The notes under the pieces were generated by a model. That model worked only from the letters and a program-made list of their open reading frames with translations, was not told the origin of the DNA and did not search any database. A stretch of DNA of 64,000 nt from a virus. The stretch lies in IMG/VR virus record IMGVR_UViG_3300017744_000003, positions 9,000 through 72,999 of that record; one strand, 5' to 3'. The position numbers and the translations under genes are program-made. Shown piece after piece: positions 1-64,000 of the stretch; within the stretch, counting starts at the first letter, position 1; each line of letters starts with the position of its first letter.

Positions 1-1
1 G

Positions 2-346
2 AACACATCACATGGTACGCACAAGCCTCATGAGTTTATACCTAATCCTATTTCACAAATACTCGGTAGTAATAAGTATACCCACTATGGTGTTAAGGTT
101 GATGGAGACAAACTATCAATAAGTATGTCACTACGAAACGGCGGTCAAATGCGTTCTAGGGCTATAAACTTTCATATAGATATGGAGCGTATTCCGAGAG
201 TAGCTACAGTACTAGAGAGGCTAGACGCTACTTGTCTACCATATATTAGAGATGGTCATAGAGACGATATTCTAAAGATATGGTTAAGGTATAGTCAAAA
301 CACACTAACGGCCAGGCTTAAAAAGTACATGCGGGAGGGTAAGTAA
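2..346 (+). CDS. 5'-truncated virion morphogenesis protein (probably neck/tail completion); function not identified
   Basis: The frame of the 125..346 ORF is open back to the window start. It lies directly upstream of the tail genes. Confidence 0.55.
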   Translation, partial: NTSHGTHKPHEFIPNPISQILGSNKYTHYGVKVDGDKLSISMSLRNGGQMRSRAINFHIDMERIPRVATVLERLDATCLPYIRDGHRDDILKIWLRYSQNTLTARLKKYMREGK

Positions 347-347
347 A

Positions 348-1067
348 ATGGCTATACCCTTTTGGAAACTAGAAGAAGCCTTTATGGGCATCTTCACGGG
401 AAAGGTAATGCAAGATAGGAATGGTCGAAAAGTCGTTGTTCCTGTCTTCATAGACTACCCTGACATTGAGGAGTCACCTGAGCGAAGGTTTCCTTCTATC
501 GCTGTACTTTTCCAAGGAATGACTCCGGACACCGAAATGTATAACTCCGATATGGACAGAGTGGTAGACGTAGATTATACGACTTCACCTCCTACGTTTG
601 TTACGAGGCGTATGGCTGAGTTTTACGATATAACGTATGAGGTCACCTCATACACTCTTAGCGCCTGGGAAGATAGAGAACTGACTCGTTGGGTAGAGTC
701 GCGTCTTTTACCAAGAGACGCTCTTGTCGTAGGTCAAGATTCTTATCATATTTTTAGAGAATCTTTCTCGGTGGCAGACTCTGTTGACGTAGATACAGTG
801 ATCTATGAGAAGTCTTGGACGTTTAATATTAAGGCAGATATTGAAGATACGGACAACGATAACTACCAAAAGGGTGTAAATGAGGTTAGAATACATTCTA
901 ACGTAGTCAGAACTGAGACAAAAAAAATAGAATCGAATGGTACATCTCGTACCCAATATGTATATAATGCCCCCAAGTCTGCTGACAATGCAGAAGACGC
1001 GGAAAAATTATTGCACCGCGTCATAGCTTTTGATGACCAAAATTACTGGTTTCCTAATAAAAAGTGA
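348..1067 (+). CDS. Putative tail terminator / sheath-capping protein (Pvc16/DUF4255-like position)
   Basis: 239 aa directly upstream of the sheath. The FPSIAV and YDITYEVTSY patterns resemble tail-terminator folds. Assignment is mainly positional. Confidence 0.55.
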   Translation: MAIPFWKLEEAFMGIFTGKVMQDRNGRKVVVPVFIDYPDIEESPERRFPSIAVLFQGMTPDTEMYNSDMDRVVDVDYTTSPPTFVTRRMAEFYDITYEVTSYTLSAWEDRELTRWVESRLLPRDALVVGQDSYHIFRESFSVADSVDVDTVIYEKSWTFNIKADIEDTDNDNYQKGVNEVRIHSNVVRTETKKIESNGTSRTQYVYNAPKSADNAEDAEKLLHRVIAFDDQNYWFPNKK

Positions 1068-1075
1068 GGTGAAGT

Positions 1076-2902
1076 ATGGGTTATAACCGCCCAGATGTTT
1101 ACATTGAAGAGATTCTAACTCCCGATACTGCTCCTAGCGGTGTCTCAACAAGTATTGCGGCTTTTGTTGGTGCTGCGCAACGTGGACCAGCTAATACTCC
1201 TATTTTTATAGATAGTTTTAGTTCGTTTATCCGTATCTTTGGTGCGGCGGTCACTAATGAATCTATGTACTACAGTGTTCGTTCGTTCTTTGAGAACGGC
1301 GGAGCTGCTTGTTACATTGTTCGTGTAGTTGATATTAGCGCTACAGAAGGTGGTGCTCCCGCTGTGATTGCTGCTAACGAGACTATCCCTTCTGCGGCGG
1401 GCGGTGATACACTCAAGTTCTCAGCGGGATATCGAGGTAAGTTTAGTTTCGGTCCCAAGGGGAAAGATCTTAACGTCAAGATTTCTGCCAACGAAAGTTT
1501 CACCCTAAGCGGTTTAAGCGTTGGTGCGGCAATAGGTGACACTTCCTTAAAACTGACTTCCTCAAATGGTCTTATTGCAGGCGATATTATTAAGGTAGTT
1601 GTTACTGAAGGTGATTTTTACTTAAAGGTAGTAGGTACCAGGACTGTAGTAGAAGCGGGTACTATTGTACGTTATGTAGATCTTGCTTCTCCTATTGAGT
1701 CTGCTTTTACTTCATTAGCCTCGGCGATAACTCTTCTCGCATACGATATTGATGTGATTGAAGACGGAGAGACTCTTGAGTCTTTCTCCCGTTTAACAAT
1801 GAACCCCGACTCTGACCAGTACTTTGAGACTGTTATTAACGATGAACAAGTTGGTTCTAGGTTCGTTAAAGTAGAAGACCTCGGACTTGGTCAACTCTTG
1901 TCTAACTCAAAAGAACTAGTAGCCTCGGTTACTTATAGTCTTTCAGATAATGGCGAAGATGAGTTGGCAGGTGTTACGATTGCCGATGATATTCTTGCGG
2001 GTGCTTTACCCTCTCTTGAGGCAAAAAGATCAGTAAACCTTCTATGTGTACCACCTTCACTAAGTGACTCGGGTATCGTTGCGGTTGCTGATATGCCAGT
2101 TCTCCATGCAGGTATGCTTGAGTTCTGTGGTAACCGAATGGACATGTTCGCTATTCTTGACGCTCCAAGAGCACTCACTGCTGACGCTAGCGCATCGGGT
2201 AGTGTTGGTGAGTACCGAAAGAATACTTTGGGCGTGGACACTTATTGGGGAGCACTTTACTTCCCACAGATTCGTGTTCCTTTGAAGTCCGGTAGTACTC
2301 AGTTACTTGATATTCCTCCAAGTGGCGCAGTTGCTGGTCTGTATTCAAGAGTAGATTCTATTCCTGCACCTAGAGGCGGTATTTCTACGGCTCCCGCAGG
2401 TCACGGTGACTTTGGTTCACTTCGTGGCGTGAGCGGTACTTCTCTTGAAGTGAGTGATGCAAAGCATGGTGATCTTAACGTGATTGGTGTTAACTGTATC
2501 CGTGTTGTTGATCGTGCTGAAGGTGCTTTACCAAGCGCACTTGTCTTGGGGTCAAGAACACTTAGCAGTACCCTTGACTTCCGCTACATCAATGTACGTC
2601 GAATGATGACTTTTATCGAGAAGAACGTAAAGTCTATTGGAGAGCAACGACTCTTCCGTAACAATGGCCCACAACTATGGTCAGAGCTTACAGATGAGAT
2701 TACTTCTTTCCTTACGCTCAGGTTTAACTTAGGTGAACTTGCAGGTAATAATCTAAATGAAGCGTTCTTCGTCAAGATTAATTCTGAGACAAACACGGCT
2801 GAAAATATCCGCCAGGGTATCTTGGTGGGTGAGATAGGTATTGCCTTACTTCGCCCTGCGGAATTTGTTATCTTCCGCTTCAGCCAGATTCAATCTAACT
2901 AA
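1076..2902 (+). CDS. Contractile tail sheath protein
   Basis: N-terminal RPDVYIEE and TSIAAFVG..QRGP; internal ALYFP, PPSGAVAG and GSRTLS..FRYINVRR; C-terminal IGIALLRPAEFVIFRFSQ. GAGGTG SD. Confidence 0.97.
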   Translation: MGYNRPDVYIEEILTPDTAPSGVSTSIAAFVGAAQRGPANTPIFIDSFSSFIRIFGAAVTNESMYYSVRSFFENGGAACYIVRVVDISATEGGAPAVIAANETIPSAAGGDTLKFSAGYRGKFSFGPKGKDLNVKISANESFTLSGLSVGAAIGDTSLKLTSSNGLIAGDIIKVVVTEGDFYLKVVGTRTVVEAGTIVRYVDLASPIESAFTSLASAITLLAYDIDVIEDGETLESFSRLTMNPDSDQYFETVINDEQVGSRFVKVEDLGLGQLLSNSKELVASVTYSLSDNGEDELAGVTIADDILAGALPSLEAKRSVNLLCVPPSLSDSGIVAVADMPVLHAGMLEFCGNRMDMFAILDAPRALTADASASGSVGEYRKNTLGVDTYWGALYFPQIRVPLKSGSTQLLDIPPSGAVAGLYSRVDSIPAPRGGISTAPAGHGDFGSLRGVSGTSLEVSDAKHGDLNVIGVNCIRVVDRAEGALPSALVLGSRTLSSTLDFRYINVRRMMTFIEKNVKSIGEQRLFRNNGPQLWSELTDEITSFLTLRFNLGELAGNNLNEAFFVKINSETNTAENIRQGILVGEIGIALLRPAEFVIFRFSQIQSN

Positions 2903-2914
2903 GGAGTTTAGACA

Positions 2915-3433
2915 ATGGCGATTTTATCAAAAGACGTATATAGAGGCTTTAAGTTCTCAGTAACACTAAGTGGTGGTCCGTTCTCTCTTACGAGAGCCGC
3001 CTTCCAAAAGGTGACTGGTATGAAGTCTGCTGTAGAAGTAGTAGAATATCGTGAAGGTAATATGCCTGACCGTATGGAGAAGATAGCAGGTATGATGACC
3101 TATGATACCATCACTCTTGAGCGAGGTATCTCTTATGACGATGACTTTAACGCCTGGATGAAACTAGTGTGTGATGGGACTCAAGCAAATGGGGAGATTC
3201 CTGCTTCTAGTCCTACACCGGACGTTGGCGCAAATAGTTATCGTTGTGACGTAGTAGTTCAACTACATGACAAACAAGGTCGTGCTGTAAAGAAGTATAC
3301 TCTTCTCGACGCTTGGCCTAGCGAATACACTATTGGTGACTTTGACGCTACATCTAACGATGTCGTTATCTCATCTCTAGTGCTTCAGCACCACGGTATT
3401 AAAGAGGAAGACCTCTTAGAGCAAGACGCATAA
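2915..3433 (+). CDS. Tail tube protein (T4 gp19-like / eCIS tube family)
   Basis: FKFSV, FQKVTGM, VEYREGN, ITLERG, AWPSEY..GDFDATSNDV. AGGAG SD; follows the sheath. Confidence 0.95.
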   Translation: MAILSKDVYRGFKFSVTLSGGPFSLTRAAFQKVTGMKSAVEVVEYREGNMPDRMEKIAGMMTYDTITLERGISYDDDFNAWMKLVCDGTQANGEIPASSPTPDVGANSYRCDVVVQLHDKQGRAVKKYTLLDAWPSEYTIGDFDATSNDVVISSLVLQHHGIKEEDLLEQDA

Positions 3434-3485
3434 GACATACATACTATAAAATAGTTTTCAACAACTTATAAAACAAAGGTTAGTC

Positions 3486-4313
3486 ATGATTACTGACAAC
3501 AATAAAGTTATTCTCCCTATCGGTGTCGAAGTTGATGGGGTACGTTATCGAGAAGTTACTTTGGACGAGATGACAGGTATCGACGAAGAAAACTTGTCTT
3601 CTCGCAAAGTGCGTAACAATGGGGCAAAGGCAATCACGCTTCTCCTAAGACGGTGTATACAGTCTATTACAGGTGTTATAGAAACAAAGCGTGACCCTTT
3701 GTCCCTAATAGATGATCGTATTGTTCGCAATATGTTTGTAGCAGACCGAGACTTCTTGGTCTTATGTATTAGAGCACTTAGTGGGAACCCAGAGGTGTTA
3801 TTAACACCTGAATGTCCTGCATGTGGTTCTAGTTGTGAAAGAATGATAGATGTTCGTGAGCTTGATGTTTATGAATGGGAAGATGACGTTCCTGTTGAGT
3901 TAAAGATTGAGTTACCCCGTGGCTTCTATAGCAAGACCACAAGTAAATATCACAAGGATGTAGTTTGGCAGTTTCCTAAAGGCTTGGGACAAGAGCGTAT
4001 TGCGTCTATGCCTCAAAATGAGGCGGGGACAAATCTTATCGCTTTAGGTCTTAAAGAAGTAGAAGGTCTTGAGACTTTACCTATGCCGGATGACGTTCGT
4101 AAGTTAAGCGTCCGAGATCGAAATGCTTTTGCTCAAGCTATCTTAGAGAACGCAGTTGGCGTAGATAATAAGGTAGACATTGACTGTCCTAATTGTGGCA
4201 ACGAATTTGAGGTAGAGGTCAACACCGTGGGTTTTTCCAATTTGGGTCAACAACAGACCCAAAAGGAATCAAAGCCTGGGATGAGTGGGCGCAAACTTCG
4301 GAAAAGGCGTTAA
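3486..4313 (+). CDS. Tail assembly chaperone (G form) with two CxxC motifs
   Basis: Lies between tube and tape measure. EMTGIDEE, DRDFLVLCIR, CPAC and CPNC. Confidence 0.8.
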   Translation: MITDNNKVILPIGVEVDGVRYREVTLDEMTGIDEENLSSRKVRNNGAKAITLLLRRCIQSITGVIETKRDPLSLIDDRIVRNMFVADRDFLVLCIRALSGNPEVLLTPECPACGSSCERMIDVRELDVYEWEDDVPVELKIELPRGFYSKTTSKYHKDVVWQFPKGLGQERIASMPQNEAGTNLIALGLKEVEGLETLPMPDDVRKLSVRDRNAFAQAILENAVGVDNKVDIDCPNCGNEFEVEVNTVGFSNLGQQQTQKESKPGMSGRKLRKRR

Positions 4314-4456
4314 TAAGAACAGTAGTTGCAGTAGCAGAGCGATGGCGTTGGAACAGATATGATATACTTAGCTTACCTTCTCGACAGAGGGCAATATACT
4401 TAGAGTTATACGAAGAAATTACAGACAAAGAGCGTGAGGCTTCTCGTAGGAGGTAG
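3486..4456 (+). CDS. Tail assembly chaperone GT form made by -1 programmed frameshift at G GGT TTT (4229-4235)
   Basis: XXXYYYZ slippery heptamer in the correct phase. The -1 frame is open 4235-4456 (73 aa, FQFGSTT...WRWNRYDILSLPSRQRAIYLELYEE...RRR*), has no ATG of its own, and ends 2 nt before the tape measure ATG. Confidence 0.85.
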
Positions 4457-4458
4457 GT

Positions 4459-7400
4459 ATGGCTGATACACAATTAAGTCAGGTGATCAAGCTCCAGATC
4501 ACGGGTACTCAGCAGATTGTTAGTTCTATCCAAGGGGTAGAGAAGTCTTTTGATAAGTACGCTAAAGCGCTCCGACGAACAACAAAGAGTCAAAAGAAAA
4601 ATAAAAACTCGATGCGTAAGTTAAGTGACCAGGGTATCGCTAATATGCAAGCGGGTCTTGTTCAGTTATCTACATATCTCTTGAATATGAATGTTAAGAT
4701 TAACAACGTGTTTGAGAATATGACGAAGCGATTCACTGACGCTGAAGACGCAATGACTCAACTTAGAATTACGATGGGTTTAACTAACCTTGAGGCTAGA
4801 ACTGCTACAGAAAAAGAAGGACTTGAAGGTTTAGCAACAAGTTACGATAAGTTTGAAGGCGTAATAGATAGAGTAGCTGCTACTACTGAGTATAGTAAGA
4901 AGCAAGTAGCTAACGCTTTTACTTCTCTTATCCAAAGTGGTCGTTCTGCTGAAGAAGCAATGAGTATGCTCAGACCTGTATTGCAGTTGACTACTGCATC
5001 TGCGGGGCAACTTGGTTTAGCAGAAGCTGTTGATATTGCGACTTTAACAATAGGTACTTTAGGTGGCAAAGTAGAAGATGTTAGAGGCAACTTAAATATG
5101 CTTCTGAGGACTACTCAAAAGACAAAGATTGGTTTTAAAGACCTTCAACATACACTAGGATCACTCAGAGCAGGATTTAGTAAGTTTGCTAAACCTGCTA
5201 AAGAAAGTGGGGAGACGAGAGAGTCACAGTTAATGGCTTTAGCCTCTATTGTTCGTGAAACGGGTTTAGGTCACGCTGAAGCGGGGCAAAAGGTAGACCA
5301 ATTCTCTAAGTCTTTGTCCGGTCTTGGTTCTGCTTTAATGAAGAATGAACTAAGAACATTTTTGGGCAAAGATGGTAAGGGTAGGTTCTCTCAAAAGAGG
5401 TCCGCTTTACTATTAATGTTTGGTATCGACCCTAACGCAGACCTTAGAAAACCCATGCAAGCTCTCTTCAGAAGGAACTCTATCACCAAAGACGAAGCCT
5501 TAGACTTAATGTTACAGTCAAAGTTAGGTAAGGTGAACGACGGTAAAGTTCAGAGGCTTGACTTAGGTCAAACCTTAGATACTCTTACTGGGGAATATGC
5601 TAAGTTAGTAGCCGGTAAAGGTAAAAAGAAGGCTGATGATTTTATCAAGGCTGCAATGGGTCAAGACGCGGCTGTATTCGTATTAAATGCAATTGCACAG
5701 AAGTCTACAAAAGTATTGAAAAATGTAAACGAGCAAGGAGCAAAAGTTTTCTATACAGCGGCTGAAGCGGGGCAAGCCTTTAGATCCGTAAGTAAAGAGT
5801 TAGCAAAAGACCTTAGGGATTTAGAGAACGCAGAAGCGGAAGCTCAGAAGACTCTTTCTTACAAGATGAAAGTTCTTACGGGAGCGCAAGACGCTTTATC
5901 TAATTCAATCTTTAAGCATGACGCTTATGCCCAGGCGGGTGTTGAGACCTATAAAGAGATGATAGTAGCTTCAACTACTTTAATGAATAACAACGAAGGG
6001 TTAGCAACAAGTCTTGGTTTTATGGGTCGAATGATGCAGTTACTGACTGGGTTTGGTACTAATATGGGCTTTATGCTTGTCGCTTCTGCGACGTTTAGTA
6101 TGGGTCTTAAACACGCTCAAGACTTAACAGGTAGGTCAACGAGGAGTCTTGGTGGAACAATGAGAGCGTTCCATACAGCGTTCTTAAGTCCTACTTTATT
6201 GGTTGTAAGACAACTTGCCGGCGGTTTCTTCTTATTAGGTTTATTAGTTGTTTCTACAATGCGTTACATCTCTGGAGCGCAAGTAGGTATAGGTAAGGGT
6301 TTCTCTGACGTTCTAAATACGGTGACACAGTCAGCAAAGGCTTTAGGTGGGTTTATTAATTTGGCCTTCCATAAAGACTATCAAAATAAGTCTGTAAGAA
6401 AATTGCGTGAGGACTTTGTTAGTCTCACAGAAAAGTCACAAGGTCTTAGGGTTGCATTGGAGAATGCCACACCAGGTACTGATAAATATAAAGAATTAGA
6501 AACAAACCTTAAAACTGTTAATAGTCAACTAGGGCCGCTACAAAAGGCACTAGGTGATTCGGGAGAAAAAGGTTTACGAGCCCTTGGGGATTCTTCGATT
6601 GCTAAGTCACTTGCTGGACTTGTAGATGTATTAAGATCACTAGGTAACGCTTTGTACATTGTGTTTGAATCAGCTATTAAGCCGGTTATGGGTGGAATTA
6701 AGACTATATTTTTTGTTCTAGGCCAGGCTTTCAAAGGTATATTCTTTGTCTTCAAGAAGTTATCCGACTTCTTAGGTTATACAACAACAGAGACTGGGTT
6801 TTTAACCGAGTCTTTGAAGGTTTTAGGCTACTTTATTGGTACTGTGTTTACAGGCTTTATGATGTTCAAGTCACTTAAAATACTAGTTGGAGTATTAGGT
6901 GGCTTAAAGAATATGTTTGTAAGTGCAGGAACAGGGATTGGTAAGTGGAATAACAATGTTAAGCGCTCAACAAGTTATCTAAATACTCATAAAACTGCAC
7001 TACACCAAAAGGCGACTGCCTTAGATAAACTGAATCTTAAGTATACAGCAGCTACGGGGCAAACTAAAAAATTAGGTGATCAAGTTGCTATATTAAATGA
7101 GAGAACAACCGCCTCAAAAGGTAAACTTGCGACTATGGCAGGTAGCTTAGGTAAGGCGGCTGGTAAAGCGGCCGCCTTCGGAGGTAGTTTAGCCTCTATT
7201 GGTATGCTTGTTTCTATGGCAGGCCCTGGTTATGAGTCTATGGGTAACGGTATCATGCAAGTAGGTATGGCCTTAAGCCTACTCATCGGATTATGGCCTG
7301 CTATCTCAGGATTTTTTGTTTTATTGAAGAGTTTTTCTATTACAACAGGTTTAACAATGCTTGCGGCTTTTTGGCCTGTTTATCTTGCGCTTGCGGCAAT

Positions 7401-7806
7401 TGCAGGAATTGGTGCAGCACTCTATTATGCGTTTAGTGATGATGAAGAAACACAGAAAACTAAGGGCGGATCGGGTGCTACTGCGGGTATGGCTAACGCA
7501 GTAGCGCCTATGGCTAGTGCGACAGTCAGTAATACTAGTATACCTACACAGGCTATGGCTAGCTTTACGGCACCTGGTAGCACTCCCCTTAGCCCTAGTA
7601 CAACTCCTATGGTAAATACAACCGCCCAAGGTTTCTCAGGGGCTAATGAGTTTGTTGGACCTCCTAATACCAGACAACAAACCATTAATATTAACCAAAA
7701 GATTAATATAGAAGAATCTGATAATCCTAGAGAAGTCGCAAAACTCGTTCTAAAGAAAACAAAAGACGCAGTACAGAGTGCAGATTCATTCGCATTCGAT
7801 TATTAA
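4459..7806 (+). CDS. Tape measure protein
   Basis: 1115 aa, Ala/Gly/Lys-rich helical. TP901-type region (ATTEYS..VANAF..L..SG), hydrophobic segments, AGGAGG SD, canonical position. Confidence 0.93.
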   Translation: MADTQLSQVIKLQITGTQQIVSSIQGVEKSFDKYAKALRRTTKSQKKNKNSMRKLSDQGIANMQAGLVQLSTYLLNMNVKINNVFENMTKRFTDAEDAMTQLRITMGLTNLEARTATEKEGLEGLATSYDKFEGVIDRVAATTEYSKKQVANAFTSLIQSGRSAEEAMSMLRPVLQLTTASAGQLGLAEAVDIATLTIGTLGGKVEDVRGNLNMLLRTTQKTKIGFKDLQHTLGSLRAGFSKFAKPAKESGETRESQLMALASIVRETGLGHAEAGQKVDQFSKSLSGLGSALMKNELRTFLGKDGKGRFSQKRSALLLMFGIDPNADLRKPMQALFRRNSITKDEALDLMLQSKLGKVNDGKVQRLDLGQTLDTLTGEYAKLVAGKGKKKADDFIKAAMGQDAAVFVLNAIAQKSTKVLKNVNEQGAKVFYTAAEAGQAFRSVSKELAKDLRDLENAEAEAQKTLSYKMKVLTGAQDALSNSIFKHDAYAQAGVETYKEMIVASTTLMNNNEGLATSLGFMGRMMQLLTGFGTNMGFMLVASATFSMGLKHAQDLTGRSTRSLGGTMRAFHTAFLSPTLLVVRQLAGGFFLLGLLVVSTMRYISGAQVGIGKGFSDVLNTVTQSAKALGGFINLAFHKDYQNKSVRKLREDFVSLTEKSQGLRVALENATPGTDKYKELETNLKTVNSQLGPLQKALGDSGEKGLRALGDSSIAKSLAGLVDVLRSLGNALYIVFESAIKPVMGGIKTIFFVLGQAFKGIFFVFKKLSDFLGYTTTETGFLTESLKVLGYFIGTVFTGFMMFKSLKILVGVLGGLKNMFVSAGTGIGKWNNNVKRSTSYLNTHKTALHQKATALDKLNLKYTAATGQTKKLGDQVAILNERTTASKGKLATMAGSLGKAAGKAAAFGGSLASIGMLVSMAGPGYESMGNGIMQVGMALSLLIGLWPAISGFFVLLKSFSITTGLTMLAAFWPVYLALAAIAGIGAALYYAFSDDEETQKTKGGSGATAGMANAVAPMASATVSNTSIPTQAMASFTAPGSTPLSPSTTPMVNTTAQGFSGANEFVGPPNTRQQTININQKINIEESDNPREVAKLVLKKTKDAVQSADSFAFDY

Positions 7807-7817
7807 GGAGAGAAGAA

Positions 7818-8354
7818 ATGATTGCAAAGTCAATAAAAGGCCGTAATACAAAGGGATTTATTCAGTCTATTCTTGCGGTGGGTGTATCTACTCCTATATC
7901 TTTAAACTTCCAGTTTAATCCTACAAAGATACAAGAGACGAGAGCAGTGAAATACAACTTCTCAGAGGCTCAAGGTCAAGTATTACCGCTTGCACAGTTT
8001 GGGATGATAGAACCCACCACCTTAAGTTTTAATCTGTTCTTTCATGCTGACCGTCGTATTAACGATATAGGTCTATCTGAAGAGCTGACCAAACTAAGAA
8101 GTATTATGCTTCCCAGAAAATTATCTAGGCTTACTTACTACGAGCAAGCTCAACCACATAAGTACAAACTATACTTAGGTGGTTATGGGGTTTTTACCGG
8201 TGTAGTGAACTCGTTAGATATATCTACGGTTGAATACCACAAGACTACTTTAGTGCCTATCAATATGACGGCTGCTATGGAGTTTACCATTGTAAGTTCT
8301 AGTTTTGCAGAAGACACTTCTTTCCTAACAGATATGACAGGTGGTAGGGGATGA
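7818..8354 (+). CDS. Tail tube initiator (CIS-tube / P2 gpU-like)
   Basis: FQFNPTKI, TLSFNLFF and FTGVVNSLDI motifs; follows the tape measure. Confidence 0.75.
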   Translation: MIAKSIKGRNTKGFIQSILAVGVSTPISLNFQFNPTKIQETRAVKYNFSEAQGQVLPLAQFGMIEPTTLSFNLFFHADRRINDIGLSEELTKLRSIMLPRKLSRLTYYEQAQPHKYKLYLGGYGVFTGVVNSLDISTVEYHKTTLVPINMTAAMEFTIVSSSFAEDTSFLTDMTGGRG

Positions 8355-8680
8355 GTTTAACTACAAGAAAAAGTCGATATAAAGAATACGGATTTGTTGT
8401 TTACTACGAGTACGAAGAACACTTTAGAAGCGCAACTTCTCTACCAAAGAAAGAAGTACTCACAACTTTGTTAAGACCTACTTCTTACGAATCTGAACTA
8501 GTTTTAATCAACCATAAAGTCAAACAGGGCGAGACACTACATAAGTTGGCGCTTCATTATTACGGAGACGCTCGATTTTGGTGGTTTATAGCTGACTATA
8601 ATCCTTTATTAACCGCAAACACTATCAAAGAGGGTGACATTGTCATTATCCCTCCTAACACAGAAGTGAACGCTTACTAG
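8351..8680 (+). CDS. LysM-domain baseplate protein (P2 gpX / T4 gp53-like)
   Basis: HKVKQGETLHKLALHYYGDARFWWFIADYN...IIP. Confidence 0.9.
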   Translation: MSLTTRKSRYKEYGFVVYYEYEEHFRSATSLPKKEVLTTLLRPTSYESELVLINHKVKQGETLHKLALHYYGDARFWWFIADYNPLLTANTIKEGDIVIIPPNTEVNAY

Positions 8681-8689
8681 GAGGTTATT

Positions 8690-11077
8690 ATGGCAGGGCC
8701 TAATCTAAGGAAACCGGCTGAAAAGCGTCAAGAGGGGGTAGACAGAGATGCTCTGTCAAAAGATAACGTTGCGATCGTCCAAGAACCTAGAGAGTTACTA
8801 AGTAACAGTACAGCAAATCCTAAATATACTCCTCGTAAAGTGAGTGCTCAAGTCCAAGAACTTGGAGATAACTCGGTTGACTTACCCTTTCACTCACTTA
8901 TAGGTCACACAGAACTGACTCCCTACTTTTGGATAAGACCAAAGAAAAGACCTATCTCACCCGAGCTTGACTTTGTTAACCCTCTAAGAAAGAACATTAA
9001 GTCGATAAACTTGACAAATACCTACGGTAAGTTCCCTACGGTAGAATTTGAAATGTATATACCGGAGTTTCGACAAATAAGTACTACAATGGTGGTGGGT
9101 GACACTATAAGAAAGCGTGACCCTGGAAAGATTATAGATTACTTCAAGTTGGGTGAATCTTTTAGTGTAAAGTGGGGTTATGTAAGTAACCATACTGAAT
9201 GGTCTAGTTTTAGGGTGATTGATCGACAGGTTAAATTTGAAAACGGCACTGCTCTCTTGACGGTCAAAGGTCGAATAGGATCTCGTTTAAGTGCTACGAT
9301 TACTTCAGACGTATTCTCTGCTTCTTATGGAAAGACCACTTTTGATCAGATAGCAGGTCTTGTTGACATGAAAGTTAACTATAGAGGACTGCTTGACGAA
9401 GAGTATGAACAACTTCTTAAGCAAGAGAATACTGTTTTGTTTTCAGGAGCAAATACACTAGCAATTGGCGCATACTTAGAAGCTACAAAGGCAGACGTTG
9501 AGTTATATTTAGATCCCATAGACAATGAAATGAGGCTTACAACACCCTTTAAATATGAGATGATTAAGAGAGGTACTAAGCCTTACAAGATGACCTATGG
9601 TTACCCTACGTCTAATATTGCTTCAATAGATGTAGAGACCAAATACCCTAAGAAAAAGGGGACGGGGATACGGAAATCTAAACCTTTAAGTCAGAAGCCT
9701 AGTGGAACTGCTATTATAAACCGTAAGGCGGGTACTGCCCAATATGTTCAAGCAGGTGTTATTAAATACACGCTTAATGGCGAAGAGAAGCGGTTTGAAG
9801 TGGGTAACCTTACAGACTATAATAAAAAATCTTTAAACGATAATGGAGACTTTGACTCACTAGTGGGGCTAAAGTCTTTAGAAAATGGACGGTTCCCCCC
9901 TAGTGATGGTTATAAAGTTTATTTTGTAGAACAATCTACCAACAGAGACTACGGAGACTATCTGATTGTAAGAAACATAAGTCTTCCCACAGAGTTAACT
10001 TTAGAGCGACGAAGTGTAACTAATACAGAATATCTATTCTTACTTTCACAAAGTGAACAAAATAAACTATTTGTTTCGACAAATAACGTAATAAATGATG
10101 ACGGTCTTCTTGAGGTTACTGTTTATAAACGTAATGTAGACTCTAGTGTAAATATTCAAGAAGACGTAAAACCAGAAACAGATGAAATGGTCTTTGAAAC
10201 TACCATCATTGAAGCGACACCTAAAGGGGGCGATACAGAAGAAGGTGATGAGTTAGAGGACAAGTGGGTGAGTGTGGCGGGTAAACAAACGTACATTGAC
10301 GCTCAACACTACGCATCTAATAAGAATAATACAGGTTTACTTACTAGTAGTAAAGTTACCGCCTTTGAAGAACAAGTAGCCGAACTTAAAAAAGAAGCCC
10401 AAGCTAAGGGAGAGGACTTTCGAGTAAGTAAAAAATCGCTAGGCAGTACACTCCTCTATCAACTAGAGGAGAAGACTCAAGTTAAAGTGCGGACTGATCC
10501 TAGTAATGCAAAAGAAGATGATGACGGGGGCAAGGGTTCTTCGGAAAGTGCAAGTCCTGACGCTAGTACACCTGCACCTCCTTTTAAGCCAATAGCTCAA
10601 CAAAGTGGTGCTCCTCGTAGAGCCCGTAGGCTTAAAACAACTAAGGTTCGTATTCGATTAAAAGCCGGAGACTGGACTATGCGTGTTGGTCGGATTATTG
10701 AGATAGTGGATATTCACAAGAGTCTTAATGGTTTCTACTATGTGTTTTCAGAAGAGCACAATATAGGTACGGATGGTTTTCATACTGAAATAGAATGTCG
10801 TAAAGCATCTAAAAAGGCTGTAAACAGTTACGGTAAAACGATTAGGCGAAAAGATTCTAAGAAGAAAGAAAAGGGAGGGACTCGTAGCGCAAAGTCAGGA
10901 GAGAGTGTAGACGTAAAGAATGCTACTGATAAAACGATAGTTATCGATGTTGATCTACGTGAAAAGAATAGGTTAGATGCCCAAAATAAGGCTAAAGAAA
11001 AGCAAAAAAAATTAGAAATACAAAAAGCTAATAACAATACTATTGAACGCTTTTCAAACATACCGGAGGCAACATGA
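8690..11077 (+). CDS. Baseplate hub protein (gp27 / P2 gpD-like) with a large insertion
   Basis: VKWGY near the N-terminus; C-terminal GRIIEIV..LNGFYYV..EEHNIGTDGFHTEIEC. Lies between the LysM and spike genes. Confidence 0.7.
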   Translation: MAGPNLRKPAEKRQEGVDRDALSKDNVAIVQEPRELLSNSTANPKYTPRKVSAQVQELGDNSVDLPFHSLIGHTELTPYFWIRPKKRPISPELDFVNPLRKNIKSINLTNTYGKFPTVEFEMYIPEFRQISTTMVVGDTIRKRDPGKIIDYFKLGESFSVKWGYVSNHTEWSSFRVIDRQVKFENGTALLTVKGRIGSRLSATITSDVFSASYGKTTFDQIAGLVDMKVNYRGLLDEEYEQLLKQENTVLFSGANTLAIGAYLEATKADVELYLDPIDNEMRLTTPFKYEMIKRGTKPYKMTYGYPTSNIASIDVETKYPKKKGTGIRKSKPLSQKPSGTAIINRKAGTAQYVQAGVIKYTLNGEEKRFEVGNLTDYNKKSLNDNGDFDSLVGLKSLENGRFPPSDGYKVYFVEQSTNRDYGDYLIVRNISLPTELTLERRSVTNTEYLFLLSQSEQNKLFVSTNNVINDDGLLEVTVYKRNVDSSVNIQEDVKPETDEMVFETTIIEATPKGGDTEEGDELEDKWVSVAGKQTYIDAQHYASNKNNTGLLTSSKVTAFEEQVAELKKEAQAKGEDFRVSKKSLGSTLLYQLEEKTQVKVRTDPSNAKEDDDGGKGSSESASPDASTPAPPFKPIAQQSGAPRRARRLKTTKVRIRLKAGDWTMRVGRIIEIVDIHKSLNGFYYVFSEEHNIGTDGFHTEIECRKASKKAVNSYGKTIRRKDSKKKEKGGTRSAKSGESVDVKNATDKTIVIDVDLREKNRLDAQNKAKEKQKKLEIQKANNNTIERFSNIPEAT

Positions 11078-12465
11078 TAGATTTAGTTGAATATGAACAA
11101 AGATACTTTAACCGTTTCTATGGTAAGAGAAGAGCTAGAGTTATAGAGAACCAGGATCCTGAACGTAGGGGCCGTATAAAGGTTGAGAACACCGAACTTT
11201 ACGGTGTAAGTAATTCACCTTGGGTTATGCCTTGTTTCCCCTTTTATGGCGGTAGGGATTGTGGTTTCTTTTCAGTACCTCCTATTGGATCTTTAGTTTG
11301 GATTGAGTGTGAAGAAGGATTGGCTGAATACCCTATTTACTCTGGGGGGTTCTTTGACCTTACGACGGGCGGTCATTCTAGCGATGGTTCTCCTATTGAA
11401 AACAGTAACGAATACCAAGAAGTTTTAAGCGCTGCTCCCGCTCATGCTAGGGGAGACTTAGACGGTTCAGACTTAGGTGGTCTTAAAGGTAGATATGGCG
11501 TACCTGCTTCTTCTTTTGAAGGTGACTATGGCGAGGTAACTATTTTCCAAACCAAGACAGGTCATAAGTTAGAGTTTGACGATACTGAGGGCGGACAAAG
11601 AATACATATACACCATTCTAATGGTGCTCACATAGAGATGTTGCCCGATGGTTCTATCAATATAGTCACCGAAGGGAGTGTCCTAACAAGAGGTACGCAT
11701 AGGAGAGAGTTTATATCTGATTCTAAACTAGAAGTAGTGGGTGGTAATCGTACTCAAACGATAGAAGGTGATGCGAGTAGCAGTGTACTAGGTTCTGAAA
11801 CAAAGACTGTCCAAGGTTCTTCATCTTTTAGTGCAGATAGCTTAAGTAGTGAGTTTTTTGGAGACTTAAGTGTACAGGCGGGTACCGTAAAAGCAGAATC
11901 AACAAACTTGTTTGAGTTGTTATCTGGAGGCGATATTTCCTTTAACGCTTTTGGCGATCTCGATCTCCTTACTGCGGGTAAAGGTGTCTTTAGTTGTTCT
12001 AATGCTGTAACTTTGCCTACAGGATTACCATTTGTTACAGATAGTTTATCTATCTCGGGATTAAACGGTAACGTGAGTATTTCAAGTTCAGATGTAACGA
12101 ATACAGTTAGTTATGGCATGATAGCTAGAGGGGGTCTACTTGCGCCGTTGGGCGGCGAAGTGTTTATAGGAAATACTTCCGTTCCCCAACTTGGTGTTGG
12201 TGGCTTACCTTTACTAAAAGAACCTGCTGTCATGGGTACTCAGATGCAGTTGTTTATGGAAGCGGTCTTAGGCGCTTTGGACGGTTTCTTCTTAGCGACT
12301 AATACAGGTGGTGTTACACCAGGCTTTGGCGGCCCTAATCCTATCTTGGGTGCTGCTTCTATAGCGGCTCAACTCGCTCTCAATGGCGCAAGAGCTACGT
12401 TCCTAACCCCTACCCCAAACCAACCACTCATACTCTCAGAGTGTGTTTATCTCAGTAAGGCATAA
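11074..12465 (+). CDS. Baseplate spike (gp5/VgrG OB-fold plus beta-helix)
   Basis: FYGKRRARVIENQDPERRGRIKV, GFFSVPPIGSLVWIE, TKTGHKLEFDDTEG, then VxG beta-helix repeats. Confidence 0.92.
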   Translation: MIDLVEYEQRYFNRFYGKRRARVIENQDPERRGRIKVENTELYGVSNSPWVMPCFPFYGGRDCGFFSVPPIGSLVWIECEEGLAEYPIYSGGFFDLTTGGHSSDGSPIENSNEYQEVLSAAPAHARGDLDGSDLGGLKGRYGVPASSFEGDYGEVTIFQTKTGHKLEFDDTEGGQRIHIHHSNGAHIEMLPDGSINIVTEGSVLTRGTHRREFISDSKLEVVGGNRTQTIEGDASSSVLGSETKTVQGSSSFSADSLSSEFFGDLSVQAGTVKAESTNLFELLSGGDISFNAFGDLDLLTAGKGVFSCSNAVTLPTGLPFVTDSLSISGLNGNVSISSSDVTNTVSYGMIARGGLLAPLGGEVFIGNTSVPQLGVGGLPLLKEPAVMGTQMQLFMEAVLGALDGFFLATNTGGVTPGFGGPNPILGAASIAAQLALNGARATFLTPTPNQPLILSECVYLSKA

Positions 12466-12468
12466 GAC

Positions 12469-12798
12469 ATGGCATTAAACCCCGCACAGTTAGCAACCGC
12501 TTTAGCGCAAGTTGATATAGATCTGATAAATAGTAAGTATAGAGATTCTGATGTTATTCCGCCTGTGATTCCTCAAGCTGTCTTAGACTCTATAAATCTA
12601 AGAGCTACTCAATATGCCCAGGCGATTCATACTTGGATATTGACCGCGACGGTAAACACAAATGTGAACACCACCTCCACTACTACTAACCCCACAGGTA
12701 CTGTTAATGTTATAGGAACAGCAGCCGCCCAAACAAACCCTGCACCTATTGTGGGTACTGCTACAGGCACAGGTACAGGGGTGGGCACACTAAGTTGA
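12469..12798 (+). CDS. Small Thr/Gly-rich protein, possible spike tip
   Basis: 109 aa right after the spike, ending in (GT)n. Positional inference only. Confidence 0.45.
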   Translation: MALNPAQLATALAQVDIDLINSKYRDSDVIPPVIPQAVLDSINLRATQYAQAIHTWILTATVNTNVNTTSTTTNPTGTVNVIGTAAAQTNPAPIVGTATGTGTGVGTLS

Positions 12799-12823
12799 TA
12801 CTTTTCAACAACTATGAGGACTT

Positions 12824-13132
12824 ATGGACGAGTTAAACCTAGATAAACTTAATGACTCTTTAGTTAGCCCTTGGGAGGCTAGGGGAGTTAGTGCAGAACT
12901 ATACGCTAACGACTTGTTAGAGCGTTGGCAGACAATTAATGATATAGTCAACAGTGGACGAGGAGACACTTCAATAGTAAAATCAACCTTATCAGACACT
13001 TTAGAATTTATGGTTTGGGCAAGCGCCAAAAAGGAGTTAAGCTCCTGTTTAGCCCTAGTTAAGACACATATGACAAGGCTAAATCATGGTAAACAAAATA
13101 TCAGCGCAGCAACGAGGCTTAATAAGAAGTAA
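12824..13132 (+). CDS. Hypothetical protein
   Basis: 102 aa with a GAGGA SD, in the tail operon. Confidence 0.6.
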   Translation: MDELNLDKLNDSLVSPWEARGVSAELYANDLLERWQTINDIVNSGRGDTSIVKSTLSDTLEFMVWASAKKELSSCLALVKTHMTRLNHGKQNISAATRLNKK

Positions 13133-14345
13133 GAATTTTGAGGAGTTTCTAAAAGATTCGCCGGAGGGGTTTGAATATAGTTTCGGTTTAGGTTTAAGCG
13201 CTCAAGATATCTTAGAGAACTTAGGTTTAGACTTTGTTGAAGACGCGCTAGAAGGATTAAGCGCTTTTGTGTCTGCTCTTTCGTTGGTCGTAGACCTAAT
13301 AGCCACACTTACTGATATAATCGCTTTATCTTTGGGTGTTGCCATTGATACTTTCCAAGCACTAGCTTTGCTGATAAAGCAGACCTTAGAATCAGTAATA
13401 GACCTTTTTACAGGTGCTTCAATTAGTCCACTTTTTCACTTCCCTCAAACGTACAAATCTAGGCGTACCCCAAGCGAAGTCCTGTATGATGTGGGCATGG
13501 CATACTTAGACGAACAGGATAGTAATAGGCCCATAACGGTGAGCGAAAACTTTGGTATTGCGGTTGTAGCCTTGTTTAGTGCGCCTAACTTAGAACAACT
13601 TATGTTGACGTTTGATAACATCACCAAACAGTTTAAGGGTATTGCTTCTTTTGACGATGGGGGCGATAGTTTTGCAAGTAGGTGGAACAGAGTAGACGAA
13701 GCCTTCCCACGGAAAAAATATCTTGTCAAAGGGACTTCCGGTATGGCTCCCGACTTTAGTTACAAGATTGACTTAACTGAGTTTTTATTTGTAGGGCAAA
13801 TCGTGAGAAGTCTTAATAGCTTAGTCCAGCAAATTGAAAAAGGACGAACTTCACTAGATAAGGTGAGTCAGATTATTGACCTAGCGCAAAGAAGAATTTC
13901 AACGGTTAATACCTTGGCGAACAAAATATTAACAGCAATCAACTCTTTAGCTGCTTTGCTAGCTCTAGGTGACGCAAACACAGTCTTTGTATGTAGTGGA
14001 GTAGGTAAAGATGAGGATTTTGCGAAGGGAATTATTAATGCACCTCTTCACCCAGAGTACCCAAGGTCTACCTTCATAGAAGAGATAAATACGCAAAGTA
14101 AGAGTAGAGGTCTTCCTAATGTTTTGAACCGAGAAATTGGGGAACAAAGTTTATTTAGCGGCGCGTTATTGCTTCATCTACAAACGCCAAGCCCTTCGTC
14201 AGAAACAGAAGAGGCAAGAAAGATCCTTAGGCTATTAAACTTACTTTATAGCCCACAAGAGACACAAGATTCATTCGATCAAAGAGGAGATAGGCTAACA
14301 CAAACAGGCCGGTCTCTATCTAGGTCTGTACAGGGGGGCAACTAA
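13086..14345 (+). CDS. Hypothetical helical protein in the baseplate cluster
   Basis: 419 aa ORF coupled to gp25 by a TAATG overlap. No recognised motif. Confidence 0.65.
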   Translation: MVNKISAQQRGLIRSKNFEEFLKDSPEGFEYSFGLGLSAQDILENLGLDFVEDALEGLSAFVSALSLVVDLIATLTDIIALSLGVAIDTFQALALLIKQTLESVIDLFTGASISPLFHFPQTYKSRRTPSEVLYDVGMAYLDEQDSNRPITVSENFGIAVVALFSAPNLEQLMLTFDNITKQFKGIASFDDGGDSFASRWNRVDEAFPRKKYLVKGTSGMAPDFSYKIDLTEFLFVGQIVRSLNSLVQQIEKGRTSLDKVSQIIDLAQRRISTVNTLANKILTAINSLAALLALGDANTVFVCSGVGKDEDFAKGIINAPLHPEYPRSTFIEEINTQSKSRGLPNVLNREIGEQSLFSGALLLHLQTPSPSSETEEARKILRLLNLLYSPQETQDSFDQRGDRLTQTGRSLSRSVQGGN

Positions 14346-14710
14346 TGTCGAAGTTAAAAGGACTATCTTTTCCTATAAAGTTCTCTCCTAGAGGCTCTTT
14401 GTCTACAACAACGGGTATCGATAAAATCAAAGAAAATATCAAAGCGATTGTGTTAACAGCTTTGAATGAAAGAGTAATGAACCCTGGTATCGGAGCTATG
14501 GGTTATCAATATCTGATGAGAAATCTTACGGATCAAGAACGCTCAATCTTAAAGCATGAAATGAGGCTTGGGATTGAAGCGGGAGAAAGCCGTATCGTCA
14601 TTTTAGATATTAAAATTGACCAACCTAGTATAGATGGGAAGCTACTCATCTCTTTAACATTTAAACTAGATAATTCTACTGAGTATGAAGACTTAAGTTT
14701 CTTCGTATAG
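14345..14710 (+). CDS. Baseplate wedge / sheath initiator (gp25/GPW family)
   Basis: GLSFPIKF, IKENIKAIVLT..NERVMNP..G, ESRI. Confidence 0.9.
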   Translation: MSKLKGLSFPIKFSPRGSLSTTTGIDKIKENIKAIVLTALNERVMNPGIGAMGYQYLMRNLTDQERSILKHEMRLGIEAGESRIVILDIKIDQPSIDGKLLISLTFKLDNSTEYEDLSFFV

Positions 14711-14719
14711 GAGTTCGTT

Positions 14720-16618
14720 ATGCCTGTTAGAAACCAAACAACTTCCTTGGGTGGACTCCCAATACAGATTGATTATACTGCAAGAGATTTTGATGCAATT
14801 CGCGCTGAAATGCTGACACTTGCTAATCGTCTAACACCGGAATGGACAGATAGAGAACCTGGAGATATTGGGGTGACTCTTGTAGAGGCAATGGCTTACG
14901 TCTCAGACATTCTGTCTTATCAAATAGATAGGGTGCAGAACGAGTCATATCTAGCCAGTGCTCAAACAAGAGAATCGGTCGTAGATATATTACGGCTAAT
15001 CGGTTATGAGTTGTCTCCTGCGAGTCCTGCTACTGTCGGAATGGTAGTGAGAACAGACCAAGACAACGTAACACTTCCCAAAGGTTTTACGGTTAGGACT
15101 CAAGCAAACGCACAAACTTCAGCGCTTCAGTATCAGTTAACAGAAGCTGTTAACTTACCTTTAGCGGGTCTTTATTGTGTTTCATACGAGCAATCAAAAG
15201 TTAGCCGTATCTTCAATGAAAACTCGGTAACAAATGATAGTCTTATCTTCGTTGCAGGTCGACAAGTAGTTGAGGGCGTTGGCGTTAGTGATGGTACACA
15301 AAACCAAACTTTCTTACTAAGTAAATCTCCTGTTTGTTTAAGTGCCGATGGTTTGGCGAATATTAGCGTAACAGTAAACGGGGACGTTTATGAAGCTCGC
15401 ACTTCTTTTATTGGAGCAGACCCTAATGACCTTATTTTCACTTATAAGTTCCTCTCTACTGAAGAAGTCATCATCACATTTGGTGATGGAGTTAACGGTT
15501 TTGTTCCTACCAATAACGGTACTATTATAGCTTCTTATCGCATTGATGGTGGGCAAGTTACCAACCGAGCTGGGGTTGGTAGTATAGATAAGTTTGATAC
15601 AATAGAAGGTCTAGTGTCGGTTTATAATGTTAGCCAACCTTCAGGTGGTTCAGATCCAGAAGACTTATTGACTGCGAAAAGAAATGGACCTCTATCTATA
15701 AGGGCTTTAGATAGGTGTGTTACGCTAGAAGACTTTGAAACAATGGCAAGATTAACTCCTGGGGGGGCGATTAGAAGTGCTAGGGCAGTTGAGGGCGATT
15801 CGCCTCTTACTGTTGATGTTTATATTGCCACTGAAGGCGATAACCCCGTCCCATCGGGTCGTTGGTTCCCTTCTTTACAAAATGGTTATGGACTTATCGG
15901 TTCTGTGGGTCGTTGGTTAAGCCAAAAGAAACCGGTCCCTACTAAGTTAAATATCTTAGCACCTACCGCAGTAAACCCATACTTTGAAGCGACCGTCTTT
16001 GTATACCCAAACTTATTAAGGCAGACTGTAGAGTTTGACGTAGACTTGAGTCTACAGTCTTTATTTAATGAGATCACAAGCGACTTTGGCGAGAGTGTTC
16101 CTTTATCCGCAATAATGCAGGCGATAGAGAATACAAGAGGGGTCGATTATGTCGATGTAGTTTCAAGCCATCGACTGCCAAGTATTCGTTTTGTCTCTGG
16201 CAACGAGTCTGCTTTTGATGGATCTAATCTTTCTATAACAGAACTTAATGAGCAAACGGTTAAGAACAAATATTATGTTGAGTGGCTAAACGCTTCAGAA
16301 TACCAACTGAGAATAAATGACTTACTTATCGTTGATGAAAGCGGTAATAGTCGAACCTTTAGTGCAGCGCAATCTTTCCTTATCTCCCTTTACAATGACA
16401 TTACTGATCAAAACGAAGCGGCAAGACTTGATCAGTTTAAAATCATTATCGACATAGGCCCTGTACCTCCAAACGCACAAGACAGATGGGTCTTCTCTGT
16501 GGACGATTATCTAGGGAATATTGAAGCAGAAGACTATGAGATCATCGTTGCGCCTATTCAAAACGATGGTCGAATCTCTCAAGAACAATTTGTATTAACA
16601 TTTACTGGGGGTATCTAA
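14720..16618 (+). CDS. Baseplate J / gp6-like wedge protein
   Basis: IDYTARDFDAIR, PEWTDREPGDIGVTLVE, ITFGDGVNG, GGSDPE, RCVTLEDFE. Confidence 0.93.
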   Translation: MPVRNQTTSLGGLPIQIDYTARDFDAIRAEMLTLANRLTPEWTDREPGDIGVTLVEAMAYVSDILSYQIDRVQNESYLASAQTRESVVDILRLIGYELSPASPATVGMVVRTDQDNVTLPKGFTVRTQANAQTSALQYQLTEAVNLPLAGLYCVSYEQSKVSRIFNENSVTNDSLIFVAGRQVVEGVGVSDGTQNQTFLLSKSPVCLSADGLANISVTVNGDVYEARTSFIGADPNDLIFTYKFLSTEEVIITFGDGVNGFVPTNNGTIIASYRIDGGQVTNRAGVGSIDKFDTIEGLVSVYNVSQPSGGSDPEDLLTAKRNGPLSIRALDRCVTLEDFETMARLTPGGAIRSARAVEGDSPLTVDVYIATEGDNPVPSGRWFPSLQNGYGLIGSVGRWLSQKKPVPTKLNILAPTAVNPYFEATVFVYPNLLRQTVEFDVDLSLQSLFNEITSDFGESVPLSAIMQAIENTRGVDYVDVVSSHRLPSIRFVSGNESAFDGSNLSITELNEQTVKNKYYVEWLNASEYQLRINDLLIVDESGNSRTFSAAQSFLISLYNDITDQNEAARLDQFKIIIDIGPVPPNAQDRWVFSVDDYLGNIEAEDYEIIVAPIQNDGRISQEQFVLTFTGGI

Positions 16619-18075
16619 TGGCTACCCATGAAAGTTGGCAGTTTTCCTTTGTAAGAGAAATAGGAGAAGGAACTAAATCTGTACCTAACCTTGGGTACAG
16701 ATCCCCTCTAAAGGTAGAGATTAGTGGACTTACTTCGGGGTCTGCTCCTAACGAAGATTTTCCTCAGATAGTAACAAGCTCTGATCACATACGAGTCTCT
16801 TATTCAATGCCCATTGATCCTCAAGGTTATACGTTAACCGGTCGAGTAAAGATTCTTAAGAAGCCGAAAGAGTTCCCTAGAGGCTACTTAGATTCTTTAG
16901 CCTCCCTGGTAGTAGATGAGGATTATTCTAATGTACTTAACACATTAGACCGTGACGAATATTTCATGTTCATTGATGAACAGGTTACTTCTTCTCGTAT
17001 CATTTGGTACTACACAGTATTCTATGAGGCTACGGATGGTAATGGCGCTACTATTTGGTTGTTCTCGCCTATCAACAGTCACGACCGAGGATTTGCGCTA
17101 GACTCTGGTTTGTCTGCCTTTGGGCAGCAGATGTTTGACTACTTTCCTAGTGGGATACGGACCAAAGATAAGTCTGAGGGAGAAGACACTCTTTATCGTT
17201 TATGCCAAATACTAGGCAAGCCGCTTGACGAAATTAAAGAACGCTTAGATCAGTTTAGCGACAAGCGGTTCAAGCCGAACGATGTAGATGCCGCGTTTAT
17301 ACCTTATATAGATAACCTACTAGGTTGGCCTACAAACTTTGAGTTAAGAGAAGGTAGGCGACGGTTTGAGACTGAAGACGCGCTGAATGTTTGGAAAGTT
17401 AAGGGGACTAATAACGCCTTTGAGCTTGTCTTACAAAGAATCACGGGGTGGAATGTAGAACTACATGAGGGTTATAACCACATTGTGACTACAGCCACAC
17501 CGGAAGATGCGCTTGACGCTAACACTCCGCCTACTGATTGGGTCGAGGCTACTGATGGTGTTTGGGCAGACCAAGTGAACGCTTCACCTTTTAATGGTAC
17601 ACCTGACTTATCCAACTCCAACCATAACTACTTCCCTGGTTCACCAAACAATCCCTTTAGAGTGATACACGACAGTTCAACTTGGCTTAATATGTTTGGT
17701 GTTCTTGTTCAGTTAACTTCTCCTCTTAGTGAGGGGTCACCTCTACTTCGTAACTTAGCGCAAGAGAAGATTGACCGCTTGTTAGACTACTTAGCGATCC
17801 ACTATGCTAATTTCAAAGTACAAGTTGCTGATATATACAACGACACTTTAACACTAAACGGACTTGACTCATTCTCTGATGAGAATATCAGAGGGGTCGA
17901 TGAGTCAGGTGAGTTACTTATTACAGAGTCAATTTCAGATGAAACTGAGACAGGTGTACTATATACTTACCCACACGCTGACGCTTTAGAGTCTGCGACG
18001 AATGTCACATGGAGTTCTTCTGTCGTTGGTAACGTAGGTCGAATCTTCCACAACGCGCTGAACCAAGGGATATAA
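16618..18075 (+). CDS. Baseplate wedge protein (P2 gpI / gp7-like domain)
   Basis: FIPYIDNLLGW...WKVKGT...ITGW; coupled to the J gene. Confidence 0.8.
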   Translation: MATHESWQFSFVREIGEGTKSVPNLGYRSPLKVEISGLTSGSAPNEDFPQIVTSSDHIRVSYSMPIDPQGYTLTGRVKILKKPKEFPRGYLDSLASLVVDEDYSNVLNTLDRDEYFMFIDEQVTSSRIIWYYTVFYEATDGNGATIWLFSPINSHDRGFALDSGLSAFGQQMFDYFPSGIRTKDKSEGEDTLYRLCQILGKPLDEIKERLDQFSDKRFKPNDVDAAFIPYIDNLLGWPTNFELREGRRRFETEDALNVWKVKGTNNAFELVLQRITGWNVELHEGYNHIVTTATPEDALDANTPPTDWVEATDGVWADQVNASPFNGTPDLSNSNHNYFPGSPNNPFRVIHDSSTWLNMFGVLVQLTSPLSEGSPLLRNLAQEKIDRLLDYLAIHYANFKVQVADIYNDTLTLNGLDSFSDENIRGVDESGELLITESISDETETGVLYTYPHADALESATNVTWSSSVVGNVGRIFHNALNQGI

Positions 18076-18076
18076 T

Positions 18077-18643
18077 ATGAAGTTAATCATGGTAGGGAAG
18101 TTTAAGGACACACTGACATGGCAGTCTCACACAGGCTATAAGCGAACAGAAGAGCGGGGGTGGTCTTTTAATCAAATACAAGACTCTGCTCTTCACCAAG
18201 TTACAGGTTCAATCATAGGTGTCGAGGACACTACCTCTGGACTTTTCAACAACTTTGCGCCGATTCGTTACCTAGCTATAGGGTCAGGTGATTCTTCTTG
18301 GGACGCTGATCCTAATAACGTATCAAAACCTGTCACGCAAACTTCCCTTACTACAGAGTTCACTCGTTTTGCAGTTACCGCAGACGAGTTTGAGTTCTTA
18401 GATAATAGTGGCGTGTTACTATCTCCTCAATCACTGAGCCCAAGATTCAGACTAACAAGGCTACTAGGGGCGAACGATGCTAATGGAGATCTAAGGGAAT
18501 TTGGACTCTTTGGCGGTGACGCAAGTGCAGGTTTTGATACCGGAGTTATGTTCAACTGGATCACACACCCACTAATCCAAAAAGACGCTACGCTTGTTAT
18601 TGAGCGCGTCATAGATATTCAGTTCTCAATCAACAGGAGTTAA
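18077..18643 (+). CDS. Baseplate/tail-fibre attachment protein (gpH N-terminal-like)
   Basis: YLAIGSG...QTSL..E and ANGDLREFGLFGG...KD motifs. Confidence 0.7.
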   Translation: MKLIMVGKFKDTLTWQSHTGYKRTEERGWSFNQIQDSALHQVTGSIIGVEDTTSGLFNNFAPIRYLAIGSGDSSWDADPNNVSKPVTQTSLTTEFTRFAVTADEFEFLDNSGVLLSPQSLSPRFRLTRLLGANDANGDLREFGLFGGDASAGFDTGVMFNWITHPLIQKDATLVIERVIDIQFSINRS

Positions 18644-18645
18644 TA

Positions 18646-21600
18646 ATGGCATCGACACCAAATCTTAGTAATCCGAGCCATGAGTTCGATAAGACAAAGC
18701 AGTATAACAAGGTAGTATTCCAACAGGGTAAGCCTATCCTTGACGTAGATCTTAATGACATGAGTGCTGCGCTACAAGCTCAAGCTAACTCAGCGTTGAT
18801 TGAGAAGATGGGGTATGGTCCAAGCCAACTCGATTACCGAGATTGGGCGATGACCGCAGTTAGTTCTGTGACACCTACTTCTGACCGTAACAAGGATAAC
18901 TTTGCGGTGACACTTGGTCACCTAGACACTAGAAAGGGCGTATTAGATACTTCTTCTTACAGAAGTGCCGACGCTTTGTCTCCAAGTGTTATATTTGACT
19001 ATGGTAAGATCGTTGATCAAACAGCCACAGACGCTAAGGATAGACCTTATGCGAACTACATTTTAAGGGGTGTTGTTGGGGCAAATTCAACAACTACTAA
19101 GGTGTCTGACCAAGAAAAATCCTTTAACAGTAACCATATTCTTACTGAGTACAACTACCTAGAGGCTATAACGCCTAGTTACTCTAACGTATCGTCTACT
19201 TCTAAGTCAGATGAAACTAGAGCGACTAATAACCATGTCGTTCGTTTGCGAGAGGGCGCTTGTCGCATTAGATTTATAACGGGCAATCTAGCCGGCGAAG
19301 AGCGTGATATTGAAGCTATTGCTTCTACGGTATTGAACTTTGCAAGCAACCCTCTAAATTCTGCGCCAGACGTAGGTAGTGAATACGTTGTATTGCCCCC
19401 AAATACCCTTAGTGCATATCGAAACTTATACAATGCGGCAAATACCCAAGATGCGAGTAAAAGTGAAGGACTTTTAGGACTTCCGAAACTTGTAACTTAC
19501 ATACAAACTTTTGAAGAAGATATCTCTTCAACAGAAGATAGCGACATTCAATCAAGTTCACTTGGTTTTGAAACCACACATAGAAGTCAACTTCGTTGGT
19601 GTATACGTGTGGCAATGGTCAACTCTTCTATTGACAATGACCCAGGTTACGCAGGTGTTTCTGCTAGTTTGGGTACTGAACATATCTTTGCTCTTTTGAC
19701 TGATAATAAGTTTGTTGACTATCAAGTTTTACTTGATTCAACAGACTCCACAGCTTCTCTCCATAATAGTTATGAGCAATCACTTTTCTGGGCTCAAACG
19801 GACTCAACAGGTGCAAGGACAGATACTCTTTTAGGCGATCAAGAATCGCCTTTTGGTGACCTTGGGTTAACGCCTTCACACTTCTTTAATGCTAACGAGC
19901 ATAAAGTTGACAACATGTTTTGGTCTTTCCTTAAAGGCTTGTTCTTGAAGGTTCATGGTCAGTTCAACGACTTTGTTATCCTTAATGTATTTAATAGTGA
20001 GAGTAAGTCGAGCGACCCTGCAAATGAAACACTAAGTGAGTACTTCGTACCAGGGGCGCAGACAGACACAACTGCTGCCCCAATCGTTCACGCTTTCTTG
20101 TCAACAGGTAGTGCTTTCCAACGTGTAGCAGGAGATGTTAATGCGGTTCCTGCTTCCTTCAAGTCACCTGCTCGTATCTTCAATACACATGCTGACTTGA
20201 GTGCTGACAACATGAAGAGTCGTACTCTACATGGTCTGCGTGGCGGGATTATTTATGGAACAACCGCCGGAGCACCATTGGTGTTCCCGTCTACTAGTTC
20301 ACACCTAGCATTGGTAGACCAAATGCTCTTAGGTATGAGCGGTCTTGGTTCTGCCCAAGGGTCTACTAAAGCAGGTGAGCGTGTTCCTTCTGCGATTGAC
20401 TTCACTCTAGCAAACACTACTGCTTCTTTGGCACAATCAGGTACAGGCGTTGGCGCGATCAAGATGATTAGTCCCATATCCGCTTCTACTATTTCTGCGG
20501 GGAGTACAGGTTCTTTCCTTACAGGATCATCTTCTTATCTTCTCCGAGAAAAGGGTAGTAGAGCTTCGCATACTGTAAATGTTGATGACGCTGACTTAGG
20601 TTGGAGTTTATATAAAGCAGAAGAGGGTAACTTAGTAGATCCTACGACTAATCGTAGTGACCTTACTCTTCGTGGTTGGGAAGAAGGTATGGCGCAAGCC
20701 GCTGCCTTCCAACAAGGTATTAACTTCCGTAAGTTGGCGATTAAGACTACTGCACATAAGAGCATGGACTTATTTACTATTAGTGAATCACCTGCTCAAA
20801 TTAACTCTGATATTGGTGCTGCTAGGAACCAAAAGGCATCGAGTCTTGCTTTCATGATACCTCAAGACCAAGTATCAAATATTAATGGTAACTTATTTAT
20901 AGACTCTTACAGTGCTTCCGCTAGAGACTTTATAGGCTTAGGGGACCCCACATTAAACGACAATAACTTTACGGCTCACAATTTTATACCCGCAAATGTT
21001 GACCGATTTGATGTTAAACCTTTATTGCAAAATGCTTACAAAGGTAATGGGGGTGTAAAGGGTTTTGATGCACTTGCGAACCAAGAACGTGATCTTGCTA
21101 GGAACTATGGACCTTGGAATAGGTTTGACGCAGGGAGTATATCTAGTTCCGATAACTTTACAAGTGATGATGGTGACTTAAGTGTAGTCAATGACTTATG
21201 GAGTAACCGTTGTACTGCTATGCGGTTGCGTTATCATGTAGGTGACTTTTACCCAGGTGAGGTAGATGTAAGAGGTGTACCCCGTAACTTGCTTGTAGAC
21301 TCTATGAACTTGTTTATGAAGGTAGAACCTTTGAGTCTAGCGCATTGGATGACTATGCCTAAGCACCAACACTCGATTCTTGAGAACTCGGTGTCTTTTG
21401 CCGAAGGTATTGAAGCTCTACTAAAGGTAGCGCATGGTCTTGGTGATACACAAAAACTAGTTAATGGTTCTGATCAGCCTCTGATCCAAAGTAACTCACC
21501 CGCTTTATCAGAAGGTGGGGATTATCAATCTAGGTCAGTTGGTGATGTAGACCCACTTAACTTACCTTTTGAACACTATAAACAGCCTTTTGTTCATTGG

Positions 21601-23562
21601 TATCACCCCATGATGCACAAGATTAAAGCGCCACACCCCGATGGTACGAATACCACATATACCAACACTAACAATGTAGACTACGATATAACTGTTTACC
21701 CTAAGTTTGGTCGTAGATCTTTGATTGTACCCGCTCTTGTTCCTTCTATATTCGGTACTACCGAACAAACAGACGGGACTAACTTACAATCAATACCTAC
21801 GGTACGTGATAGTTTAGATGGGGATTACTTCCCCGTAGAACTAGGTACTTCTAGTGAGAATGATGTTGAGGAAGGATTTACCGTTGATATTAGTGGAGAA
21901 ACCACTGCTGTAAAGATTAAAGACGGTTCGTCTATCTTGCCTTATCCGTATCATGGTACTAATCCTTCTACAGACACGGGTACGACTACTTATAGCGCAG
22001 ATACCGGTTCTATAACTGTTAGAAATAATCAAATAACTTTCCCTGCGATTGGTACACATGGTGACCCTTTAAGTCCTGGACCCGTTTTCCTACCTGCGAG
22101 TAGAGTTTATGCACAACAGGTAGGGTCTACTAACGAATTAGGGTCTACTGGTGAATTAAAAGTAGGCTTTAATCCGCTCATGACGGACTCATTATTTACA
22201 CAATGGAATGACGTATCTTCATTAGAGGACGACAATTTTCCTTATGATGAGAAGCAAACCTACTATGAGTTAGAAGCAGGCGGCGCAGCAGAGTTACCAA
22301 TTGCTTTCCAAAAAGAATATGCTTCTTGGTCTACACCTGTTTTAAGATCCTCTGTTAATACAAACACTGTTGCAGGGATTATTGATCTTGTCCGTACTTC
22401 GTTTGATACAGGGTTAGAAGACCTAACATTAAGTTCTGATTATACGTTTACTATGCCTGCTTCGGCTTCTGTAGGGAACCAAGTACCTGCGATAGGCCCA
22501 GATAACCCCCTAGACACTTTGTTTGTAGGCGATATGGGTACTGCACTTGGTGGTCTAGGTAATCGAAAGGGTTTCTTAAGTCCATTAACTCTTGGTATTC
22601 CTATGACATATAGTGGTGTTGCACCAAATGACGCTAGTAATACCTACAGAGATTCTTTCCAACTAGCGCGTAATAACTATTTGAGTTCAAGTCTACTAAA
22701 CTTATTTAACGCTATAAACAGTATGGGTTTACAGCAGAAGTTACTTTGGAACTGTTCTTTCCGTGTACTGCACACAAGACCCGGCGGTTTTGAAAATAGT
22801 TCTACTGCACCTAAGAGTCTCACAGAAGTTATCATGGCCCATAATCGTTCTGATGGGTCGATGACCAAGACTGTTTTCCCTTCGATTAATAAAGCGCAGA
22901 GGAAACCGTTTATACACTTAATGTCTACACACCCAAACATGACAGCCGCCTTCCCTAATAAGACTCACTTGGATCATCTATATCCTTTAGTGAGCGATTC
23001 TACTGGAGGTAGTCATGATGCGACTCTTACAAATAACAGATATGACTACACTGATGAAAAAGTTAGAACATCTTCTATGGGTGATACTTATGCTGTAGAC
23101 CCCTTTGATAGTATGATGAACACAGCTATCCTTGGAAACGATAACCCATTAAGGACTACAGAAAACCTATCTACTAATAGCGGTATAGAGATCGACTTGA
23201 TCTCTGAGTTAAGTATGGTTCATACGGACGCAGACGACTATGACTTAAACACTGCTGTTCAGCCTACAGGTAGTACTGACTTTGTTAACCTACAACAGAC
23301 TATGCCTACAGCTAATGAACTAACTTTACCAGGAGATCATGAGTTAGTGTTTGTTCTTTACACAGGTCACTACGGTGCTAAAATGTATGACACGCAGGGT
23401 GTAGTGGACACTGCATATATCCCACCAGTTGCCGGTTGTCACTTGACTGCTACTTTAGAGATCAACCGACCTTCTGAGCGCATTAGTTCTACAGACGCCA
23501 ATCTAAACAACAAGCATTATGGACAACAAGTCACCACTTACGCTATCCCTAGTACTAAATAA
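18646..23562 (+). CDS. Giant baseplate/fibre protein with a DUF6519-like N-terminus
   Basis: 1638 aa. FDKTKQYNKVVFQQGKPILDVDLND and ETTHRSQLRWCIR resemble DUF6519 as recalled. The remainder was not recognised. Confidence 0.7.
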   Translation: MASTPNLSNPSHEFDKTKQYNKVVFQQGKPILDVDLNDMSAALQAQANSALIEKMGYGPSQLDYRDWAMTAVSSVTPTSDRNKDNFAVTLGHLDTRKGVLDTSSYRSADALSPSVIFDYGKIVDQTATDAKDRPYANYILRGVVGANSTTTKVSDQEKSFNSNHILTEYNYLEAITPSYSNVSSTSKSDETRATNNHVVRLREGACRIRFITGNLAGEERDIEAIASTVLNFASNPLNSAPDVGSEYVVLPPNTLSAYRNLYNAANTQDASKSEGLLGLPKLVTYIQTFEEDISSTEDSDIQSSSLGFETTHRSQLRWCIRVAMVNSSIDNDPGYAGVSASLGTEHIFALLTDNKFVDYQVLLDSTDSTASLHNSYEQSLFWAQTDSTGARTDTLLGDQESPFGDLGLTPSHFFNANEHKVDNMFWSFLKGLFLKVHGQFNDFVILNVFNSESKSSDPANETLSEYFVPGAQTDTTAAPIVHAFLSTGSAFQRVAGDVNAVPASFKSPARIFNTHADLSADNMKSRTLHGLRGGIIYGTTAGAPLVFPSTSSHLALVDQMLLGMSGLGSAQGSTKAGERVPSAIDFTLANTTASLAQSGTGVGAIKMISPISASTISAGSTGSFLTGSSSYLLREKGSRASHTVNVDDADLGWSLYKAEEGNLVDPTTNRSDLTLRGWEEGMAQAAAFQQGINFRKLAIKTTAHKSMDLFTISESPAQINSDIGAARNQKASSLAFMIPQDQVSNINGNLFIDSYSASARDFIGLGDPTLNDNNFTAHNFIPANVDRFDVKPLLQNAYKGNGGVKGFDALANQERDLARNYGPWNRFDAGSISSSDNFTSDDGDLSVVNDLWSNRCTAMRLRYHVGDFYPGEVDVRGVPRNLLVDSMNLFMKVEPLSLAHWMTMPKHQHSILENSVSFAEGIEALLKVAHGLGDTQKLVNGSDQPLIQSNSPALSEGGDYQSRSVGDVDPLNLPFEHYKQPFVHWYHPMMHKIKAPHPDGTNTTYTNTNNVDYDITVYPKFGRRSLIVPALVPSIFGTTEQTDGTNLQSIPTVRDSLDGDYFPVELGTSSENDVEEGFTVDISGETTAVKIKDGSSILPYPYHGTNPSTDTGTTTYSADTGSITVRNNQITFPAIGTHGDPLSPGPVFLPASRVYAQQVGSTNELGSTGELKVGFNPLMTDSLFTQWNDVSSLEDDNFPYDEKQTYYELEAGGAAELPIAFQKEYASWSTPVLRSSVNTNTVAGIIDLVRTSFDTGLEDLTLSSDYTFTMPASASVGNQVPAIGPDNPLDTLFVGDMGTALGGLGNRKGFLSPLTLGIPMTYSGVAPNDASNTYRDSFQLARNNYLSSSLLNLFNAINSMGLQQKLLWNCSFRVLHTRPGGFENSSTAPKSLTEVIMAHNRSDGSMTKTVFPSINKAQRKPFIHLMSTHPNMTAAFPNKTHLDHLYPLVSDSTGGSHDATLTNNRYDYTDEKVRTSSMGDTYAVDPFDSMMNTAILGNDNPLRTTENLSTNSGIEIDLISELSMVHTDADDYDLNTAVQPTGSTDFVNLQQTMPTANELTLPGDHELVFVLYTGHYGAKMYDTQGVVDTAYIPPVAGCHLTATLEINRPSERISSTDANLNNKHYGQQVTTYAIPSTK

Positions 23563-23573
23563 GGAGTCTCATT

Positions 23574-23942
23574 ATGGAAGAGATCGCACAGCATATCATT
23601 AAGGAAGTTATCCCCGTACTTGGGGCTATCTTGACAGCTCTAGCTACTTACGGAGTTTCTTTGCTTACTAAGCGTTATAAGATTCAACTCAACGAGGAGC
23701 ACCATATCCTTATGCGCCTGGCAGTACGTAAGGCTATCAGTGGTGCTGAAGAGTGGGCTCACCGTAAAGCTAAGATAGAAGAGCGTTCTGTAAGGGGTGC
23801 TGAGAAGGCTGTTTGGGTACATGCCCGTATTCAAAGTATGTTCCCCAATCTAGCTTCAGACGAACTTGACACGTTAATCGATGAGGAACTTGGCTCTATA
23901 AAGGGAGTCGGTTCAAGCGGTGACAAGGGTCTTGATGTATGA
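23574..23942 (+). CDS. Putative holin (LL-H-like, single N-terminal TM helix)
   Basis: Hydrophobic VIPVLGAILTALATYGV, then AVRKAISGAEE...GAEK...LIDE. AGGAG SD; next to the spanin-like pair. Confidence 0.6.
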   Translation: MEEIAQHIIKEVIPVLGAILTALATYGVSLLTKRYKIQLNEEHHILMRLAVRKAISGAEEWAHRKAKIEERSVRGAEKAVWVHARIQSMFPNLASDELDTLIDEELGSIKGVGSSGDKGLDV

Positions 23943-24157
23943 TTACTTTGTTAGGTTCTCTTTTATCTGCACTTATCCCTATTCTATTGAAGACATTATC
24001 TGATAGAATGGAGACTCCGCAGAATAAGGAGAAGCCTAATGCAATTAAAGAATTACACAGGGCGAAAGACAGCATTGGAGTTGCTGTGGCTTGGAAGCGT
24101 CATGATAATCGCCTTGAGCGGTTGTTGCTTAAAGCCAAGGCCCGCAACCGACCATGA
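23939..24157 (+). CDS. Putative inner-membrane spanin
   Basis: N-terminal TM MITLLGSLLSALIPILL followed by a helical tail; overlapped by a lipoprotein gene. Confidence 0.55.
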   Translation: MITLLGSLLSALIPILLKTLSDRMETPQNKEKPNAIKELHRAKDSIGVAVAWKRHDNRLERLLLKAKARNRP

Positions 24158-24302
24158 TCCTGTCATAGTTGTTGAAAAGTCTGAGATAGTGCAGAACCCT
24201 GATGGGAGCTACACTGTTTCTGAGGGTTGGATGCTTCAGCGTATGAATATGGAGCAGAACCTTGGCGAGGCTCTAAGTATGTGTGTTGGAGGTGAAGAAT
24301 GA
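24039..24302 (+). CDS. Putative outer-membrane lipoprotein spanin
   Basis: AGGAG SD, basic N-region, hydrophobic core and lipobox LSG|C. Starts inside the previous gene in the +1 frame. Confidence 0.65.
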   Translation: MQLKNYTGRKTALELLWLGSVMIIALSGCCLKPRPATDHDPVIVVEKSEIVQNPDGSYTVSEGWMLQRMNMEQNLGEALSMCVGGEE

Positions 24303-24652
24303 TCTCTGGTATATATAATATGACGATAGAGCAGGGCAGTACTTTCAAACTAGCTTTGTATTGGAAGAACAGCGCCAATCAACCTGTACCAATGAGCAAC
24401 TATACTGCTAAGATGCAAATAAGAGCATCTACCGGAGCAAGTGTTGTTCTTTTAGAACTAACAAGCGCTGATTCTGATCAGATTCAAATATACGAGAATC
24501 AAGGCGCTATTAATCTTACAATTGGTTATGAGCAGACACAGAACTTACCGCCCTCAGTTTGTGTTTACGACTTAGAGGTAACTTCTCCAGAGAATGTTAG
24601 AACTAAACTTATAAAAGGTCGATGCCGTATTGAGGGAGAGGTTACACGATGA
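24299..24652 (+). CDS. Small beta-sandwich virion protein (fibre adaptor-like)
   Basis: YNMTIEQGSTF..., YTAKMQIR, VYDLEV...KLIKG....EVTR pattern common in phage minor structural proteins. Confidence 0.65.
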   Translation: MISGIYNMTIEQGSTFKLALYWKNSANQPVPMSNYTAKMQIRASTGASVVLLELTSADSDQIQIYENQGAINLTIGYEQTQNLPPSVCVYDLEVTSPENVRTKLIKGRCRIEGEVTR

Positions 24653-27600
24653 AAGTTGACGTATATCCAAATATTACAAATGTTGAAGTTTATGAGAATC
24701 CTATCTCTGTACCTGTAGAGGCTACTTGGGAGAAAGTTACATTCTTGGTAGCTAACCCAGTCGTTAATACTTTTGACCTTGGTCGAGAGGTGGCTACAGA
24801 CCGTGACGGTGACTTTGTTCTTCAAGTCTCTCTAAATGGTGTACAAGCAGAATACGGAGACGACTTCACTTTAGAAGGCAGCGTTATTAATTGGGTAAGT
24901 CAACAGATTGCGCTAGAGTCGGACGAAGAACTTGTTATTTGGTATTCCCCCAAAACCATTTATGGTAGCGTCCCTGGTAGTGGCGAAGTATCAAGTCTAA
25001 ACGACCTTAACGATGTTGTGTTAGCGGGTCCACAAGCAGGCCAAGTACTTGTTAGAGACGGTAATGGGGACTTTGCTAATAAGTTCTTAAATGCCGGAGA
25101 CAACGTAACTATTACTTCAAACGCTAACGGCGTAACCATAGCTGCAAACCCTTTGGCGGGTTCAAGTGATGGGGCTCAAGGAGCAATACAAACTTCAGAC
25201 GGCAACAATGGATTTACAGCCGTAAATTGGTCAGTAGCTGATAACCATCTTATCCCTAGTTTAGACAGTCAGTACGACATTGGTTCTGCGGCTAATAAAG
25301 TTAGAGACATATATATGAGTGGTAACACTCTTTATATAGGGGACGGTCAGATATCTGTTAATGGAGATGCTATACAGTTTGCACAAGGACTTCAGACTAA
25401 GACTTTAGCAACGACTGACGATGTTTCTCCCGACACCTTAGTAGCCTCTAGTACATTTGTGTCTGCTGTTACAGGACCACAAGGACCACAAGGATTAGCG
25501 GGTGCTGATGGCTCTATTGGTCCACAAGGGCCACAGGGTCCACAAGGTGCTCAAGGAGACGTTGGTTCACAAGGTCTACAAGGGGTACAAGGAGTCGCAG
25601 GCCCACAGGGTTTAACAGGCCCTTCGGGTGCAGATGGTGCTGACGGTTCAACAGGACCACAAGGGCCACAAGGTATTCAAGGAGTAGCAGGTGCTGTCGG
25701 TCCTCAAGGGTTAGTAGGAGATACAGGAGCAGATGGCGCAGATGGTGCTGTTGGCCCACAAGGGCCACAAGGGTTACAGGGTGTCCAAGGACCACAAGGT
25801 CCTCAAGGAGACACAGGCGCTGACGGTGCGGTTGGTCCACAAGGTGATGTAGGTCCTCAAGGGTCTCAAGGGTCTCAAGGGCCACAAGGTGAGGTAGGGC
25901 CACAAGGTGATGTTGGACCACAGGGACCGCAAGGTGTTGCAGGACCACAAGGTCCACAGGGACTTCAAGGAGACGCAGGGGCGCAAGGATCTCAAGGATC
26001 TCAAGGTGTTCAAGGTGTTCAAGGTGTAGCTGGTTCCGGTGTAACATTTAAGGGTTCAGTTTCTAGTGATCCAAGTGGTAGTGGTGTGGTTACACTAACA
26101 AATGCTGCCACATTTACTCCTTCACAAGGAGATGCCGTACTTAGTCAAGTAGATGACTCTTTATTCATCTATGGTGAAACAGATTGGGTTGATGGCGGTT
26201 CTATCCAAGGCCCCCAAGGTATTCAAGGTGTAGCAGGTCCACAAGGACCACAAGGTGCTCAAGGTATCCAGGGTGTGGCAGGATCTGATGGCGCAGATGG
26301 CGCAGATGGTGCTGTTGGCCCACAAGGCCCCCAAGGTATTCAAGGTGTAGCAGGTCCACAAGGACCACAGGGATCTACGGGTGCAGATGGTGCTGATGGT
26401 TCAACAGGACCACAAGGCCCCCAAGGTATTCAAGGGTTACAAGGAGAAGCAGGAGCTACAGGACCACAAGGTGTAGCAGGTGCAGATGGTGCTGATGGTT
26501 CAACAGGACCACAAGGCCCCCAGGGACTTCAAGGAGACGCAGGACCACAAGGACCACAAGGTGTAGCAGGTGCTGACGGCCCTCAAGGACCCACAGGCGC
26601 TAGTGGAACAGCAGGTGCAAGTGTTACAACTCTAGCAATTTCTAATAATACTGTAGCTACAGCGCTTAGTGATGGTACCAATATCAGCGGTTCTGTTGCT
26701 ATGGACCTTACATCTCTTTCTGATGTAGACATTACAGATACTGCGCACACTTTAAGTGACGGCTATGTACTTACTTATGACTCTACACACAGTCATTGGC
26801 ATCCAGAGTCCCCTACAGAGATTACAGCAGGCGCAATAGCTGTGGGGGATTCTTCAGTAACTATTGCTGACACCGGCACTAACGGAAATATTAACTTTAC
26901 AACTGATGGCACTTCTCGTTGGGACGTAACTTCAGCAGGTCACATCATTCCTGCGACTGACGCAGACTATGATATTGGTAACGCTAGCAATAAGGTTAGG
27001 CACTTATTTCTAAGTGACAATAGCGTTAAACTTGCCAGTGGTGATATTGGTGCAGATGCTGAAGGTGATCTTACCTATACTAAAACAGGTGAAACTGTTT
27101 CTAAGGTAGCAACGCAAACAGGCAACTTACTCACAGTAAAGGGTGACACAACTAGTGCAGCTATAAAGCTAAACTGCGAAGACAATATTCACGGTATTAC
27201 GATTCAATCGCCTGCCAATTCCGAAGGAGCCTCTTATACGCTTACATTGCCTAGCGACACGGGAACTGCTGATCAAGTCCTAAAGACTGATGGCAATGGT
27301 GCTTTAGGTTGGGTTGATCAAGGAGGAGGTGGCGCATCCGTTGATGGTGGGTTCACTCCTATACCGGGGCCTTTGACCGCTAGCCTTTGGAATGGTCGAT
27401 ACACTACCTTCGTTATTTACACACCAAATGGCACTACGAATAATATAGTAGCTACTATGCCATCTCAAGGAGAGCATAACGCTTTGTTAAACCCTAACTA
27501 CTCTAGTTATAAGTTTATTTATAGCTTCATGGTAGTTGGTGGCACAAATGTAAGTTACTTACTAGAACTTCCCAGTATAGTAAGAGTATATGGACTGAGT

Positions 27601-27720
27601 TCATCTGGTTACGTTCAAGGCCCAACTACAGTTGCTTTAGAAAAATATAAAATTTATACTTTTGCGGCTTATAGTAATCGTGGCTGGTATTTAGTCAATG
27701 AAAAGGCTTACTTACCCTAA
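24649..27720 (+). CDS. Collagen-like fibre protein
   Basis: 1023 aa with two Gly-X-Y blocks (GPQ/GAD), duplicated HxIP....YDIG...NKVR modules and SLxDLxDV repeats. Confidence 0.9.
25474..26620 (+). repeat. Collagen-coding 9-bp-period repeats (GGNCCNCAR) in two blocks, about 25474-26040 and 26209-26620
   Basis: Visible ggaccacaa/ggtccacaa/gcagatggt repeats. Boundaries are approximate. Confidence 0.9.
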
Positions 27721-27762
27721 AACTTAAAAATTCACTTAAAAATAAATATAAAGGAGTCTACT

Positions 27763-29097
27763 ATGGCTTTAATTAAAGGCAAACAGTTAGCTGATGCGGC
27801 TATTGTTGAATCTAAAATTGCGGATAGTGCGGTTACTGCTGATAAACTTTCGGGTAGTATCCCTGCAAGTAAACTAGACCTTGAGGGTATTTTCGATTTT
27901 TCAAGTGGTACTCTTAGTGCTGCTACTCCTACAGCTTCGGGTCATGTGGCTACTAAAGGCTATGTAGATGGTGTTAAGCAATCTCTTGATATTAAAGAGA
28001 GTGTAAGAGTCGCAACTACTTCAGAGTTAGGTGTTACCTACTTAAGCGGTGTGCTTACCGCTACGGCTAATGGCGCGATCTCTATTGATGGCGTTGCACT
28101 TGCTAGTTCAGATCGTATTCTTGTAAAGAACCAAGGTACAGCTAACTCTGCCTCTGAAAATGGTATTTATACTGTTACTACAGTTGGTGATGGTTCAAAT
28201 GCTTACGTGCTTACTAGGGCTGACGACTTCAATACGGACGCAGACATTAGTTCAGGCGCTTTCTGCTTTGTCGAACAGGGTACAGACAATGGTGACCAAG
28301 GTTTCGTACTCACTACTAACGAGTCGATTACCTTAGACACTACTGACCTTTCCTTCACTCAGTTCTCAGGCGCTGGGCAGATCTCTGCGGGAAGTGGACT
28401 ACAAAAAGATTCTAATGAACTGTCTATCGTTTTAGACCTAAACTCAGGTCTTTCCGTAAGCGGGAGTGGTCTAAAGATTGATGGGTCAGAACTTGCTGCC
28501 GGTGCATTAGCTGTAGCTAACGATGAAATTCTGTTTATTGATTCGGACGGTGGCACTAAACGAGAGTCTGTTGCTGACTTATCAACAGCTATGGCAGGTA
28601 ACGGTATCTCTGCGAATGCGGGTGTTCTAGCCGCAGACTTAAAAGCAACGGGTGGTCTTGAGATTGACTCTGCTGAAATCTCTGTAAAGAAGGCTGACTC
28701 TTCGGTTAGCAGTGACGCTACCGGTCTTAAAGTTAATCTTAATGCAGAAGGTTCTATTGCTATTAAAGGTAATGCAGGACTAAGCGCACCCATTATGGCA
28801 ACTGCTGATCTTGGTAAAGCACCTGGGGCTGTATCTGCTGATGGTACCGACACTACTATTAATATCACAAATACACCTGCGGCTGATGGTGCCGTTCGTA
28901 TCTTTGTTAATGGTATTGGTGCGGAGCTTGGAGATGGCGTTAAGACTAAAGACTGCTACTTTAGCGATGATGGTGGTACGACTGCTCGATCTATCGCAGA
29001 CATTACTGCCGCTGATGACCTTTTCTGGAATGGCGCTTCTGTTTACGCTCTTGATAACACTGATGTTATCGACATTGTGTACGCTTTCATTAACTAA
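27763..29097 (+). CDS. Fibre/decoration protein
   Basis: ATKGYVD..LDIKESVRVATT, IDGV..DRILVKNQ..ENGIY, LTRADD, FTQFSGAG and AGxGL repeats. AAGGAG SD. Confidence 0.8.
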   Translation: MALIKGKQLADAAIVESKIADSAVTADKLSGSIPASKLDLEGIFDFSSGTLSAATPTASGHVATKGYVDGVKQSLDIKESVRVATTSELGVTYLSGVLTATANGAISIDGVALASSDRILVKNQGTANSASENGIYTVTTVGDGSNAYVLTRADDFNTDADISSGAFCFVEQGTDNGDQGFVLTTNESITLDTTDLSFTQFSGAGQISAGSGLQKDSNELSIVLDLNSGLSVSGSGLKIDGSELAAGALAVANDEILFIDSDGGTKRESVADLSTAMAGNGISANAGVLAADLKATGGLEIDSAEISVKKADSSVSSDATGLKVNLNAEGSIAIKGNAGLSAPIMATADLGKAPGAVSADGTDTTINITNTPAADGAVRIFVNGIGAELGDGVKTKDCYFSDDGGTTARSIADITAADDLFWNGASVYALDNTDVIDIVYAFIN

Positions 29098-29104
29098 GTT
29101 TCTT

Positions 29105-29122
29105 TAGGCAGCTTACTGCCTA
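29105..29122. other. Short hairpin TAGGCAG-CTTA-CTGCCTA
   Basis: Perfect 7-bp inverted repeat just after the stop codon. Confidence 0.5.
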
Positions 29123-29154
29123 TAAAATAAAACAACGTTTATGTTTGACTACTT

Positions 29155-29192
29155 AGGGCAGGTCTACCAAGATGGAGGCTCTGCCCTTTTTT
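29155..29192 (+). terminator. Rho-independent terminator
   Basis: AGGGCAG...CTGCCCT stem followed by a T run. Confidence 0.7.
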
Positions 29193-29208
29193 ATTGGAGA
29201 AATATGTT

Positions 29209-30291
29209 ATGAAAGTAAAAGGAAAGCAACTAGAGGATACTTTACGTAGCTCAGAAGCACCCTTCGCCGCTGTATATGCCACAGAATTTATTGGTGGCAT
29301 GGACGGTTCGATACGCTTTAAGTGTAAGAATGCTGAGTCTGACGCTCTTGCTAAAGGTGAAGTAGTTTACATTAGCGGCGTTAGTGGTGATGTGCCAGAA
29401 GTACAAAGAGCAGACGCTGACGGTGCGGGGACTATGCCTGCTGTAGGGTTATGCGAATCTTCCGCCAATGCGAGTGCGGAAGTGTACATTGTAAGTTTTG
29501 GTAACTTAACCGGCATGAATACAAGCGCTTTGAATACGACTTCACCTTCCGTAAGTATTGTGGGTAGATCTGTTTACGTGAGCACAACATCTGGTGAGTT
29601 AACGATAGACCCTCCCGCAGGTTCTACAGCTAAACTACAAAACATTGGGCAGATTGTACGAGAACATAGTTCAGAGGGTATTATAAAAGTAGGAGGAGCA
29701 GGACGTACCGCAGCTACTCCCAATCTTGATGAAGGTCATTTTTTCGTAGGTGATGCTAATAACAAGAGCATTGAGAGCGCTTATCAGCTACCGCTGACTG
29801 TAGGTACAAGTGGGCAAGTATTAACGTCAAACGGTACGAATGTGACTTTTCAGGATGCAACCGGCGCAAGTGCGCCCACATCACTAACAGCAAGCGTTGC
29901 TGTAGGAGATTTCACACCCACACATTGGATCACAGATCCTTCTAACACAACAGTCTTTACAATTAATCTGCCGACAACTCGTTATCAAATGACACAGGCT
30001 TTTTCAAATGACGGAGAAACATTCATTATAGAAAATCCGAGTAAAGCTGTTGTGACATTGAGAATTTCAGATGCTCAACAATACATCAATAGTGAGTATT
30101 ATCAGTCATTCATACGTCATGAGGGCGATTATGACGACCAGGGTGTTGGCACAGGTGAGCCCCTCACGTATAATATTCAACCTCTTACAAATGTTAAAGT
30201 TCACATAAAAAAAGAGTACGAGGTGGACGGTACTCCATACAGTTTCAATATAAATCGCGTTGTTTATCATGTAGTTGTGGGAGGTCTTTAA
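29209..30291 (+). CDS. Fibre/decoration protein
   Basis: The ATG at 29209 has a GGAGA SD. KGEVVYISG, GRSVYVS, GQVLTSNG; N-terminal KGKQL shared with the upstream gene. Confidence 0.7.
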   Translation: MKVKGKQLEDTLRSSEAPFAAVYATEFIGGMDGSIRFKCKNAESDALAKGEVVYISGVSGDVPEVQRADADGAGTMPAVGLCESSANASAEVYIVSFGNLTGMNTSALNTTSPSVSIVGRSVYVSTTSGELTIDPPAGSTAKLQNIGQIVREHSSEGIIKVGGAGRTAATPNLDEGHFFVGDANNKSIESAYQLPLTVGTSGQVLTSNGTNVTFQDATGASAPTSLTASVAVGDFTPTHWITDPSNTTVFTINLPTTRYQMTQAFSNDGETFIIENPSKAVVTLRISDAQQYINSEYYQSFIRHEGDYDDQGVGTGEPLTYNIQPLTNVKVHIKKEYEVDGTPYSFNINRVVYHVVVGGL

Positions 30292-30380
30292 TCTTTTATA
30301 TATAGTACCCTATCATTGACTTAGTTAACTCTGGTGTTCTTCAACTAACCATATAACTCTTAAATTAAAACGGATAAATA

Positions 30381-30692
30381 ATGAAAGCAATAAAAGCAAA
30401 ATCTAGTAAAAAAGACCCTTTTGACAGCCATAAACGAACAAAAGAGTCTAACTTGCCTTTTGTTAAAGCAAGTAGGACTCTTTACATGAACAAAAGTGCT
30501 TATGCGGTATTAGGTACCGAGGGGTTCAAATATAATGGTGAAAACCAGTTAGACCGTGAATCTGAAGTTAAAGAGGGTGAAGGTTACTTAGATGTAGAAA
30601 CCGTAATTAATGTTCTAATACATGAACTTATGGTAACTAAGTCGGATCTACTTAAACTCAAAAAAGTTGTTGAAAAGTCTGAGGTAGTGTAG
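30381..30692 (+). CDS. Hypothetical protein with a C-terminal coiled coil (possible fibre chaperone)
   Basis: 103 aa after the fibre genes. Confidence 0.5.
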   Translation: MKAIKAKSSKKDPFDSHKRTKESNLPFVKASRTLYMNKSAYAVLGTEGFKYNGENQLDRESEVKEGEGYLDVETVINVLIHELMVTKSDLLKLKKVVEKSEVV

Positions 30693-31054
30693 TGAGCCTG
30701 CATGATTACAAACCTTTGTTTTTTGAGAATAGCCGTGTACCTATTTGGTTAAGCAAAGTAACACCTATAGAGATTAACGCGATCACTTTGTTTTGTTTCG
30801 TATTTTCTAGGGGAGAGATATCCGATCAGACCAAACGACATGAGACTATACACTTCCAGCAGTTCTTAGAGACGGGGGTTATTGGCTTTATTGTCTTGTA
30901 CTACCTGGACTATGCTTATCGTTACTTGAAGTACAGAGACGGTAAGAAGGCTTACCGTATGATCTGCTTTGAACAAGAGGCACACGACAACGATCACCTA
31001 GAAGATTACTTATCTAATCGTAAGCGTTATGCTTGGACAGGGCTGAGACGTTAA
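30692..31054 (+). CDS. Small HExxH zincin-like protein
   Basis: AITLF...RHETIHFQQ...AYRMICFEQEA. Confidence 0.65.
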   Translation: MSLHDYKPLFFENSRVPIWLSKVTPIEINAITLFCFVFSRGEISDQTKRHETIHFQQFLETGVIGFIVLYYLDYAYRYLKYRDGKKAYRMICFEQEAHDNDHLEDYLSNRKRYAWTGLRR

Positions 31055-31069
31055 GTTCTTAAACAAGTC

Positions 31070-31117
31070 GCTCTTATATATAGTATATAATATAAGATAC
31101 AGTATATATATAAGAGC
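31070..31117. repeat. AT-rich inverted repeat GCTCTTATATATA...TATATATAAGAGC
   Basis: Perfect 13-bp arms at 31070-31082 and 31105-31117, at the boundary between the structural and replication modules. Confidence 0.8.
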
Positions 31118-31128
31118 AGGAGCTTACG

Positions 31129-31398
31129 ATGTTGGATAAGATGAGTGACGATGAGTTATTGGCTAGGTCTATCGAATACTCAGCAGCGGGTATTAAGGAT
31201 CGTTTTGAAGAAGACTATCAGGTAGCCTTAGTATCAGCGACTTCTAGTGTTGATTTGGATATGAGTTCTGATAAAGGTTGTATCATTGTTCACATGAAAG
31301 GTGGAGACGCTTTACCTTATCGAAAAGGCGATTGGGTGCAGGTTAGAGAGGCTAAAGGATCTATGTTTTCAGTAGGTGTGTATAAAAAACATCGATAA
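31129..31398 (+). CDS. Hypothetical protein
   Basis: 89 aa with an AGGAG SD. Confidence 0.6.
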   Translation: MLDKMSDDELLARSIEYSAAGIKDRFEEDYQVALVSATSSVDLDMSSDKGCIIVHMKGGDALPYRKGDWVQVREAKGSMFSVGVYKKHR

Positions 31399-31466
31399 AA
31401 TCTATTGACGTTTTAGAGGCAACCGCTTAAGACTTTGTTTATCAAGGCAGATACAAAGGAGATAAC

Positions 31467-31682
31467 ATGGTTCGCCTAGACGGAAAGAAAAACAAGTTGT
31501 TGATCGACTTGAAGCACCCCACCGGTCAGCAACTTGCTGAAATGATTCTACAAGCAGTCTTTCTCTATGGAGCAGAGACAGATCAAGACCGAGCTATCCT
31601 GCGTCAAATGGCACGTATGGTTAAAGGTGAAGAGCCTAAAGCTAATATTGATCTTAAAGACTACTTGAAGGGATCAAAATGA
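31467..31682 (+). CDS. Hypothetical protein
   Basis: 71 aa with an AAGGAG SD; ATGA overlap with the next gene. Confidence 0.65.
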   Translation: MVRLDGKKNKLLIDLKHPTGQQLAEMILQAVFLYGAETDQDRAILRQMARMVKGEEPKANIDLKDYLKGSK

Positions 31683-32539
31683 TTGAGTTCACAAACCTTT
31701 CTCAAGAAGGCTTTATGCCCATCAGTAGAGTGTTTTTAACTAACTACAGAAAGTTAAATATCACGATGGAAGAGGCAATGTTGGTACTTCATTTATTAGA
31801 TCATTCTTGGTTTGGTAATCGTGAATTCCCTAGTGCCGAATACTTTGCAAAGAAGAGTGGTAAGAGTGGACAGACTGTTAGAGCTTACCTTAGATCACTG
31901 AGTCATAAAGGTTATCTAGTCCCCATTCGTACCGAAACCGGAGACAAGACTTATGACTACACACCACTCCTTGGGTCTCTAAAAGACCTGGCGGGTGTTC
32001 CTGTGGCAGAGGAGGAGGTGGTTCAGCCTATACACGACCAAGACAGTAAGGTTGAACCCGACCCCCTAAAGACTTTGATTGACGCTTCTTTAGACATGGC
32101 TAAAGACAAGTCTAAAAAAAGAACTCCAATACAAACAAAACCACAGCATTGGAGAAGGCTTCAAGCCTTTAACGATAAGACTCCGGAGCAGTACAACGCT
32201 AAAGACATTGAGTTTGTTTTAGCTCTTGAGTGGAGAGAGAAGTGGAAGTCACCTCCTCCAAAGTTTTTTGGACGAGACTTGAAACACGCAAAAGACCTAA
32301 TCAGTATCTACTCTCCCGAGGTCGTTACTAGCGTGGTAAAGCAGTGTGTTAAAGAATGGGAAACAATCGCTCCACAGTTCAATATCAAGGGTTATCCTAG
32401 TATGCCCATATTTTGGGGTTTTCGTAACTCCATATTCCCTTTAATCATAGATGGTGCTCTCCAAACAAAAGCGACTTGGGGTACCCAGTTTGACTCAAAC
32501 ACAGATAGCCGCCCAGAAGGTGGTGAGATAGGTTGGTAA
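31679..32539 (+). CDS. Putative replication initiator (DnaD-like winged-helix N-terminus)
   Basis: FLTNYRKLNITMEEAMLVLHL..FPSAEYFAK...LRSL..KGYL...YDYTPL; upstream of DnaC and DnaB. Confidence 0.75.
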   Translation: MIEFTNLSQEGFMPISRVFLTNYRKLNITMEEAMLVLHLLDHSWFGNREFPSAEYFAKKSGKSGQTVRAYLRSLSHKGYLVPIRTETGDKTYDYTPLLGSLKDLAGVPVAEEEVVQPIHDQDSKVEPDPLKTLIDASLDMAKDKSKKRTPIQTKPQHWRRLQAFNDKTPEQYNAKDIEFVLALEWREKWKSPPPKFFGRDLKHAKDLISIYSPEVVTSVVKQCVKEWETIAPQFNIKGYPSMPIFWGFRNSIFPLIIDGALQTKATWGTQFDSNTDSRPEGGEIGW

Positions 32540-32540
32540 C

Positions 32541-32828
32541 ATGAGCTACACAGACGAACAAAAGATTGGTTCTACTCCTAAAGGCAACTACGATAATCAG
32601 TTAGATCGTTTATATGCCATGAAGATTTCAATAGGATCGCCTCACAGTACGATTTACGTTTATGACGCAGTAAGAGGCGGCAAAAGAGCAACGCTAAGAA
32701 GAGAAAAGGTACATACAAACGACACCGCAAGACAAGCAAGACAGTTAGCCTTAAAGTTTAAGATTCTCCGACAAAGTATTGAGGTACATTATGAGAACGG
32801 TAAACCCAAAACCAAGACAGTTAAGTGA
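32541..32828 (+). CDS. Hypothetical protein
   Basis: 95 aa filling the gap in the replication operon. Confidence 0.5.
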   Translation: MSYTDEQKIGSTPKGNYDNQLDRLYAMKISIGSPHSTIYVYDAVRGGKRATLRREKVHTNDTARQARQLALKFKILRQSIEVHYENGKPKTKTVK

Positions 32829-33414
32829 AGAAACGCTACAGCGTATGAACATTGGTCGGCGCTTTTGGAGCGCTGATATGACTCAAGTAGATGAGTCAAC
32901 GTCAAAGGCTATCTTTAGGCGTTATGTTATGGAACTAAAGTCAAACTACGATCAAGGCTGGGGCATCTTCTTGTACGGCGGTAATGGTGTTGGTAAGACC
33001 CATGCTTCTTGCGCTATGTTAAAAGAGATACAGAAGAGAGGTTATTCCACTTACTGTGTATTAGCTGACGTTCTTAAAGTGGCGTACATTGATGGGCAGC
33101 GGTTTGATCAAGACAACTCTGTAGTACAGAGAGTAGAATCAGTAGACTTCCTTCTGTTAGAAGATCTCGGTAAAGAATATTCCGGTAAGGGCAGTGGGTT
33201 CGCTGAACTCTGTTTTGAGAATATGCTGCGTAAACGCTCTAGGGAGTGCTTACCTACGATTGTGACTACCAACCTATCTCCTAATGCTTTTAAGGAGCGT
33301 TACAAGCAATCTGCGGCTTCCTTAGCTATGGAGTGTATGGTTGCGTGTGAGATGAAGGGTGAAGATCGCAGAAGAGGGCTTGGGAGCATTAAGACCCAGG
33401 AGATGCTTAAATGA
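32791..33414 (+). CDS. dnaC: DnaC/IstB-like AAA+ helicase loader
   Basis: Walker A GGNGVGKT, Walker B LLLEDLGKE, PTIVTTN. GAGG SD before the ATG at 32791. Confidence 0.88.
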   Translation: MRTVNPKPRQLSEETLQRMNIGRRFWSADMTQVDESTSKAIFRRYVMELKSNYDQGWGIFLYGGNGVGKTHASCAMLKEIQKRGYSTYCVLADVLKVAYIDGQRFDQDNSVVQRVESVDFLLLEDLGKEYSGKGSGFAELCFENMLRKRSRECLPTIVTTNLSPNAFKERYKQSAASLAMECMVACEMKGEDRRRGLGSIKTQEMLK

Positions 33415-33761
33415 TGAGGGGGCAGATAGCTAACACAGTAAGTCCTACTCTTTGGATTCATTCAGATTGTATTTTAGAATACAAGGGTAGAAGGTGGTTT
33501 ATTGGTACGAAGCAGTTCTCATTAAAGAATGAGAGTTGGCTCTGGGGTGTAAGTTATCTTCTTAGACCTGTGATCGTTTATATAGATGAACCTCCAAATA
33601 CCTTGTTAAGAGAATATGACCATTTAACTTTCGACACTTTTGCTAGTTGTCGAGAAGCGCTTAGGCGCAATCACCGAGCGGTAGAAATGGTAGTTAACGA
33701 CAGAAGTCTCGTTACTGACTGTACCGTACTTTTCACCTCAAGCCTCAGAAGATATTGCTAA
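33411..33761 (+). CDS. Hypothetical protein
   Basis: 116 aa with an AGGAG SD, between the loader and helicase genes. Confidence 0.6.
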   Translation: MMRGQIANTVSPTLWIHSDCILEYKGRRWFIGTKQFSLKNESWLWGVSYLLRPVIVYIDEPPNTLLREYDHLTFDTFASCREALRRNHRAVEMVVNDRSLVTDCTVLFTSSLRRYC

Positions 33762-33764
33762 GAC

Positions 33765-34991
33765 ATGGACATTGAAAAAAAGATAATAGACAAGTGCGCT
33801 GAGAGCCCAATCCTCTACGCAGAAGCCATAGACCAAGCGGTCATTCCCGAGATGTTTAGCGGTCAGTCTAAAGACATTTGGGAATACGCTATAAAACACA
33901 TGAAAGCACATGGTAGTGGACCTACCGACGAAGCAATTACTGTACAGTTCCCTGAGTACGTTTGGGACTTCCCTGCTTCAGAACCTTTATCTTACTATGT
34001 TGAGCAGTTGAAGCGTAAACATGCTTTCAACTTAACCTTGGTAGGTATTCAGAGTGCTTACGATAATCTTAACAAGCGTGAAGTGGAATCCGCTGTTGAT
34101 GATCTAAGAGACGCACTAAGGAAGATAGAGGACGCTACAGCAAGCGAAGCAGACCTCGATTGGGGAACTACAGCAGAAGATCGTTATAACGATTATCTTG
34201 ATATACAGAATAAAGGTGGAATTGATGGGTATAGAACACCTTTTGATACCTTAGACCAGGCTACCCAGGGTTGGCATGATGGTGAGTTTATCCTTGTTGT
34301 AGCACGACAGGGTGTGGGTAAGACTTGGTTGACCAACATCATGGCGCATAAGAACTACAAAGACGGTTTGAAAGTTCTTTATTTCACCAAAGAGATGCCT
34401 AGTAAGCAGGTTGCTAGACGTTTTGATGCTCTTGAGTACGAACTGCCCTACCAAGATCTTCGCTCAGGTCAGTTAAACTCTTTCAAAGAAGCAGAATGGA
34501 GGCAGAAGGTACAAGAAGGTTTACCAAAGGGGCAGCTTGTTATTGTGGGTGAGGAAACCGGAGGTGTGTCACAAGTTGCTGCAAAGATAGAAAGACATAA
34601 GCCCGACATTATCTTTATTGACGGTATGTATCTTATGGACGACGACCAAAGAGCTAGAGATAACTGGCTTAAGATCAGTAATATCAGTCGTGATATGAAG
34701 AGACTGAGCAAGAGAGTTATGATCCCTATAATCGCTACTGTTCAGTTTAATAGGAGCGCAGACAATTCAAAGGGTGACGCAAGCAATATTGCCTATGGTG
34801 ATATAGCTAAAGACGCTGATATTATCTTAGGATTGTTTCAAGACGAAGACCAAAGACTTGATAAGCGTATGACCTTACGTGTGTTAAAACAGCGTGAAGG
34901 CGCAAGACCTGAGATCGAACTTGATTGGGACATGGCCAACATGAAGTTCAATGAGGTTCAAGATAGTAGTGTGGGTACGGTGAACTTCTGA
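33765..34991 (+). CDS. dnaB: DnaB-family replicative helicase
   Basis: ARQGVGKT, FTKEM, IFIDGMY, QFNR, DADII, LKQREG. Confidence 0.93.
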   Translation: MDIEKKIIDKCAESPILYAEAIDQAVIPEMFSGQSKDIWEYAIKHMKAHGSGPTDEAITVQFPEYVWDFPASEPLSYYVEQLKRKHAFNLTLVGIQSAYDNLNKREVESAVDDLRDALRKIEDATASEADLDWGTTAEDRYNDYLDIQNKGGIDGYRTPFDTLDQATQGWHDGEFILVVARQGVGKTWLTNIMAHKNYKDGLKVLYFTKEMPSKQVARRFDALEYELPYQDLRSGQLNSFKEAEWRQKVQEGLPKGQLVIVGEETGGVSQVAAKIERHKPDIIFIDGMYLMDDDQRARDNWLKISNISRDMKRLSKRVMIPIIATVQFNRSADNSKGDASNIAYGDIAKDADIILGLFQDEDQRLDKRMTLRVLKQREGARPEIELDWDMANMKFNEVQDSSVGTVNF

Positions 34992-35959
34992 TGGATAAAG
35001 AGCAAGCAATCCTAGATATCCTACAAAAGTGCAATTTTAAGCCCCGAAGAGGATCTCAGAACCTATCTATCCCTTGCCCTCTTGCACCCTATACGCCTTT
35101 ACATAAAAACAACTGGGATAGCCATCCTTCTATGGGCATAAAAGTAACAGATGGCTCTGTTTTAGTTAACTGCTTCACCTGTCACTTTAAGAGTGGTCAA
35201 CTGAGTTATCTCTTCCATCGTCTCAACTCACATGATCGTAAATGGGGTGAAGCTCTTAATGCTGTCGTGGAACTAGAGTCTAAGTATCTATCTCAGGGCC
35301 TCGATAACCTCAAGTCTATGGGATTGTATGTAGACAAGAATAAGAAGTCGTCAGAACCTTTAAGTGAGGATCTCTTTAGCCCGTTCTCTCGACAGTTTGC
35401 CCCTTACCTAGAGAGAAGAGGCATAAGTATAGATACCGGCAAAAGATGGGGTGTGGGTGTCGATGTAAAACAAAAGAGAGCCGTTATCCCTGTGAGAGAC
35501 TTTAGTGGTGCTTTATGGGGTGCGGTAGGTAGGAGTTATATTAACCAAAACCCCAAGTATATGAACTATTGGGAGATGAAAAAGGGAACCCAACTACTAG
35601 GCGCTCATCTCATAAAACAGTCTAAGACTACTATTGTCGTTGAAGGTAGTTTAGACGCTCTACTTACAGACCAGGCGTTGAGGTCTTTAGAACTTGAGGA
35701 CCAATACAACGTAGTGAGTATATTGGGTGCTAGTCTCAGTGAGAAGCAGGCAAACCTTCTAGTTCGTTGCTCTAATGATGTTATTGTAGCATTAGACGCA
35801 GATGAAGCAGGACAGAGAGGTTTATTAAGAGCTAAAGAACTATTATCTACCCGATTACTCTCTAAAAAAGCCGACATAAGTACGGTCGGTAAAAAGGATT
35901 TTGGCGAATGCAGTTCTCAAGAGATCTTGGAAGTGATAAGCAACTCCGTCTTATTGTAA
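34991..35959 (+). CDS. DnaG-type primase
   Basis: Zinc-finger CPL..H...CFTC; TOPRIM VVEGSLDAL, ALDAD..G, KDFGE. Confidence 0.9.
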   Translation: MDKEQAILDILQKCNFKPRRGSQNLSIPCPLAPYTPLHKNNWDSHPSMGIKVTDGSVLVNCFTCHFKSGQLSYLFHRLNSHDRKWGEALNAVVELESKYLSQGLDNLKSMGLYVDKNKKSSEPLSEDLFSPFSRQFAPYLERRGISIDTGKRWGVGVDVKQKRAVIPVRDFSGALWGAVGRSYINQNPKYMNYWEMKKGTQLLGAHLIKQSKTTIVVEGSLDALLTDQALRSLELEDQYNVVSILGASLSEKQANLLVRCSNDVIVALDADEAGQRGLLRAKELLSTRLLSKKADISTVGKKDFGECSSQEILEVISNSVLL

Positions 35960-36040
35960 ATAGTTGTTGAAAACTATTGTACGTGACTAAGTTTTGTCTT
36001 ATAAATATATCACCCAACATAGTTGATGAAAGGATCACAG

Positions 36041-36799
36041 ATGAGTTGGTATAATAACGATTCGGGCTTTGCCCAAAACAGTTCTAAAAACTATACAAGA
36101 CGTTTTTGGATGCCCAATAACACAGAGAAACTAATCACCTTCGTTGATACACCTATGGTTAACTTCGACGGTATTCAAGTTCAAACCCCCTTCAAGTATA
36201 ACGAGTATCAGTTACAAATGAATGGGAGTTGGAGAAACTGGTTTACACAGCCAATAGACCCAAGTGAAGACGTTCTTAAAGAGATGGGTTACAGAGCTTC
36301 TAAAGTTGCTGTTTTAACGGTCATTGACCATTCTCAATGGGAAGACCGTAATGGTACTGTACATAAAGATGAGTTGAGTCTTTATGTTGTAAAGCGGTCT
36401 TCACAGGTATGGAAGCAGATTGAGAAGTTTATGGCGAGAGGAGATGACCTCAGTGGTAAAACATACAACGTACACCGGATGGGTGACAAGTCACCTGGCA
36501 GTGGTTCAATGCTAGAGAAGTATGAGCAAAACTTCCAACTAGACCCTAACGTACACGTACCCTTCAACTATCTTGAGATCTTAAAACCAAAGTCTAAAGA
36601 AGAGATTGAAGCGTTGTTTAACCAAGGTAATGAAGACCCTTTTAACAGCCAACAAAACAATACGCAATCAGACGCAGCATGGGGCGCTCAAAAGCCTATA
36701 CAGTCTTGGGGTAGTAGTTCGCAGTCCAATACGCAAGGCGAGAGTCGAGTATTTGGCGCTACGTCTAGTAGCGGTGGTTCTGACCCTATACCCTTCTAA
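36041..36799 (+). CDS. Putative ssDNA-binding protein
   Basis: Between primase and polymerase; disordered Gln/Ser-rich tail ending DPIPF. Start chosen from the AAGGA SD. Confidence 0.7.
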   Translation: MSWYNNDSGFAQNSSKNYTRRFWMPNNTEKLITFVDTPMVNFDGIQVQTPFKYNEYQLQMNGSWRNWFTQPIDPSEDVLKEMGYRASKVAVLTVIDHSQWEDRNGTVHKDELSLYVVKRSSQVWKQIEKFMARGDDLSGKTYNVHRMGDKSPGSGSMLEKYEQNFQLDPNVHVPFNYLEILKPKSKEEIEALFNQGNEDPFNSQQNNTQSDAAWGAQKPIQSWGSSSQSNTQGESRVFGATSSSGGSDPIPF

Positions 36800-36875
36800 G
36801 TTACTTATAAAAATAGGTTTTCCAAACCGAAGAGATAACAGGGCGTTGTAAACTATACATATAACCCTTATCTTT

Positions 36876-36892
36876 AGCCCTTCGGGGCTTTT
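36876..36892 (+). terminator. Terminator-like hairpin AGCCC-TTCG-GGGCT-TTT
   Basis: cUUCGg tetraloop stem plus a short T run after the SSB gene. Confidence 0.65.
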
Positions 36893-36909
36893 ACCATTTA
36901 AGGACCATC

Positions 36910-38736
36910 ATGCAGAGTTCTATACTCACAAGCCATAAGCATATAGAAGAAGTTCTTTCTTTCATATCAGATTACAATGAGTTTTCTTTTGATACAGAAA
37001 CCGACGGTCTATCGTTTGATAGGAAGTGTATTGGGTTTTCTTTCGGTATCAAGTGTAGAGGGGACTATATAGGCTGGTACGTACCTTTAAGACATGAAAG
37101 AGGAGAAGACCTCTTTTCAGTCGAACCAAGCAACGCTCCAATGTTAGAGTCGCGTAAGATAATCGACTATATTTTTAGCGAAGGGAAAACAGTCTACATA
37201 CACAACGCTAAGTTTGACCTAAAAGTACTTCGTAATGAATCTTTTGATATAAGTAATTTTAAGGCAGAAGTCATAGATACAATAGCTGTTTCTTGGTTAT
37301 TGAATCCGGAGCGAGAGGGAGGTCACGGCTTAAAAAACCTTGTTCCTTCTCTTTTAAGTAAGGAGATGGGTAACTTCAATCAGTTTAAGATGTACGCTAA
37401 AAACGCCTATGCACCCGTAGGTTCTATGGGTAAGTACGCCATCGATGACGCAGTGTTTCTGTTAGAATTAGCACACGTTATGTCTGCTGAAATGAGTGAC
37501 CAACAGAAGAAGATTCTTTGTGAACTTGAAATGCCTATGATGTGGATTGTCGAGGAGATGGAGCATTATGGCTTCAAGGTAGATACCAAGACTCTTCAAA
37601 AAGCGGGTATGGCCCTAAAGAAAGAAACAGAGCACTTACAGGAGAACTTTAAGAAGATGTTTGGCGCTAGGGCTCTTATAGGTTCTACACAGTGGTTATC
37701 AGATAATCTTGTAGGTAAAATTTGGGGTAAACAAGGTAAGAAGGGAAAGAATGGTTGTTACTCTACAGGTAAAGATTCTTTGGAATCTTGGTCTTCAGGA
37801 GAGGCCCCAGGAACAACTGAAGTGGGTAAGCAGGTAGCAAAAGACGTTCTTAGGTATCGTAAAGTTTCAAAGCTATATTCTACCTACTGTAAGAAGTTAG
37901 TAGAGTCAGCAGATAAACAGGGAAGAGTTCATGGCTCTTTCAATCAATGGGGTACAGGTACAGGTCGTTTTAGTAGCTCTAATCCTAATCTACAGAATAT
38001 ACCATCATCTCGTACTGAAGAAGGCGATTTGATTCGCAAGTCTTTTATAGCAGCAGAAGGGTACAAGTTGATTGTGGCAGATTATTCTCAAGTAGAACTG
38101 AGAGTCACTGCTCATCTATCCGGTGACCCCATCATGACAGAGATCTACAGAAATAATGGAGACATTCACCAGATGACTGCGGATGCTTGTAAATGCGCTC
38201 GTTTTGACGCTAAGGCTATTAACTTCGGCCTTATCTATAAGATGGGAGCAAAGACCCTTGCAAAGGCTATCAATAAAACCGAGCAAGAAGCGCAAGATTA
38301 CATTGATAAGTATTTCCAAAACTATCAAGGTGTTGCTACGTTCCAAGATCAGTTAGTTGCTAAGTGCCGACGTAAAGGATTTACTTGGACGATCACAGGT
38401 CGTCATAGACCTTTACCCAATATTAATAGTAGCAACTTCGGGTTAAAGAATGGCGATGAGCGGAAAGCTATTAATACGCAAGTTCAAGGATCAGCCGCAG
38501 ACATTATCAAGATAGGCATGAGGAACTTCTATAAGGAGCTTAGGTGCCAGGGATATACTTCACATGACTTTAGAGTTATCGGTCAAGTACACGATGAGGT
38601 AGTGGTAGAGGCTAGAGAAGACATTGCTCAGAAGATTAGTGACACCCTGAGAGATAGTATGGAAAATTGTGTGGAACTCAATGTGCCTCTTATCGCTGAA
38701 CCATGTATTGCTGACTCTTGGGGAGAAGCAAAGTGA
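36910..38736 (+). CDS. polA: Family A DNA polymerase (3'-5' exonuclease + polymerase, no 5' nuclease)
   Basis: FDTETDG, HNAKFD, YAIDD, TGRFSSSNPNLQNIP, ADYSQVELR, KAINFGLIY, QVHDE. Confidence 0.97.
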   Translation: MQSSILTSHKHIEEVLSFISDYNEFSFDTETDGLSFDRKCIGFSFGIKCRGDYIGWYVPLRHERGEDLFSVEPSNAPMLESRKIIDYIFSEGKTVYIHNAKFDLKVLRNESFDISNFKAEVIDTIAVSWLLNPEREGGHGLKNLVPSLLSKEMGNFNQFKMYAKNAYAPVGSMGKYAIDDAVFLLELAHVMSAEMSDQQKKILCELEMPMMWIVEEMEHYGFKVDTKTLQKAGMALKKETEHLQENFKKMFGARALIGSTQWLSDNLVGKIWGKQGKKGKNGCYSTGKDSLESWSSGEAPGTTEVGKQVAKDVLRYRKVSKLYSTYCKKLVESADKQGRVHGSFNQWGTGTGRFSSSNPNLQNIPSSRTEEGDLIRKSFIAAEGYKLIVADYSQVELRVTAHLSGDPIMTEIYRNNGDIHQMTADACKCARFDAKAINFGLIYKMGAKTLAKAINKTEQEAQDYIDKYFQNYQGVATFQDQLVAKCRRKGFTWTITGRHRPLPNINSSNFGLKNGDERKAINTQVQGSAADIIKIGMRNFYKELRCQGYTSHDFRVIGQVHDEVVVEAREDIAQKISDTLRDSMENCVELNVPLIAEPCIADSWGEAK

Positions 38737-40001
38737 ATGGCTGGTCGTTAAAAAAAGACGGATTTCTTCTTGATAAAGAAGCTCTTACTTTTGGTGAGGG
38801 AGACTTTAGGTGTGAAGTATACAAAGAATGTGAAGAAGGTCTACTTGTCCCTAGAGGTTACCAAGATTTTTCCCATGCTGATGATAGTGTTTCTCTAGGT
38901 GAACCTCTCTCCGAAATGACCCCTATCTCTCTTAGAGAAGAACAAGTACCCGCTGTCCAAGCCATCATGGACTTTTTGGACCGCCCAGGTAAGGGTGCTA
39001 TCTTGTTTGCCCCCTGTGGTAAAGGTAAGACAGTCATGGGACTTGAGATGATTAGGAGACTTGAGCGAAAGGCTCTCGTACTCGTTCATAAGTCTTTCTT
39101 AGTTGATCAGTGGATTGAACGTATATGCATGTTCCTACCTGATGCTAAAGTAGGTTTATGGCAAAGAGACAAGGTTCCTGTTGGTGATGAAGATATAGTA
39201 GTGGGCATGGTACAATCTATTATTAACACTAAAAGAGAATACCCCTCTCATTTCTATGAATCGTTTGGGACTATTGTGGCTGACGAGACTCATCGTTATG
39301 CAGCACCCCTTTGGCAAGAGGCTATTAGTCGGTTCACTGCTTCTTATCGTATAGGTCTTACTGCAACGCCAGAGCGTAAAGATGGCTTACACCATGTCTT
39401 CTATGCACACATAGGGCCTATCGTGTATTGGATGGAAGGTCATAAACGTCAACCATTGATATGGAGGATAGATACAGATACGACTTTTAATCTGCGTTCG
39501 TATCTTCTTTATAATGGTGAAGTAAACACTTCTAAACTAGTTACTATGATCTCTAAAGATGAAAGTAGAACTGACCGCATAGTTGACTTTGCTTTTAGAG
39601 CTTTAAAGAAGGGTAGAAAGGTTCTTATACTATCTGAGCGCGTGGCGCATACTAAAGAGATGGTGGACTTGTTGAAAACAAAAGTAAGTGATGACTTTCA
39701 ATGTGCTCTTTATATCGGCGGTATGAAACAATCTCAGAGAGAAAGCGCTTCTCATGCTGATGTGATATGTGGGACTTACGCAATGGCACAAGAAGGTTTA
39801 GATATCCCTACTTTGGATACCTTAATATTAGCCACACCTAAGACTAGTATCACTCAGAGTGTTGGGCGTATTCTAAGAGATTCTCCCGATAAAAAAGATC
39901 CGGTTGTGGTCGATTTTGTCGATCCTTTAATACCTATAATGAACGGTTATTGGGGAGCACGTAAGAGAACCTATACACAACTTGGTTATCTTTTCGTTTG
40001 A
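38733..40001 (+). CDS. Superfamily II DExH helicase
   Basis: APCGKGKT, ADETH, GLTATPERKDG, EGLDIP, QSVGRILR. Likely GTG start at 38733 overlapping the polymerase stop. Confidence 0.92.
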   Translation: MNGWSLKKDGFLLDKEALTFGEGDFRCEVYKECEEGLLVPRGYQDFSHADDSVSLGEPLSEMTPISLREEQVPAVQAIMDFLDRPGKGAILFAPCGKGKTVMGLEMIRRLERKALVLVHKSFLVDQWIERICMFLPDAKVGLWQRDKVPVGDEDIVVGMVQSIINTKREYPSHFYESFGTIVADETHRYAAPLWQEAISRFTASYRIGLTATPERKDGLHHVFYAHIGPIVYWMEGHKRQPLIWRIDTDTTFNLRSYLLYNGEVNTSKLVTMISKDESRTDRIVDFAFRALKKGRKVLILSERVAHTKEMVDLLKTKVSDDFQCALYIGGMKQSQRESASHADVICGTYAMAQEGLDIPTLDTLILATPKTSITQSVGRILRDSPDKKDPVVVDFVDPLIPIMNGYWGARKRTYTQLGYLFV

Positions 40002-40026
40002 CATACTTCTCTAGGTGCCTTACTTT
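39998..40026 (+). promoter_or_regulatory. Sigma70-like promoter TTGACA-N17-TACTTT
   Basis: Consensus -35, 17-nt spacer and TAnnnT -10, upstream of an AAGGAGG SD and the ATG at 40046. Confidence 0.65.
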
Positions 40027-40045
40027 GGTTTTCAAGGAGGTTCTA

Positions 40046-40408
40046 ATGACTCTAAGAGAACTAGTGATTGAATATCACAAAACATTGCAAGATATTAAAA
40101 GTCTTGAAACAAGGAAAAAAGACCTAAAGTCTCGTATTGACTTGTCTTTATCTACACAAGATACTAACAAGTACCAAGACAGCCAGTATTCAGCAATCTT
40201 GTCTGAACATCAAAGAGTAAAGTATGACCTAGAAGGTATTGAGCACCTTCTTCTACATAAGGGTATACCTACTGCTAGGTTTTTAGAAAGCAAGGTTGAC
40301 TTGAAGCGTGTAGAAGAACTTATTGCCGAAGGTTCTGTGGATGCTCAAGAAATTGCGGAGTATGCAGAGGTCAAGACCATAAAAACACTTACCGTGAAGG
40401 GATCATAA
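40046..40408 (+). CDS. Hypothetical protein with an N-terminal coiled coil
   Basis: A strong SD supports a start at 40046 rather than the TTG at 39998. Confidence 0.65.
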   Translation: MTLRELVIEYHKTLQDIKSLETRKKDLKSRIDLSLSTQDTNKYQDSQYSAILSEHQRVKYDLEGIEHLLLHKGIPTARFLESKVDLKRVEELIAEGSVDAQEIAEYAEVKTIKTLTVKGS

Positions 40409-40980
40409 TGTCTGAGGACACAAAAAAAGTAAAGAGCCGTTCCAGTTATCAGCGTGAGTATTACTTAAAGAACAAAGAACGTATAAAGAACGCTCGTAGT
40501 AAGCGTTATGAAAACGATCACGAGTTTAGAGATCGTATCAACTTACAACGCAGAAAATCTCGCAACTTAAAAAGTATGGATAGCTATCAGTCGATAGGAA
40601 CTGTCAAGGAAGAAGAGGTAGATGTTTTGGAAGATTGCATGATGAAGGTTATGTCTGCGGATCGGAGTAAGAGTCACATATGCAAAATGTATTCAATCAC
40701 CGGAGTGGCAATGCGTGTACGTGTTGATAAGAAGCGTTTAGAACATCTAATATACCAAGGTAAAGTACCTAGAGCCCGATACCGAAATATTAAAGGTTGG
40801 CGAGTGTACACTGAGTACGAACTTAAGGTTTTAATGAAGGCGTTTGCCCGATTTAGGAAGAAAGCAACTTTGAACAACTACAAGTTTAGATTCACTAAAG
40901 AAATGGCAGACTACATAAACCTTAAGTTCTCTAAACTTGTAGGTGGTATTCCAACCGATATGTACACAGACGAAGGATAA
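40408..40980 (+). CDS. Basic protein with a MerR-like HTH
   Basis: MYSITGVAMRV.V....L......G.VP...RNIKGWRVYTE.EL. Confidence 0.6.
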   Translation: MSEDTKKVKSRSSYQREYYLKNKERIKNARSKRYENDHEFRDRINLQRRKSRNLKSMDSYQSIGTVKEEEVDVLEDCMMKVMSADRSKSHICKMYSITGVAMRVRVDKKRLEHLIYQGKVPRARYRNIKGWRVYTEYELKVLMKAFARFRKKATLNNYKFRFTKEMADYINLKFSKLVGGIPTDMYTDEG

Positions 40981-40984
40981 AGAC

Positions 40985-41197
40985 ATGAATGACGATAAAG
41001 CAAAAGTTAAAGCATACGCTTCTCTCAAGATTAACCTTGGTAACTATGAGAGCGCAGGGATTGAAGCGGGTATCGAGCTTCCTTGCAATGTAGAAGATGT
41101 TCCAAAAGAGTTTGAACGCGCCTGGGCAGAAGTTTACCGCCAACTTGACTTAAAGGCGGAAGAGATACGTCAAGGACTGCAAGGTCGTAAGCCATGA
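40985..41197 (+). CDS. Small hypothetical phage protein
   Basis: KINLGNYESAGIEAG; AAGGA SD before the ATG at 40985. Confidence 0.65.
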   Translation: MNDDKAKVKAYASLKINLGNYESAGIEAGIELPCNVEDVPKEFERAWAEVYRQLDLKAEEIRQGLQGRKP

Positions 41198-42324
41198 GTC
41201 TTGAAGACCTAATAAAGAAGATTAATAAGAGTTATGGAGACGATTGCTTTGTACAAGCGTCGAAGTCTGAAAAGTTGAATGTTCGGAAACGGATTGAAAC
41301 AGGCATATTAAGTTTTGACTTAGCTTTGGGTGGAGGTATTCCGTTAGGAACTGTTCTTACACTTAAAGGTGAGTATTCTAGCGGTAAGTCTGCTTTGGCT
41401 CATCGTATAGGTGCAAGTTTTCAACGTACTTGTCGAAACTGTGGCGGTTCACTTGTGTTGTGGAATGAAATTGTACAAGACGGTGCTGAAGTAGCTTGCT
41501 GCGACGCACCGGAACCCATGAGGGTTGTATGGTTTGACGCAGAAGGTTCTTATCAAAACTCTTGGGCAGAGCGTCTTGGTATGCGCTCTGATAAGACTTA
41601 TGTGATTCGTACTGAGTTTGCAGAGCAGGGTATAGATATAGCTGACTCTGTTATTAGGAGTGGTGAATGTGACCTACTTGTTGTCGACAGTGTTGCTCAC
41701 TTAACTCCTAGTGTAGAGATTGAACAGAGTTCAGAGAAGTGGCAGGTTGGTGTACATGCTCGATTGATGAACAAAGCAATGCGTAAGTGGGTAAGCGCAC
41801 AAAACGCTGTGGGTATGACCAAAGTAGTTCCGCCCACAATTCTACTGATCAATCAAATAAGAATGAAAGTAGGTGTTATCTATGGTTCGCCTGAGACCTC
41901 CCCAGGGGGGAAAGGAATGGACTTCGCTTCAAGTGTCATCTGTAAGGTAAAGCGTAAAGGCTTTATTGAGGACAAAGCGGGGAGCGCACCTTTCGGTCAG
42001 AATATGGAAGTAACCATACAAAAGAACAAGACAGCGCCACCCAATAGGTCTTGCTTATTCAGTCTGTTCTTTAGAGACTCTATGCCTTATGTAGCGGGTG
42101 CTTCTAATATTGCAGAACAGATTGTTGCTGTTGGTGAATATTGGGGTCTAGTCAAGAAGACTGGAGCTTGGTATGAGTTACCTAATGGTGAAAAGTATCA
42201 AGGTCTTTTGAAGACTGCGGAAGCGCTATCCAATGACGAACCTGCTTTCTTTGACATGAAAGATGAGATATGGCGCAAAGAAGTAGATTGGATGGACGGG
42301 GACATTTACGATGAAGACACCTAG
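41194..42324 (+). CDS. recA: RecA-family recombinase with a Cys-rich insertion
   Basis: TGILSFDLALGGGIP.G, GEYSSGKS, FDAEG, VVDSVA, INQIRMKVGV.YGSPETSPGG, KNKTAPP. Confidence 0.93.
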   Translation: MSLEDLIKKINKSYGDDCFVQASKSEKLNVRKRIETGILSFDLALGGGIPLGTVLTLKGEYSSGKSALAHRIGASFQRTCRNCGGSLVLWNEIVQDGAEVACCDAPEPMRVVWFDAEGSYQNSWAERLGMRSDKTYVIRTEFAEQGIDIADSVIRSGECDLLVVDSVAHLTPSVEIEQSSEKWQVGVHARLMNKAMRKWVSAQNAVGMTKVVPPTILLINQIRMKVGVIYGSPETSPGGKGMDFASSVICKVKRKGFIEDKAGSAPFGQNMEVTIQKNKTAPPNRSCLFSLFFRDSMPYVAGASNIAEQIVAVGEYWGLVKKTGAWYELPNGEKYQGLLKTAEALSNDEPAFFDMKDEIWRKEVDWMDGDIYDEDT

Positions 42325-42709
42325 TCTAGGTGGAAAACGACCACGGCCTAATGCTTTTGACGACACTACTCCTAAGTGTAACAAGAGTAGGTCTGTTGTA
42401 CATGAAGACCGATTGCAAGGTGTATTGAGGAGCAAAGCGACACCTAACAGTGGTGCTTTACCCGAAATCAGTTACAAAGGTGATCTGCAAGATGGTCTAT
42501 TTGTTTGGCAGGCTAAACTAACTGATAAAGATCGTTTTACGATTACGTCAGATGTGCTAGTAGAATTAAAGAGACAAGCGTCTCTAAACTCAAAGTGGCC
42601 AGGTGTCGCTTTAACCTTGGAAGGGTTACCTAGTCATATGGAGAAAGATTGGGTTATGTTACCCGCCAGTGTATTCGGTGAACTTATTGACGAATACACT
42701 AAACACTAA
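42311..42709 (+). CDS. Putative Holliday junction resolvase (PD-(D/E)xK)
   Basis: E..L......TPNSGA....KGD.......QAK.T; follows recA. Confidence 0.7.
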   Translation: MKTPSLGGKRPRPNAFDDTTPKCNKSRSVVHEDRLQGVLRSKATPNSGALPEISYKGDLQDGLFVWQAKLTDKDRFTITSDVLVELKRQASLNSKWPGVALTLEGLPSHMEKDWVMLPASVFGELIDEYTKH

Positions 42710-42740
42710 CTTTACTTTTCAACAACTTAAGGAAAAAGAC

Positions 42741-43646
42741 ATGGAAATCAAAAACATAAATATTGAAGACATTGACTATAGTTACATTGAAAACTGCCGT
42801 ACCTCTATAGAGGTTGAAGACCTTCGTGAGTCTATTGAAGCCACCGGTCTACAGACACCTATTGGTGTTGTTTTACAGGGTGAAGGTAAGTTTGGTTTGG
42901 TTTATGGTTTTCGTAGACTAAACGCTTGTTCTAGTTTGGGTTGGATTACTATACCTGCAAGTATTGTTTCAGCAGACAACCAAGCAGACTTGTTGGTCAT
43001 GAACTTACAAGAGAACGTCAGTAGGCAGAGTTTAACTCCAATGGAAGAGGCTTATGCGATCAAACGGATTATGGACGCAGGTAAAGACGTTGATGAGTTT
43101 AGGGCAGCACTGGGTTGGTCTAAAACACTAATCACACAAAGACTTGGGCTTTTAGACTTAAGTCTTGAGATTCAAGAAGCACTTGAAGAGGATAAGATCT
43201 CCGTCAACCAGGCAAGAGCTATCGACGAAGCAGAGCATGAGCACCACGGGTCTTTGATTGTATTAGCGGAAGAAGGGACTACTGTTAAGGCTCTAAAAGA
43301 AGAGATTGAACAACTCAACCGAGTTGTTGGTCCCGACGATGAAGTGACTCTAGTCCTCGATGAGGATAATGATTTATTGCTAGATGAAGAAGAGGATTAT
43401 GATTCTTCCAAAGAAGACGCTAAGGCTTTAGCGGAGGCTAACTCCAACTTGGTAAAAGCTACTTTGTTGGACTGTGGTGCAAAGGTGCTTACAGGAGATT
43501 CTTCTTGGTGGGCTTACCAAGTTGCTATTTCAAGTATCGACTTTAGTCGATTACCCTCCGGAGAGTTAGCTGCTCTTGTAAATGCCATACAAAACCTTGC
43601 GGGGGATCATGGTCTTGACGCTTGGGGCGAAGGTTCTAAGAGATGA
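42741..43646 (+). CDS. ParB/Spo0J-like protein (ParB-N + HTH + acidic tail)
   Basis: LRESIEATGLQTPIGV, LVYGFRRLNAC, ENVSRQSLTPMEEAYAI, HTH LGWSKTLITQRLGLL. AAGGA SD before 42741. Confidence 0.88.
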   Translation: MEIKNINIEDIDYSYIENCRTSIEVEDLRESIEATGLQTPIGVVLQGEGKFGLVYGFRRLNACSSLGWITIPASIVSADNQADLLVMNLQENVSRQSLTPMEEAYAIKRIMDAGKDVDEFRAALGWSKTLITQRLGLLDLSLEIQEALEEDKISVNQARAIDEAEHEHHGSLIVLAEEGTTVKALKEEIEQLNRVVGPDDEVTLVLDEDNDLLLDEEEDYDSSKEDAKALAEANSNLVKATLLDCGAKVLTGDSSWWAYQVAISSIDFSRLPSGELAALVNAIQNLAGDHGLDAWGEGSKR

Positions 43647-44470
43647 GTCTGACTAGTCTCATAAAGAACCTACATAAAGCAGGTGGTAACCCTTCGTTAT
43701 CCGCAGAGATAGAAAAGCATTTTATCCGAAAAGCAAACGAGTTTGACTTAGAAAAGTTTGAAGATCGTTTAACGCGATTCCACCCTAGTCAAGTTAGTTA
43801 TTGGGGTGTCTGCCCTAGAGCTTACTATCTTACGATGAAGAGAGAAGAGTTGGGCATTGCCTTAAATAAGCCAAAGCCACATGAGACTTCTTTACTAAGA
43901 ATATTTGAGCATGGTCATTCTATTCACGCTTTATATCAAGACAAGATACTTGGCCCCGCAGGTGTTCTATATGGTAAATGGGAGTTAAATGGGGTCACCC
44001 AGGAGGGTTTCCAACCTTCACCAGAGTGGAAGTATGTTGAACCACGCTTGTGGTGGACTGAAAAGCGCATTAGTGGGTACTGCGATGGGTTTCTTAAACT
44101 AAATAATAAGTGGTACTTATTGGAGATTAAGTCATCTAACGATATGTCTTTTAGGTATTTGAAGCGAAGCGGTCAACCAAGAGAGTATCATTCAAGGCAA
44201 GCGCAGATCTATATGCAAGCGCCCCATGACCTTTCTGTGAAGCCCACTATTCAAGGAGCATTTATACTGTATGTGAATAAGGACACAGGCGAGGAACTTG
44301 ATCTTTTTATTGAGAATGACCCAAGCCGTATTGAGCCTATAATGCAGCAAATAGATATAGCTATAGACTCGCTAGATAGTCCGGTTGTTCCCATGCGGGT
44401 AGATGACTGTAAGAGTAACCGAAGCAAACGTGCAAAAGATTGCGTTGCTTGTAGTGTCTGTTTTACATGA
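43643..44470 (+). CDS. Cas4/RecB-like PD-(D/E)xK exonuclease
   Basis: HPSQ...CPR, GHSIH, GYCDG, LEIKS, QAQIY and a C-terminal Cys cluster. Confidence 0.85.
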   Translation: MSLTSLIKNLHKAGGNPSLSAEIEKHFIRKANEFDLEKFEDRLTRFHPSQVSYWGVCPRAYYLTMKREELGIALNKPKPHETSLLRIFEHGHSIHALYQDKILGPAGVLYGKWELNGVTQEGFQPSPEWKYVEPRLWWTEKRISGYCDGFLKLNNKWYLLEIKSSNDMSFRYLKRSGQPREYHSRQAQIYMQAPHDLSVKPTIQGAFILYVNKDTGEELDLFIENDPSRIEPIMQQIDIAIDSLDSPVVPMRVDDCKSNRSKRAKDCVACSVCFT

Positions 44471-44474
44471 GGTT

Positions 44475-44942
44475 ATGATGGTTGATCAAAAAGTAGTAGA
44501 CTTTGGACTTCACACTAGAAAACTGATCATGGCGCTTGGACTTACTGCTCCTGCTTCCCCTACGGTAGAACTAGTATTCCCAAATGACCTAAGTAAACTA
44601 GCAGACCAGGAACTTGCCCAACACTTGAGTTATTGGGCTTCGATGACCGCCTACGCTCATCAGAAGGTAGCGGTTCTTGAAGGAGCCCTGGTTCATTCTA
44701 AGAATGAATACGAGCAAGAATATGACTTAAGATTGTATAACAAGTCGGGAAATAGTATATCAGAACGTAAGATAGCACTTGGTGCTTCAAAGGTGTTGAG
44801 GGATATGAAAGTTCGGCTAACTACCATTGAAGCGGATCTTAAAGTGTTAAAATCTATCCTCATAGGTTATGATCTCAAGAACTCTGCGGTTAGTAGAGAA
44901 ATAACAAGAAGACATAATGAGAGGAATCTTAGAGATGGATAA
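44475..44942 (+). CDS. Helical protein, possibly a UvsY-like recombination mediator
   Basis: Coiled-coil pattern ending SREITRR, in the recombination cluster. GAGG SD. Confidence 0.45.
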   Translation: MMVDQKVVDFGLHTRKLIMALGLTAPASPTVELVFPNDLSKLADQELAQHLSYWASMTAYAHQKVAVLEGALVHSKNEYEQEYDLRLYNKSGNSISERKIALGASKVLRDMKVRLTTIEADLKVLKSILIGYDLKNSAVSREITRRHNERNLRDG

Positions 44943-45210
44943 TGACAAGTTAATCAATTTGAAAGTAGCAGGACGCTCTGACCCTTCATCTGTAGCAGGT
45001 AGCGTAGTAAAGAATATTAATGAAGATAGAACCGTGACACTTACCGCCATTGGCGCGGGAGCGGTTAACCAAATGCTTAAAGCCGTAACAATTGCTAGAT
45101 CTATGTCGGCAAGTAGTGGACTTGACTTATTTTTTACTAGCGGGTTTTCTACAGAGATCATCAATGGAGAAGAGAAGACAGCTATGCGGATATTTGTAAA
45201 GCAAAGATAA
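44935..45210 (+). CDS. spoVS: SpoVS-family protein
   Basis: LKVAGRSDPSSVAGSV...AIGAGAVNQMLKAVTIAR...SGLDL...F....INGEEKTAMRIFV matches SpoVS over its full length. Confidence 0.92.
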   Translation: MDNDKLINLKVAGRSDPSSVAGSVVKNINEDRTVTLTAIGAGAVNQMLKAVTIARSMSASSGLDLFFTSGFSTEIINGEEKTAMRIFVKQR

Positions 45211-45533
45211 TGTTTACGATCACCTATAATATGCAAATGCCTTCGGGTATTTTAATGTTTGAAATTGAGTTGATGGTTTCTGATCTTAACGAAGGTGAGG
45301 CATGTAGCGCACCTAAGTTGAAAGAAGCACTGATCAGTTGGTGGGAAGACCCTGAAGCACCAAGAAGAACACCGGAAGAGGCTTGCCTTGGTGCTTGGGC
45401 GTGTTTAACTGATTACCTAGTCGCTCAAAGAGAGCACAACCGAGTTCAATGTTCCAAAGTAAGCCTAGAAACTTCTGGGCATAAAGTAAGATTCATACCA
45501 ACAGAAGATACATGGAGTAAAGTTTATGTCTGA
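45210..45533 (+). CDS. Hypothetical protein
   Basis: 107 aa, TAATG-coupled. Confidence 0.6.
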   Translation: MFTITYNMQMPSGILMFEIELMVSDLNEGEACSAPKLKEALISWWEDPEAPRRTPEEACLGAWACLTDYLVAQREHNRVQCSKVSLETSGHKVRFIPTEDTWSKVYV

Positions 45534-45951
45534 GTATAGAGAAAACCAAGACAACTTCGTAGAAGATACAGTAAAAGAAGAGCAGCCCTCTGTTGAGGAA
45601 GCATCTACCAAGGTAGATCCTGAAACAGAGTTCAACCCATCTAATCCAGATCTAAAAGACAATCAGATTGATGAGGATATCGTCACCGCAGTTTTGTTGA
45701 TCAAGAACAGACAAGGAGCGGTATTACCCGTGACGAATCTTGACTCTTTGAAGATGGATAGACAGGCAAATGCACATGAGGTTCTACGTATGTGTGCAGA
45801 TGTTCAAGACCAAATTGGTGCGATTCGTATCGTTGGTGAACTCGCGCAAATCTTCCAACACCTAAATCAGTCTTCTTTAAAGAGTATTGCAGACTTGATG
45901 AACGTGAAGATGAATCAGAATGTGACAGGAACTACCGACTCTGATAGTTGA
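45526..45951 (+). CDS. Hypothetical acidic protein
   Basis: 141 aa with a GGAG SD. Confidence 0.65.
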   Translation: MSEYRENQDNFVEDTVKEEQPSVEEASTKVDPETEFNPSNPDLKDNQIDEDIVTAVLLIKNRQGAVLPVTNLDSLKMDRQANAHEVLRMCADVQDQIGAIRIVGELAQIFQHLNQSSLKSIADLMNVKMNQNVTGTTDSDS

Positions 45952-45995
45952 ATGTGTTATGTCATAATGTAATACTTTAAACAGGAGGTTACATT

Positions 45996-46376
45996 ATGGC
46001 TAAGAAATACAATGATCAATGGTTCGTTCCGCCAAAAGGTGTCCAAAAGGCAGCAGAGCGGGGTCTAAAAGATCGTAAGAAGTACGGTCGCGGTGGCTTA
46101 ACAAACAAGCAAGCCTCAGAACAAGGTATTGGTTCTGGGGTGCAACGTGCGGTTAATCTGAAGAATGGTAACAAGGTATCGCCTCAAACCATTAAGCGTA
46201 TGAAGAGCTTCTTTGCTAGGCATGAGAAGAACAAAAACTCTCGCAAACCTAATGGAGAACCTGGTGCCGGTAAAATCGCTTGGGACTTGTGGGGGGGTGA
46301 CGCAGGTAAAAGGTGGGCTGAGTCTACTGCTAAAAAAATGGAACGCGCAGACGAGTTGGATAAAAAAAGACGTTAA
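45996..46376 (+). CDS. Basic phage protein of unknown function
   Basis: AGGAGG SD. PP.GV...A.RGL...GVQRA...TIKRM.SFFARH...IAW.LWGG motif recalled from phage proteins. Confidence 0.75.
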   Translation: MAKKYNDQWFVPPKGVQKAAERGLKDRKKYGRGGLTNKQASEQGIGSGVQRAVNLKNGNKVSPQTIKRMKSFFARHEKNKNSRKPNGEPGAGKIAWDLWGGDAGKRWAESTAKKMERADELDKKRR

Positions 46377-46523
46377 AATCTATCGATAAAATCTATCGAT
46401 AAAATCTATCGTAAAAAAGTACGGTAAAATCTATCGATAAAATCCCGATGAAAGAGTGTGTTTGTATAAAATCTATCGATAGATTTTATACATCGCTCTT
46501 ATATATATATATATAACTAAGAG
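46375..46523. repeat. Candidate replication origin: AAAATCTATCGAT iterons, 30-bp perfect palindrome and (AT)n tract
   Basis: About five direct copies of the 13-mer, the palindrome TGTATAAAATCTATC|GATAGATTTTATACA at 46463-46492, then a TATATA run. The repeats are certain; the origin role is inferred. Confidence 0.7.
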
Positions 46524-46544
46524 ATACTATATAAGTGAGATGAG

Positions 46545-47927
46545 ATGAGAGTCTGTTTAAGTGGAGTTGTTAGAGAAGAGCGCCTAGATAAAATATTGGA
46601 AGCTAAGGTTAGGAGTGTTGTTTTAGATTACTCGGTTGTTAAAGATCTCAGCCTAGATTGGTTTGAAGATAACCGTGACCAGTTTGATTGTATTATGTTG
46701 GAGTACGATCTAACTGGTGCGTGGTCTAGGATGAAGTACCTTTGGGGAGGCGAAACAGATCGTGTTCTCAGAGCTATAGAAAAGCATGGTAGTTTGTCAA
46801 ATGCGAAAGAACACCTTCTTTCTAAGCTAGATCAACGAGTGACTAGTTATCTAAGTTTCTGTAATAATATTGAAGGCTTGATTGATGTTATTTGGCTTCC
46901 TTTCCTACCTAATATGGGTTGTTCTAGGTGGGAAAAGTTGTTGAAAAGTACCAAGATAGGTTACACCTTATGGTCTTTCAACGAGATCGATACTATTATT
47001 CATAACTATTCTTACGTAGGTATACCGAGTTCGTTTGATACCGAAGTCGTGAAGGTTGAAATGAAGCCTTATATTGCCTCTCTAAAGTCGTTTGGTATTA
47101 AAACGCATAGGTGGGGTAGGGTAGACAAGGAAACGCTCCTTACGGGCTTATTCTGGAGTGCTTCAAGTTCTAACTGGTTAAGTGGTTCTAAATACGGAGT
47201 CACTTTTGAATACGTAGGAAACCTAAAACTTGTTACACATCATGGGTCTAAAGGCTCAGGTAAGTCAGTAAGAAACAAGCTCAAGTCTAAATGTGAAACT
47301 TTATCCCTTGACCATTGTCTATTGATGAGCGATGACCGTAGGACTGTTGACCTGTGGAATCTCTCTCAGTGGGAAGCCTACTCAACAGAAGCAAACCGAG
47401 TAGGTGGTTACTGGACAAAGAGGGAGGCAGCAGTGAGTAAAGATCAGTTACCTGTAGTTAACAATCAGACAGAATCAAGCCTTGCAACTTCTAGTCAGTT
47501 TGGTTCATACTTACGGACTTGTAATTCATGTTACCTCAGTGCAAATTGCCCTGCATTTGAGCCCGACAATAACTGTAGAATATCGACAACCCCCAAGGTG
47601 GACACGCCCGAAGACGTTCAGCAACTTATCAACAAAGTTATTCAGATACAGGGTGAGAGAGTCTTGTTCGCTTCTATGTCCGAAAGGATTCAGAACGCAG
47701 GACTCAACCCCGAGGTATCTTCTGAGATGGAGACTTTGACGAAGTTAATGAAGGACGCCAGGGAAATTGCTTCGCCTATAGGTGAGGACGAGGTTTTAAT
47801 AAAAGCTAAGGGATCTGGAGTGATCTCGCGTTTATTCGGCGGTTATGGAAGATCGGGTGGAGGTTCTAAACCATCTACGTCAGAGAGAATCATAGATATC
47901 TCTCCTATGGAGTCAGAAGATGACTAA
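46545..47927 (+). CDS. Degenerate TGT/DpdA-like barrel fused to a Cys4 C-terminal domain
   Basis: KTHRWG...WSASSSNWLSGSKYG resembles the H.G...SxDS(S/T)W..G..YG signature. C-terminal CNSCYLSANCPAF...C. Confidence 0.5.
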   Translation: MRVCLSGVVREERLDKILEAKVRSVVLDYSVVKDLSLDWFEDNRDQFDCIMLEYDLTGAWSRMKYLWGGETDRVLRAIEKHGSLSNAKEHLLSKLDQRVTSYLSFCNNIEGLIDVIWLPFLPNMGCSRWEKLLKSTKIGYTLWSFNEIDTIIHNYSYVGIPSSFDTEVVKVEMKPYIASLKSFGIKTHRWGRVDKETLLTGLFWSASSSNWLSGSKYGVTFEYVGNLKLVTHHGSKGSGKSVRNKLKSKCETLSLDHCLLMSDDRRTVDLWNLSQWEAYSTEANRVGGYWTKREAAVSKDQLPVVNNQTESSLATSSQFGSYLRTCNSCYLSANCPAFEPDNNCRISTTPKVDTPEDVQQLINKVIQIQGERVLFASMSERIQNAGLNPEVSSEMETLTKLMKDAREIASPIGEDEVLIKAKGSGVISRLFGGYGRSGGGSKPSTSERIIDISPMESEDD

Positions 47928-49845
47928 ATACTTTAATAATGAACTCGGTGAACTTGTGTACCTACGGTCTTACGCTAGGTGGTTAGAGGAAGAAAACCGA
48001 AGAGAAACCTGGGACGAAACCGTTGATCGGGTCATGGGTTTTCTCTTTGAAGACTCACCTATTGATGAGCATAAGAAAGATCTTATTTCTCAGATGATGT
48101 TAGACCAAAAGGTCATGCCTTCTATGCGTTCACTTTGGGCGAGTGGGGGGTTTGCTAAAACAGATAATACAGCTATCTATAACTGTTCTTTCCTACCCAT
48201 TGATAACCTTAAAGCGTTCTCAGAACTAATATATATCCTCATGCAAGGAACAGGGGTAGGTTTCTCCGTAGAGAGTAAGTTTGTTAGTAAGTTACCTACT
48301 GTCGCTAAGTTGACCGACGCTATTGCGGAGTACCAGGTCGAAGATAGCGCAGTTGGTTGGGCTGACGCTGTTTTCTTTGCTGTTACTAACGCATGGAAAG
48401 GGTATGGGAACCTTAATTTTGATTATTCGTTAGTACGACCTAGAGGATCTCGGTTGAAAACAAAAGGGGGCCGAGCAAGTGGACCGGAGCCTCTACAAAA
48501 GGCTCTATCTTTTATTACTGAAACAATTTTCAAAGCGGAAGGTAGACAACTAACCACCTTAGAGGTCTATGATATCTGCTGCGCTTTGGCAGAAGTAGTA
48601 GTTGTCGGTGGTGTGCGTAGGTCTGCGATGATCTCTTTTAGTGACCCTAACGATGATTCTATGCGACACGCTAAGGATTGGAAGCGTGGCAACTTCCCTA
48701 TTAAGCGTTATATGAGTAATAACAGTGCTTACTTTGAGGGAAGACCTAGTAAAGAGGTATTTGATAGAGAGTGGAAGCAACTAGCAGAGTCGGGTAGCGG
48801 TGAGCGTGGATTGTCTATAGATAACTGGCATAAGTACGCTCCTAGACCTCAAGGTGAAACACGCTCAAATCCATGTCATGAGATAGGACTAAGATTCAAA
48901 GAATCGAATGATCCTTGGACAGGTGAAGGGGGTGGCGGTCAGTTCTGTAATCTTAGTGCGGTTGTTGTTAGACCTGAAGACACATTAGAAACTTTAAAAG
49001 TTAAAGTTGAACTCGCTACTATCATTGGTTGTACACAAGCTCAGTTTACACATTTCCCATACTTAAGACCTGCTTGGAAAGAACTTTGCCAAGAGGATCG
49101 ACTCATAGGTGTAGACCTTACGGGCCAGTGTGATAATCCTAAGTTATTAGATGACCTAGAAAACCTATCTATATTAAACCAGGTTGCAGTAACCACTGCT
49201 AAGAAGATGAGTGACCTTTTAGGAATCAATATGCCCGCTGCTATTACTTGCGGTAAGCCGAGTGGGAACACTTCTCAAATGGTTGACTGCGCCAGTGGGT
49301 TTCACCCTAGATATAGTGATTATTACTTCCGACATGTGCGCGTCAGTGCCGACGACCCTTTGTCAGAGTTGTTGAAAAGTCAAGGGGTCCCTATGTTTCC
49401 GGAAGTAGGTCAAGAAGATTTTGAAGAACAAGACGTAAAGACTTGGGTTGCTCGTTTCCCTATCAAGTCACCTGAAGGTTCGATGACAAGAGACGATGAG
49501 GATTCTTTCCAACAGATGGAGCGCTACTTAACCATTATGAAGGGTTGGTGTAAGGAGCGCGGTCATAACCAGAGTGCTACCATCTACGTCAAAGAAGGCG
49601 ATTGGGATAAAGTAGGGCAGTGGGTTTGGGACAACTTTGACGACATTGTAGGTCTAAGTTTCTTACCTTATGATGGAGGAAACTATAAGTTAGCGCCTTA
49701 CGAAGAGATCAGCCAAGAAGAATATGAAGACTCTATCCAAGACTTCCCACAAATTGACTACACAATGTTGTCTGATTTTGAAAAGTTTGATCAAGGACAG
49801 GGCTCAAGCGAGATCGCTTGTACAGGTGGCGCTTGTGAAATCTAG
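47920..49845 (+). CDS. nrdJ: Class II (B12-dependent) ribonucleotide reductase, RTPR-like
   Basis: YNCSF, GTGVGF, GGVRRSAMI, NPCHEI, FCNLS, KPSGNTSQ, C-terminal CTGGACEI. No beta-subunit gene nearby. Confidence 0.93.
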   Translation: MTKYFNNELGELVYLRSYARWLEEENRRETWDETVDRVMGFLFEDSPIDEHKKDLISQMMLDQKVMPSMRSLWASGGFAKTDNTAIYNCSFLPIDNLKAFSELIYILMQGTGVGFSVESKFVSKLPTVAKLTDAIAEYQVEDSAVGWADAVFFAVTNAWKGYGNLNFDYSLVRPRGSRLKTKGGRASGPEPLQKALSFITETIFKAEGRQLTTLEVYDICCALAEVVVVGGVRRSAMISFSDPNDDSMRHAKDWKRGNFPIKRYMSNNSAYFEGRPSKEVFDREWKQLAESGSGERGLSIDNWHKYAPRPQGETRSNPCHEIGLRFKESNDPWTGEGGGGQFCNLSAVVVRPEDTLETLKVKVELATIIGCTQAQFTHFPYLRPAWKELCQEDRLIGVDLTGQCDNPKLLDDLENLSILNQVAVTTAKKMSDLLGINMPAAITCGKPSGNTSQMVDCASGFHPRYSDYYFRHVRVSADDPLSELLKSQGVPMFPEVGQEDFEEQDVKTWVARFPIKSPEGSMTRDDEDSFQQMERYLTIMKGWCKERGHNQSATIYVKEGDWDKVGQWVWDNFDDIVGLSFLPYDGGNYKLAPYEEISQEEYEDSIQDFPQIDYTMLSDFEKFDQGQGSSEIACTGGACEI

Positions 49846-49903
49846 CATAGCCAAGTGATCTCAGTTATTATGCACACATTATATTATATAAGAGGTGCAT
49901 ATA

Positions 49904-51331
49904 ATGAGATGGTTAAGAAGAAGTGAAGCAGCCGAAGCTCTAGGTATCAAAAGACGCGCAGTACGAACTCTAGCAGACAAGGGCGAAATACCCACTAGGT
50001 ATGAAGGCAGGATAAAACTGTACTGCATATCAGACGATATGCTGAATAAGCCTGTTAAAGAAGTAGATGAGTTTTTTGAACAAAGTTCGGATAAGTATAT
50101 CTTTGATCCTGTTAAAGACACTTACTTATTTTTTGGTCTACCTAATCAACCTCCCATAGTAAAAGTACCCAGAACTAGAATAGACTCTTTGATCAGTGAT
50201 TATTCAAACGAAGCGGGCGGCGCAACTGTCAATCAGTTATCTGTTCGTTATGAGCTTTCAAGAGCTACGATAAAAGCCATACTTAATTGGTTAGGTAAAA
50301 CCCATGACTCAGCGCCTTTCTCTGATGAAACACTAGAGCATAGTAATGAAGAAGACTTAGCCTCATCTGTGTTAAGAGCTAAAGAGCAGCGAGTCTTAGT
50401 TAAAGCTCAGAAAAAAAGACTTAATCGCCATGAAAACTATCTTAATCAAGTAGACCTTGTTAAACACTATATTAATGAAGTGTATTCTATCGTTGGGGAT
50501 ATAGACTTAAAGGGTTCTAAGCCTAAGAAGCGCAAACTTGCTAAAGAAGCCAAGGAATATGTAGCCGTGTTAGGTTTGACGGACTTGCACATAGGTAAAC
50601 GAGGAGTAGACGGTTACAACTCAGAAGTAGCTTCTAAAAGAGCGATAAACACCGTCACCAAAGCAACTGCTTTAGCCCAAGGTTCATGGGGTATACCTGA
50701 TTATTGGGTCATCACTTGTGGTTCCGATATGCTTCATGTGGATAACTACCAGGGTACTACTCAAAAGGGTACGCCGATGGACACTGACGTAGACCCTGTA
50801 GAAATGATGGCGATCGCTTATAGAACTATGGAGACTATCGTCTTACTACTTCAAGAGACTGCTCCTGTGAAAGTGGTGGCAATGACGGGTAACCATGACC
50901 GTATGCTGAGTGCTCTACTAGGTATGATGATAGACGCAAGATTCAACGACGACCCAAGAATAGAAGTTGTTGATGGTAGCCGAGGTAGCGCTTACATTAG
51001 GTATGGCGCTAGTTTGTTAGGCTTTAATCATGGTGACTCTATAAAGCCAGATAAGTTACCTAGTATAATGTCTGCGGAAAGACCGGAAGATTGGGGTGCT
51101 TGTAAAGGTAACTGGGATTGGTTTTGTGGTCATCTTCACTCTTTGATCTTAAAAGTGAGTGAACATAACGGTTGTAGAGTATGGACTATGCCTGCGCTCA
51201 GTGGTACGGATAGATGGCACAAGTTAAACGGCTATGCTTTTAATAGGAAACAACTAGCAATGTTTAGGGTAGAGCCTAACAATGGTGTAGTAGCAGTAGA
51301 ACTAATCGAGGGTAAAGATAAAGATGGATAA
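49904..51331 (+). CDS. HTH-fused calcineurin-like metallophosphoesterase
   Basis: N-terminal excisionase-like HTH (EAAEALGI..RAVR.LAD.GEIP); DLHIG, GSDMLH, GNHD, HGD, GHLH. Confidence 0.85.
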   Translation: MRWLRRSEAAEALGIKRRAVRTLADKGEIPTRYEGRIKLYCISDDMLNKPVKEVDEFFEQSSDKYIFDPVKDTYLFFGLPNQPPIVKVPRTRIDSLISDYSNEAGGATVNQLSVRYELSRATIKAILNWLGKTHDSAPFSDETLEHSNEEDLASSVLRAKEQRVLVKAQKKRLNRHENYLNQVDLVKHYINEVYSIVGDIDLKGSKPKKRKLAKEAKEYVAVLGLTDLHIGKRGVDGYNSEVASKRAINTVTKATALAQGSWGIPDYWVITCGSDMLHVDNYQGTTQKGTPMDTDVDPVEMMAIAYRTMETIVLLLQETAPVKVVAMTGNHDRMLSALLGMMIDARFNDDPRIEVVDGSRGSAYIRYGASLLGFNHGDSIKPDKLPSIMSAERPEDWGACKGNWDWFCGHLHSLILKVSEHNGCRVWTMPALSGTDRWHKLNGYAFNRKQLAMFRVEPNNGVVAVELIEGKDKDG

Positions 51332-51971
51332 AACAGTTTTAGACAAAGGCTTTGTACGCTTAGTAGACGTTATGGGTTCTGATATGAGTGTTGTTAACTC
51401 TGCTCGTATTAGCTTCGCCAAAGAAGTGACGGATATAGGTGATCGAGATGAGAAGCTAATAAAGTACTTATGGGAACATCGTCATACGAGCCCCTTTAGG
51501 CATGCTACCTTGCAGTTCCATGTTAAAGCGCCTCTATTTGTTCTTAGACAGTGGATGAAGCACCAAATAGGTTGTTCTTGGAACGAAGTGTCCGGCAGGT
51601 ATGTAAAGTTTGATAATGCTGACTTTTATATGCCTAGCGTATGGCGAGAACAGCATGAATCAAATAAACAAGGTTCAAAGGGTTCTATTGAGAGTCAAGA
51701 GAGTGCAAATCTTTTTTACCAGGACTCTATGCGGCTAGCTGTTACTCGTTATAAAAACTTACTTGACCTTGGGGTGTGTAAAGAGCAAGCGCGTATGGTT
51801 TTGCCTCTTTCCATGTATACTGAGTGTTATTGGACAGCTAGTCTTCAAGCGATCATGCACTTCTTAGAATTAAGAGAAGACTCCCATTCACAATGGGAAA
51901 TCCAACAATACGCAGTAGCAATAAGAGAACTTGCTTTAGAACATTTCCCTATTAGTTTAAGTCTACACTAG
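51324..51971 (+). CDS. thyX: Flavin-dependent thymidylate synthase
   Basis: VVNSARISF, HTSPF, RQWMKH..SWNEVSGRY, KEQARMVLP, SQWEI. Confidence 0.95.
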   Translation: MDKTVLDKGFVRLVDVMGSDMSVVNSARISFAKEVTDIGDRDEKLIKYLWEHRHTSPFRHATLQFHVKAPLFVLRQWMKHQIGCSWNEVSGRYVKFDNADFYMPSVWREQHESNKQGSKGSIESQESANLFYQDSMRLAVTRYKNLLDLGVCKEQARMVLPLSMYTECYWTASLQAIMHFLELREDSHSQWEIQQYAVAIRELALEHFPISLSLH

Positions 51972-52019
51972 TCTTATTTCTGCTAAAATCTCTCGTACCA
52001 AATAACGAGAGGGGATTAT

Positions 52020-52883
52020 ATGTTTGATCTAGCAAAACTGACAGTTGAGCCTAGAGATATTGACCTATTTTATAAGCAAGGATTCTTAGAAAATGAGGAG
52101 GCGCAGAAGTTATCAAACTACTTCTTTTGCCTTAAGACAGAGAGTGGACAGCAAAGCGCATTAGGTTATTACAATGATGAGAAAGATTGCTTAGAGTTGT
52201 TGAAAACAAAGGACTTAGTGTATCAAGGATTCAAGCCAAAAGATGGTGCTCAAGCGTGTATGTTTTGGGCATTAAAGCACTTAGATCTTGTGGTTGCTCT
52301 TGGTGCTGCGGGTACCGGCAAAACGACCGTTGCTTTAGCTTATGCCCTTAACGAAGTCTTCCGTAATGGGAAGGATCTTGTTTTGTGTAAACCTACTACT
52401 TTTGTTGGACAAAAGAGTAATGCGATAGCAGCTATACCTGGGGACCACAGAGAAAAGTTAGAAGGCTACATGGATTCTTACTTTACTGCGATGAAGAAGA
52501 TCATCGGTGAGACGTTTGAACACCACCTCTTTCAGCTAGAAGAAGAGGGGCGTATCCAGTTTAAGCCCTTTGAGTTACTAAGAGGTCAACACTTTGAGAA
52601 TGCTATTGTTATTATTGACGAAGCGCAAAATACAACGCCTCATGAGTTGTTAACCGCTATTAGTCGTGTAGGCAATCACTGTACTCTTATCATTATGGGA
52701 GATCCCGACCAAGTAGACTCAGGGCTTGCCCATGATGAGACCGGTCTTTGGGAACTGATAAACAGTCATGCTTTCTTAGATTGTCCTTTTGCAGTAGGTG
52801 TTAAGTTAACCGCTCAGTATCGAGGCCCAATGGCGCAACTAGCTCAAGAGGTTATCGAGGAACTTAGAGACCGAGAAAAATAA
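52020..52883 (+). CDS. phoH: PhoH-family ATPase
   Basis: GAAGTGKT, PGD..EKL, LRGQHF, IDEAQN, MGDPDQVD. Confidence 0.92.
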   Translation: MFDLAKLTVEPRDIDLFYKQGFLENEEAQKLSNYFFCLKTESGQQSALGYYNDEKDCLELLKTKDLVYQGFKPKDGAQACMFWALKHLDLVVALGAAGTGKTTVALAYALNEVFRNGKDLVLCKPTTFVGQKSNAIAAIPGDHREKLEGYMDSYFTAMKKIIGETFEHHLFQLEEEGRIQFKPFELLRGQHFENAIVIIDEAQNTTPHELLTAISRVGNHCTLIIMGDPDQVDSGLAHDETGLWELINSHAFLDCPFAVGVKLTAQYRGPMAQLAQEVIEELRDREK

Positions 52884-52919
52884 TTAAAATAGTTGTTGAA
52901 AACTTGTTTAAGGTAGGTT

Positions 52920-53333
52920 ATGTATGGTTGGTCAATAAGGACGCGCCATAAGACTTTTGAGTCAGAAACGAGAAGATACATGAAATACTTACCTTACCAA
53001 AAACAAGAAATAGAGACTATTGCACTTCGTCTTTCTCATGTTGATCACAAGATTTCGGCAACCCGCTGTAATCACCATGATAAAGAGATGCTTCTTCGTA
53101 AACTTTGGGACACAGACACCGCACTAAGCGGGATTGACATTGAAGAAGTCATTGAAAACCACATGAACTTGATTGATATATACGCGATTGACTACGTCGT
53201 TGAATACGGAGCGGGTGAAGAAACTTTTGAATGGGTGGAGACTTTCGCTAAAATGAGTCACTGTTTAATCTTCGGCGTAAAGCGTGACCTCGGTCTTTGG
53301 CGCTGTGTTTCTAAAGGATATAATGAGGTTTAA
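52920..53333 (+). CDS. Hypothetical protein (start may be 52980)
   Basis: ORF in the + strand gene run. Confidence 0.6.
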   Translation: MYGWSIRTRHKTFESETRRYMKYLPYQKQEIETIALRLSHVDHKISATRCNHHDKEMLLRKLWDTDTALSGIDIEEVIENHMNLIDIYAIDYVVEYGAGEETFEWVETFAKMSHCLIFGVKRDLGLWRCVSKGYNEV

Positions 53334-53334
53334 A

Positions 53335-53721
53335 ATGAAAAACCCATACCCAATGGTTGTTCCCTCTGGGTTCTCAGTAGAGAAGAAGAGAGAGTATTAC
53401 CTAAATATTCTTTCTGAGTTTACTGAAGAGCAAAGAAAAGAGTGGGACTCTATTGTTCTTGAGAACAAGGTTACTGATACTTCTTCTAACTTTTGGTGTT
53501 CTTTAATACTCTACTATAAAATTACGATGAGTGTATTAAAAGATATTCAATCACTTCACATCGAGTTTGATGGCGAGTTAGAAGACGTTAGAGGTCATGT
53601 CAATTGGTCACCTGATACTAACTGGAGAGAGCGATGGATTAAAGCCAACGGTATTCTCATGCAAGACATTGATCGTTTTAACCTACACAGAGATACATAC
53701 TCAGATAAGGACTGGTATTGA
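53335..53721 (+). CDS. Hypothetical protein
   Basis: GAGG SD before the ATG at 53335. Confidence 0.6.
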   Translation: MKNPYPMVVPSGFSVEKKREYYLNILSEFTEEQRKEWDSIVLENKVTDTSSNFWCSLILYYKITMSVLKDIQSLHIEFDGELEDVRGHVNWSPDTNWRERWIKANGILMQDIDRFNLHRDTYSDKDWY

Positions 53722-53724
53722 TAC

Positions 53725-53910
53725 ATGGTATATGAACAAGCACTAAAGTTCATAAACAAAGAAGTATTTGGCATAACTAAAGATCAGCTTGTTATAAGAG
53801 GTAGGCTAACTGAGGTAAATAAAGACGGTTACGCCATCATAGTTGTTCATAACACAATCCCTGTTAGGGAATATAAGACGCATATAAAATATGTGTTCCC
53901 GCAGAAATGA
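53725..53910 (+). CDS. Small hypothetical protein (possible Sm/SH3-like beta fold)
   Basis: 61 aa; ATGA overlap with the methyltransferase gene. Confidence 0.5.
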   Translation: MVYEQALKFINKEVFGITKDQLVIRGRLTEVNKDGYAIIVVHNTIPVREYKTHIKYVFPQK

Positions 53911-55238
53911 CTAGAAAGAAAATTAATGTGGATACTACCAAAAACCTTACCCATATTTCCCTCTGTGCAGGATACGGGGGGATTGATCTCGGACTTTCAA
54001 GAGCTATCGGAGCAGTTAGAACAGTCTGTTTTGTGGAGATCGAAGCCTTCGTCATCGAAAACTTGGTCGCGAAGATTGAAGCGGGACTGCTCGACACCTC
54101 GCCTATTTTCACAGATCTTAAAGCCTTCCCTTGGGAACTCTATAATGGAAAAGTGGATATCCTCAGTGGAGGGTTCCCTTGCCAACCATTTAGTGCCGCA
54201 GGAAGACGTAAAGGAAGCGAAGATCCTCGACACTTGTGGCCTTACATCACAGACGGAATCAAGCGCCTTGGAAGACCTTCCATTGTTTTCTTTGAAAACG
54301 TCGAGGGAATCATCTCCTCAAAACTCAAGGGAGACGATTGGGCAGATCCGGAAGGAACGTCTGTTCTGCACCATGTCCTTAAAGAGTTGGAACGCTTGGG
54401 TTACAAAGCAACGGCGGGAGTATTCAGTGCGCGTGAAGTTGGCGCGCCACACCAAAGAAAGCGAGTTTTTATTCTTGGTGTCAGAGATGACTTCGGAGAG
54501 TCGGGATTGGAATTTATATCGTCAATGCTCAGAGGTACAGGAACAGATGCGAAATTGGCCTACCCCGCATCAAGAGGCGCAGAACAGTACGCATGGGAGC
54601 CAAGGAGAGTTACAGTGGGCAACGCCGGCACAAGCAGATCACAAACTGTATCACATGAGCATCGAAGCTATGACAGTGAGATTAAATACAAAGAGACAGT
54701 TGGGTCTGCCAGGTCATGTGCATCAAACAGAACAGAAGCGTTGGAGGCGATCAGTTTCGATAGATCGGAAAGGCCCTTGTCCGAAAGCACCGCAAGAACA
54801 AAAGGAAGTAAACTGGGCAACGCCGATGGCGGGGACAAAGGATCACATGGGGTCGAGTTTAGAATATTACCAACGCAGGTCACAAATAGGGAAGCAAGTG
54901 GACTTGAATGGACAGGTGATGTTGGAGAAGGATTGGACCACACCAATCAGCAGGGATTGTTACGAGATTGTGATGAACCACCAAATACCAATCCGAAAAG
55001 ACGGGAAAACGAGGTTAGATACAATGCCCAGGCAGGTACACCACGAAGAGGGTTACAAGGGGAAACTGAACCCACGTTGGGTGGAGACGCTCATGGGGCT
55101 ACCTGTGGGTTGGACTATGCCCAGTTGTCAGATTCCTGTGATAATAGAACAGATGAGTTACGACTGCTTGGAAATGGAGTCGTTCCCGCCACAGCAGAAA
55201 GAGCGTTTAGAACCCTGTGGAGAGCCTTATGCCAATAA
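53907..55238 (+). CDS. C5-cytosine DNA methyltransferase, alpha chain (motifs I-VIII and X, lacking IX)
   Basis: SLCAGYGG (I), GGFPCQPFS (IV), FENV (VI), PHQRKRVF (VIII), LLGNGVVP (X). Confidence 0.92.
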   Translation: MTRKKINVDTTKNLTHISLCAGYGGIDLGLSRAIGAVRTVCFVEIEAFVIENLVAKIEAGLLDTSPIFTDLKAFPWELYNGKVDILSGGFPCQPFSAAGRRKGSEDPRHLWPYITDGIKRLGRPSIVFFENVEGIISSKLKGDDWADPEGTSVLHHVLKELERLGYKATAGVFSAREVGAPHQRKRVFILGVRDDFGESGLEFISSMLRGTGTDAKLAYPASRGAEQYAWEPRRVTVGNAGTSRSQTVSHEHRSYDSEIKYKETVGSARSCASNRTEALEAISFDRSERPLSESTARTKGSKLGNADGGDKGSHGVEFRILPTQVTNREASGLEWTGDVGEGLDHTNQQGLLRDCDEPPNTNPKRRENEVRYNAQAGTPRRGLQGETEPTLGGDAHGATCGLDYAQLSDSCDNRTDELRLLGNGVVPATAERAFRTLWRALCQ

Positions 55239-55536
55239 TCAAGTCAGAGACATAGCGCAGCCAACAGAAGAACCTTGGCCTACGCCTAACGCTAGAGACT
55301 TTAAGGACTCAATAAGTACTGTACCTCCATCTGTTACCGTCACAAGAGGTTATTCTTTAGGGCAGGCCGTCGCTAAAGAAAATATTAAAGATTGGCCTAC
55401 ACCTTCTGCTTCACAAAGGGGTGACACACTAGAGACGTATGAACGAAGATCTAGGAAACGAGAGGAACAAGGGTTAATGCCGTTTGCCCCCGTGTTACAA
55501 GTAGCCGTTGAAGCGTCAGAGAAGAGTAAGAAATGA
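53926..55536 (+). CDS. Overlapping +1-frame methyltransferase partner (motif IX-like plus six W-x-T-P modules); true start uncertain
   Basis: 536 open codons containing LNPRWVETLMGLPVGWT and WPTP/WATP/WTTP repeats. Its stop is ATGA-coupled to the next gene. Confidence 0.8.
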   Translation: MWILPKTLPIFPSVQDTGGLISDFQELSEQLEQSVLWRSKPSSSKTWSRRLKRDCSTPRLFSQILKPSLGNSIMEKWISSVEGSLANHLVPQEDVKEAKILDTCGLTSQTESSALEDLPLFSLKTSRESSPQNSRETIGQIRKERLFCTMSLKSWNAWVTKQRREYSVRVKLARHTKESEFLFLVSEMTSESRDWNLYRQCSEVQEQMRNWPTPHQEAQNSTHGSQGELQWATPAQADHKLYHMSIEAMTVRLNTKRQLGLPGHVHQTEQKRWRRSVSIDRKGPCPKAPQEQKEVNWATPMAGTKDHMGSSLEYYQRRSQIGKQVDLNGQVMLEKDWTTPISRDCYEIVMNHQIPIRKDGKTRLDTMPRQVHHEEGYKGKLNPRWVETLMGLPVGWTMPSCQIPVIIEQMSYDCLEMESFPPQQKERLEPCGEPYANNQVRDIAQPTEEPWPTPNARDFKDSISTVPPSVTVTRGYSLGQAVAKENIKDWPTPSASQRGDTLETYERRSRKREEQGLMPFAPVLQVAVEASEKSKK

Positions 55537-55805
55537 AAGACGAATCTGTGCTTCTGCCTAGAGAGTATAGCAAGTGTATACTTGAGGTTAAGAATGGTGT
55601 TGTACATTATAACCAAGAGTGTGTTATCGAAGTGTTAACCAACGATTTCCTTAAAAGTATATTGGCAGGTGACTTGACTTGTAATGCAGATACCATAGAA
55701 GAATCTGCCTATCTTCATGCTATAGAATGGTTTGACTATAATATAGCATGTGCGTATATGGGCAAATATACACCTGTTTATGTAGTACAAGAGGAGGAAG
55801 AGTGA
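55533..55805 (+). CDS. Hypothetical phage protein
   Basis: C-terminal AIEWFDYNIACAYMGKYTP motif recalled from small phage proteins. Confidence 0.65.
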   Translation: MKDESVLLPREYSKCILEVKNGVVHYNQECVIEVLTNDFLKSILAGDLTCNADTIEESAYLHAIEWFDYNIACAYMGKYTPVYVVQEEEE

Positions 55806-56047
55806 TGGATAGATTTTCTGTTCTTACATGGTTTATCTTTGTTTTATTTATTTTTGGTTTAGTCAACTTTTACTATTCAGAAGTTGTTGACGTTTACCTG
55901 TGTACAAACAAAGAAGGGCTCACTACTTATGTGGGTAAGAAGATTCCCGATAAGCGATTAAATGTTGGTTCTTGTAACCTGGTTAGAATGACTAACTTAG
56001 AAGTCCATAACCTTCGTTCGTCTTACAAAAGGATTTACTACAGATGA
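55805..56047 (+). CDS. Small membrane-anchored protein
   Basis: GAGGAGG SD; N-terminal TM VLTWFIFVLFIFGLV. Confidence 0.6.
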   Translation: MDRFSVLTWFIFVLFIFGLVNFYYSEVVDVYLCTNKEGLTTYVGKKIPDKRLNVGSCNLVRMTNLEVHNLRSSYKRIYYR

Positions 56048-56124
56048 TCACAATACAGAACGTCTTAGTGATTTACGTCTTTTGTGCATTCATGATCATC
56101 ATGCTACTTGAGTTGATAGACTAG
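56044..56124 (+). CDS. 26-aa hydrophobic peptide MITIQNVLVIYVFCAFMIIMLLELID
   Basis: ATGA-coupled to the upstream gene and fills the gap to the convergent gene. Below the ORF-track length cutoff. Confidence 0.45.
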   Translation: MITIQNVLVIYVFCAFMIIMLLELID

Positions 56125-56447
56125 TCTATATCTACTTCAACCTCCGGTTGTAAAACTATCTCTCCTAGATACTCATAGTCTTGGTCTTCACCTTTATCTT
56201 CATAAACAAAGACACGTTCTGCACCAAGATTCTCTGCGACTTCTCCCATAACAGATAGACATCTATCTTTGTCTTTAGAGATCATGCAGATCGCCTTGGG
56301 TGGGTCTTGGTAAAACAACCACATATTCGATAGCAGTATCAAAGGGAACACTAGTACTGCGGTGACGAGTGATGTGTACCATAAGCAAGCGCAAGAGTAA
56401 GCTAAGAATAATACTTTTCCATAGTCTTTTGGGATACTTATTTCCAT
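56121..56447 (-). CDS. Membrane protein (two N-terminal hydrophobic segments)
   Basis: 108 aa with a GAGG SD. Confidence 0.65.
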   Translation of the reverse strand: MEISIPKDYGKVLFLAYSCACLWYTSLVTAVLVFPLILLSNMWLFYQDPPKAICMISKDKDRCLSVMGEVAENLGAERVFVYEDKGEDQDYEYLGEIVLQPEVEVDID

Positions 56448-56455
56448 GTGGCCTC

Positions 56456-57040
56456 TTAGTTGTTGAATACTTTTAATAGTGTTTTAACTGCGTAACTATA
56501 CCAGTTATCCATAGAATCTTCGTTTAATGGAGGAGGTAGCTCAAAGACCTTTACACCTTTAGCTTTCATTTCATCTAACCACGTAATCATTGACTTGCTT
56601 GTATCTCTTAGTCCGTCTTCTTCTATGTAAGCACACACCTCTTCTTTGTCTACAAGTCTCTTGTGTGCCTCTTGCGGGAAACAGTGACAGTAAATTATAC
56701 AGTCAGGTAGCTTGTGTAACTCTGAAAGGGAAGTGGTCATATCCTCAAACAGAGCTAGTTCATCTTTAGACGTTTGTGAATCATCTATAAGCGCTCTAGC
56801 AAAGGCATAAGAAGACCACACACTATGTTCGTAAAAGAATACTTTATCTTCTTGATCGTCTTGTTCTTTCCAAACCCTCATGTTTTCGGTGAGTGCATAC
56901 GTCCAACCTTTAAGGCCGTTAAAAGGTGGTGGCGGAATACATATTTTAATACGGTCAAAGGGGACTTCGCCTCTTTCTGCAAGTTGCTCTACAAGGTAGT
57001 TCAACGGAGAGCCCCAAATTCCTTCTAAAACAATTCTCAT
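56456..57040 (-). CDS. Deoxynucleoside-kinase-fold protein with a degenerate P-loop
   Basis: IVLEGIWGSP (no GKS/T), YEHSVWSS..FA, LPDCIIY......AHKRL. Confidence 0.7.
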   Translation of the reverse strand: MRIVLEGIWGSPLNYLVEQLAERGEVPFDRIKICIPPPPFNGLKGWTYALTENMRVWKEQDDQEDKVFFYEHSVWSSYAFARALIDDSQTSKDELALFEDMTTSLSELHKLPDCIIYCHCFPQEAHKRLVDKEEVCAYIEEDGLRDTSKSMITWLDEMKAKGVKVFELPPPLNEDSMDNWYSYAVKTLLKVFNN

Positions 57041-57106
57041 GTTAAGTCCTTACGCATAGGTGTCTGTTTGCTGTCTCTTTAGTATAATATATATTGGAGG
57101 TGACAT

Positions 57107-57352
57107 ATGAATGACCTAAGCCACTTAAAAGATAAAAAGTATGTAACAGATACTCTAAGAGACTTCACGGAAGATATGGAAGACTTAGATGAAACTATTT
57201 GTGCATTATGTGGATTATCTCCGGATATGTGCCCTTGTTATGAACACCCAAAACACTCTTGTGAAATAGAGGGGTGTCATTGTTCTATATTATGCTCTTG
57301 TTGTCGCGTTAGTATATGTAGCTGTGGTTACTTAGATGTTCAAAAAAGTTGA
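57107..57352 (+). CDS. Cys-rich small protein (12 Cys in about 42 residues)
   Basis: GGAGGTG SD, TATAAT at 57083, acidic N-terminus and CxC/CC clusters. Confidence 0.7.
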   Translation: MNDLSHLKDKKYVTDTLRDFTEDMEDLDETICALCGLSPDMCPCYEHPKHSCEIEGCHCSILCSCCRVSICSCGYLDVQKS

Positions 57353-57358
57353 GTCAGT

Positions 57359-58186
57359 ATGGAGTTTAATGAACGAACCTTAGCTATTGTTTTGCTTGAC
57401 CTCATAGGTAGCACTGCTTTTGTTCAAAAGGTAGGTGCTAAAAGGGCAGCAGAATGGTTACAGTATCACGACAGGCTGACTAGAAGTCTACTGTATAAGT
57501 TTAATGGTAGAGAGATAGACCGTTCTGACGGTTTTATGCTTTCTTTTGACCGACTAATAGACGCTGTTAACTTTTCCGTTCATTATCAAATATCAATACC
57601 AAGGAAGACCAAGTTAAACACTCGTATCGGGGTGCATTGGGCAAACGTAGTTGAAGTTATACAAGATGAACTCTATGTGGGCGTGGGAGCTAAACGCATA
57701 GAGTTAGAAGGTATTGCTAAGAACATTACAGCACGTACCATGAGTATTTGTTTACCTGGTCAAGTTCTTTTAACAAAAGAAGCAGTGAAAGTAGCCCAGG
57801 GTAGAGCAAATACTTATACACCACAAGGTACTCGTTACGCATGTGTAGGTCTCTACCGGTTTAAAGGCGTAAAAGATCTTCAAGAGATATATGCTGTAGG
57901 GACAACCTTAAGTGTTTTACAGCCTCCACCTAGTTCCGATAAAGTAAAAAGAGTCGGAGGTCCTAAGAAGATAAAGTCTAGGGCAAGGGACCGTAAACTT
58001 ATAGAATGGCTTTGGTGGCTATCAGTAAGGCTATGCTTTATAATAATCTTTTGGCTGTTAGCAGAGTCTTGGTCTGCTATTAGCAACCCCCAGGTGCGTA
58101 GAATGTGGGGCCATGATTGGTTATTTTGGTGGACTGACTATGTTAATCTTTTATTTGAACCCTTTAGAAAAGTGCTGAACTTATGA
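57359..58186 (+). CDS. Class III nucleotidyl cyclase with a C-terminal TM segment
   Basis: IVLLDLIGSTAF, GREIDRSDGFM, RIGVHW, EG..KNITAR, PGQVLLT, GLYRFKGV; hydrophobic WLWWLSVRLCFIIIFWLL. Confidence 0.9.
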   Translation: MEFNERTLAIVLLDLIGSTAFVQKVGAKRAAEWLQYHDRLTRSLLYKFNGREIDRSDGFMLSFDRLIDAVNFSVHYQISIPRKTKLNTRIGVHWANVVEVIQDELYVGVGAKRIELEGIAKNITARTMSICLPGQVLLTKEAVKVAQGRANTYTPQGTRYACVGLYRFKGVKDLQEIYAVGTTLSVLQPPPSSDKVKRVGGPKKIKSRARDRKLIEWLWWLSVRLCFIIIFWLLAESWSAISNPQVRRMWGHDWLFWWTDYVNLLFEPFRKVLNL

Positions 58187-58641
58187 TAGATCCCGATAAC
58201 GAGATCAAAGCTAAAAGAGGATGGTACTTTTCTATCTTCTTTTTATTCCTTATCGTATGCTTAGTTGTGTTTCTGAGTTATGTAGAGATCGTCAAAGAAA
58301 ACCGAGACGTACTCGTAGGTATCTTAGGTGTTCTAACTGGCAGCATAAGCTCAATGATGGCTATCGCTTCTGGTCGTGACCCTTCAGAAGTAGAGAAACT
58401 TCAAGATAAACTATCATCTGCTAACGCAGATAGAGAAGCGCTAATAGCGAGACTCAGAGACGCGCAAATACAGCTACAGATTAAGAACGAACAGATAAGT
58501 TCTTTACAGTCTGCCATGATAGATAAACTATCTTTATTTGCCGGAGAGTCCATAGCTTCACCTAAAAAGACAGACGACGTTGAACTAAACCCAGACGTAG
58601 AAGCATGGTTGCCACAAGTGGATAGAGATCAAAAACTGTAA
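58183..58641 (+). CDS. 2-TM membrane protein with a C-terminal coiled coil
   Basis: Two hydrophobic helices separated by KENRD, then heptads. ATGA overlap with the cyclase gene. Confidence 0.8.
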   Translation: MIDPDNEIKAKRGWYFSIFFLFLIVCLVVFLSYVEIVKENRDVLVGILGVLTGSISSMMAIASGRDPSEVEKLQDKLSSANADREALIARLRDAQIQLQIKNEQISSLQSAMIDKLSLFAGESIASPKKTDDVELNPDVEAWLPQVDRDQKL

Positions 58642-58662
58642 AGTTGTTGAAAACTATTCTCA

Positions 58663-58704
58663 CGCTTAGAGGTTAGACCAACAACCAAGTCTAACCTCTA
58701 AGCG
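58663..58704. terminator. Perfect 16-bp hairpin between convergent genes
   Basis: CGCTTAGAGGTTAGAC-N10-GTCTAACCTCTAAGCG. Confidence 0.7.
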
Positions 58705-58802
58705 AAAGAACATTCCTCTGAGCCCCTAAAGCAACCCTGCGAAAAAAGTTTTTTTAATCAGAGGAGTCACCACTCTATTGTAAATAAAAGTATAGTCAAG
58801 GC

Positions 58803-60146
58803 TTAAAAGTCTAAGTCTTTAAACAAAGGTAACACTTCAAGATCCACTTCTTCGTTCTTGGTTTTTTCTATATCTGCTATGGCTGACCAATGGTCTATAC
58901 GAACTTTAGCGATCTCTGCGTATTCCTCTTCACGCTCAATGCCGAACCCTTCTACGTCTTCAAGCGCACAGGCGCACAGAGTAGTACCTGACCCTAGAAA
59001 CGGTTCAAGGACTGTACCCCCTGGGGGCGTGACCATACGAACTAGATATCTCATAAGGTCTATAGGTTTAACAGTGGGGTGTACATTAGCTCTTTTAGAA
59101 TCCGTCTTAGATTCAAGCCCTGCTTCACGCTCTTTCTTGTTCGCTTTAGTCGTATAGAAGAAACGACTTGCGCCCCCTGTATCTCCATAGCCTTCACTTC
59201 CCTTGGCTTCCCATTTACCAATTGTGGGTTTGCCGGCAACTCCCCATGCTCTCGACTTACTGCCTGCGGTTCCACTCTTTTGAACACCGCTCTGTTTATC
59301 TAGTTCTTGGGCTGACTCTGCATCGAGCATTATATTAGCAGGCCATCTGCCCTTCTTCCAATCATCTTTTACAGATCCAATTCTTGCAGACTTATTATGA
59401 AAACCCCGTTGTGCTTCAGTGACCTTGTTTGCTTGAGGGGTCACACCTGTATTTTCACCTTTTTGAAGAGGTATACGAGTTGCATCTATATTAATACCAC
59501 CAACACCCCATTTAAGAACATTATCTGCCACTGTTCCTTCGGGTGGTTTCCTTATTAAAATGATGGGTTCATAAGCGGGTTTTAATGCAGTACCATAACC
59601 TACCCATTGTTTTGATCTATCATCTCTTGATATGTATTCACCGACGGGGTTTGATTTGAGCTTGTTCTTCTCTTCTGTATCACTCGCTTGATAACGACTA
59701 GCTGTTGGAATAGCTTTACCTCTATTTGAGTGACCTATCTTCTTATCGATGCCTAGAGCTACGTTGTGACTTTTTGGAAAACCACTTCCATATATCCACA
59801 TGATAGTATCTCGTATATCGAAACCGGCTAACCGCAGCGATATACTCATGAGGTCTTGAGTACGTGTCCCTGCAAAGACCACACCATAAGCACCAGGCTT
59901 CATGACTCGATAGACTTCTCTCCACAGGTCGGGCTGTGGTACAAAAGAATCCCATTCCTTATTCATGAAGCCTTTTTTGTTCTTAGGTGTCCAAGTATCT
60001 CCTGTTGACCATGCTGTTAAACATTCTGCCATCATCTGGGGTGTCACTTGACTAAGACCATAGGGTGGATCAGTGACAAGTGCGTCAAAAGAGTTGTCCT
60101 CTACTGCCTTAAGGACTTCAAGACTATCTCCATTTAGTATCTTCAT
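58803..60146 (-). CDS. N4-cytosine/N6-adenine DNA methyltransferase (beta class)
   Basis: VTDPPY, WIYGSGFPK, ALKPAYEPI, GRWPAN, HPTVKPI.LM, EPFLGSGTT. Confidence 0.95.
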   Translation of the reverse strand: MKILNGDSLEVLKAVEDNSFDALVTDPPYGLSQVTPQMMAECLTAWSTGDTWTPKNKKGFMNKEWDSFVPQPDLWREVYRVMKPGAYGVVFAGTRTQDLMSISLRLAGFDIRDTIMWIYGSGFPKSHNVALGIDKKIGHSNRGKAIPTASRYQASDTEEKNKLKSNPVGEYISRDDRSKQWVGYGTALKPAYEPIILIRKPPEGTVADNVLKWGVGGINIDATRIPLQKGENTGVTPQANKVTEAQRGFHNKSARIGSVKDDWKKGRWPANIMLDAESAQELDKQSGVQKSGTAGSKSRAWGVAGKPTIGKWEAKGSEGYGDTGGASRFFYTTKANKKEREAGLESKTDSKRANVHPTVKPIDLMRYLVRMVTPPGGTVLEPFLGSGTTLCACALEDVEGFGIEREEEYAEIAKVRIDHWSAIADIEKTKNEEVDLEVLPLFKDLDF

Positions 60147-60174
60147 CTATGTCTCCAAAGTTGTTGAAAAGTAT

Positions 60175-60831
60175 TTATAGTATGCGTCGGGCGAGAGGAC
60201 ACATAGCTTCCACTTTATCCATAAGTTTCTCAGCCCAATATTCCCTATCAAGCTCTAATACTTTAGGAGACTGTACACAGAGTACCTTTACTCCCTTAGA
60301 CTCTAGCAAACTTAACCATGTTTGGTACAGGTCGTCAATAATCCAATAGTGATCTTTGGGCAGAGGTGAATGACAGGGCAGACATTCAAAGTAAACAACC
60401 AAATCCGGCAAGTCTAGTTGAGACACCGCATACACCCAACGCATCTTAAACTCATTATACTCATAAGGCGTTAGGCCAAACTCAGAACCAAACACCCACT
60501 GGGCAAAAACAAACAAAGACCATACTGAGCGCTCATAGTATATATAACCCACATCCTCTTCCCAATCACCTCCACCTTCCCAATCTACTAACCTCTCAGA
60601 TAACTCCGTTAGCCAATCGTCAAGACGTAAACTGTCTCCGTCAAGCGCACGGCTAAAACCACTACCACTTGTCCACACTGTATCACCCCGCGCATAACGA
60701 CCTTCAACAGACCACATAAACGCACCAAGACCACTCCCAGGTATACCCTCTAAGGATATTCGGGCGAAAGGGCGCATAAGACCAAAACTCATAAATAAAA
60801 ACCCCCTACCATATATAAACTCATACCCCAT
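60175..60831 (-). CDS. Second deoxynucleoside-kinase-fold protein with a degenerate P-loop (start uncertain)
   Basis: ISLEGIPGSGLG, YYERSVWS.FVFA, LPDLVVY, GVKV; motifs shared with 56456..57040. Confidence 0.65.
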   Translation of the reverse strand: MGYEFIYGRGFLFMSFGLMRPFARISLEGIPGSGLGAFMWSVEGRYARGDTVWTSGSGFSRALDGDSLRLDDWLTELSERLVDWEGGGDWEEDVGYIYYERSVWSLFVFAQWVFGSEFGLTPYEYNEFKMRWVYAVSQLDLPDLVVYFECLPCHSPLPKDHYWIIDDLYQTWLSLLESKGVKVLCVQSPKVLELDREYWAEKLMDKVEAMCPLARRIL

Positions 60832-61507
60832 ACTCCTATATACACTAACAATACACTCCCCTAGTACATACTCATATACATAACATAAACTAAACTATAG
60901 CCCTCATATACACAAATAATAACCAATCACACCCCCATAAACACCCCATAAACCCCCCATACATCAATACACTATACTCCCTAATCTCTAACATCCATAA
61001 CACCATTATCCTATACCTTATATAAATATACCACCGGTCGGTGTCTAGCGCGCGCGACGCTCGACGCACCTATAGTCGTTGCTCCCGACGACGAGCACCT
61101 CCAAAAAAAGACTACTAAAAGTAGCATGGCCTGTCCGGCGATGAGCCATAGGTCACTTGGTTCTCAGCGGGTAGACCTCGCTAGCGTGGGAGCTAGCGAC
61201 GAGCGCTCATCATTTCTAAAAAAAGCCGAAATCCTAACCTTCAGTAATATACCCATACCGAATGTTAGACTTTGAAAAGTATTTTTGAACCTACCCTGGG
61301 TAGAAAATTGGGTCGATTTTGGGGTGATATGGCTCTTCACCTCTGAAAACAGGGCAAAATGGTATATCAACATTGAAATTGCCAAAAAATCAAACCACGA
61401 CTATAGGGTCATCGAGTACGGTTTGCCCCGTGGGGTTTATACAAAAATAAAAAGCGCCAACATAGTGTGGTCTTTTGGGTCCTATTTTGGACTTACAGAC
61501 CTACCAG

Positions 61508-61732
61508 TTAAGCGATTTGGAAAGATGAGCGACTGTGTGGCTCATCACCCTCTACAATGGTTCTGATGATAATGATGTGAGCGTCTAGCTCAGGAACAAA
61601 AGTGACGAGTGCTTCTCCATCGTCTGTCTCAAACGTCCTAACGATCTGCCAAGCGCCAGGTAAGCGCGGCTTAGTCATGTCGGTGATGAGGTCTTGTATA
61701 GTCTGTGTCTCTTCAGTGTTTAGTTCATACAT
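61508..61732 (-). CDS. Hypothetical protein
   Basis: Last gene of the leftward operon. Confidence 0.55.
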   Translation of the reverse strand: MYELNTEETQTIQDLITDMTKPRLPGAWQIVRTFETDDGEALVTFVPELDAHIIIIRTIVEGDEPHSRSSFQIA

Positions 61733-61735
61733 GTG

Positions 61736-62248
61736 TTAGACCTCTTTTGTGTAACCTGCCAAGATCTCAACGGCACCTACTAGGGTATCAGCCCAAGTCC
61801 ACTCGCAGTCTCTGTATTCTACCGTGTATACTGTATCGATTACGCCACCCTCATCGTTTATATCTAGGGCTCCGGTGAACGTCGTAGGTATACATTCTCC
61901 TATCTCTATTAAGTTCTCTTGTAGTATGAGCGCTTCTTGCCATTTGATTGTAGGAACAAATGCGTCTATCTGGTGTGTGTAGCGCCGTATGTGCTGATAC
62001 ACACCCTGTGCAAGCGCTTGGTCCGGTGAGTCTCCTGCACCAACAATATCATTGTCTTTGTGGCATGCATAAGCGATGAGCGATCCTTGGAACAGTAGCT
62101 CCTGTTCAGCTGCGTCTTCGACCGACAGTTCCTCTTCAAAGATGAAGGTAAACCCTTCTGGGGTAAAGCCATCGTCTCTAGTTGCGGTATAGATGAAGAG
62201 TTGCTTTTGGTCTTTTGACGTTGTGTAGTTGTATGAGTGTAGTGTCAT
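61736..62248 (-). CDS. Hypothetical acidic protein
   Basis: 170 aa in the leftward operon. Confidence 0.65.
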   Translation of the reverse strand: MTLHSYNYTTSKDQKQLFIYTATRDDGFTPEGFTFIFEEELSVEDAAEQELLFQGSLIAYACHKDNDIVGAGDSPDQALAQGVYQHIRRYTHQIDAFVPTIKWQEALILQENLIEIGECIPTTFTGALDINDEGGVIDTVYTVEYRDCEWTWADTLVGAVEILAGYTKEV

Positions 62249-62299
62249 TGTGTATCTCTTTCTGTGAGAGTTGTTGAAAAGTATTTAGAGTGTGTATGT

Positions 62300-62626
62300 C
62301 TATTGTCTCATGTACTGATGATAGTTATCCGTCATCTCGTTTTCCCATGCTGTGCGGGGGTGAGCGCAATGTATACCACGCGCCCAGGCGATTGCTTTGT
62401 CTAGTTCTTCTGTGAGTTCTCCTCCCTCGATATATAGTCCTCGCTTAGTGGCGCGGAGCGCATTATATAAACTGCGTCCTGTCTCTCCATAGTAGCACCC
62501 TAGAGGTATGGCGAGACTATCCAAGTCATCTTTAAGGCGAAGAGTCATAACGTCTCCCCATATAGATTCAATAGTCTCTGTGATAACGACCGGTACTTTG
62601 ACGAGTAGTATTCGTTGGTGTGTCAT
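62300..62626 (-). CDS. Hypothetical protein (start may be the in-frame ATG of MTHQ at this position)
   Basis: AAGGAG SD upstream; leftward operon. Confidence 0.6.
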   Translation of the reverse strand: MTHQRILLVKVPVVITETIESIWGDVMTLRLKDDLDSLAIPLGCYYGETGRSLYNALRATKRGLYIEGGELTEELDKAIAWARGIHCAHPRTAWENEMTDNYHQYMRQ

Positions 62627-62636
62627 GACTGTCTCC

Positions 62637-63116
62637 TTAGAAGGTCCATACAGGACGAGCGACTTTGCGCCCTAGACCTTGGTGTTTATTACATAGAGCC
62701 ATCATGCGATCAGTGGTGTCAACACTGTCAATACCACAGACAAAGGCTTCGATCATCTCTAAGAGGATTGACTCACCCCAACCTTTGCGTGTTACCGCTT
62801 CACCAAAGCTCATGGTGATACCCTCATCACATAGGGAGTAGAGGAGCCCCGCGACTTGCTTGAACTTGTAAGCTCGACCTGCGTCACCCTCAAGGTCACG
62901 GTATGCGAGGGAGAGCGCCCAGAAGTGACCTGCGAGGCTACGCTGAGAAGGAAGAGTCCACTCTCCAAATACAGAGGTGCGCTTTTCAGCTGCGCCTTGT
63001 GCAGAGATGCCACGAAGAGCGAAACGGAAGCACTGTCCCCATGTGAGGGAAGGGTATGCTTTGCGGATCTTGTGAGCGAGCTTGTTAATGTTTCCAGTGA
63101 TGAACTGAGTTGCCAT
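62637..63116 (-). CDS. Early protein with a PolX 8-kDa (HhH)-like domain
   Basis: LAGHF..L...Y...EGD..RAYKFKQVA..L.SL......KGWGESI...MIE resembles the PolX/pol beta N-terminal domain. AAGGA SD. Confidence 0.5.
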   Translation of the reverse strand: MATQFITGNINKLAHKIRKAYPSLTWGQCFRFALRGISAQGAAEKRTSVFGEWTLPSQRSLAGHFWALSLAYRDLEGDAGRAYKFKQVAGLLYSLCDEGITMSFGEAVTRKGWGESILLEMIEAFVCGIDSVDTTDRMMALCNKHQGLGRKVARPVWTF

Positions 63117-63177
63117 GTCTTGTTTCCTTGTCTGACCCGAGGGTCTTGTTGTTAATGCCTTAGCACCTTATGTAACA

Positions 63178-63206
63178 ACACTACTCCCCTTTCTTTGGTG
63201 GGTCAA
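63178..63206 (-). promoter_or_regulatory. Sigma70-like promoter TTGACC-N17-TAGTGT with an AT-rich UP region
   Basis: Reverse complement of 63201-63206 and 63178-63183; positioned to drive the leftward gene block. Confidence 0.7.
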
Positions 63207-63300
63207 CAACTATTTTAAATAAGTGTAAAAAAAACAACCGCCCAGGTGAGTGGCTTGTCCATCGTGCGCCGAGCGATGAGCGATGAGCGCGGGGTCTACT

Positions 63301-63788
63301 GAACAAAAGTTCAGGTGGCGATGAGCCATAAGACTCATGGGTGTATAGGGAAATACTTACTATCGTAGCACCTACCTTTGGTGGTTCAACACCGAGGAGG
63401 CACTTTATTTGCTCTGTGCTTTAAGTCTTGACCCCCAAGCAATAGCCCTTGGACCTCTTCCAATACAAGCTGGGCGCATAGCGCAATCTGGGGACTATCG
63501 TTTCTCAGCGCGTCGGGTAGATGTTTGGTTGGTAGGTGTCTGTCACGTATGTTCCACGTGAAACAATCTGAGCTTGTGTGGCGCTGCGCTTGCTAAGAAC
63601 AAATGTTCAGTACTCTGTTGAGCCATAATGAAGAGGCATATAAAAAATACCACCCCATCGTGACACCTACCTTTGGGTGTTCAACATCGAGGAGGTACTT
63701 TATTCGCTCTGTAGTTAAAGTATTTACCCCCGACCAATAGCCCTTGGATCTCTTAACTATGGTGTGCGGCGCACAGCGCAATCTGGGG
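63301..63788. repeat. Diverged direct duplication (about 63301-63493 and 63597-63788, offset about 295 bp)
   Basis: Shared blocks GAACAAAWGTTCAG, GAGCCATAA, CACCTACCTTTGG, TTCAACAYCGAGGAGGYACTTTATTYGCTCTGT, CAATAGCCCTTGGA, AGCGCAATCTGGGG. Confidence 0.85.
63550..63565. promoter_or_regulatory. Canonical parS site TGTTCCACGTGAAACA
   Basis: Exact match to the chromosomal parS consensus TGTTNCACGTGAAACA, in non-coding DNA. Confidence 0.85.
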
Positions 63789-63863
63789 CTTCTTAATTTG
63801 TAGCTCTTCATATGCCTGGTGTAGCGAGCCTGTAAAAATCCACCCGCCCTACCTCATACTTTT

Positions 63864-64000
63864 CAACCCCGCCCCCCTTGGGGTGGGGGTGAGCCATAAA
63901 AAATACCAACCCCCGCCCCCCTTCGGGGTGGGGGTGAGCCATAAAAAATACCAACCCCCCGCCCCCCCTTCGGGGTGGGGGTGAGCCATAAAAAATACCA
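63864..64000. repeat. GC-rich hairpin tandem repeat (43, 45 and 47 bp units), truncated by the window end
   Basis: Unit CAAC(n)GCCCCCCTT(C)GGGGTGGGGGTGAGCCATAAAAAATAC, starting at 63864, 63907 and 63952. Confidence 0.92.

Follow-up and report, generated by a model that had tools for sequence, protein, structure and literature searches.

What reads a short asymmetric DNA word that recurs letter-perfect, on both strands, between as well as inside the genes of a virus? The question is raised by a stretch of 64,000 nucleotides, here called the window, which covers bases 9000–72999 of a 72,999-bp virus contig; the record of this phage is referred to as G000 and its relatives as G001 to G009.

Distribution and conservation of the word

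A first-pass annotation had reported 14 exact copies of the word, far above chance expectation, and indeed the window contains 14 instances of AGTTGTTGAAAA (10 on the plus and 4 on the minus strand, exact-word count), with not one across 100 dinucleotide shuffles of it. The full 73-kb phage record holds 16 exact copies, and the 13-mer with up to one mismatch finds 16 matches in the window versus 0.41 expected, including the near copy formerly noted at 56458. A further near copy at 39667 had been overlooked. With 16 exact 12-mers and just two near copies in G000, the copies are all-or-none, and near-matches are very rare. The reported coordinates are correct for all copies, the four on the minus strand having been given 2–3 nt early because a longer word had been counted. 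The proposed 13-bp motif is real, but its length needs revision, as the full motif is longer, A-n-AGTTGTTGAAAA-S-T, and is joined by a second element in this subclade. Placements, compared with the ORF list of the window, are as follows.

3455–3466, minus strand: exact copy, 19 nt before the start of the baseplate-like gene 3486–4313, pointing away; TAGTAT 8 nt downstream
12802–12813, minus: exact copy, 10 nt before the start at 12824, pointing away; TAGTGT 9 nt downstream
18243–18254, minus: exact copy within gene 18077–18643, antisense, the coding strand reading L-F-N-N-F; TAGTGT 9 nt downstream
24167–24178, plus: exact copy, 9 nt past the stop of 23939–24157; TAGTGC 8 nt downstream
30665–30676, plus: exact copy in the last 28 nt of 30381–30692; TAGTGT 8 nt downstream, 1 nt before the GTG start of 30692–31054
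35962–35973, plus: exact copy, 2 nt past the primase stop codon, without TAG element
39667–39679, plus: near copy ACTTGTTGAAAAC within the helicase gene, exact at the matching place in G001
42716–42727, minus: exact copy, 13 nt before the start codon of the ParB-like gene, pointing away; place kept in 13 of 22 related loci
42741–43646, plus: orphan ParB/Noc/KorB-like protein (ParB_N and HTH_ParB), best candidate binder
46936–46947, plus: exact copy within the TGT/DpdA-like gene 46545–47927, reading K-L-L-K-S
49367–49378, plus: exact copy within the ribonucleotide reductase gene, reading E-L-L-K-S; kept in G001, G004 and G005
52195–52206, plus: exact copy within the PhoH-like gene, reading E-L-L-K-T
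52891–52902, plus: exact copy, 7 nt past the PhoH stop codon; TAGGTT 11 nt downstream, abutting the ATG at 52920
56458–56470, plus: near copy AGTTGTTGAATAC between two minus-strand genes
58642–58653, plus: exact copy immediately past the stop of 58183–58641, between convergent genes and ahead of a hairpin
60159–60170, plus: exact copy, 12 nt before the start of the minus-strand methyltransferase gene (58803–60146), pointing away
62269–62280, plus: exact copy, 20 nt before the start of the minus-strand gene 61736–62248, pointing away

Five copies had been placed upstream of starts and three after stops, which is borne out: the former (3455, 12802, 42716, 60159, 62269) end 10–20 nt before a start codon and all point away from it, and the latter (35962, 52891, 58642) begin 0–7 nt past a stop codon. 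The 19 nt said to be common to copies 24167 and 30665 are indeed common to both. Coding placement, claimed for six copies, has to be withdrawn for 24167, which lies inside a doubtful overlapping ORF only, and is restricted to the very end of the gene for 30665.

In G001, which is ~70% identical, 20 copies have been found at places matching those of G000, and close variants of the word occur in six further relatives, at G+C contents of 37–56%. The word itself or one close to it is over-represented in G001, G002 (11 copies), G003 (6), G004 (16), G005 (12), G006 (9) and G008 (5). In nine clean orthologous pairs, G000 and G001 agree at every core position (108 of 108), compared with 70% in the flanks; judging by this difference, the word is evidently under selection. 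In relatives, the TGT/DpdA-like gene carries one site, at other codons and orientations.

Symmetry, the downstream element and orientation

The 14-bp site is a 6-2-6 near-palindrome, AGTTKT-TG-AMAAST, in which 6-bp arms surround a fixed TG. All six arm pairs are complementary in the main site of G002, a degree of symmetry reached by 0.07% of the 14-mers of that genome; five of six are complementary in the G006 site and in the C variant of G000 (at least five being reached by 0.5–0.6% of 14-mers), and four to five in the G000 site. Positions 5 and 10, the two that vary between lineages, are dyad partners. Such an architecture would be compatible with a dimer that places one helix-turn-helix on each arm. 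However, every copy in G000, G001 and G003–G005 has the asymmetric pair G5/A10 together with the central TG, and symmetric variants have not been found among the copies in G000-type genomes; this strict G5/A10 asymmetry is odd for a homodimer and better matches a monomer or a directional function.

A second element, TAGKKT, is located 7–9 nt downstream of the site, on one side only and at variable spacing. TAG follows the core by 6–11 nt in 35 of 46 sites of G000–G002 (background 0.10, P = 1.4e-25) and is never found on the mirror side of these 46, and in G003–G006 the element has not been seen although the core is kept there. TAGKKT looks like a −10 box, its T, A and final T agreeing with the key −10 positions, and is not accounted for by ParB binding.

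Regarding orientation relative to genes, the 90 sites of seven genomes are mixed, with 34 sense, 51 antisense and 5 between convergent genes, as counted with crude gene calls (longest ORFs, chosen greedily); the corresponding numbers for the 16 sites of G000 are 8, 7 and 1. About half of the sites (47/90) lie well inside ORFs. The spacing is even, with coefficients of variation of the gaps of 0.50 in G000, 0.47 in G001, 0.47 in G002 and 0.41 in G005 against ~0.9 for random placement (P = 0.003, 0.0004, 0.012 and 0.001, respectively), and the orientation along the genome is not significantly blocked (runs test, P = 0.055–0.88).

The candidate binder and competing readings

We tentatively favor, at somewhat less than an even chance, that the repeat is the docking site of a phage DNA-binding protein, most likely the orphan ParB/Noc/KorB-like product of 42741–43646. 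This protein matches Pfam ParB_N (1.2e-7) and HTH_ParB (1.3e-13), its PDB matches are Noc, Spo0J, ParB and KorB (E from 8.5e-17 to 4e-9), and its closest solved relatives are Noc, Spo0J and KorB. It has been found in all nine records in which a search was possible, and the nucleotide-binding motif GxxRxxA is present in seven of seven orthologues. Of 22 loci, 13 have a site 8–14 nt upstream of the ribosome-binding site of parB. G000, G001 and G003, which have the site in common, also have one and the same recognition helix, GWSKTLITQRL, despite only 37–38% overall identity of the G003 protein; in G007 and G009 the helix is very similar, yet the sites have diverged or are much rarer. Helices with Leu130 and a visible site go with G at site position 5 in 11 of 11 loci, those with Ile130 and a site before parB with T in 3 of 3, and the G006 group has Ile130 yet G at position 5, with C at position 10; this co-variation amounts to two or three evolutionary events, in counts uncorrected for shared descent. 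A genome-wide scan for columns changed in both G002 and G006 has not singled out ParB. The four ParB/Noc specificity positions are K, R, D and N in the phage protein, a combination that differs from both the parS set (RxxG) and the NBS set (QKKR).

Mechanistically, the phage-encoded protein would recognize the 14-bp site on double-stranded DNA in either orientation relative to genes, at sites placed every 4–5 kb across the whole phage chromosome. A dimer would contact both arms of the near-palindrome, placing a helix-turn-helix on each. It would load at the individual sites, perhaps in the form of a CTP-dependent clamp by analogy with KorB of RK2 and Noc of Bacillus, and would then spread or slide outward, so as to cover, organize or repress the phage genome, its own gene included. 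The sites themselves have been demonstrated, together with their conservation, symmetry, spacing and failure to behave as promoters; we infer all three of protein binding, the ParB-like identity of the binder and the effect of binding from sequence.

The suggestion of a phage-specific parS has held in one respect, as the ParB-like protein is the best nameable candidate binder. A classical parS partition site has been rejected because no ParA and no ParA-binding motif have been found, the sites are spread over the genome and the canonical parS word lies elsewhere. ParA (PF13614) has been found in none of four records (G000–G002 and G009, of which G002 and G009 are complete; controls 14/14 positive), nor has integrase (PF00589), and the motif [LFI]G[KR]G[LFI] is absent from seven of seven ParB-like orthologues. 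No repressor has been recognized among about 70 proteins scanned, and no MatP-like protein among those scanned. The canonical parS word occurs once in the window, at 63550–63565, and is absent from G001 and G002. The neighborhood is also rich in recombination genes, among them RecA, a Cas4-like nuclease, a resolvase and an SbcD-like exonuclease with helix-turn-helix stretches.

A phage-specific promoter class is an unlikely competitor, in which a phage factor on the 14-mer at about −32 to −19 would replace −35 recognition, similar to MotA at T4 middle promoters, and TAGKKT would act as the −10 box; antisense or non-coding transcripts would then be expected from about half of the copies. Such a reading would explain why the unit is oriented and two-part with 7–9 nt of play, with TAG in most sites of G000–G002 and never on the mirror side, and the −10-like positions of TAGKKT. 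It gains from TTGAAA within the core, replaced by TTGACA in G006, G007 and G009, and from two related words of G009 that double as the −35 portion of TTGACA-N17-TATGAT promoters of canonical form. In the window, promoters of the canonical sigma-70 type show no enrichment (40 vs 38.4 expected, 26 vs 35.7, 30 vs 36.5 and 13 vs 16.5), and phage-specific promoters are typically letter-perfect. The antisense copies (51/90) and those inside ORFs (47/90) are hard to reconcile with it, as are the cores of G003–G006 without TAG, the core-to-TAG distance of ~8 bp, too short for a −35/−10 pair, and the one gene whose site occurs at differing codons and in flipped orientation across lineages. Even for sense copies, the start codon follows the −10-like element by 0–1 nt in two cases in the window, and, for one of the two, by 4–6 nt at the corresponding sites of G001 and G002, so that such a transcript would lack its start codon. 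Sigma70_r2 has not been matched in the three records G000–G002, with positive controls, and neither has MotCF, for which the control genomes gave no match either; no large polymerase ORF has been found in the complete G002. Unlike the 14-bp site, a separate motif, TATATAAGA, appears to fill the promoter role, as all seven copies in G000 are intergenic and those on the plus strand point into the following genes. Mixed orientation, placement of about half of the copies in genes, even spacing and the promoter-like TATATAAGA therefore argue against a promoter, and lend support to the earlier preference for a protein-bound DNA site.

Quite unlikely is a different phage protein, a monomer with two DNA-binding parts, that would read the asymmetric word and function, in the manner of L5 stoperators or Tus-Ter, as a regulator or polar roadblock; the ParB-like protein would then have nothing to do with the sites. 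The strict G5/A10 asymmetry with its central TG and the one-sided second element would suit such a reader, for which the 478-aa protein (49895–51331), with two helix-turn-helix stretches followed by an exonuclease-like part, is a possible candidate; density and placement in short intergenic gaps are likewise stoperator-like, as far as stoperators have been described. The helix-turn-helix stretches of the MerR-like, DnaD-like and 478-aa proteins, however, vary among genomes with a common core; those of the MerR-like protein and the DnaD-like initiator are not kept in G003, and a 478-aa homologue has not been seen in the G003 fragment. Neither blocked orientation nor an integrase or other sign of lysogeny has been found (integrase in four records), and the L5-type stoperator, proposed earlier, has been rejected since its defining rule fails: orientation does not follow transcription. 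Fixed single-strand breaks are known in T5-like and some Pseudomonas phages, and it seems highly unlikely, although the letter-perfect, evenly spaced copies on both strands, the flexible two-part architecture and the nearby recombination genes would agree with it, that a phage enzyme introduces nicks or cuts into the phage DNA here, with the 14-mer as binding part, TAG as preferred cutting place at flexible distance and breaks that could start recombination-dependent replication. TAG is missing in G003–G006, no nickase has been recognized among the scanned proteins, and dyad symmetry of the core would not be expected. Hardly credible is a borrowed site of a host protein, e.g., DnaA or IHF. The relaxed DnaA box consensus is TTWTNCACA, from which the reverse strand TTTTCAACA is one letter off, and retention of the word at 37–56% G+C is what a conserved host factor would permit; but the mismatch falls at a critical box position, conservation spans 14 bp, beyond the 9-mer box, degenerate copies are absent, and G002, G006 and G007 have lineage-specific variants.

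Significance and relation to known systems

Returning to the ParB-like protein as the favored binder, one orphan protein is here paired with concrete, conserved and countable candidate sites across an uncultured marine phage clade, and this combination makes the hypothesis testable with synthetic DNA and recombinant protein, without growing the phage. Orphan ParB-like proteins are frequent in phages and other mobile elements, and a 2025 survey describes such orphan homologues as widespread. If the pairing is true, genome-wide loading sites of the KorB/Noc kind would also exist in lytic phages, and the natural G, T and C types of site and protein would be available for studying specificity shifts; if the ParB link fails, a strictly conserved, evenly spaced word still marks some genome-wide function.

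Dispersed centromeres are known in phage-plasmids such as N15. With ParB-parS, the phage system shares a ParB-family HTH protein, a word conserved across genomes of differing G+C, an outer GTTT...AAAC and half-site centers spaced 8 bp apart; it differs in that no ParA, ParA-binding motif, integrase or plasmid features have been found and in that its sites are genome-wide rather than clustered. T4 MotA middle promoters have a conserved box near −30 and a TAnnnT −10 box ~12 bp away, with no −35. The phage unit likewise consists of a conserved box and a −10-like box, but middle promoters face genes, which the phage sites do not, and the second element is missing in four related lineages. L5 stoperators are described as more than 20 copies of an asymmetric 13-mer throughout the genome, many in short intergenic gaps and bound by a phage protein, with an orientation that follows transcription and a loss of function upon reversal. 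The many asymmetric sites of our phage, some in short intergenic gaps, resemble them, but 34 are sense versus 51 antisense, about half fall within coding sequence, and signs of lysogeny have not been found.

Noc NBS sites number dozens, many within genes. Noc is described as an orphan ParB paralogue without ParA that nucleates at 16-bp chromosomal sites (PMC8429893). The phage protein finds its best solved matches in Noc proteins, and no ParA has been found for it either; it differs in beginning directly with the ParB N domain, with no N-terminal membrane helix evident, and in its specificity residues (K, R, D, N versus QKKR).

The T4 sliding clamp acts as a mobile enhancer, and RK2 carries 12 OB sites. 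It is conceivable, though we consider it unlikely, that the lone ParB-family clamp of this lytic marine myovirus clade loads at 11–20 even, letter-perfect 14-bp sites and thereby covers or controls the entire chromosome, and that in the one subclade in which the sites are paired with a −10-like box 7–9 bp off, it could switch −35-less promoters on or off in either direction, in a manner resembling the T4 sliding clamp or the locking of KorB by KorA; such a clamp would be the phage counterpart of KorB or Noc. KorB of RK2 is described as a ParB-family HTH protein with many identical short palindromic sites over the replicon, some at promoters and others far from any, and as a CTP-dependent sliding clamp that represses at a distance. 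It has the ParA partner IncC and the clamp-locking partners KorA and TrbA, none of which has been found for the phage protein; unlike OB, a perfect palindrome, the G000 site pairs at four to five of six arm positions and has a fixed asymmetric center; and the phage replicon is that of a lytic-looking myovirus, its site being a candidate operator read from sequence. The likeness lies in dispersed, identical, all-or-none and evenly spaced sites (16, 20 and 11 copies in G000, G001 and G002), and in replicons of similar size, the phages having 11–20 identical sites per 73–85 kb together with a ParB-family HTH protein whose own gene is preceded by a site.

Copies of the site in the window and in related phages

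Across the window the word AGTTGTTGAAAA has been found in 14 exact copies (10 on the + strand, 4 on the − strand) and in none of 100 dinucleotide-preserving shuffles of the same DNA, which bears out the count, far above chance, of the first-pass annotation. Allowing up to one mismatch in the 13-mer yields 16 matches against 0.41 expected, and only two near copies are thereby gained, the one at 56458 that had already been noticed and a further one at 39667. The full record G000 (72,999 bp, completeness rating 75%, the window being its bases 9000-72999) holds 16 exact copies. Alignment of the copies has extended the 13-bp site originally described to the longer motif A-n-AGTTGTTGAAAA-S-T. The ORF list agrees with five copies 10-20 nt ahead of a start codon and pointing away from it, and with three starting 0-7 nt past a stop codon. 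The remaining copies, all placed within coding sequences at first, do lie in ORFs in general, except that at 24167, which is 9 nt past a stop and only inside a doubtful overlapping ORF; the copy at 30665 is inside a gene but confined to its final 28 nt.

G000 is a tailed phage with genes for a contractile tail (sheath, baseplate, spike, collagen-like fibre) and a large DNA-metabolism block, which comprises:

DnaD-like initiator (31679-32539), DnaC-like loader, DnaB helicase, primase, PolA, SNF2-type helicase
RecA, resolvase, ParB-like protein (42741-43646), Cas4-like nuclease
SpoVS-like protein, TGT/DpdA-like protein, class II ribonucleotide reductase
SbcD-like exonuclease, ThyX, PhoH, two methyltransferases

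The SpoVS-family protein (44917-45210, Pfam E 2.6e-22) is kept in relatives. The C-terminal part of the 460-aa product of 46545-47927 matches the PHROG family of queuine tRNA-ribosyltransferase (E 1.2e-22) and nothing in Pfam; it may be a DpdA-like enzyme, which if true hints at 7-deazaguanine in the phage DNA, and no preQ0 synthesis genes have been seen among the proteins scanned. Upstream of this gene, within the intergenic stretch 46377-46544, lies the perfect 16-bp palindrome AATCTATCGATAGATT (46470-46485), kept in G000 and the relatives G001 and G002 and present in G002 at 37262-37428 as three iteron-like copies beside a long AT run; an origin of replication and an operator are both possible roles for it. 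For two adjacent genes at 57359-58641 Pfam gives weak hints, in each case under the curated cut-offs, of a nucleotide cyclase domain (E 3e-4) and of a SLATT-type two-helix membrane domain (E 3e-3), and the pair could serve signalling or counter-defence. Tandem units of ~40 bp (a G-rich hairpin plus gagccataaaaaatacca) run through 63840-64000 up to the very end of the contig, and a longer unit of about 60 bp occurs at 63360-63720 in two copies about 300 bp apart.

G000 has no near relative among cultured phages: no DNA match has been found, and the PolA protein reaches at most about 34% identity over the greater part of its length, so that no annotated relative is helpful. The public runs holding parts of G000 are labelled seawater metagenomes. 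One public run, X4, contains a relative 90-95% identical to the whole of 42501-62500, with segments replaced at 54505-54558 and 61732-62265. Relatives have been gathered by motif scan, protein searches and re-screening of fetched loci. Among the matches listed from the motif scans of the viral collection only G001 stood out, the others being single chance matches, and the re-screening added a few more; several of the records are fragments.

Related phage records and their forms of the site
G001: 81 kb, syntenic with G000 at 65-83% nucleotide identity; 20 exact copies of the word, matching G000 in place and relative orientation
G002: complete, 84,945 bp; 0 exact copies; 8 AGTTTTTGAAAA, all followed by CT, and 3 AGTTATTGAAAA, two followed by CT and one by CA
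G003: 27.7-kb fragment, 55.7% G+C, proteins 50-70% identical; 6 exact copies of the word
G004 and G005: TTGTTGAAAAG(T/A)CA, 16 and 12 copies
G006: AGTTGTTGACAAGTC, 9 copies
G008: TTGTTGAAAAGT-like site, 5 copies
G007: more distant; TTGACAAACA
G009: more distant; a few TTATTGACAAGT

In the nine orthologous G000-G001 pairs with clean flanks (7 of the 16 G000 sites fell below the flank threshold and were excluded), 108 of 108 core positions agree, whereas identity in the flanks is 70%. The copies are all-or-none, one- and two-mismatch versions being very scarce in every genome examined. A literature search by the exact word alone has returned no phage or bacterial title among the matches listed.

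Symmetry, orientation and spacing of the site

Divided 6-2-6, the site forms a near-palindrome, AGTTKT-TG-AMAAST. In the main G002 form all six arm pairs are complementary, a degree of symmetry reached by only 0.07% of G002 14-mers, while five of six are complementary in G006 and in the C13 form of G000, and four of six in the common G000 form. The positions that vary between lineages, 5 (G, T or A) and 10 (A or C), are dyad partners, and symmetry was gained through a change in one arm in G002 and in the other arm in G006. The site is oriented despite its dyad: the central TG is fixed everywhere, and in G000-type genomes G5 is paired with A10 in every copy. A second element, TAG(T/G)(G/T)T, begins 6-11 nt past the core in 35 of 46 sites of G000, G001 and G002 (7-9 nt in 33 of them; one G001 site at a contig edge left out), against a background of 0.10 (P = 1.4e-25), with nothing on the mirror side of the core in the same sites. 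This element is kept between orthologous coding copies and is not present in G003-G006.

By our own crude greedy gene calls, the 90 sites of seven genomes divide into 34 sense, 51 antisense and 5 between convergent genes (8, 7 and 1 in G000 alone), and by location into 47 well within ORFs and 14 at their edges, with 29 intergenic. Blocks of like orientation along the genome are not significant in these seven (runs test, P = 0.055-0.88). The gaps between sites are more even than under random placement, for which the simulated mean coefficient of variation (CV) is about 0.9. Since most of the sites in G000 and G001 are inherited in common, the values below count as about three independent lineages; no such signal is seen in G003 and G006, which are short fragments.

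Evenness of the gaps between sites
G000: CV 0.50, P 0.003
G001: CV 0.47, P 0.0004
G002: CV 0.47, P 0.012
G005: CV 0.41, P 0.001
G004: CV 0.66, P 0.07

Promoter or protein-binding site

The first-pass annotation favoured a protein-bound site over a promoter. The mixed orientation and the placement inside genes on which this relied have held up. A phage-specific promoter class is kept as a rival: the layout is oriented and two-part, sigma-70 consensus promoters are not enriched, and two G009 copies are true TTGACA-N17-TATGAT promoters beside parB. Against it, just over half of the sites are antisense and just over half lie well inside ORFs, and in sense copies beside a gene start the start codon follows the -10-like box by only 0-6 nt (1 nt at 30665, 0 nt at 52891, with 4 nt in the G001 counterpart and 6 nt in that of G002); any transcript begun there would lack the start codon. 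Exactly one site is found in the TGT/DpdA-like gene of each of G000-G003, though the codons it occupies differ and both orientations occur. Only about 9-10 bp lie between TTGAAA and TAGKKT, far from the usual 17, and by eye the aligned sites show neither a -10 box 16-18 bp after TTGAAA or TTGACA nor, in either direction, a -35 at 17-20 bp, by which MerR-type and sigma-70 geometry have been rejected. Sigma70_r2 has been detected in none of G000-G002, with positive controls; MotCF gave no match in the same records, in a search run without a positive control, and the complete G002 lacks a polymerase-sized unexplained ORF. Five public runs were located, all of them available as contigs only; the three of RNA type are sparse, covering 2-12 of 30 bins at depth 1-9, and no positions at which molecules start are visible in them.

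A separate motif, TATATAAGA with an AT-rich lead, is a better promoter candidate and looks like a -10-only promoter class. All seven of its G000 copies are intergenic, in part arranged as back-to-back pairs, and those on the + strand lead into, among others, the terminase-side operon, the exonuclease gene and the replication block:

Window 31072, 31107, 46497, 49885: TATATAAGA
G000 record 22, 38, 5072: TATATAAGA

A different and very dense upstream signal, AAAAAACGGAA-N5-AAAA, is seen in the distant G009 and G010 (loci L278 and L279, 32% G+C), 9-12 nt ahead of many start codons and mostly sense (on the gene strand in 10 of 12 copies in L278 and 7 of 9 in L279).

The repeated word is thus probably not a promoter. 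It is read here as a site to which a DNA-binding protein of the phage would attach specifically, the most likely one being the orphan ParB/Noc/KorB-like product. A binder should keep its DNA-reading residues among genomes sharing the same word, and the ParB-like protein does so: it has ParB_N and HTH_ParB domains, its closest solved structures are Noc, Spo0J, ParB and KorB, and the recognition helix, GWSKTLITQRL, does not differ between G000, G001 and G003, the G003 protein being only 37-38% identical overall, and is near-identical in all other relatives. Three other HTH proteins fail on this count, namely the MerR-like protein (40408-40980), whose helix-turn-helix differs between G000 and G003, the DnaD-like initiator, whose N-terminal HTH domain is not alignable in G003, and the 478-aa exonuclease (49895-51331), in which both HTH stretches vary and whose homologue is not seen in the G003 fragment. 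The ParB-like protein is an orphan: the ParA-like family PF13614 is found in none of four records, two of them complete, and the ParA-binding motif is absent from all seven orthologues, each of which has the GxxRxxA nucleotide-binding motif. No integrase has been found by profile search of the four records. With contact residues transferred from Caulobacter ParB through a Noc alignment, the four specificity positions are K, R, D and N. This combination differs both from that of parS binders (R..G) and from that of Noc (QKKR), which makes a new site specificity plausible.

Of 22 loci with upstream DNA, near-duplicates included, 13 have a site 8-14 nt ahead of the ribosome-binding site of parB, facing away from it; none stands there in the G003, G006, G007 and G009 groups or in L314. 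Where helix residue 130 is Leu and a site is visible, site position 5 is G (11 of 11 loci); where the residue is Ile and a site precedes parB, position 5 is T (three loci); the G006 group combines Ile130 with G5 and C10. That helix residue 130 tracks site position 5 is suggestive, but the events are few and the counts take no account of shared descent. A blind co-variation scan over all shared proteins, which was not discriminating, did not single out ParB. DpdB has been considered because the TGT/DpdA-like gene is a neighbour, and rejected because DpdB carries the motif DGQQR and its C domain is helical, against GFRR and a ParB HTH here.

The ParB-like protein would load at the site and, once loaded, act along the phage chromosome. 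Three features fit poorly: G000-type copies are strictly asymmetric, the TAGKKT element stands on one side only, and the helix is kept without the word in G007 and G009. Because of these misfits the promoter, another protein binding an asymmetric site, and nick sites are all kept as rivals.

Comparison with known systems

Of the candidates named at the outset, L5-type stoperators fail, since the orientation rule does not hold with 34 sense against 51 antisense sites. The parS proposal survives in part: the ParB-like protein is the most likely binder, but the set is not a classical parS one, as no ParA was found in the four records and the sites are spread over the genome. The 16-mer TGTTCCACGTGAAACA, the canonical chromosomal parS word, occurs once, at 63550-63565 inside 480 bp of non-coding DNA, and neither G001 nor G002 has it even with three mismatches allowed; the papers containing this string are, among the matches listed, all on ParB/parS or segregation. 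The Arg/Gly pair that marks parS binders is missing from the ParB-like protein of the phage, so that TGTTCCACGTGAAACA may instead be read by a host ParB. The closest likenesses are KorB with its OB operators in RK2 and Noc with its NBS, which the phage protein would resemble in loading at a site and acting along the chromosome, here in a lytic-looking phage.

Follow-up and report, generated by a model that had tools for sequence, protein, structure and literature searches.

M.AquI is a split C5-methyltransferase whose alpha and beta parts are encoded by adjacent genes, and in M.EcoHK31I of Escherichia coli HK31 an alpha chain with motifs I-VIII and X is accompanied by a beta chain with motif IX, whose coding sequence lies inside the alpha gene in another frame. 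The methyltransferases of Bacillus phages SPR and phi3T are single polypeptides in which motif VIII is followed by a variable series of short tandem recognition units and then motif IX, and their recognition domains have been experimentally tied to distinct targets. The viral locus described here shares with M.EcoHK31I both the division of motifs between two chains and the placement of beta in an alternate frame within the alpha gene, except that the overlap takes in nearly the whole gene and beta runs on for another 298 nt. We put at roughly two in three the probability that this locus encodes a C5-cytosine DNA methyltransferase as two polypeptides specified by the same DNA in two frames, the best reading being a two-subunit enzyme resembling M.EcoHK31I in which the overlap spans the whole gene.

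The window, i.e. the whole stretch of DNA that was analysed, comprises 64,000 nt of the virus record IMGVR_UViG_3300017744_000003 (positions 9,000-72,999), and window coordinates are used throughout (Table 1). As a preliminary description of this DNA had stated, the ORF listing has frames A and B sharing an open stretch of 1313 nt (53926-55238), after which frame B continues for 298 nt beyond the frame A stop. At the 5' end the upstream ORF ends in a stop that shares bases (ATGA) with the ATG of frame A at 53907, and at the 3' end the TGA of frame B (55534-55536) overlaps the ATG of the next ORF at 55533. The C5-methyltransferase motif set I-X is complete only when both frames are counted, neither frame alone having all of it.

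Table 1. Features of the dual-frame locus, in window coordinates.
Feature	Position	Strand	Frame	Remarks
Frame A ORF (alpha)	53907..55238	+	A	443 aa; motifs I-VIII, WEPRRV motif, disordered linker, motif X
Purine-rich AGAAAGAAAA	53913..53922	+		4-13 nt upstream of the paired starts; candidate shared ribosome-binding site
Frame B ORF (beta)	53926..55536	+	B	536 aa; +1 relative to A; in order: conserved N-terminus MWILPK, passenger leader, WxTP modules, motif IX, tail past the A stop
Overlapping starts ATGTG	53926..53930	+	A and B	B ATG 53926-53928; frame A GTG 53928-53930
Catalytic core	53961..54470	+	A	B mostly passenger over the same DNA
Motif I LCAGYGG	53961-53981	+	A	
Motif IV GGFPCQPFS	54168-54194	+	A	
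Motif VI ENV	54294-54302	+	A	
Helix B152-188	54379..54489	+	B	pLDDT ~96; W155 and R169 invariant
Motif VIII QRKRVF	54453-54470	+	A	
WEPRRV motif YPASRGAEQYAWEPRRV	54561..54611	+	A	E231 and R234 invariant
Linker, A residues 236-404	54612..55118	+	A	passenger, predicted unstructured, stop-free
Module region	54616..55062	+	B	W.TP at 54616, 54814, 54934; B third positions most variable
Motif IX-like KLNPRWVETLMGLPVGWT	55063..55116	+	B	13 invariant columns, 81 sequences
Motif X LLGNGVVP	55164..55187	+	A	
B tail	55239..55536	+	B	single-frame coding; W.TP at 55276, 55393; conserved C-terminal helices

The PF00145 profile (cut-off 22 bits) matches frame A within residues 15-199 only, at 124.1 bits (E-value 1.1e-35), and TIGR00675 (cut-off 100.65) matches it at 105 bits; the frame also matches the M.HhaI and M.HaeIII chains in the PDB. 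Motifs I (G.G), IV (PC), VI (ENV), VIII (QR.R) and X (GN.V) all lie in this frame and are invariant or nearly so among 64 sequences, and the pattern YP..G..QY.WEPRRV of A is conserved. Where the target-recognition domain and motif IX belong, frame A has a disordered linker, motif IX being located in frame B. AlphaFold2 gives A block-mean pLDDT values mostly of 82-98 over residues 11-210 (51-64 over residues 91-110), values below 50 for residues 236-420 and 96 for a helix at 427-442, so that the stretch predicted to be unstructured comes to about 185 residues rather than the roughly 230 first proposed.

Frame B has no match in Pfam or NCBIfam, and none among PDB sequences even by profile at E ≤ 1. 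Folded alone by AlphaFold2 it has a mean pLDDT of 51.8, mostly below 50 except in the helix at 152-188, motif IX and the C-terminus. W.TP occurs in B at residues 211, 231, 297, 337, 451 and 490. The preliminary description had read these as six WxTP modules, and six W.TP are indeed present, but the first (WPTPH, at B211) calls for correction: it is a passenger reading over the WEPRRV motif of A, where selection follows A, and it is not conserved in homologues. The further proposal, that the array is expandable, was supported, as module number varies among homologues from 0 to 6 upstream of motif IX and from 0 to 4 downstream; in the homologue alignment each module is either there in full or missing, which fits an expandable array. 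Such modules, in the view of the preliminary description, would give one enzyme several specificities, for anti-restriction. Past the A stop B is the sole open frame (the other two have 6 and 10 stops), and this tail is conserved as protein. That the WxTP modules act in DNA recognition is a guess, and they are of low confidence both in the model of B alone and in that of the complex discussed below.

Megablast of the locus against phage records gave no matches, and neither did a single-protein scan of viral contigs with B; related viral loci came from an alignment-based scan, in which 74 loci were chosen solely by motif IX in frame B. In 73 of these 74, no stop interrupts A between motifs IV and X, nor B from motif IV to the end of motif IX. 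The two overlap by a median of 1205 nt, and the median open length of the third frame is 39 nt. Loci L006, L044, L048, L054, L066 and L071, together with those of phages Miramae (L003) and phi1026b (L004), do not match the strict motif IX pattern and stand outside the counts, the last two having been read by eye. Many uncultured phages share the dual-frame layout, as do several cultured ones, among them phage C75C1 (A at 3001..4443, B at 3008..4387), Paenibacillus phage Bloom, whose annotation includes a second, nested CDS, Burkholderia phage phi1026b and Synechococcus phage Ssp-JY39. Moreover, 1881 called proteins resemble B, and 10155 representatives (50% clustering) match it at E ≤ 1e-10. 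Long overlaps on the same strand are disallowed by gene callers and annotation rules, so that annotation usually loses one of the two frames: frame A alone is annotated in C75C1 and phi1026b, and the Ssp-JY39 annotation lists frame B as a "hypothetical protein" and lacks the methyltransferase frame. B-type proteins have no Pfam family and are labelled hypothetical. Among full-text articles open to searching, including PMC2836561, PMC6070908, PMC8227390, PMC2884959 and PMC10885494, no account of family-wide dual coding was found; an earlier one may exist in subscription journals, REBASE or supplementary files.

For two frames that overlap to this extent, one may consider that a single frame yields a functional product, while the other is held open by composition or by a constraint at the nucleotide level, and in favour of this stand the facts that neither product has been observed experimentally and that public annotation mostly lists a single frame. 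Synonymous codons of one frame were permuted (5000 shuffles) and stops counted in the other. Shuffling A gave a mean of 11.1 stops in frame B versus 1 observed, with none of the 5000 shuffles as low, and that one stop is the TGA within the ATGA at 53908, upstream of the B ATG. When B was shuffled, frame A would be expected to have 7.1 stops over B1-194 and 7.9 over B195-400; neither stretch has any, an outcome that a fraction of 0.0004 and 0 of 5000 shuffles, respectively, reproduced. In the control frame (+2) of the A shuffles, 32 stops were observed versus 31.4, i.e. there is no stop avoidance, and on this ground chance or composition was rejected as the cause of the dual open frames. Both frames, moreover, have stretches with protein-like codon-position variability, and the invariant methyltransferase motifs are divided between them. 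A single functional frame is thus a very improbable explanation, and the shuffles, the conservation among loci and the alternating selection described next uphold the initial view that A and B are both really coding.

Codon-position entropy, a descriptive measure distinct from a formal two-frame dN/dS, was obtained for 66 non-identical loci, after dropping L019 and L025 (cut by contig ends), L061 and duplicate sequences. Variability peaks at the third codon position of A over motifs I, IV, VIII, WEPRRV and X, and at that of B over B1-10, B224-399 and motif IX, where entropy by B codon position is 0.39 (B1), 0.20 (B2) and 1.23 (B3). Selection switches between the frames, acting on A over motifs I-VIII, WEPRRV and X and on B over the first 10 codons, the WxTP region (in the module region, too, B third positions are the most variable and selection therefore follows B) and motif IX. 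Outside its own selected segments each frame looks like a passenger, merely stop-free and predicted to be disordered. Over most of the first ~190 residues of B selection follows frame A, so that the case for translation of the 5' end of B is made by the absence of stops and by the conserved first 10 codons.

Those first codons coincide with the beginning of frame A. B starts with M(T/DT)W[IVL][IVL]P in 58 of 66 loci, the other 8 having no MW-type start, and its Trp codon covers a start codon in frame A, which is GTG in 41 of the 58 and ATG in 17; the GTG at 53928 occupies the family-conserved start position of frame A. Frame A lacks any further ATG upstream in 38 of the 58. An SD-like motif is found in 43 of these 58 loci, 15 having no obvious one; in the window AGAAAGAAAA may act as the ribosome-binding site, and the similar AGAAAGAAA lies upstream in L018, L035, L042 and L059. 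That the B ATG so often overlaps a GTG or ATG of frame A (58 of 66 loci) suggests that both frames are fed by one ribosome site. In the window, however, A has an extra upstream ATG (53907), coupled to the preceding ORF, and the shared start may therefore not apply here.

The preliminary description had placed the start of B elsewhere, at the ATG at 54547 (M208 of frame B), which has AGGA upstream and precedes the modules; beta would then be a shorter protein, and frame B upstream of it would be untranslated. Such a start would suit the selection on frame A over most of B1-190, and in phage Bloom the open frame of B begins ~200 nt inside A. Nevertheless, M208 is present only in the window and in P0002 among 21 aligned sequences, and 54547 was rejected as a conserved start; the conserved one is the 5' ATG (MWI[IL]PK) that overlaps the A start. 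One would also expect an untranslated stretch to gather stops (3.5-7 expected), but in 56 of 61 loci the open B frame already begins ahead of motif I, at an ATG, its first 10 codons are selected in frame B, and nearly all of the best 150 representatives have residue 1 at the MWI position. An internal start thus appears unlikely.

A different way of reconciling the two frames, also raised at the outset, is a programmed double frameshift, in which ribosomes would leave A after motif VIII by a +1 shift, translate the modules and motif IX in B and return to A by a -1 shift for motif X, producing a canonical single-chain enzyme. The resulting order (I-VIII, modules, IX, X) equals that of single-chain relatives such as Fancypants gp73, and motif IX of B ends just 47 nt ahead of motif X of A. 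Nonetheless, there is no conserved slippery site: 4 of 75 loci have a canonical X_XXY_YYZ in the B phase between IX and X, and the window is not one of them. An A_AAA_AAC heptamer near the B start is found in some loci only, the window not among them, and any in-phase heptamer there in 15 of 67. Frameshifting also gives no reason for the A linker, the B leader and the B tail to stay open, as the unused parts of the frames do (both frames being open in 73 of 74 loci), and it leaves unexplained the conservation of the first 10 codons and the tail of B at the protein level and the overlap of the B ATG with the A start. We consider it quite unlikely, and prefer two separate chains.

Co-folding of the two chains supports, as a model, the binding of motif IX of B to motif X of A. 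The model comprised A1-240, A385-443 and B145-420 as three chains with custom alignments, and its score was 0.90 versus 0.01 for the best of 3 controls; in calibration 58 of 80 solved complexes attained that mark, as did 2 of 110 mismatched pairs, counts that hold only roughly for a model built in this manner. At least 51% of contacts are common to the runs, and partner pLDDT is at least 49, the partner's own fold being uncertain. In the predicted complex motif IX of B lies against motif X of A, helix B152-188 against A residues 152-185, and the WEPRRV motif of A against N382-W385 of B. The score may, however, reflect likeness to solved single-chain C5-methyltransferases, where IX packs on X, rather than binding.

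Computation shows open and conserved frames, alternating selection, overlapping starts, passengers predicted to be disordered and a modelled interface. In the two-subunit enzyme that we propose, alpha would provide the AdoMet-binding and catalytic core (I-VIII), the WEPRRV motif and the motif X helix, with a structureless linker of ~170-185 residues that would be present only so that frame A stays open as far as motif X. Beta would initiate at the ATG overlapping the conserved GTG of alpha, cross the catalytic region as a largely passenger leader, and then supply what alpha is missing, i.e. an array of ~40-residue WxTP...L..QV modules replacing the target-recognition domain, and motif IX; in the phage lineage of the window it would have a C-terminal extension as well. 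Motif IX of beta would pack on motif X and the WEPRRV motif of alpha and so rebuild the small domain of a C5-methyltransferase. We infer that both proteins are made, from one ribosome-binding site, that they assemble and that both are needed for activity; the modules would presumably read DNA sequence. More tentatively, and at somewhat less than even odds, this may hold for a very large family of phage C5-methyltransferases, which would be obligate two-in-one genes with overlapping ATG/GTG starts and one ribosome-binding site, giving two proteins of about equal length from two frames over 0.8-1.7 kb, in which functional and passenger segments alternate and which form one assembled enzyme with a freely expandable array of ~40-residue WxTP modules.

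One practical consequence is that cloning from the alpha start codon loses the beta ATG, which lies 2-5 nt upstream, and if beta is required such a construct would probably yield an inactive enzyme. Very distant phages in which selected and passenger segments take turns for more than 1 kb offer rare natural data on how proteins share DNA, and the overlapping starts suggest a means of coupling the synthesis of two subunits. If the two-in-one reading is true, few conserved stretches of same-strand dual coding in double-stranded DNA phages would be as long, and nature would here be setting a subunit ratio by starting translation in two different frames. If the modules set specificity, they would form a compact system for retargeting cytosine methylation.

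The likeness to M.EcoHK31I is one of gene organisation, and it has limits. M.EcoHK31I carries its target-recognition domain on alpha, whereas here the modules are in B and the corresponding stretch of alpha is a disordered passenger; its beta is a small nested ORF, whereas here beta matches alpha in length and its start lies 2-5 nt from the alpha start codon; and here the layout is a family trait across many phage loci. Judged by description, the enzymes of SPR and phi3T have a comparable variable array in that place, and differ in that the modules here are ~40 residues long and lie in a second frame. In mycobacteriophage Miramae, gp79 and gp78 are likewise split after motif VIII, with a +1 second ORF overlapping the end of the first. 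In contrast to the present locus, gp79 stops soon past motif VIII, the overlap is at most ~180 nt rather than the whole gene, and gp78 unites PTP modules with motifs IX and X in one frame. Gp73 of Mycobacterium phage Fancypants, a C5-methyltransferase from the same lineage, has the same motif order, PTP-type modules and a similar motif IX (NPRL..F.EWMMGWP.GW), but every motif is in one frame and one polypeptide, a single-chain form that probably resembles the ancestral state. Thus, the motif content of Miramae gp78 and Fancypants gp73 indicates that what frame B encodes is real methyltransferase sequence.

The two frames have 1313 nt in common and B goes on for 298 nt beyond the stop codon of A, in agreement with the preliminary description, which had also placed motifs I, IV, VI, VIII and X on frame A. 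All of these are indeed found there, motif X (LLGNGVVP) at the far end. The match to the C5-methyltransferase family PF00145 is limited to residues 15-199 (E = 1.1e-35); M.HhaI and M.HaeIII are among the solved structures that frame A matches. Frame B has no family match in Pfam or NCBIfam, and carries six W.TP tetrapeptides and KLNPRWVETLMGLPVGWT, which we take, from its pattern, to resemble motif IX of C5-methyltransferases. The observation of two open frames is correct and highly significant: when synonymous codons were permuted within A, preserving protein and codon usage, the B frame contained a mean of 11.1 stops versus one observed, and none of 5000 permutations was as low. That sole stop is the TGA of the ATGA at 53908, upstream of the B ATG. 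The other frame, serving as control, had 32 stops where 31.4 were expected. In the reverse permutation no frame A stops were observed either over B1-194 (7.1 expected, fraction 0.0004) or over B195-400 (7.9 expected, 0/5000).

Coordinates of the two-frame locus, its surroundings and comparable loci in cultured phages
Feature	Position	Strand	Remark
Frame A ORF	53907..55238	+	443 aa, ORF listing
Frame B ORF	53926..55536	+	536 aa, shifted +1, same strand as A
Paired starts, window	ATG 53926 (B), GTG 53928 (A)	+	preceded by AGAAAGAAAA
B tail past A stop	55239-55536	+	sole open frame
Small ORF after frame B	55533-55805		start ATG overlaps B stop
DpdA-like gene	46545-47927	-	phrog_887
Second DNA methyltransferase	58803-60146	-	phrog_67
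Phage C75C1 frames	A 3001..4443, B 3008..4387		translated search
Burkholderia phage phi1026b	A 986..2287; B from 990		B: five W.TP, one WPTA and LNPAFACWLMGWPTWW
Roseobacter phage CRP-821 (L087)	1649-2128		different long +1 ORF over C5-methyltransferase motifs IV-VIII
Streptococcus phage Javan565 (L085)	1592-2272		different long +1 ORF over C5-methyltransferase motifs IV-VIII

The window belongs to a tailed phage, with genes for a tape measure protein, baseplate, tail fibre, DNA polymerase and ribonucleotide reductase, and has no close cultured relative, its polymerase sharing no more than 34% identity with any phage record. A DpdA-like gene (a queuine tRNA-ribosyltransferase match, E = 1.2e-22) and a second DNA methyltransferase (E = 3.8e-61) accompany the two-frame locus, so this phage has several DNA-modification functions.

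In a translated search of phage records with each frame as query, both frames matched one place in phage C75C1 (frame A: 99% covered, 33.5% identity, E = 3e-61; frame B: 81% covered, 28.5% identity, E = 4e-25). The annotation of Paenibacillus phage Bloom includes a second 'DNA cytosine methyltransferase' CDS that lies within the first, in the +1 frame; where 48 Paenibacillus phages are described (PMC6070908), the accessible text names two DNA-cytosine methyltransferases next to each other and does not discuss nesting. Both frames are also present in Synechococcus phage Ssp-JY39 (1711-2913), where the product of frame B is annotated as a 'hypothetical protein' (1784..2899) and the C5-methyltransferase frame that overlaps it, with motifs I-VIII and X, carries no annotation. 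In phi1026b the stop-free frame B continues in frame into a ParB-like partition gene, giving a 706-aa ORF (990-3110), and in its relatives vB_E253, vB_PR2b and PhiBP82.1 the methyltransferase match falls on a feature annotated 'chromosome partitioning protein', which suggests that a fusion ORF of frame B and ParB was called in these phages.

Scanning viral contigs with patterns from the B motif IX gave at least 600 matching stretches, of which at least 532 passed confirmation; 80 loci were retained, 74 of them with the strict motif IX pattern. In 73 of these 74 (the exception being L061) no stop interrupts A between motifs IV and X, or B from motif IV through motif IX, with a median overlap of 1205 nt (range 803-1719), while the third frame around motif IX has a median open stretch of only 39 nt. 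Since the choice of loci relied on frame B only, the openness of frame A is an independent result. A protein search with frame B gave 1881 called proteins at E <= 0.001; among the best 120 none had a Pfam domain, and the closest were 85% and 69% identical. When a B profile of 81 sequences was run against the representatives of a 50% identity library, 25805 of them matched at E <= 0.001; a threshold of 1e-10 left 10155, and one of 1e-30 left 2331. In nearly all of the best 150 the MWI position aligned to the protein's own residue 1. The B-like clusters in the ESM Atlas are labelled 'hypothetical protein' and are about 89% viral.

The variability of codon positions, a descriptive measure and not a formal two-frame dN/dS, was compared in codon alignments of 66 non-identical loci (63 viral ones, C75C1, Bloom and the window). 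The third position of A is the most variable over motifs I, IV, VIII and X and over YP..G..QY.WEPRRV (A215-238), with 0.33, 0.14 and 1.24 bits at A positions 1-3 of motif VIII, and the third position of B is the most variable at B1-10 (MWILPKTLPI; 0.61, 0.38, 0.99). Over B21-40 the B-frame signal is less strong, over B224-399 it is clear, and at motif IX it is at its sharpest (0.39, 0.20, 1.23); the B leader is partly constrained, W155 and R169 being invariant in 81 sequences. The DNA is therefore divided into A-selected and B-selected stretches, in each of which protein-level selection acts on one frame, the other being for the most part just kept stop-free. That the second frame is non-functional is very improbable, as this would contradict both the alternating selection and the splitting of invariant motifs between the frames. 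WPTPH (B211), previously counted as the first module, turns out to be a passenger reading, because it overlies the WEPRRV stretch, where selection follows A.

Judging from related enzymes, the module region and motif IX belong to the methyltransferase. In mycobacteriophage Miramae the first gene, gp79, stops soon after motif VIII, and the next, gp78, in the +1 frame, holds LPTP modules, LNAAFSEWMMGW and LIGNGVV (motif X) in one frame; in mycobacteriophage Fancypants gp73, motifs I-VIII, PTP-type modules, motif IX and motif X are all on one chain; and the phrog_1008 profile aligns with frame B of the window at profile positions 36-279 and with motif X of frame A at profile positions 293-320. 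The single-chain form probably came first. Across viral loci there are 0 to 6 W.TP upstream of motif IX and 0 to 4 downstream, modules are present or missing as whole units in a 21-sequence B alignment, and module types such as W-A-T-P-N-T-M-D...R-K-G-R...N-L-R-E-Q-V recur at differing sites among proteins, all of which fits an expandable array. In the preliminary description such modules were proposed to give one enzyme several specificities. Most modules terminate in L-x-x-Q-V, close to the G/D-x-L-x-x-x-V-like ends noted there. Double frameshifting, raised there as an alternative, would give a product with the motifs in canonical order; it is quite unlikely, as only 4 of 75 loci, the window not among them, have a slippery heptamer in phase between motifs IX and X, and frameshifting would not hold the unused parts of both frames open.

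Over the B tail the other two frames have 6 and 10 stops, and in 16 tailed loci (67 aligned columns) B position 2 is the least and position 3 the most variable (1.41, 1.24, 1.65). Near-invariant tail residues in the 21-sequence alignment include P493, S496, Q497, R498, G499, Y505, R512, G516, F520 and L524, and the structure prediction for the tail is helical and confident (pLDDT about 95). In the majority of the more distant loci B is tailless and ends 5-35 nt before the A stop. The B stop TGA overlaps the ATG of the small ORF that follows, a homologue of which is fused in frame to the C-terminus of the B-type protein P0031 and, partly, of P0004.

The first B ATG lies upstream of A motif I in 56 of 61 loci (median 35 nt). 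Of 66 loci, 58 have a B that starts with M(T|DT)W[IVL][IVL]P, and in all 58 the A-frame codon over the B Trp is a start codon, namely GTG within ATGTGG (41 loci) or ATG within ATGACATGG or similar (17). A lacks any further upstream in-frame ATG in 38 of the 58, and in 43 an SD-like purine motif precedes the paired starts. We infer that a single ribosome-binding site serves both frames and would lead to translation of both A and B; this would account for B being free of stops right from the beginning of the gene. In the window A may start at 53907 as well, since an extra A-frame ATG, overlapping the stop of the preceding ORF, exists there. Translation of B from an internal ATG at 54547, an earlier candidate, is unlikely: this start is not conserved in the 21-sequence alignment and leaves the open, conserved 5' part of B unexplained. 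In three loci (L014, L027 and L077) the start region is open in B, but the first B ATG comes after motif I and an MW-type start is missing; B may begin there at a non-ATG codon or use another mechanism.

AlphaFold2 was given A with 64 sequences and B alone with 81. Residues 11-210 of A form a confident core (block-mean pLDDT mostly 82-98, with a dip to 51-64 at 91-110), A236-420 has pLDDT below 50 and no secondary structure, and A427-442 is a confident helix. B alone (mean pLDDT 51.8) is confident only in helix 152-188, the motif IX helix and the C-terminus. Co-folding of the two, proposed as a check in the preliminary description, was modelled with chains A1-240, A385-443 and B145-420 and scored 0.90 (runs 0.90, 0.90, 0.91) versus 0.01 for the best of 3 controls. 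Of 80 solved complexes 58 attain this mark, and of 110 mismatched pairs 2 do, rates that hold only roughly here because our own alignments and three chains were used. The runs share at least 51% of contacts, and the partner has a pLDDT of at least 49, its own fold being uncertain. Confident contacts join B378-411 (motif IX) with A404-428 (motif X), A230-238 (WEPRRV) and A48-61, and B333-348 (last module) and B145-190 (helix) with A152-185. In solved single-chain enzymes motif IX packs on motif X, so the pass may reflect likeness to these; the model supports binding of A to B but does not show it.

Thus, conservation, selection patterns and the structural model support the core of the earlier reading, a dual-coded, two-chain methylase like M.EcoHK31I. 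Other phage C5-methyltransferase genes, those of CRP-821 (otherwise a canonical single-chain enzyme) and Javan565, carry different +1 ORFs that match phrog_16143 'DNA methyltransferase' (E = 6e-10 and 3e-56), and alternate-frame ORFs in such genes may therefore extend beyond the present family. For the family-wide arrangement itself we found no description in the openly accessible full-text literature. The precedent is M.EcoHK31I, whose alpha subunit, in the accessible text, has motifs I-VIII, the recognition domain and motif X, and whose beta subunit, bearing motif IX, is encoded wholly in another frame of the alpha gene (PMC2836561). As far as that text goes, the phage family differs in that the overlap covers the gene in its entirety, the two start codons overlap, beta bears the module array, the corresponding part of alpha is a predicted disordered passenger, and the layout is kept across a very large phage family.

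Follow-up and report, generated by a model that had tools for sequence, protein, structure and literature searches.

Cyclic-nucleotide signalling around phages is known mostly from the host side, in systems such as CBASS and Pycsar, and from the signal-destroying enzymes or sponges that phages carry. What, then, does a nucleotidyl cyclase do when a phage itself encodes it directly ahead of a small membrane protein? The locus that raises this question lies in a 64,000-nucleotide stretch (the window) of an uncultivated marine myovirus, known from an IMG/VR virus record of 73 kb that is ~75% complete. A first-pass annotation had read it as a phage-borne three-gene signalling module, and its phage origin is borne out by genes in the window for tail sheath, baseplate, tape measure, DNA polymerase I and RNR. 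The module consists of three real open reading frames of 81, 275 and 152 aa, all on the plus strand and thus, as annotated, opposite to the minus-strand neighbours on both sides, and it is flanked by methylases and dNK-like genes. Comparison with deposited phage genomes points to a phage with no cultured relative: tblastn of the cyclase, the two-transmembrane (2-TM) protein and the Cys-rich peptide against 50,697 deposited phage records gave no match, the TerL of the ~35 kb carriers of the cassette likewise found none among deposited phage genomes, and the DNA polymerase reached at most 34% identity to them. Our literature searches (phage cyclase with holin or SLATT, and TIGR04510) turned up no description of the cassette, including in the available text of PMC9599517 and PMC12484599.

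Several traits of the locus are those of an operon: the first gene is preceded by a single strong Shine-Dalgarno sequence, the cyclase stop overlaps the 2-TM start in an ATGA, and the last gene is followed by a strong hairpin. The promoter hexamer and Shine-Dalgarno sequence attributed to the module are both visible as motifs. The promoter scan returned no two-hexamer sigma-70 site on the plus strand upstream of the peptide, and because promoter-like sites in the region were as frequent as expected (4 observed against 4.5), the TATAAT alone is not above chance. The downstream hairpin is real, as none of 200 shuffled sequences folded as well, but it was not called by the terminator scan because the plus strand has no T-run. 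It sits between the convergent 2-TM gene and an N6/N4 DNA methylase gene and is probably a bidirectional terminator.

Table 1. Features of the cassette and its surroundings, numbered from the first letter of the window.
Feature	Position	Strand	Basis
Upstream neighbouring gene	56456-57040	-	
TATAAT hexamer	57083-57088	+	read from sequence, ahead of peptide ATG
GGAGGTG Shine-Dalgarno	57096-57102	+	read from sequence, ahead of peptide ATG
Cys-rich small protein, 81 aa	57107-57352	+	ORF
Cyclase, 275 aa	57359-58186	+	ORF
Class III nucleotidyl cyclase catalytic domain, residues 1 to ~185	57359-57913	+	profiles, alignment, AF2, Foldseek
Cyclase C-terminal part (linker, TM helix, tail)	57914-58186	+	hydropathy, charge, AF2
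Cyclase TM helix, ~residues 215-243	58001-58087	+	
2-TM coiled-coil protein, 152 aa	58183-58641	+	ORF, hydropathy, AF2
TM1 of 2-TM protein, ~residues 15-34	58225-58284	+	
TM2 of 2-TM protein, ~residues 44-63	58312-58371	+	
Long single helix of 2-TM protein, residues 67-121	58381-58545	+	
Perfect 16-bp hairpin, 10-nt loop	58663-58704		-31.2 kcal/mol, z -7.49
Downstream neighbouring gene	58803-60146	-	

By model and alignment, the cyclase has a class III fold closest to those of the mycobacterial cyclases Rv1900c/LipJ CHD (1ybt/1ybu) and Ma1120 (4wp3). Its AF2 model (pLDDT 88.6) matched 1ybt/1ybu in Foldseek at E ~2e-13 (TM 0.86-0.91 normalised to target, rmsd ~2 Å); 188 PDB chains matched at E<=0.001, and among the matches listed 33 of 33 were class III cyclases. 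The protein also aligned to 1ybt at E 3.6e-8, motif on motif, and to the LipJ profile at E 8.5e-13, while PF00211 scored 20.8 bits, just below its cut-off of 21.9, and is a precomputed match on many close homologues. Fold and catalytic-domain size are common to the phage and mycobacterial enzymes, but identity between them is only ~22%. The metal-binding Asp residues and the transition-state Asn and Arg have established roles in the class III family. All four are kept: D14, D57, N122 and R126 fall on the corresponding motifs when aligned with 1ybt and 4wp8 and, together with the entire GREIDRSDGF block, are invariant in 22 cyclase sequences, as are LLDLIGS, IDRSDGF, IELEG and KNITAR. The first-pass reading that both metal Asp (in LLDLIGS and RSDG) and the N...R pair are intact was therefore correct. 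With every catalytic residue kept, the most likely product of the cyclase in the infected cell is a 3',5'-cyclic nucleotide.

Which base that nucleotide carries cannot be read from the sequence. Canonical class III cyclases select ATP with a Lys/Asp pair and GTP with Glu/Cys, and the phage cyclase has neither. At the first position, where the annotation had noted a shortened K-x-x-G-D segment, alignment with Rv1900c and Ma1120 indeed shows a one-residue deletion at the Lys/Asn position, next to an invariant D54-R55; at the second, an invariant Glu (E115) replaces the usual Asp, and IELEG, which had been picked out as the second specificity region, does not vary across the 22 family members. 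The annotated combination of an intact catalytic set with non-canonical base-selecting positions in a class III cyclase thus holds by alignment, invariant columns and fold search alike.

Downstream of the catalytic domain, the protein continues into a basic linker that is conserved (LQPP...KVKR.GGPKK) and carries a net charge of +8. A TM helix comes next, and the last 32 aa form a hydrophobic or amphipathic tail. AF2 places helices at residues 214-242, 244-250 and 258-274 of this C-terminal part, in which L187, P189, P190, K195 and G201 are invariant. This C-terminal TM anchor distinguishes the phage cyclase from its mycobacterial counterparts, which have a lipase domain or are soluble, and also from its closest bacterial kin. 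The cyclase matches the N-terminal domain of TIGR04510, annotated as a "putative peptide modification system cyclase", at E 1.4e-42, and belongs to the same cyclase clade as bacterial cyclase-STAND-TPR proteins from Rubrivivax, other Burkholderiales, Xanthomonadaceae and Sumerlaeota (30-50% identity). A motif EIDR[ST]DGF occurs in 53 such bacterial loci, partly by construction because it was one of the two search patterns. These 53 distant matches are either long or cut at a contig end; the complete ones run to 606-1457 aa and carry AfsR-like and TPR regions in a long STAND/TPR tail, where the 275-aa phage protein has its anchor. The short membrane-anchored form was found in none of 185,579 species genomes.

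The cyclase family comprises at least 675 protein clusters; it had 87 viral-contig matches, of which we examined 80 loci. In 76 of the 80, the next gene after the cyclase is the one for the 2-TM protein, and in the remaining four the contig edge is reached at the cyclase. By contrast, only 14 of the 80 have the Cys-rich peptide ahead of the cyclase, so that of the three-gene linkage proposed from the window two genes are linked and the third is optional. In 55 of the 80 loci TerL lies at most 1.5 kb upstream of the pair, and 41 have a portal-like gene downstream; the pair is found as well in myovirus-type records of 73-85 kb and contigs of 102-147 kb, and the cassette was seen in differing backbones and positions. 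Both proteins are strongly conserved: 62 columns do not vary among 22 cyclases, nor do 44 among 24 partner sequences, in sets whose pairwise identities go down to 49-56%. Here, then, the phage itself encodes a conserved and widespread cyclase, locked to a putative holin-family membrane protein, in a system of two small proteins.

The partner consists of two TM helices joined by a 9-residue loop and followed by one long helix. Its AF2 model (pLDDT 83.5; helices 4-33, 41-62 and 67-121) contains only this helical hairpin and long helix. We infer an N-in/C-in topology, which would put the long coiled coil in the cytoplasm. As the first-pass annotation had noted, no cNMP-binding domain is visible, and a profile search extended this to 27 relatives. 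The protein atlas placed it among viral hypothetical clusters only, the fold search of its model against viral structures found nothing at E<=0.001 (one match lay at E 0.019), and phrog_9990 matched 20 of the 28 partner-family members, a "hol-like" and an "endolysin" PHROG matching one each. The most recurrent Pfam match was SLATT_fungal, in 9 of the 28 members at E<=0.05 (best 2.3e-4), all below the curated cut-off; the window protein itself reached 18.1 bits where 26.5 are required, and the 25 families listed for the 28 members include no bacterial SLATT family. Two 151-nt contigs are identical to part of the 2-TM gene, in one run that was guessed to be RNA-Seq, a signal too weak to speak for expression.

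In build, the partner resembles class II holins, small proteins that likewise have a pair of TM helices ahead of a charged C-terminal helix in the cytoplasm: hydropathy, charge and the AF2 model all give it two TM helices and a charged C-terminus. Searching 1.84 billion representatives with a partner-family profile recovered 123 clusters, nearly all of short stand-alone proteins. Among the relatives is a distant lysis-cassette branch that is homologous to the 2-TM protein over its full length (hhalign 99.7%, E 9e-27) and has a different neighbourhood. In that branch 41 of 80 loci have a Peptidase_M15_3 or Amidase_2 gene within ±4 kb, both families being confirmed by Pfam; the enzyme gene is on the same strand and at a distance of at most 400 nt in 21 (M15) and 11 (amidase) loci, and no locus of the 80 has a cyclase neighbour; in the cyclase-linked set the corresponding count for the two enzyme families is 0 of 80. 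The partner is classed here as putatively holin-like because these distant homologues sit within 4 kb of an endolysin, that is, by the gene context of distant homologues alone. There are also relatives that share the partner's RLRD motif but have no cyclase within ±4 kb, indicating that the partner family works without one.

The cyclase-linked proteins nevertheless differ from ordinary holins in several respects. Within the carriers, the 2-TM gene adjoins the cyclase and not an endolysin (0 of 80 loci), it matches no named holin family, and its 44 invariant columns set it apart from holins, which are expected to be far less conserved. In three larger carrier records (G001, G003 and G004) a candidate endolysin lies ~20-36 kb from the cassette, and since the cassette is thus outside the lysis module, its position does not support a role in ordinary lysis. 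The window's own record had no match to PF08291, PF01510, PF00959 or PF13539, which is uninformative in a record only ~75% complete. An ORF at 30692-31054 of the window was considered as an endolysin and rejected, as its product is an HExxH protein with no relation to the M15 endolysin.

We hypothesized that a membrane-tethered cyclase and a holin-family protein together control permeabilisation of the membrane or its timing, the reading that we tentatively prefer while holding it at somewhat less than an even chance. At a more general level, the linked pair probably serves to connect a cyclic-nucleotide signal with the host membrane. In such a mobile two-gene phage cassette, with its optional third gene, the catalytic domain of the cyclase would be cytoplasmic and held at the inner membrane by the C-terminal TM helix, the second gene would in this phage be translationally coupled to the first, and the two proteins would act together at the membrane. 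The cyclase product, or the cyclase itself, might then set when the 2-TM protein permeabilises the membrane; alternatively, the signal may run in the other direction, with the 2-TM protein reporting membrane state to the cyclase. Either way, the phage could in this manner control the timing of lysis or keep competing phages out. A complex prediction for the two proteins, run without controls, scored 0.00 and speaks neither for nor against binding. If the pair does act together, a second messenger of the phage's own would decide when the host membrane is breached, adding a regulatory layer to lysis or exclusion, and a cyclase clade would be defined whose base pocket is unexplored and is shared with the bacterial cyclase-STAND-TPR proteins.

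The main competing explanation is that the enzyme is an ordinary adenylyl cyclase which, as the product of an auxiliary metabolic gene, raises cAMP in the infected cell and reprogrammes CRP-type regulation of the host, with the 2-TM protein only anchoring, activating or gating it. We regard this as unlikely, though it is the most serious of the alternatives. The solved structures nearest to the cyclase are those of adenylyl cyclases, Rv1900c CHD and Ma1120; the ATP-selecting Lys-Asp pair of such enzymes, however, is absent, with a deletion at Lys and an invariant Glu at Asp. The cNMP receptor domain PF00027 was found in none of five carrier records, one of them complete, so that any canonical receptor would be the host's. 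Neighbouring genes of nucleotide metabolism or DNA modification are frequent (ThyX in 31 and dCMP deaminase in 18 of the 80 loci), which would suit reprogramming of this kind, but a purely metabolic role does not explain why the cyclase is so strictly paired with a holin-family protein (76 of 80). There is also a published parallel: according to the available text of PMC9599517, pelagiphages (HTVC023P-type ones and myoviruses) have an adenylate cyclase in curli (T8SS) regions, so that there too a cyclase is an accessory gene of abundant marine phages. The comparison is one of gene context, the available text giving neither family nor partner gene, and the contexts differ: the published cyclase follows CsgF/CsgG/CsgA/FecR, whereas CsgG is absent from all six records searched (the window's record and five large carriers). 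The curli context was accordingly rejected for this cassette.

A more specific version of the preferred reading, in which membrane permeabilisation is under the joint control of cyclase and holin-family protein, is a holin governed by a second messenger. Here the cyclase, with its unusual base pocket, would sit at the inner membrane next to the holin-family protein, and a cyclic nucleotide, possibly neither cAMP nor cGMP, would gate or time permeabilisation, giving the phage its own lysis clock or a switch for superinfection exclusion; in some lineages redox or metal input would come in through a zinc-cluster mini-protein. This scheme strikes us as improbable as a whole, a little more so than the host-cAMP account.

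Less probable again, and in our view quite doubtful, is a phage-carried abortive or exclusion system on the lines of Pycsar or CBASS, in which the cyclase, on sensing a competing phage, would synthesise a cyclic, possibly pyrimidine, nucleotide that activates a membrane-disrupting 2-TM effector. Pycsar pairs a pyrimidine cyclase with a cNMP-activated TM or TIR effector, and the phage pair follows the same two-gene logic of a class III-fold cyclase and then a small membrane protein, an order seen in known signalling defence operons. The non-canonical base-selecting residues would fit such a system, as would the variable accessory positions of the cassette across several phage backbones. The kinship with Pycsar suggested by the annotation nonetheless did not hold up: the cyclase drew no match at E<=1 from the PADLOC models, which cover both Pycsar and CBASS; sensor domains, whether cNMP-binding, SAVED or of another kind, are missing from the partner; and, as described above, PF00027 is absent from the five carriers. 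The sub-threshold likeness to the SLATT 2-TM effector domains can be counted in its favour as the most recurrent Pfam match, yet none of these matches reaches the curated cut-off, and bacterial SLATT families were absent from the 25 listed. Moreover, the cassette is phage-carried, and absence of the short form from cellular genomes is unusual for a defence system; the carriers look lytic, where a suicide module would need special pleading. The pair is a member of neither the Pycsar nor the CBASS systems, nor of the RiPP systems.

The last of these was raised by the likeness to TIGR04510, whose context is one of neighbouring modified-peptide precursor and maturation genes. The likeness holds for the cyclase domain only. 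It extends over profile positions 7-204 of 814 and, at 146.2 bits, stays far under the 400-bit cut-off for a full-length match, and the surroundings are not those of a RiPP cluster: the 53 bacterial loci contain no homologue of the 2-TM protein or of the peptide (best peptide E 1.4), and a full-text search for TIGR04510 returned no paper. A RiPP-like system with the Cys-rich protein as its precursor, modified or regulated by the cyclase homologue, is therefore very improbable, for although a Cys-rich ORF does lie directly upstream of the cyclase in the window phage, no maturase-type gene is adjacent, the peptide is only optional, and its shorter forms drop the N-terminal "leader" and keep the Cys core, the opposite of leader-dependent RiPPs, which have a conserved leader and an adjacent modifying enzyme.

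The Cys-rich peptide is instead an optional extra of the cassette, spread over three separate cyclase clades. It contains 12 Cys and 4 His. An acidic N-terminal half leads into a core of the form C-x2-C ... H-x2-H-x-C ... C-x-C ... C-x-C-C ... C-x-C; across the 14 peptide sequences 10 Cys and 2 His never vary, and forms of 55 aa retain this core and have lost the N-terminal half. A 7-Cys ORF upstream of the cyclase at one locus (L054) was considered as a divergent copy and rejected (hhalign probability 0.6%). The peptide matches no Pfam, NCBIfam or PADLOC model, and a search of 5.8 billion proteins recovered six clusters only. The protein atlas offered weak leads of zinc-ribbon type (0.77-0.78), and the peptide is probably a small zinc-binding accessory regulator in some lineages.

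The cyclase family comprises at least 675 proteins at E ≤ 1e-3, almost all of about 275 aa, and 87 stretches in IMG/VR encode a relative, of which 80 loci were retained for counts. A gene for the 2-TM protein lies directly 3' of the cyclase gene in 76 of these 80 viral loci, and each of the other four (L008, L059, L079 and L080) ends no more than 27 nt past the cyclase match. The Cys-rich peptide gene stands 5' of the cyclase in only 14 of the 80, the other loci having a terminase large subunit (TerL) gene, a methylase gene, a dCMP deaminase gene or an unrelated small ORF at that place. In a tree of 61 distinct cyclase domains (from 81 sequences, with identical domains merged and those below 180 aa dropped), peptide presence marks three separate clades and needs three changes, as few as which were found in none of 500 label shuffles. 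Together, the tree and the 14 loci indicate that the peptide is a recurrent yet dispensable add-on. The conserved unit is two genes, cyclase and 2-TM; of the three-gene module described in the first-pass annotation, the linkage of this pair held up on comparison of gene neighbourhoods, but that of the peptide did not. Several loci without the peptide carry a different small Cys-containing ORF 5' of the cyclase (L048/L049 3716-3970, L072 3677-3913, L077-L079 about 3725-3926), with a lipoprotein-like N-terminus (e.g. ...LLASCDD, ...LLCSCSS) and unrelated to the peptide by tblastn.

Features of the module and its flanks in the window
Feature	Position	Strand	Type
Deoxynucleoside-kinase-like gene, neighbour	56456-57040	minus	
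TATAAT hexamer ahead of Cys-rich ORF	57083-57088		
Strong Shine-Dalgarno sequence GGAGGTG ahead of Cys-rich ORF	57096-57102		
Cys-rich peptide, 81 aa	57107-57352	+	ORF
Cyclase, 275 aa	57359-58186	+	ORF
2-TM protein, 152 aa	58183-58641	+	ORF
Perfect 16-bp hairpin 3' of 2-TM ORF	58663-58704		
N6/N4 DNA methylase, other neighbour	58803-60146	minus	

As first described, the three ORFs share one strand and are oriented opposite to both neighbours. The cyclase and 2-TM ORFs are joined by an ATGA overlap, and the hairpin (-31.2 kcal/mol, z -7.5) was equalled by none of 200 shuffles. The earlier description of an own TATAAT and Shine-Dalgarno sequence upstream and a strong hairpin downstream is borne out, but a consensus scan saw no two-hexamer promoter ahead of the module and did not score the hairpin as a terminator, and promoter-like sites around the module were at chance level (4 versus 4.5 expected). 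The regulatory reading therefore rests on the Shine-Dalgarno sequence, the overlap and the hairpin. The kinase-like neighbour has a paralogue on the same strand (56456-57040 and 60175-60831, both minus; 28% identity, E 9e-10), of which only the former reaches Pfam dNK, and the two bracket a block made up of the cyclase cassette and the N6/N4 methylase.

The peptide family is rare (6 clusters in a word-indexed search, plus the 14 viral loci), and across 14 sequences ten of its Cys and two of its His residues never vary. Forms of 55 aa lack the acidic N-terminal half and keep the Cys core, so a small metal-binding domain fits better than a leader-core RiPP precursor; a protein atlas gave weak zinc-ribbon-type leads only. 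The entire module is also present on a single contig in a seawater run of a different study, where 1,749 bases show 75 differences. A 2-nt deletion at 57343 in a seawater contig of another study, 96% identical, puts the final few codons of the Cys-rich gene out of frame, and the extreme C-terminus of the peptide is thus not conserved even between close relatives.

With regard to the cyclase, Pfam PF00211 fell just below its cut-off (20.8 against 21.9 bits), and NCBIfam gave TIGR04510, a putative peptide modification system cyclase (E 1.4e-42, confined to the first 204 of 814 positions), and LipJ (E 8.5e-13). The closest solved structures by sequence were the mycobacterial class III cyclases Rv1900c/LipJ (CHD, E 3.6e-8) and Ma1120. 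A confident predicted model (pLDDT 88.6) had its best matches in Rv1900c (TM 0.86-0.91 normalised to target, rmsd about 2 A) and Ma1120, with other adenylyl and guanylyl cyclases next. D14 and D57 align to the two metal Asp of Rv1900c/Ma1120 and KN122ITAR126 to their Asn/Arg motif; all are invariant in 22 family members, as is the whole block G50-R-E-I-D-R-S-D-G-F59, in agreement with the original observation that both metal Asp and the N...R pair are kept. The alignments likewise uphold a non-standard base-selecting segment: compared with Rv1900c and Ma1120, one residue is missing from the stretch ahead of the second metal Asp, the base-selecting Lys/Asn position is D54 or falls inside an alignment gap, and the second such position is E115. 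The catalytic machinery is intact in sequence, but the substrate is not readable from it. Beyond the domain, a conserved basic linker (net charge +8) leads into a hydrophobic helix (about 215-243), and the protein closes with a tail of 32 residues; by the positive-inside rule, linker and helix imply a cytoplasmic enzyme probably tethered through its C-terminus.

Scanning 185,579 species genomes with the single cyclase protein found nothing; with the family alignment 53 loci came up, most of them belonging to Rubrivivax and other Burkholderiales, to Xanthomonadaceae or to Sumerlaeota. These relatives are 30-50% identical to the cyclase over residues about 9-199, and those complete at both ends encode 606-1457 aa; in one annotated example the cyclase domain, which is only the N-terminal part of TIGR04510, precedes AfsR-like and TPR regions. 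EIDR[ST]DGF, one of our two search patterns, is common to the phage and cellular cyclases, and the 53 loci contain no 2-TM homologue (best E 0.045). The likeness to TIGR04510-type cyclases noted earlier thus extends to the cyclase domain but not to full membership: the phage enzyme is not a TIGR04510 member; it consists of a catalytic domain from a TIGR04510-like clade and, where the regulatory tail would be, a membrane anchor.

The 2-TM partner has 44 invariant columns in 24 sequences, including NRD (short loop), TGSISSM (TM2), G-x-DP-x-E (after TM2) and RLRD-x-x-IQ (helix), and its model shows two helices forming a hairpin (4-33, 41-62), followed by a single long helix (67-121). It belongs to no named family in Pfam, PHROGs or PADLOC, the last giving nothing meaningful; SLATT_fungal was sub-threshold (18.1 bits, Pfam cut-off 26.5) and reached E ≤ 0.05 in 9/28 family members, and phrog_9990, function not assigned, matched 20/28. 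Among 1.84 billion representative proteins, a profile search returned 123 clusters (41 at E ≤ 1e-10), almost all of 45-205 aa and without a fused sensor domain. A distant branch in other phages has the same architecture and signature and is homologous over its full length (hhalign 99.7%, E 9e-27, 113 columns). None of its 80 viral loci examined encodes a cyclase; 41 have a Peptidase_M15_3 or Amidase_2 gene within ±4 kb, and on the same strand within 400 nt M15 is found in 21 loci and an amidase in 11. Both enzyme families were confirmed by Pfam, and neither profile hit any of the 80 cyclase-linked loci. An intermediate partner type that retains RLRD has no cyclase nearby either. By these data the partner stems from a phage membrane-protein family normally found in lysis cassettes; judged by size, topology and context, that family is most simply holin-like, one branch apparently having become coupled to a cyclase.

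In carriers, the cassette lies outside the lysis module. The complete relative G001 and the larger records G003 and G004 have a candidate endolysin roughly 20-36 kb from the cassette and no second partner-family copy beside that endolysin gene. In G001 the candidate is a 309-aa Amidase_2 protein (L218 1114-2043), whose gene is flanked by homologues of two window ORFs, 30692-31054 and 31129-31398; the window itself has just 75 nt between these ORFs (31054-31129) and no amidase gene there. Four common endolysin families were looked for in the 75%-complete window record, and none turned up. The 30692-31054 product, conserved beside the G001 amidase gene, is a 120-aa protein with a HETIH (HExxH) motif and hydrophobic stretches, matching phrog_15610 'protease' (E 9e-26).

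That the two genes are strictly linked and translationally coupled, and that both proteins are unusually well conserved, argues for joint action of cyclase and partner; the partner's ancestry suggests membrane permeabilisation as their output. The best-supported reading, which we hold tentatively, is that of a phage cassette whose membrane-tethered cyclase, catalytically competent by its residues, acts jointly with a holin-family partner, the long helix of which would lie on the same cytoplasmic face. Control might run either way, the product or enzyme acting on the partner or the partner on the enzyme, and the purpose could be lysis timing or exclusion. Rewiring of host cAMP is the leading rival, though less likely. 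Less probable still is a Pycsar-like exclusion system. In the partner we found neither a cNMP-binding domain, as the first-pass annotation had remarked, nor any other sensor domain; the cyclase had no PADLOC match at E ≤ 1, and PF00027 is absent from five carrier records, including a complete genome. On these grounds the cassette is neither Pycsar nor CBASS, and the kinship first proposed finds no support. A RiPP-type role is highly improbable and we rejected such a system, since the peptide is optional with no homologue at the 53 cellular loci (best E 1.4), a maturase is absent and only the TIGR04510 cyclase domain is common. The probability left goes to explanations outside the cassette reading and these three rivals.

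An adenylate cyclase linked to curli genes is reported in pelagiphages (PMC9599517); the present cassette differs from it in gene context, CsgG being missing from six carrier records. Searches of full-text literature turned up no account of a phage cyclase coupled to a holin-like or SLATT-like partner, nor any paper on TIGR04510. A cyclase with a small membrane protein is a known kind; phage ownership, the partner's holin ancestry and the unexplored base pocket are new.

The carrier is a phage, as its tail sheath, tape measure, baseplate wedge, tail fibres, DNA polymerase I, DnaB-like helicase, RNR and PhoH indicate; the record is a linear IMG/VR virus contig of 72,999 bp (completeness estimate 75%), for which no close cultured relative was found. 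The cassette occupies different phage backbones: TerL lies within 1.5 kb upstream in 55/80 loci, a 475-aa portal-like gene downstream in 41/80, and ThyX and dCMP deaminase nearby in 31/80 and 18/80; further carriers are myovirus-type records of 73-85 kb and contigs of 102-147 kb. The commonest carriers are contigs of ~35 kb whose TerL (L020 2629-3996 and similar loci) had no match at E ≤ 1e-5 by tblastn against 50,697 deposited phage records; they appear to be a deeply uncultivated lineage. Finally, window 53907-55536 holds two long ORFs overlapping in different frames, a 443-aa C5 DNA methylase (PF00145, E 1e-35) and, at a +1 offset, a 536-aa ORF without a Pfam match. In 8 other viral loci both frames can be aligned with the offset preserved, the +1 alignment extending to as much as 541 aa (L073) and 477 aa (L041), and the 536-aa ORF may be an overprinted gene within a phage methylase.
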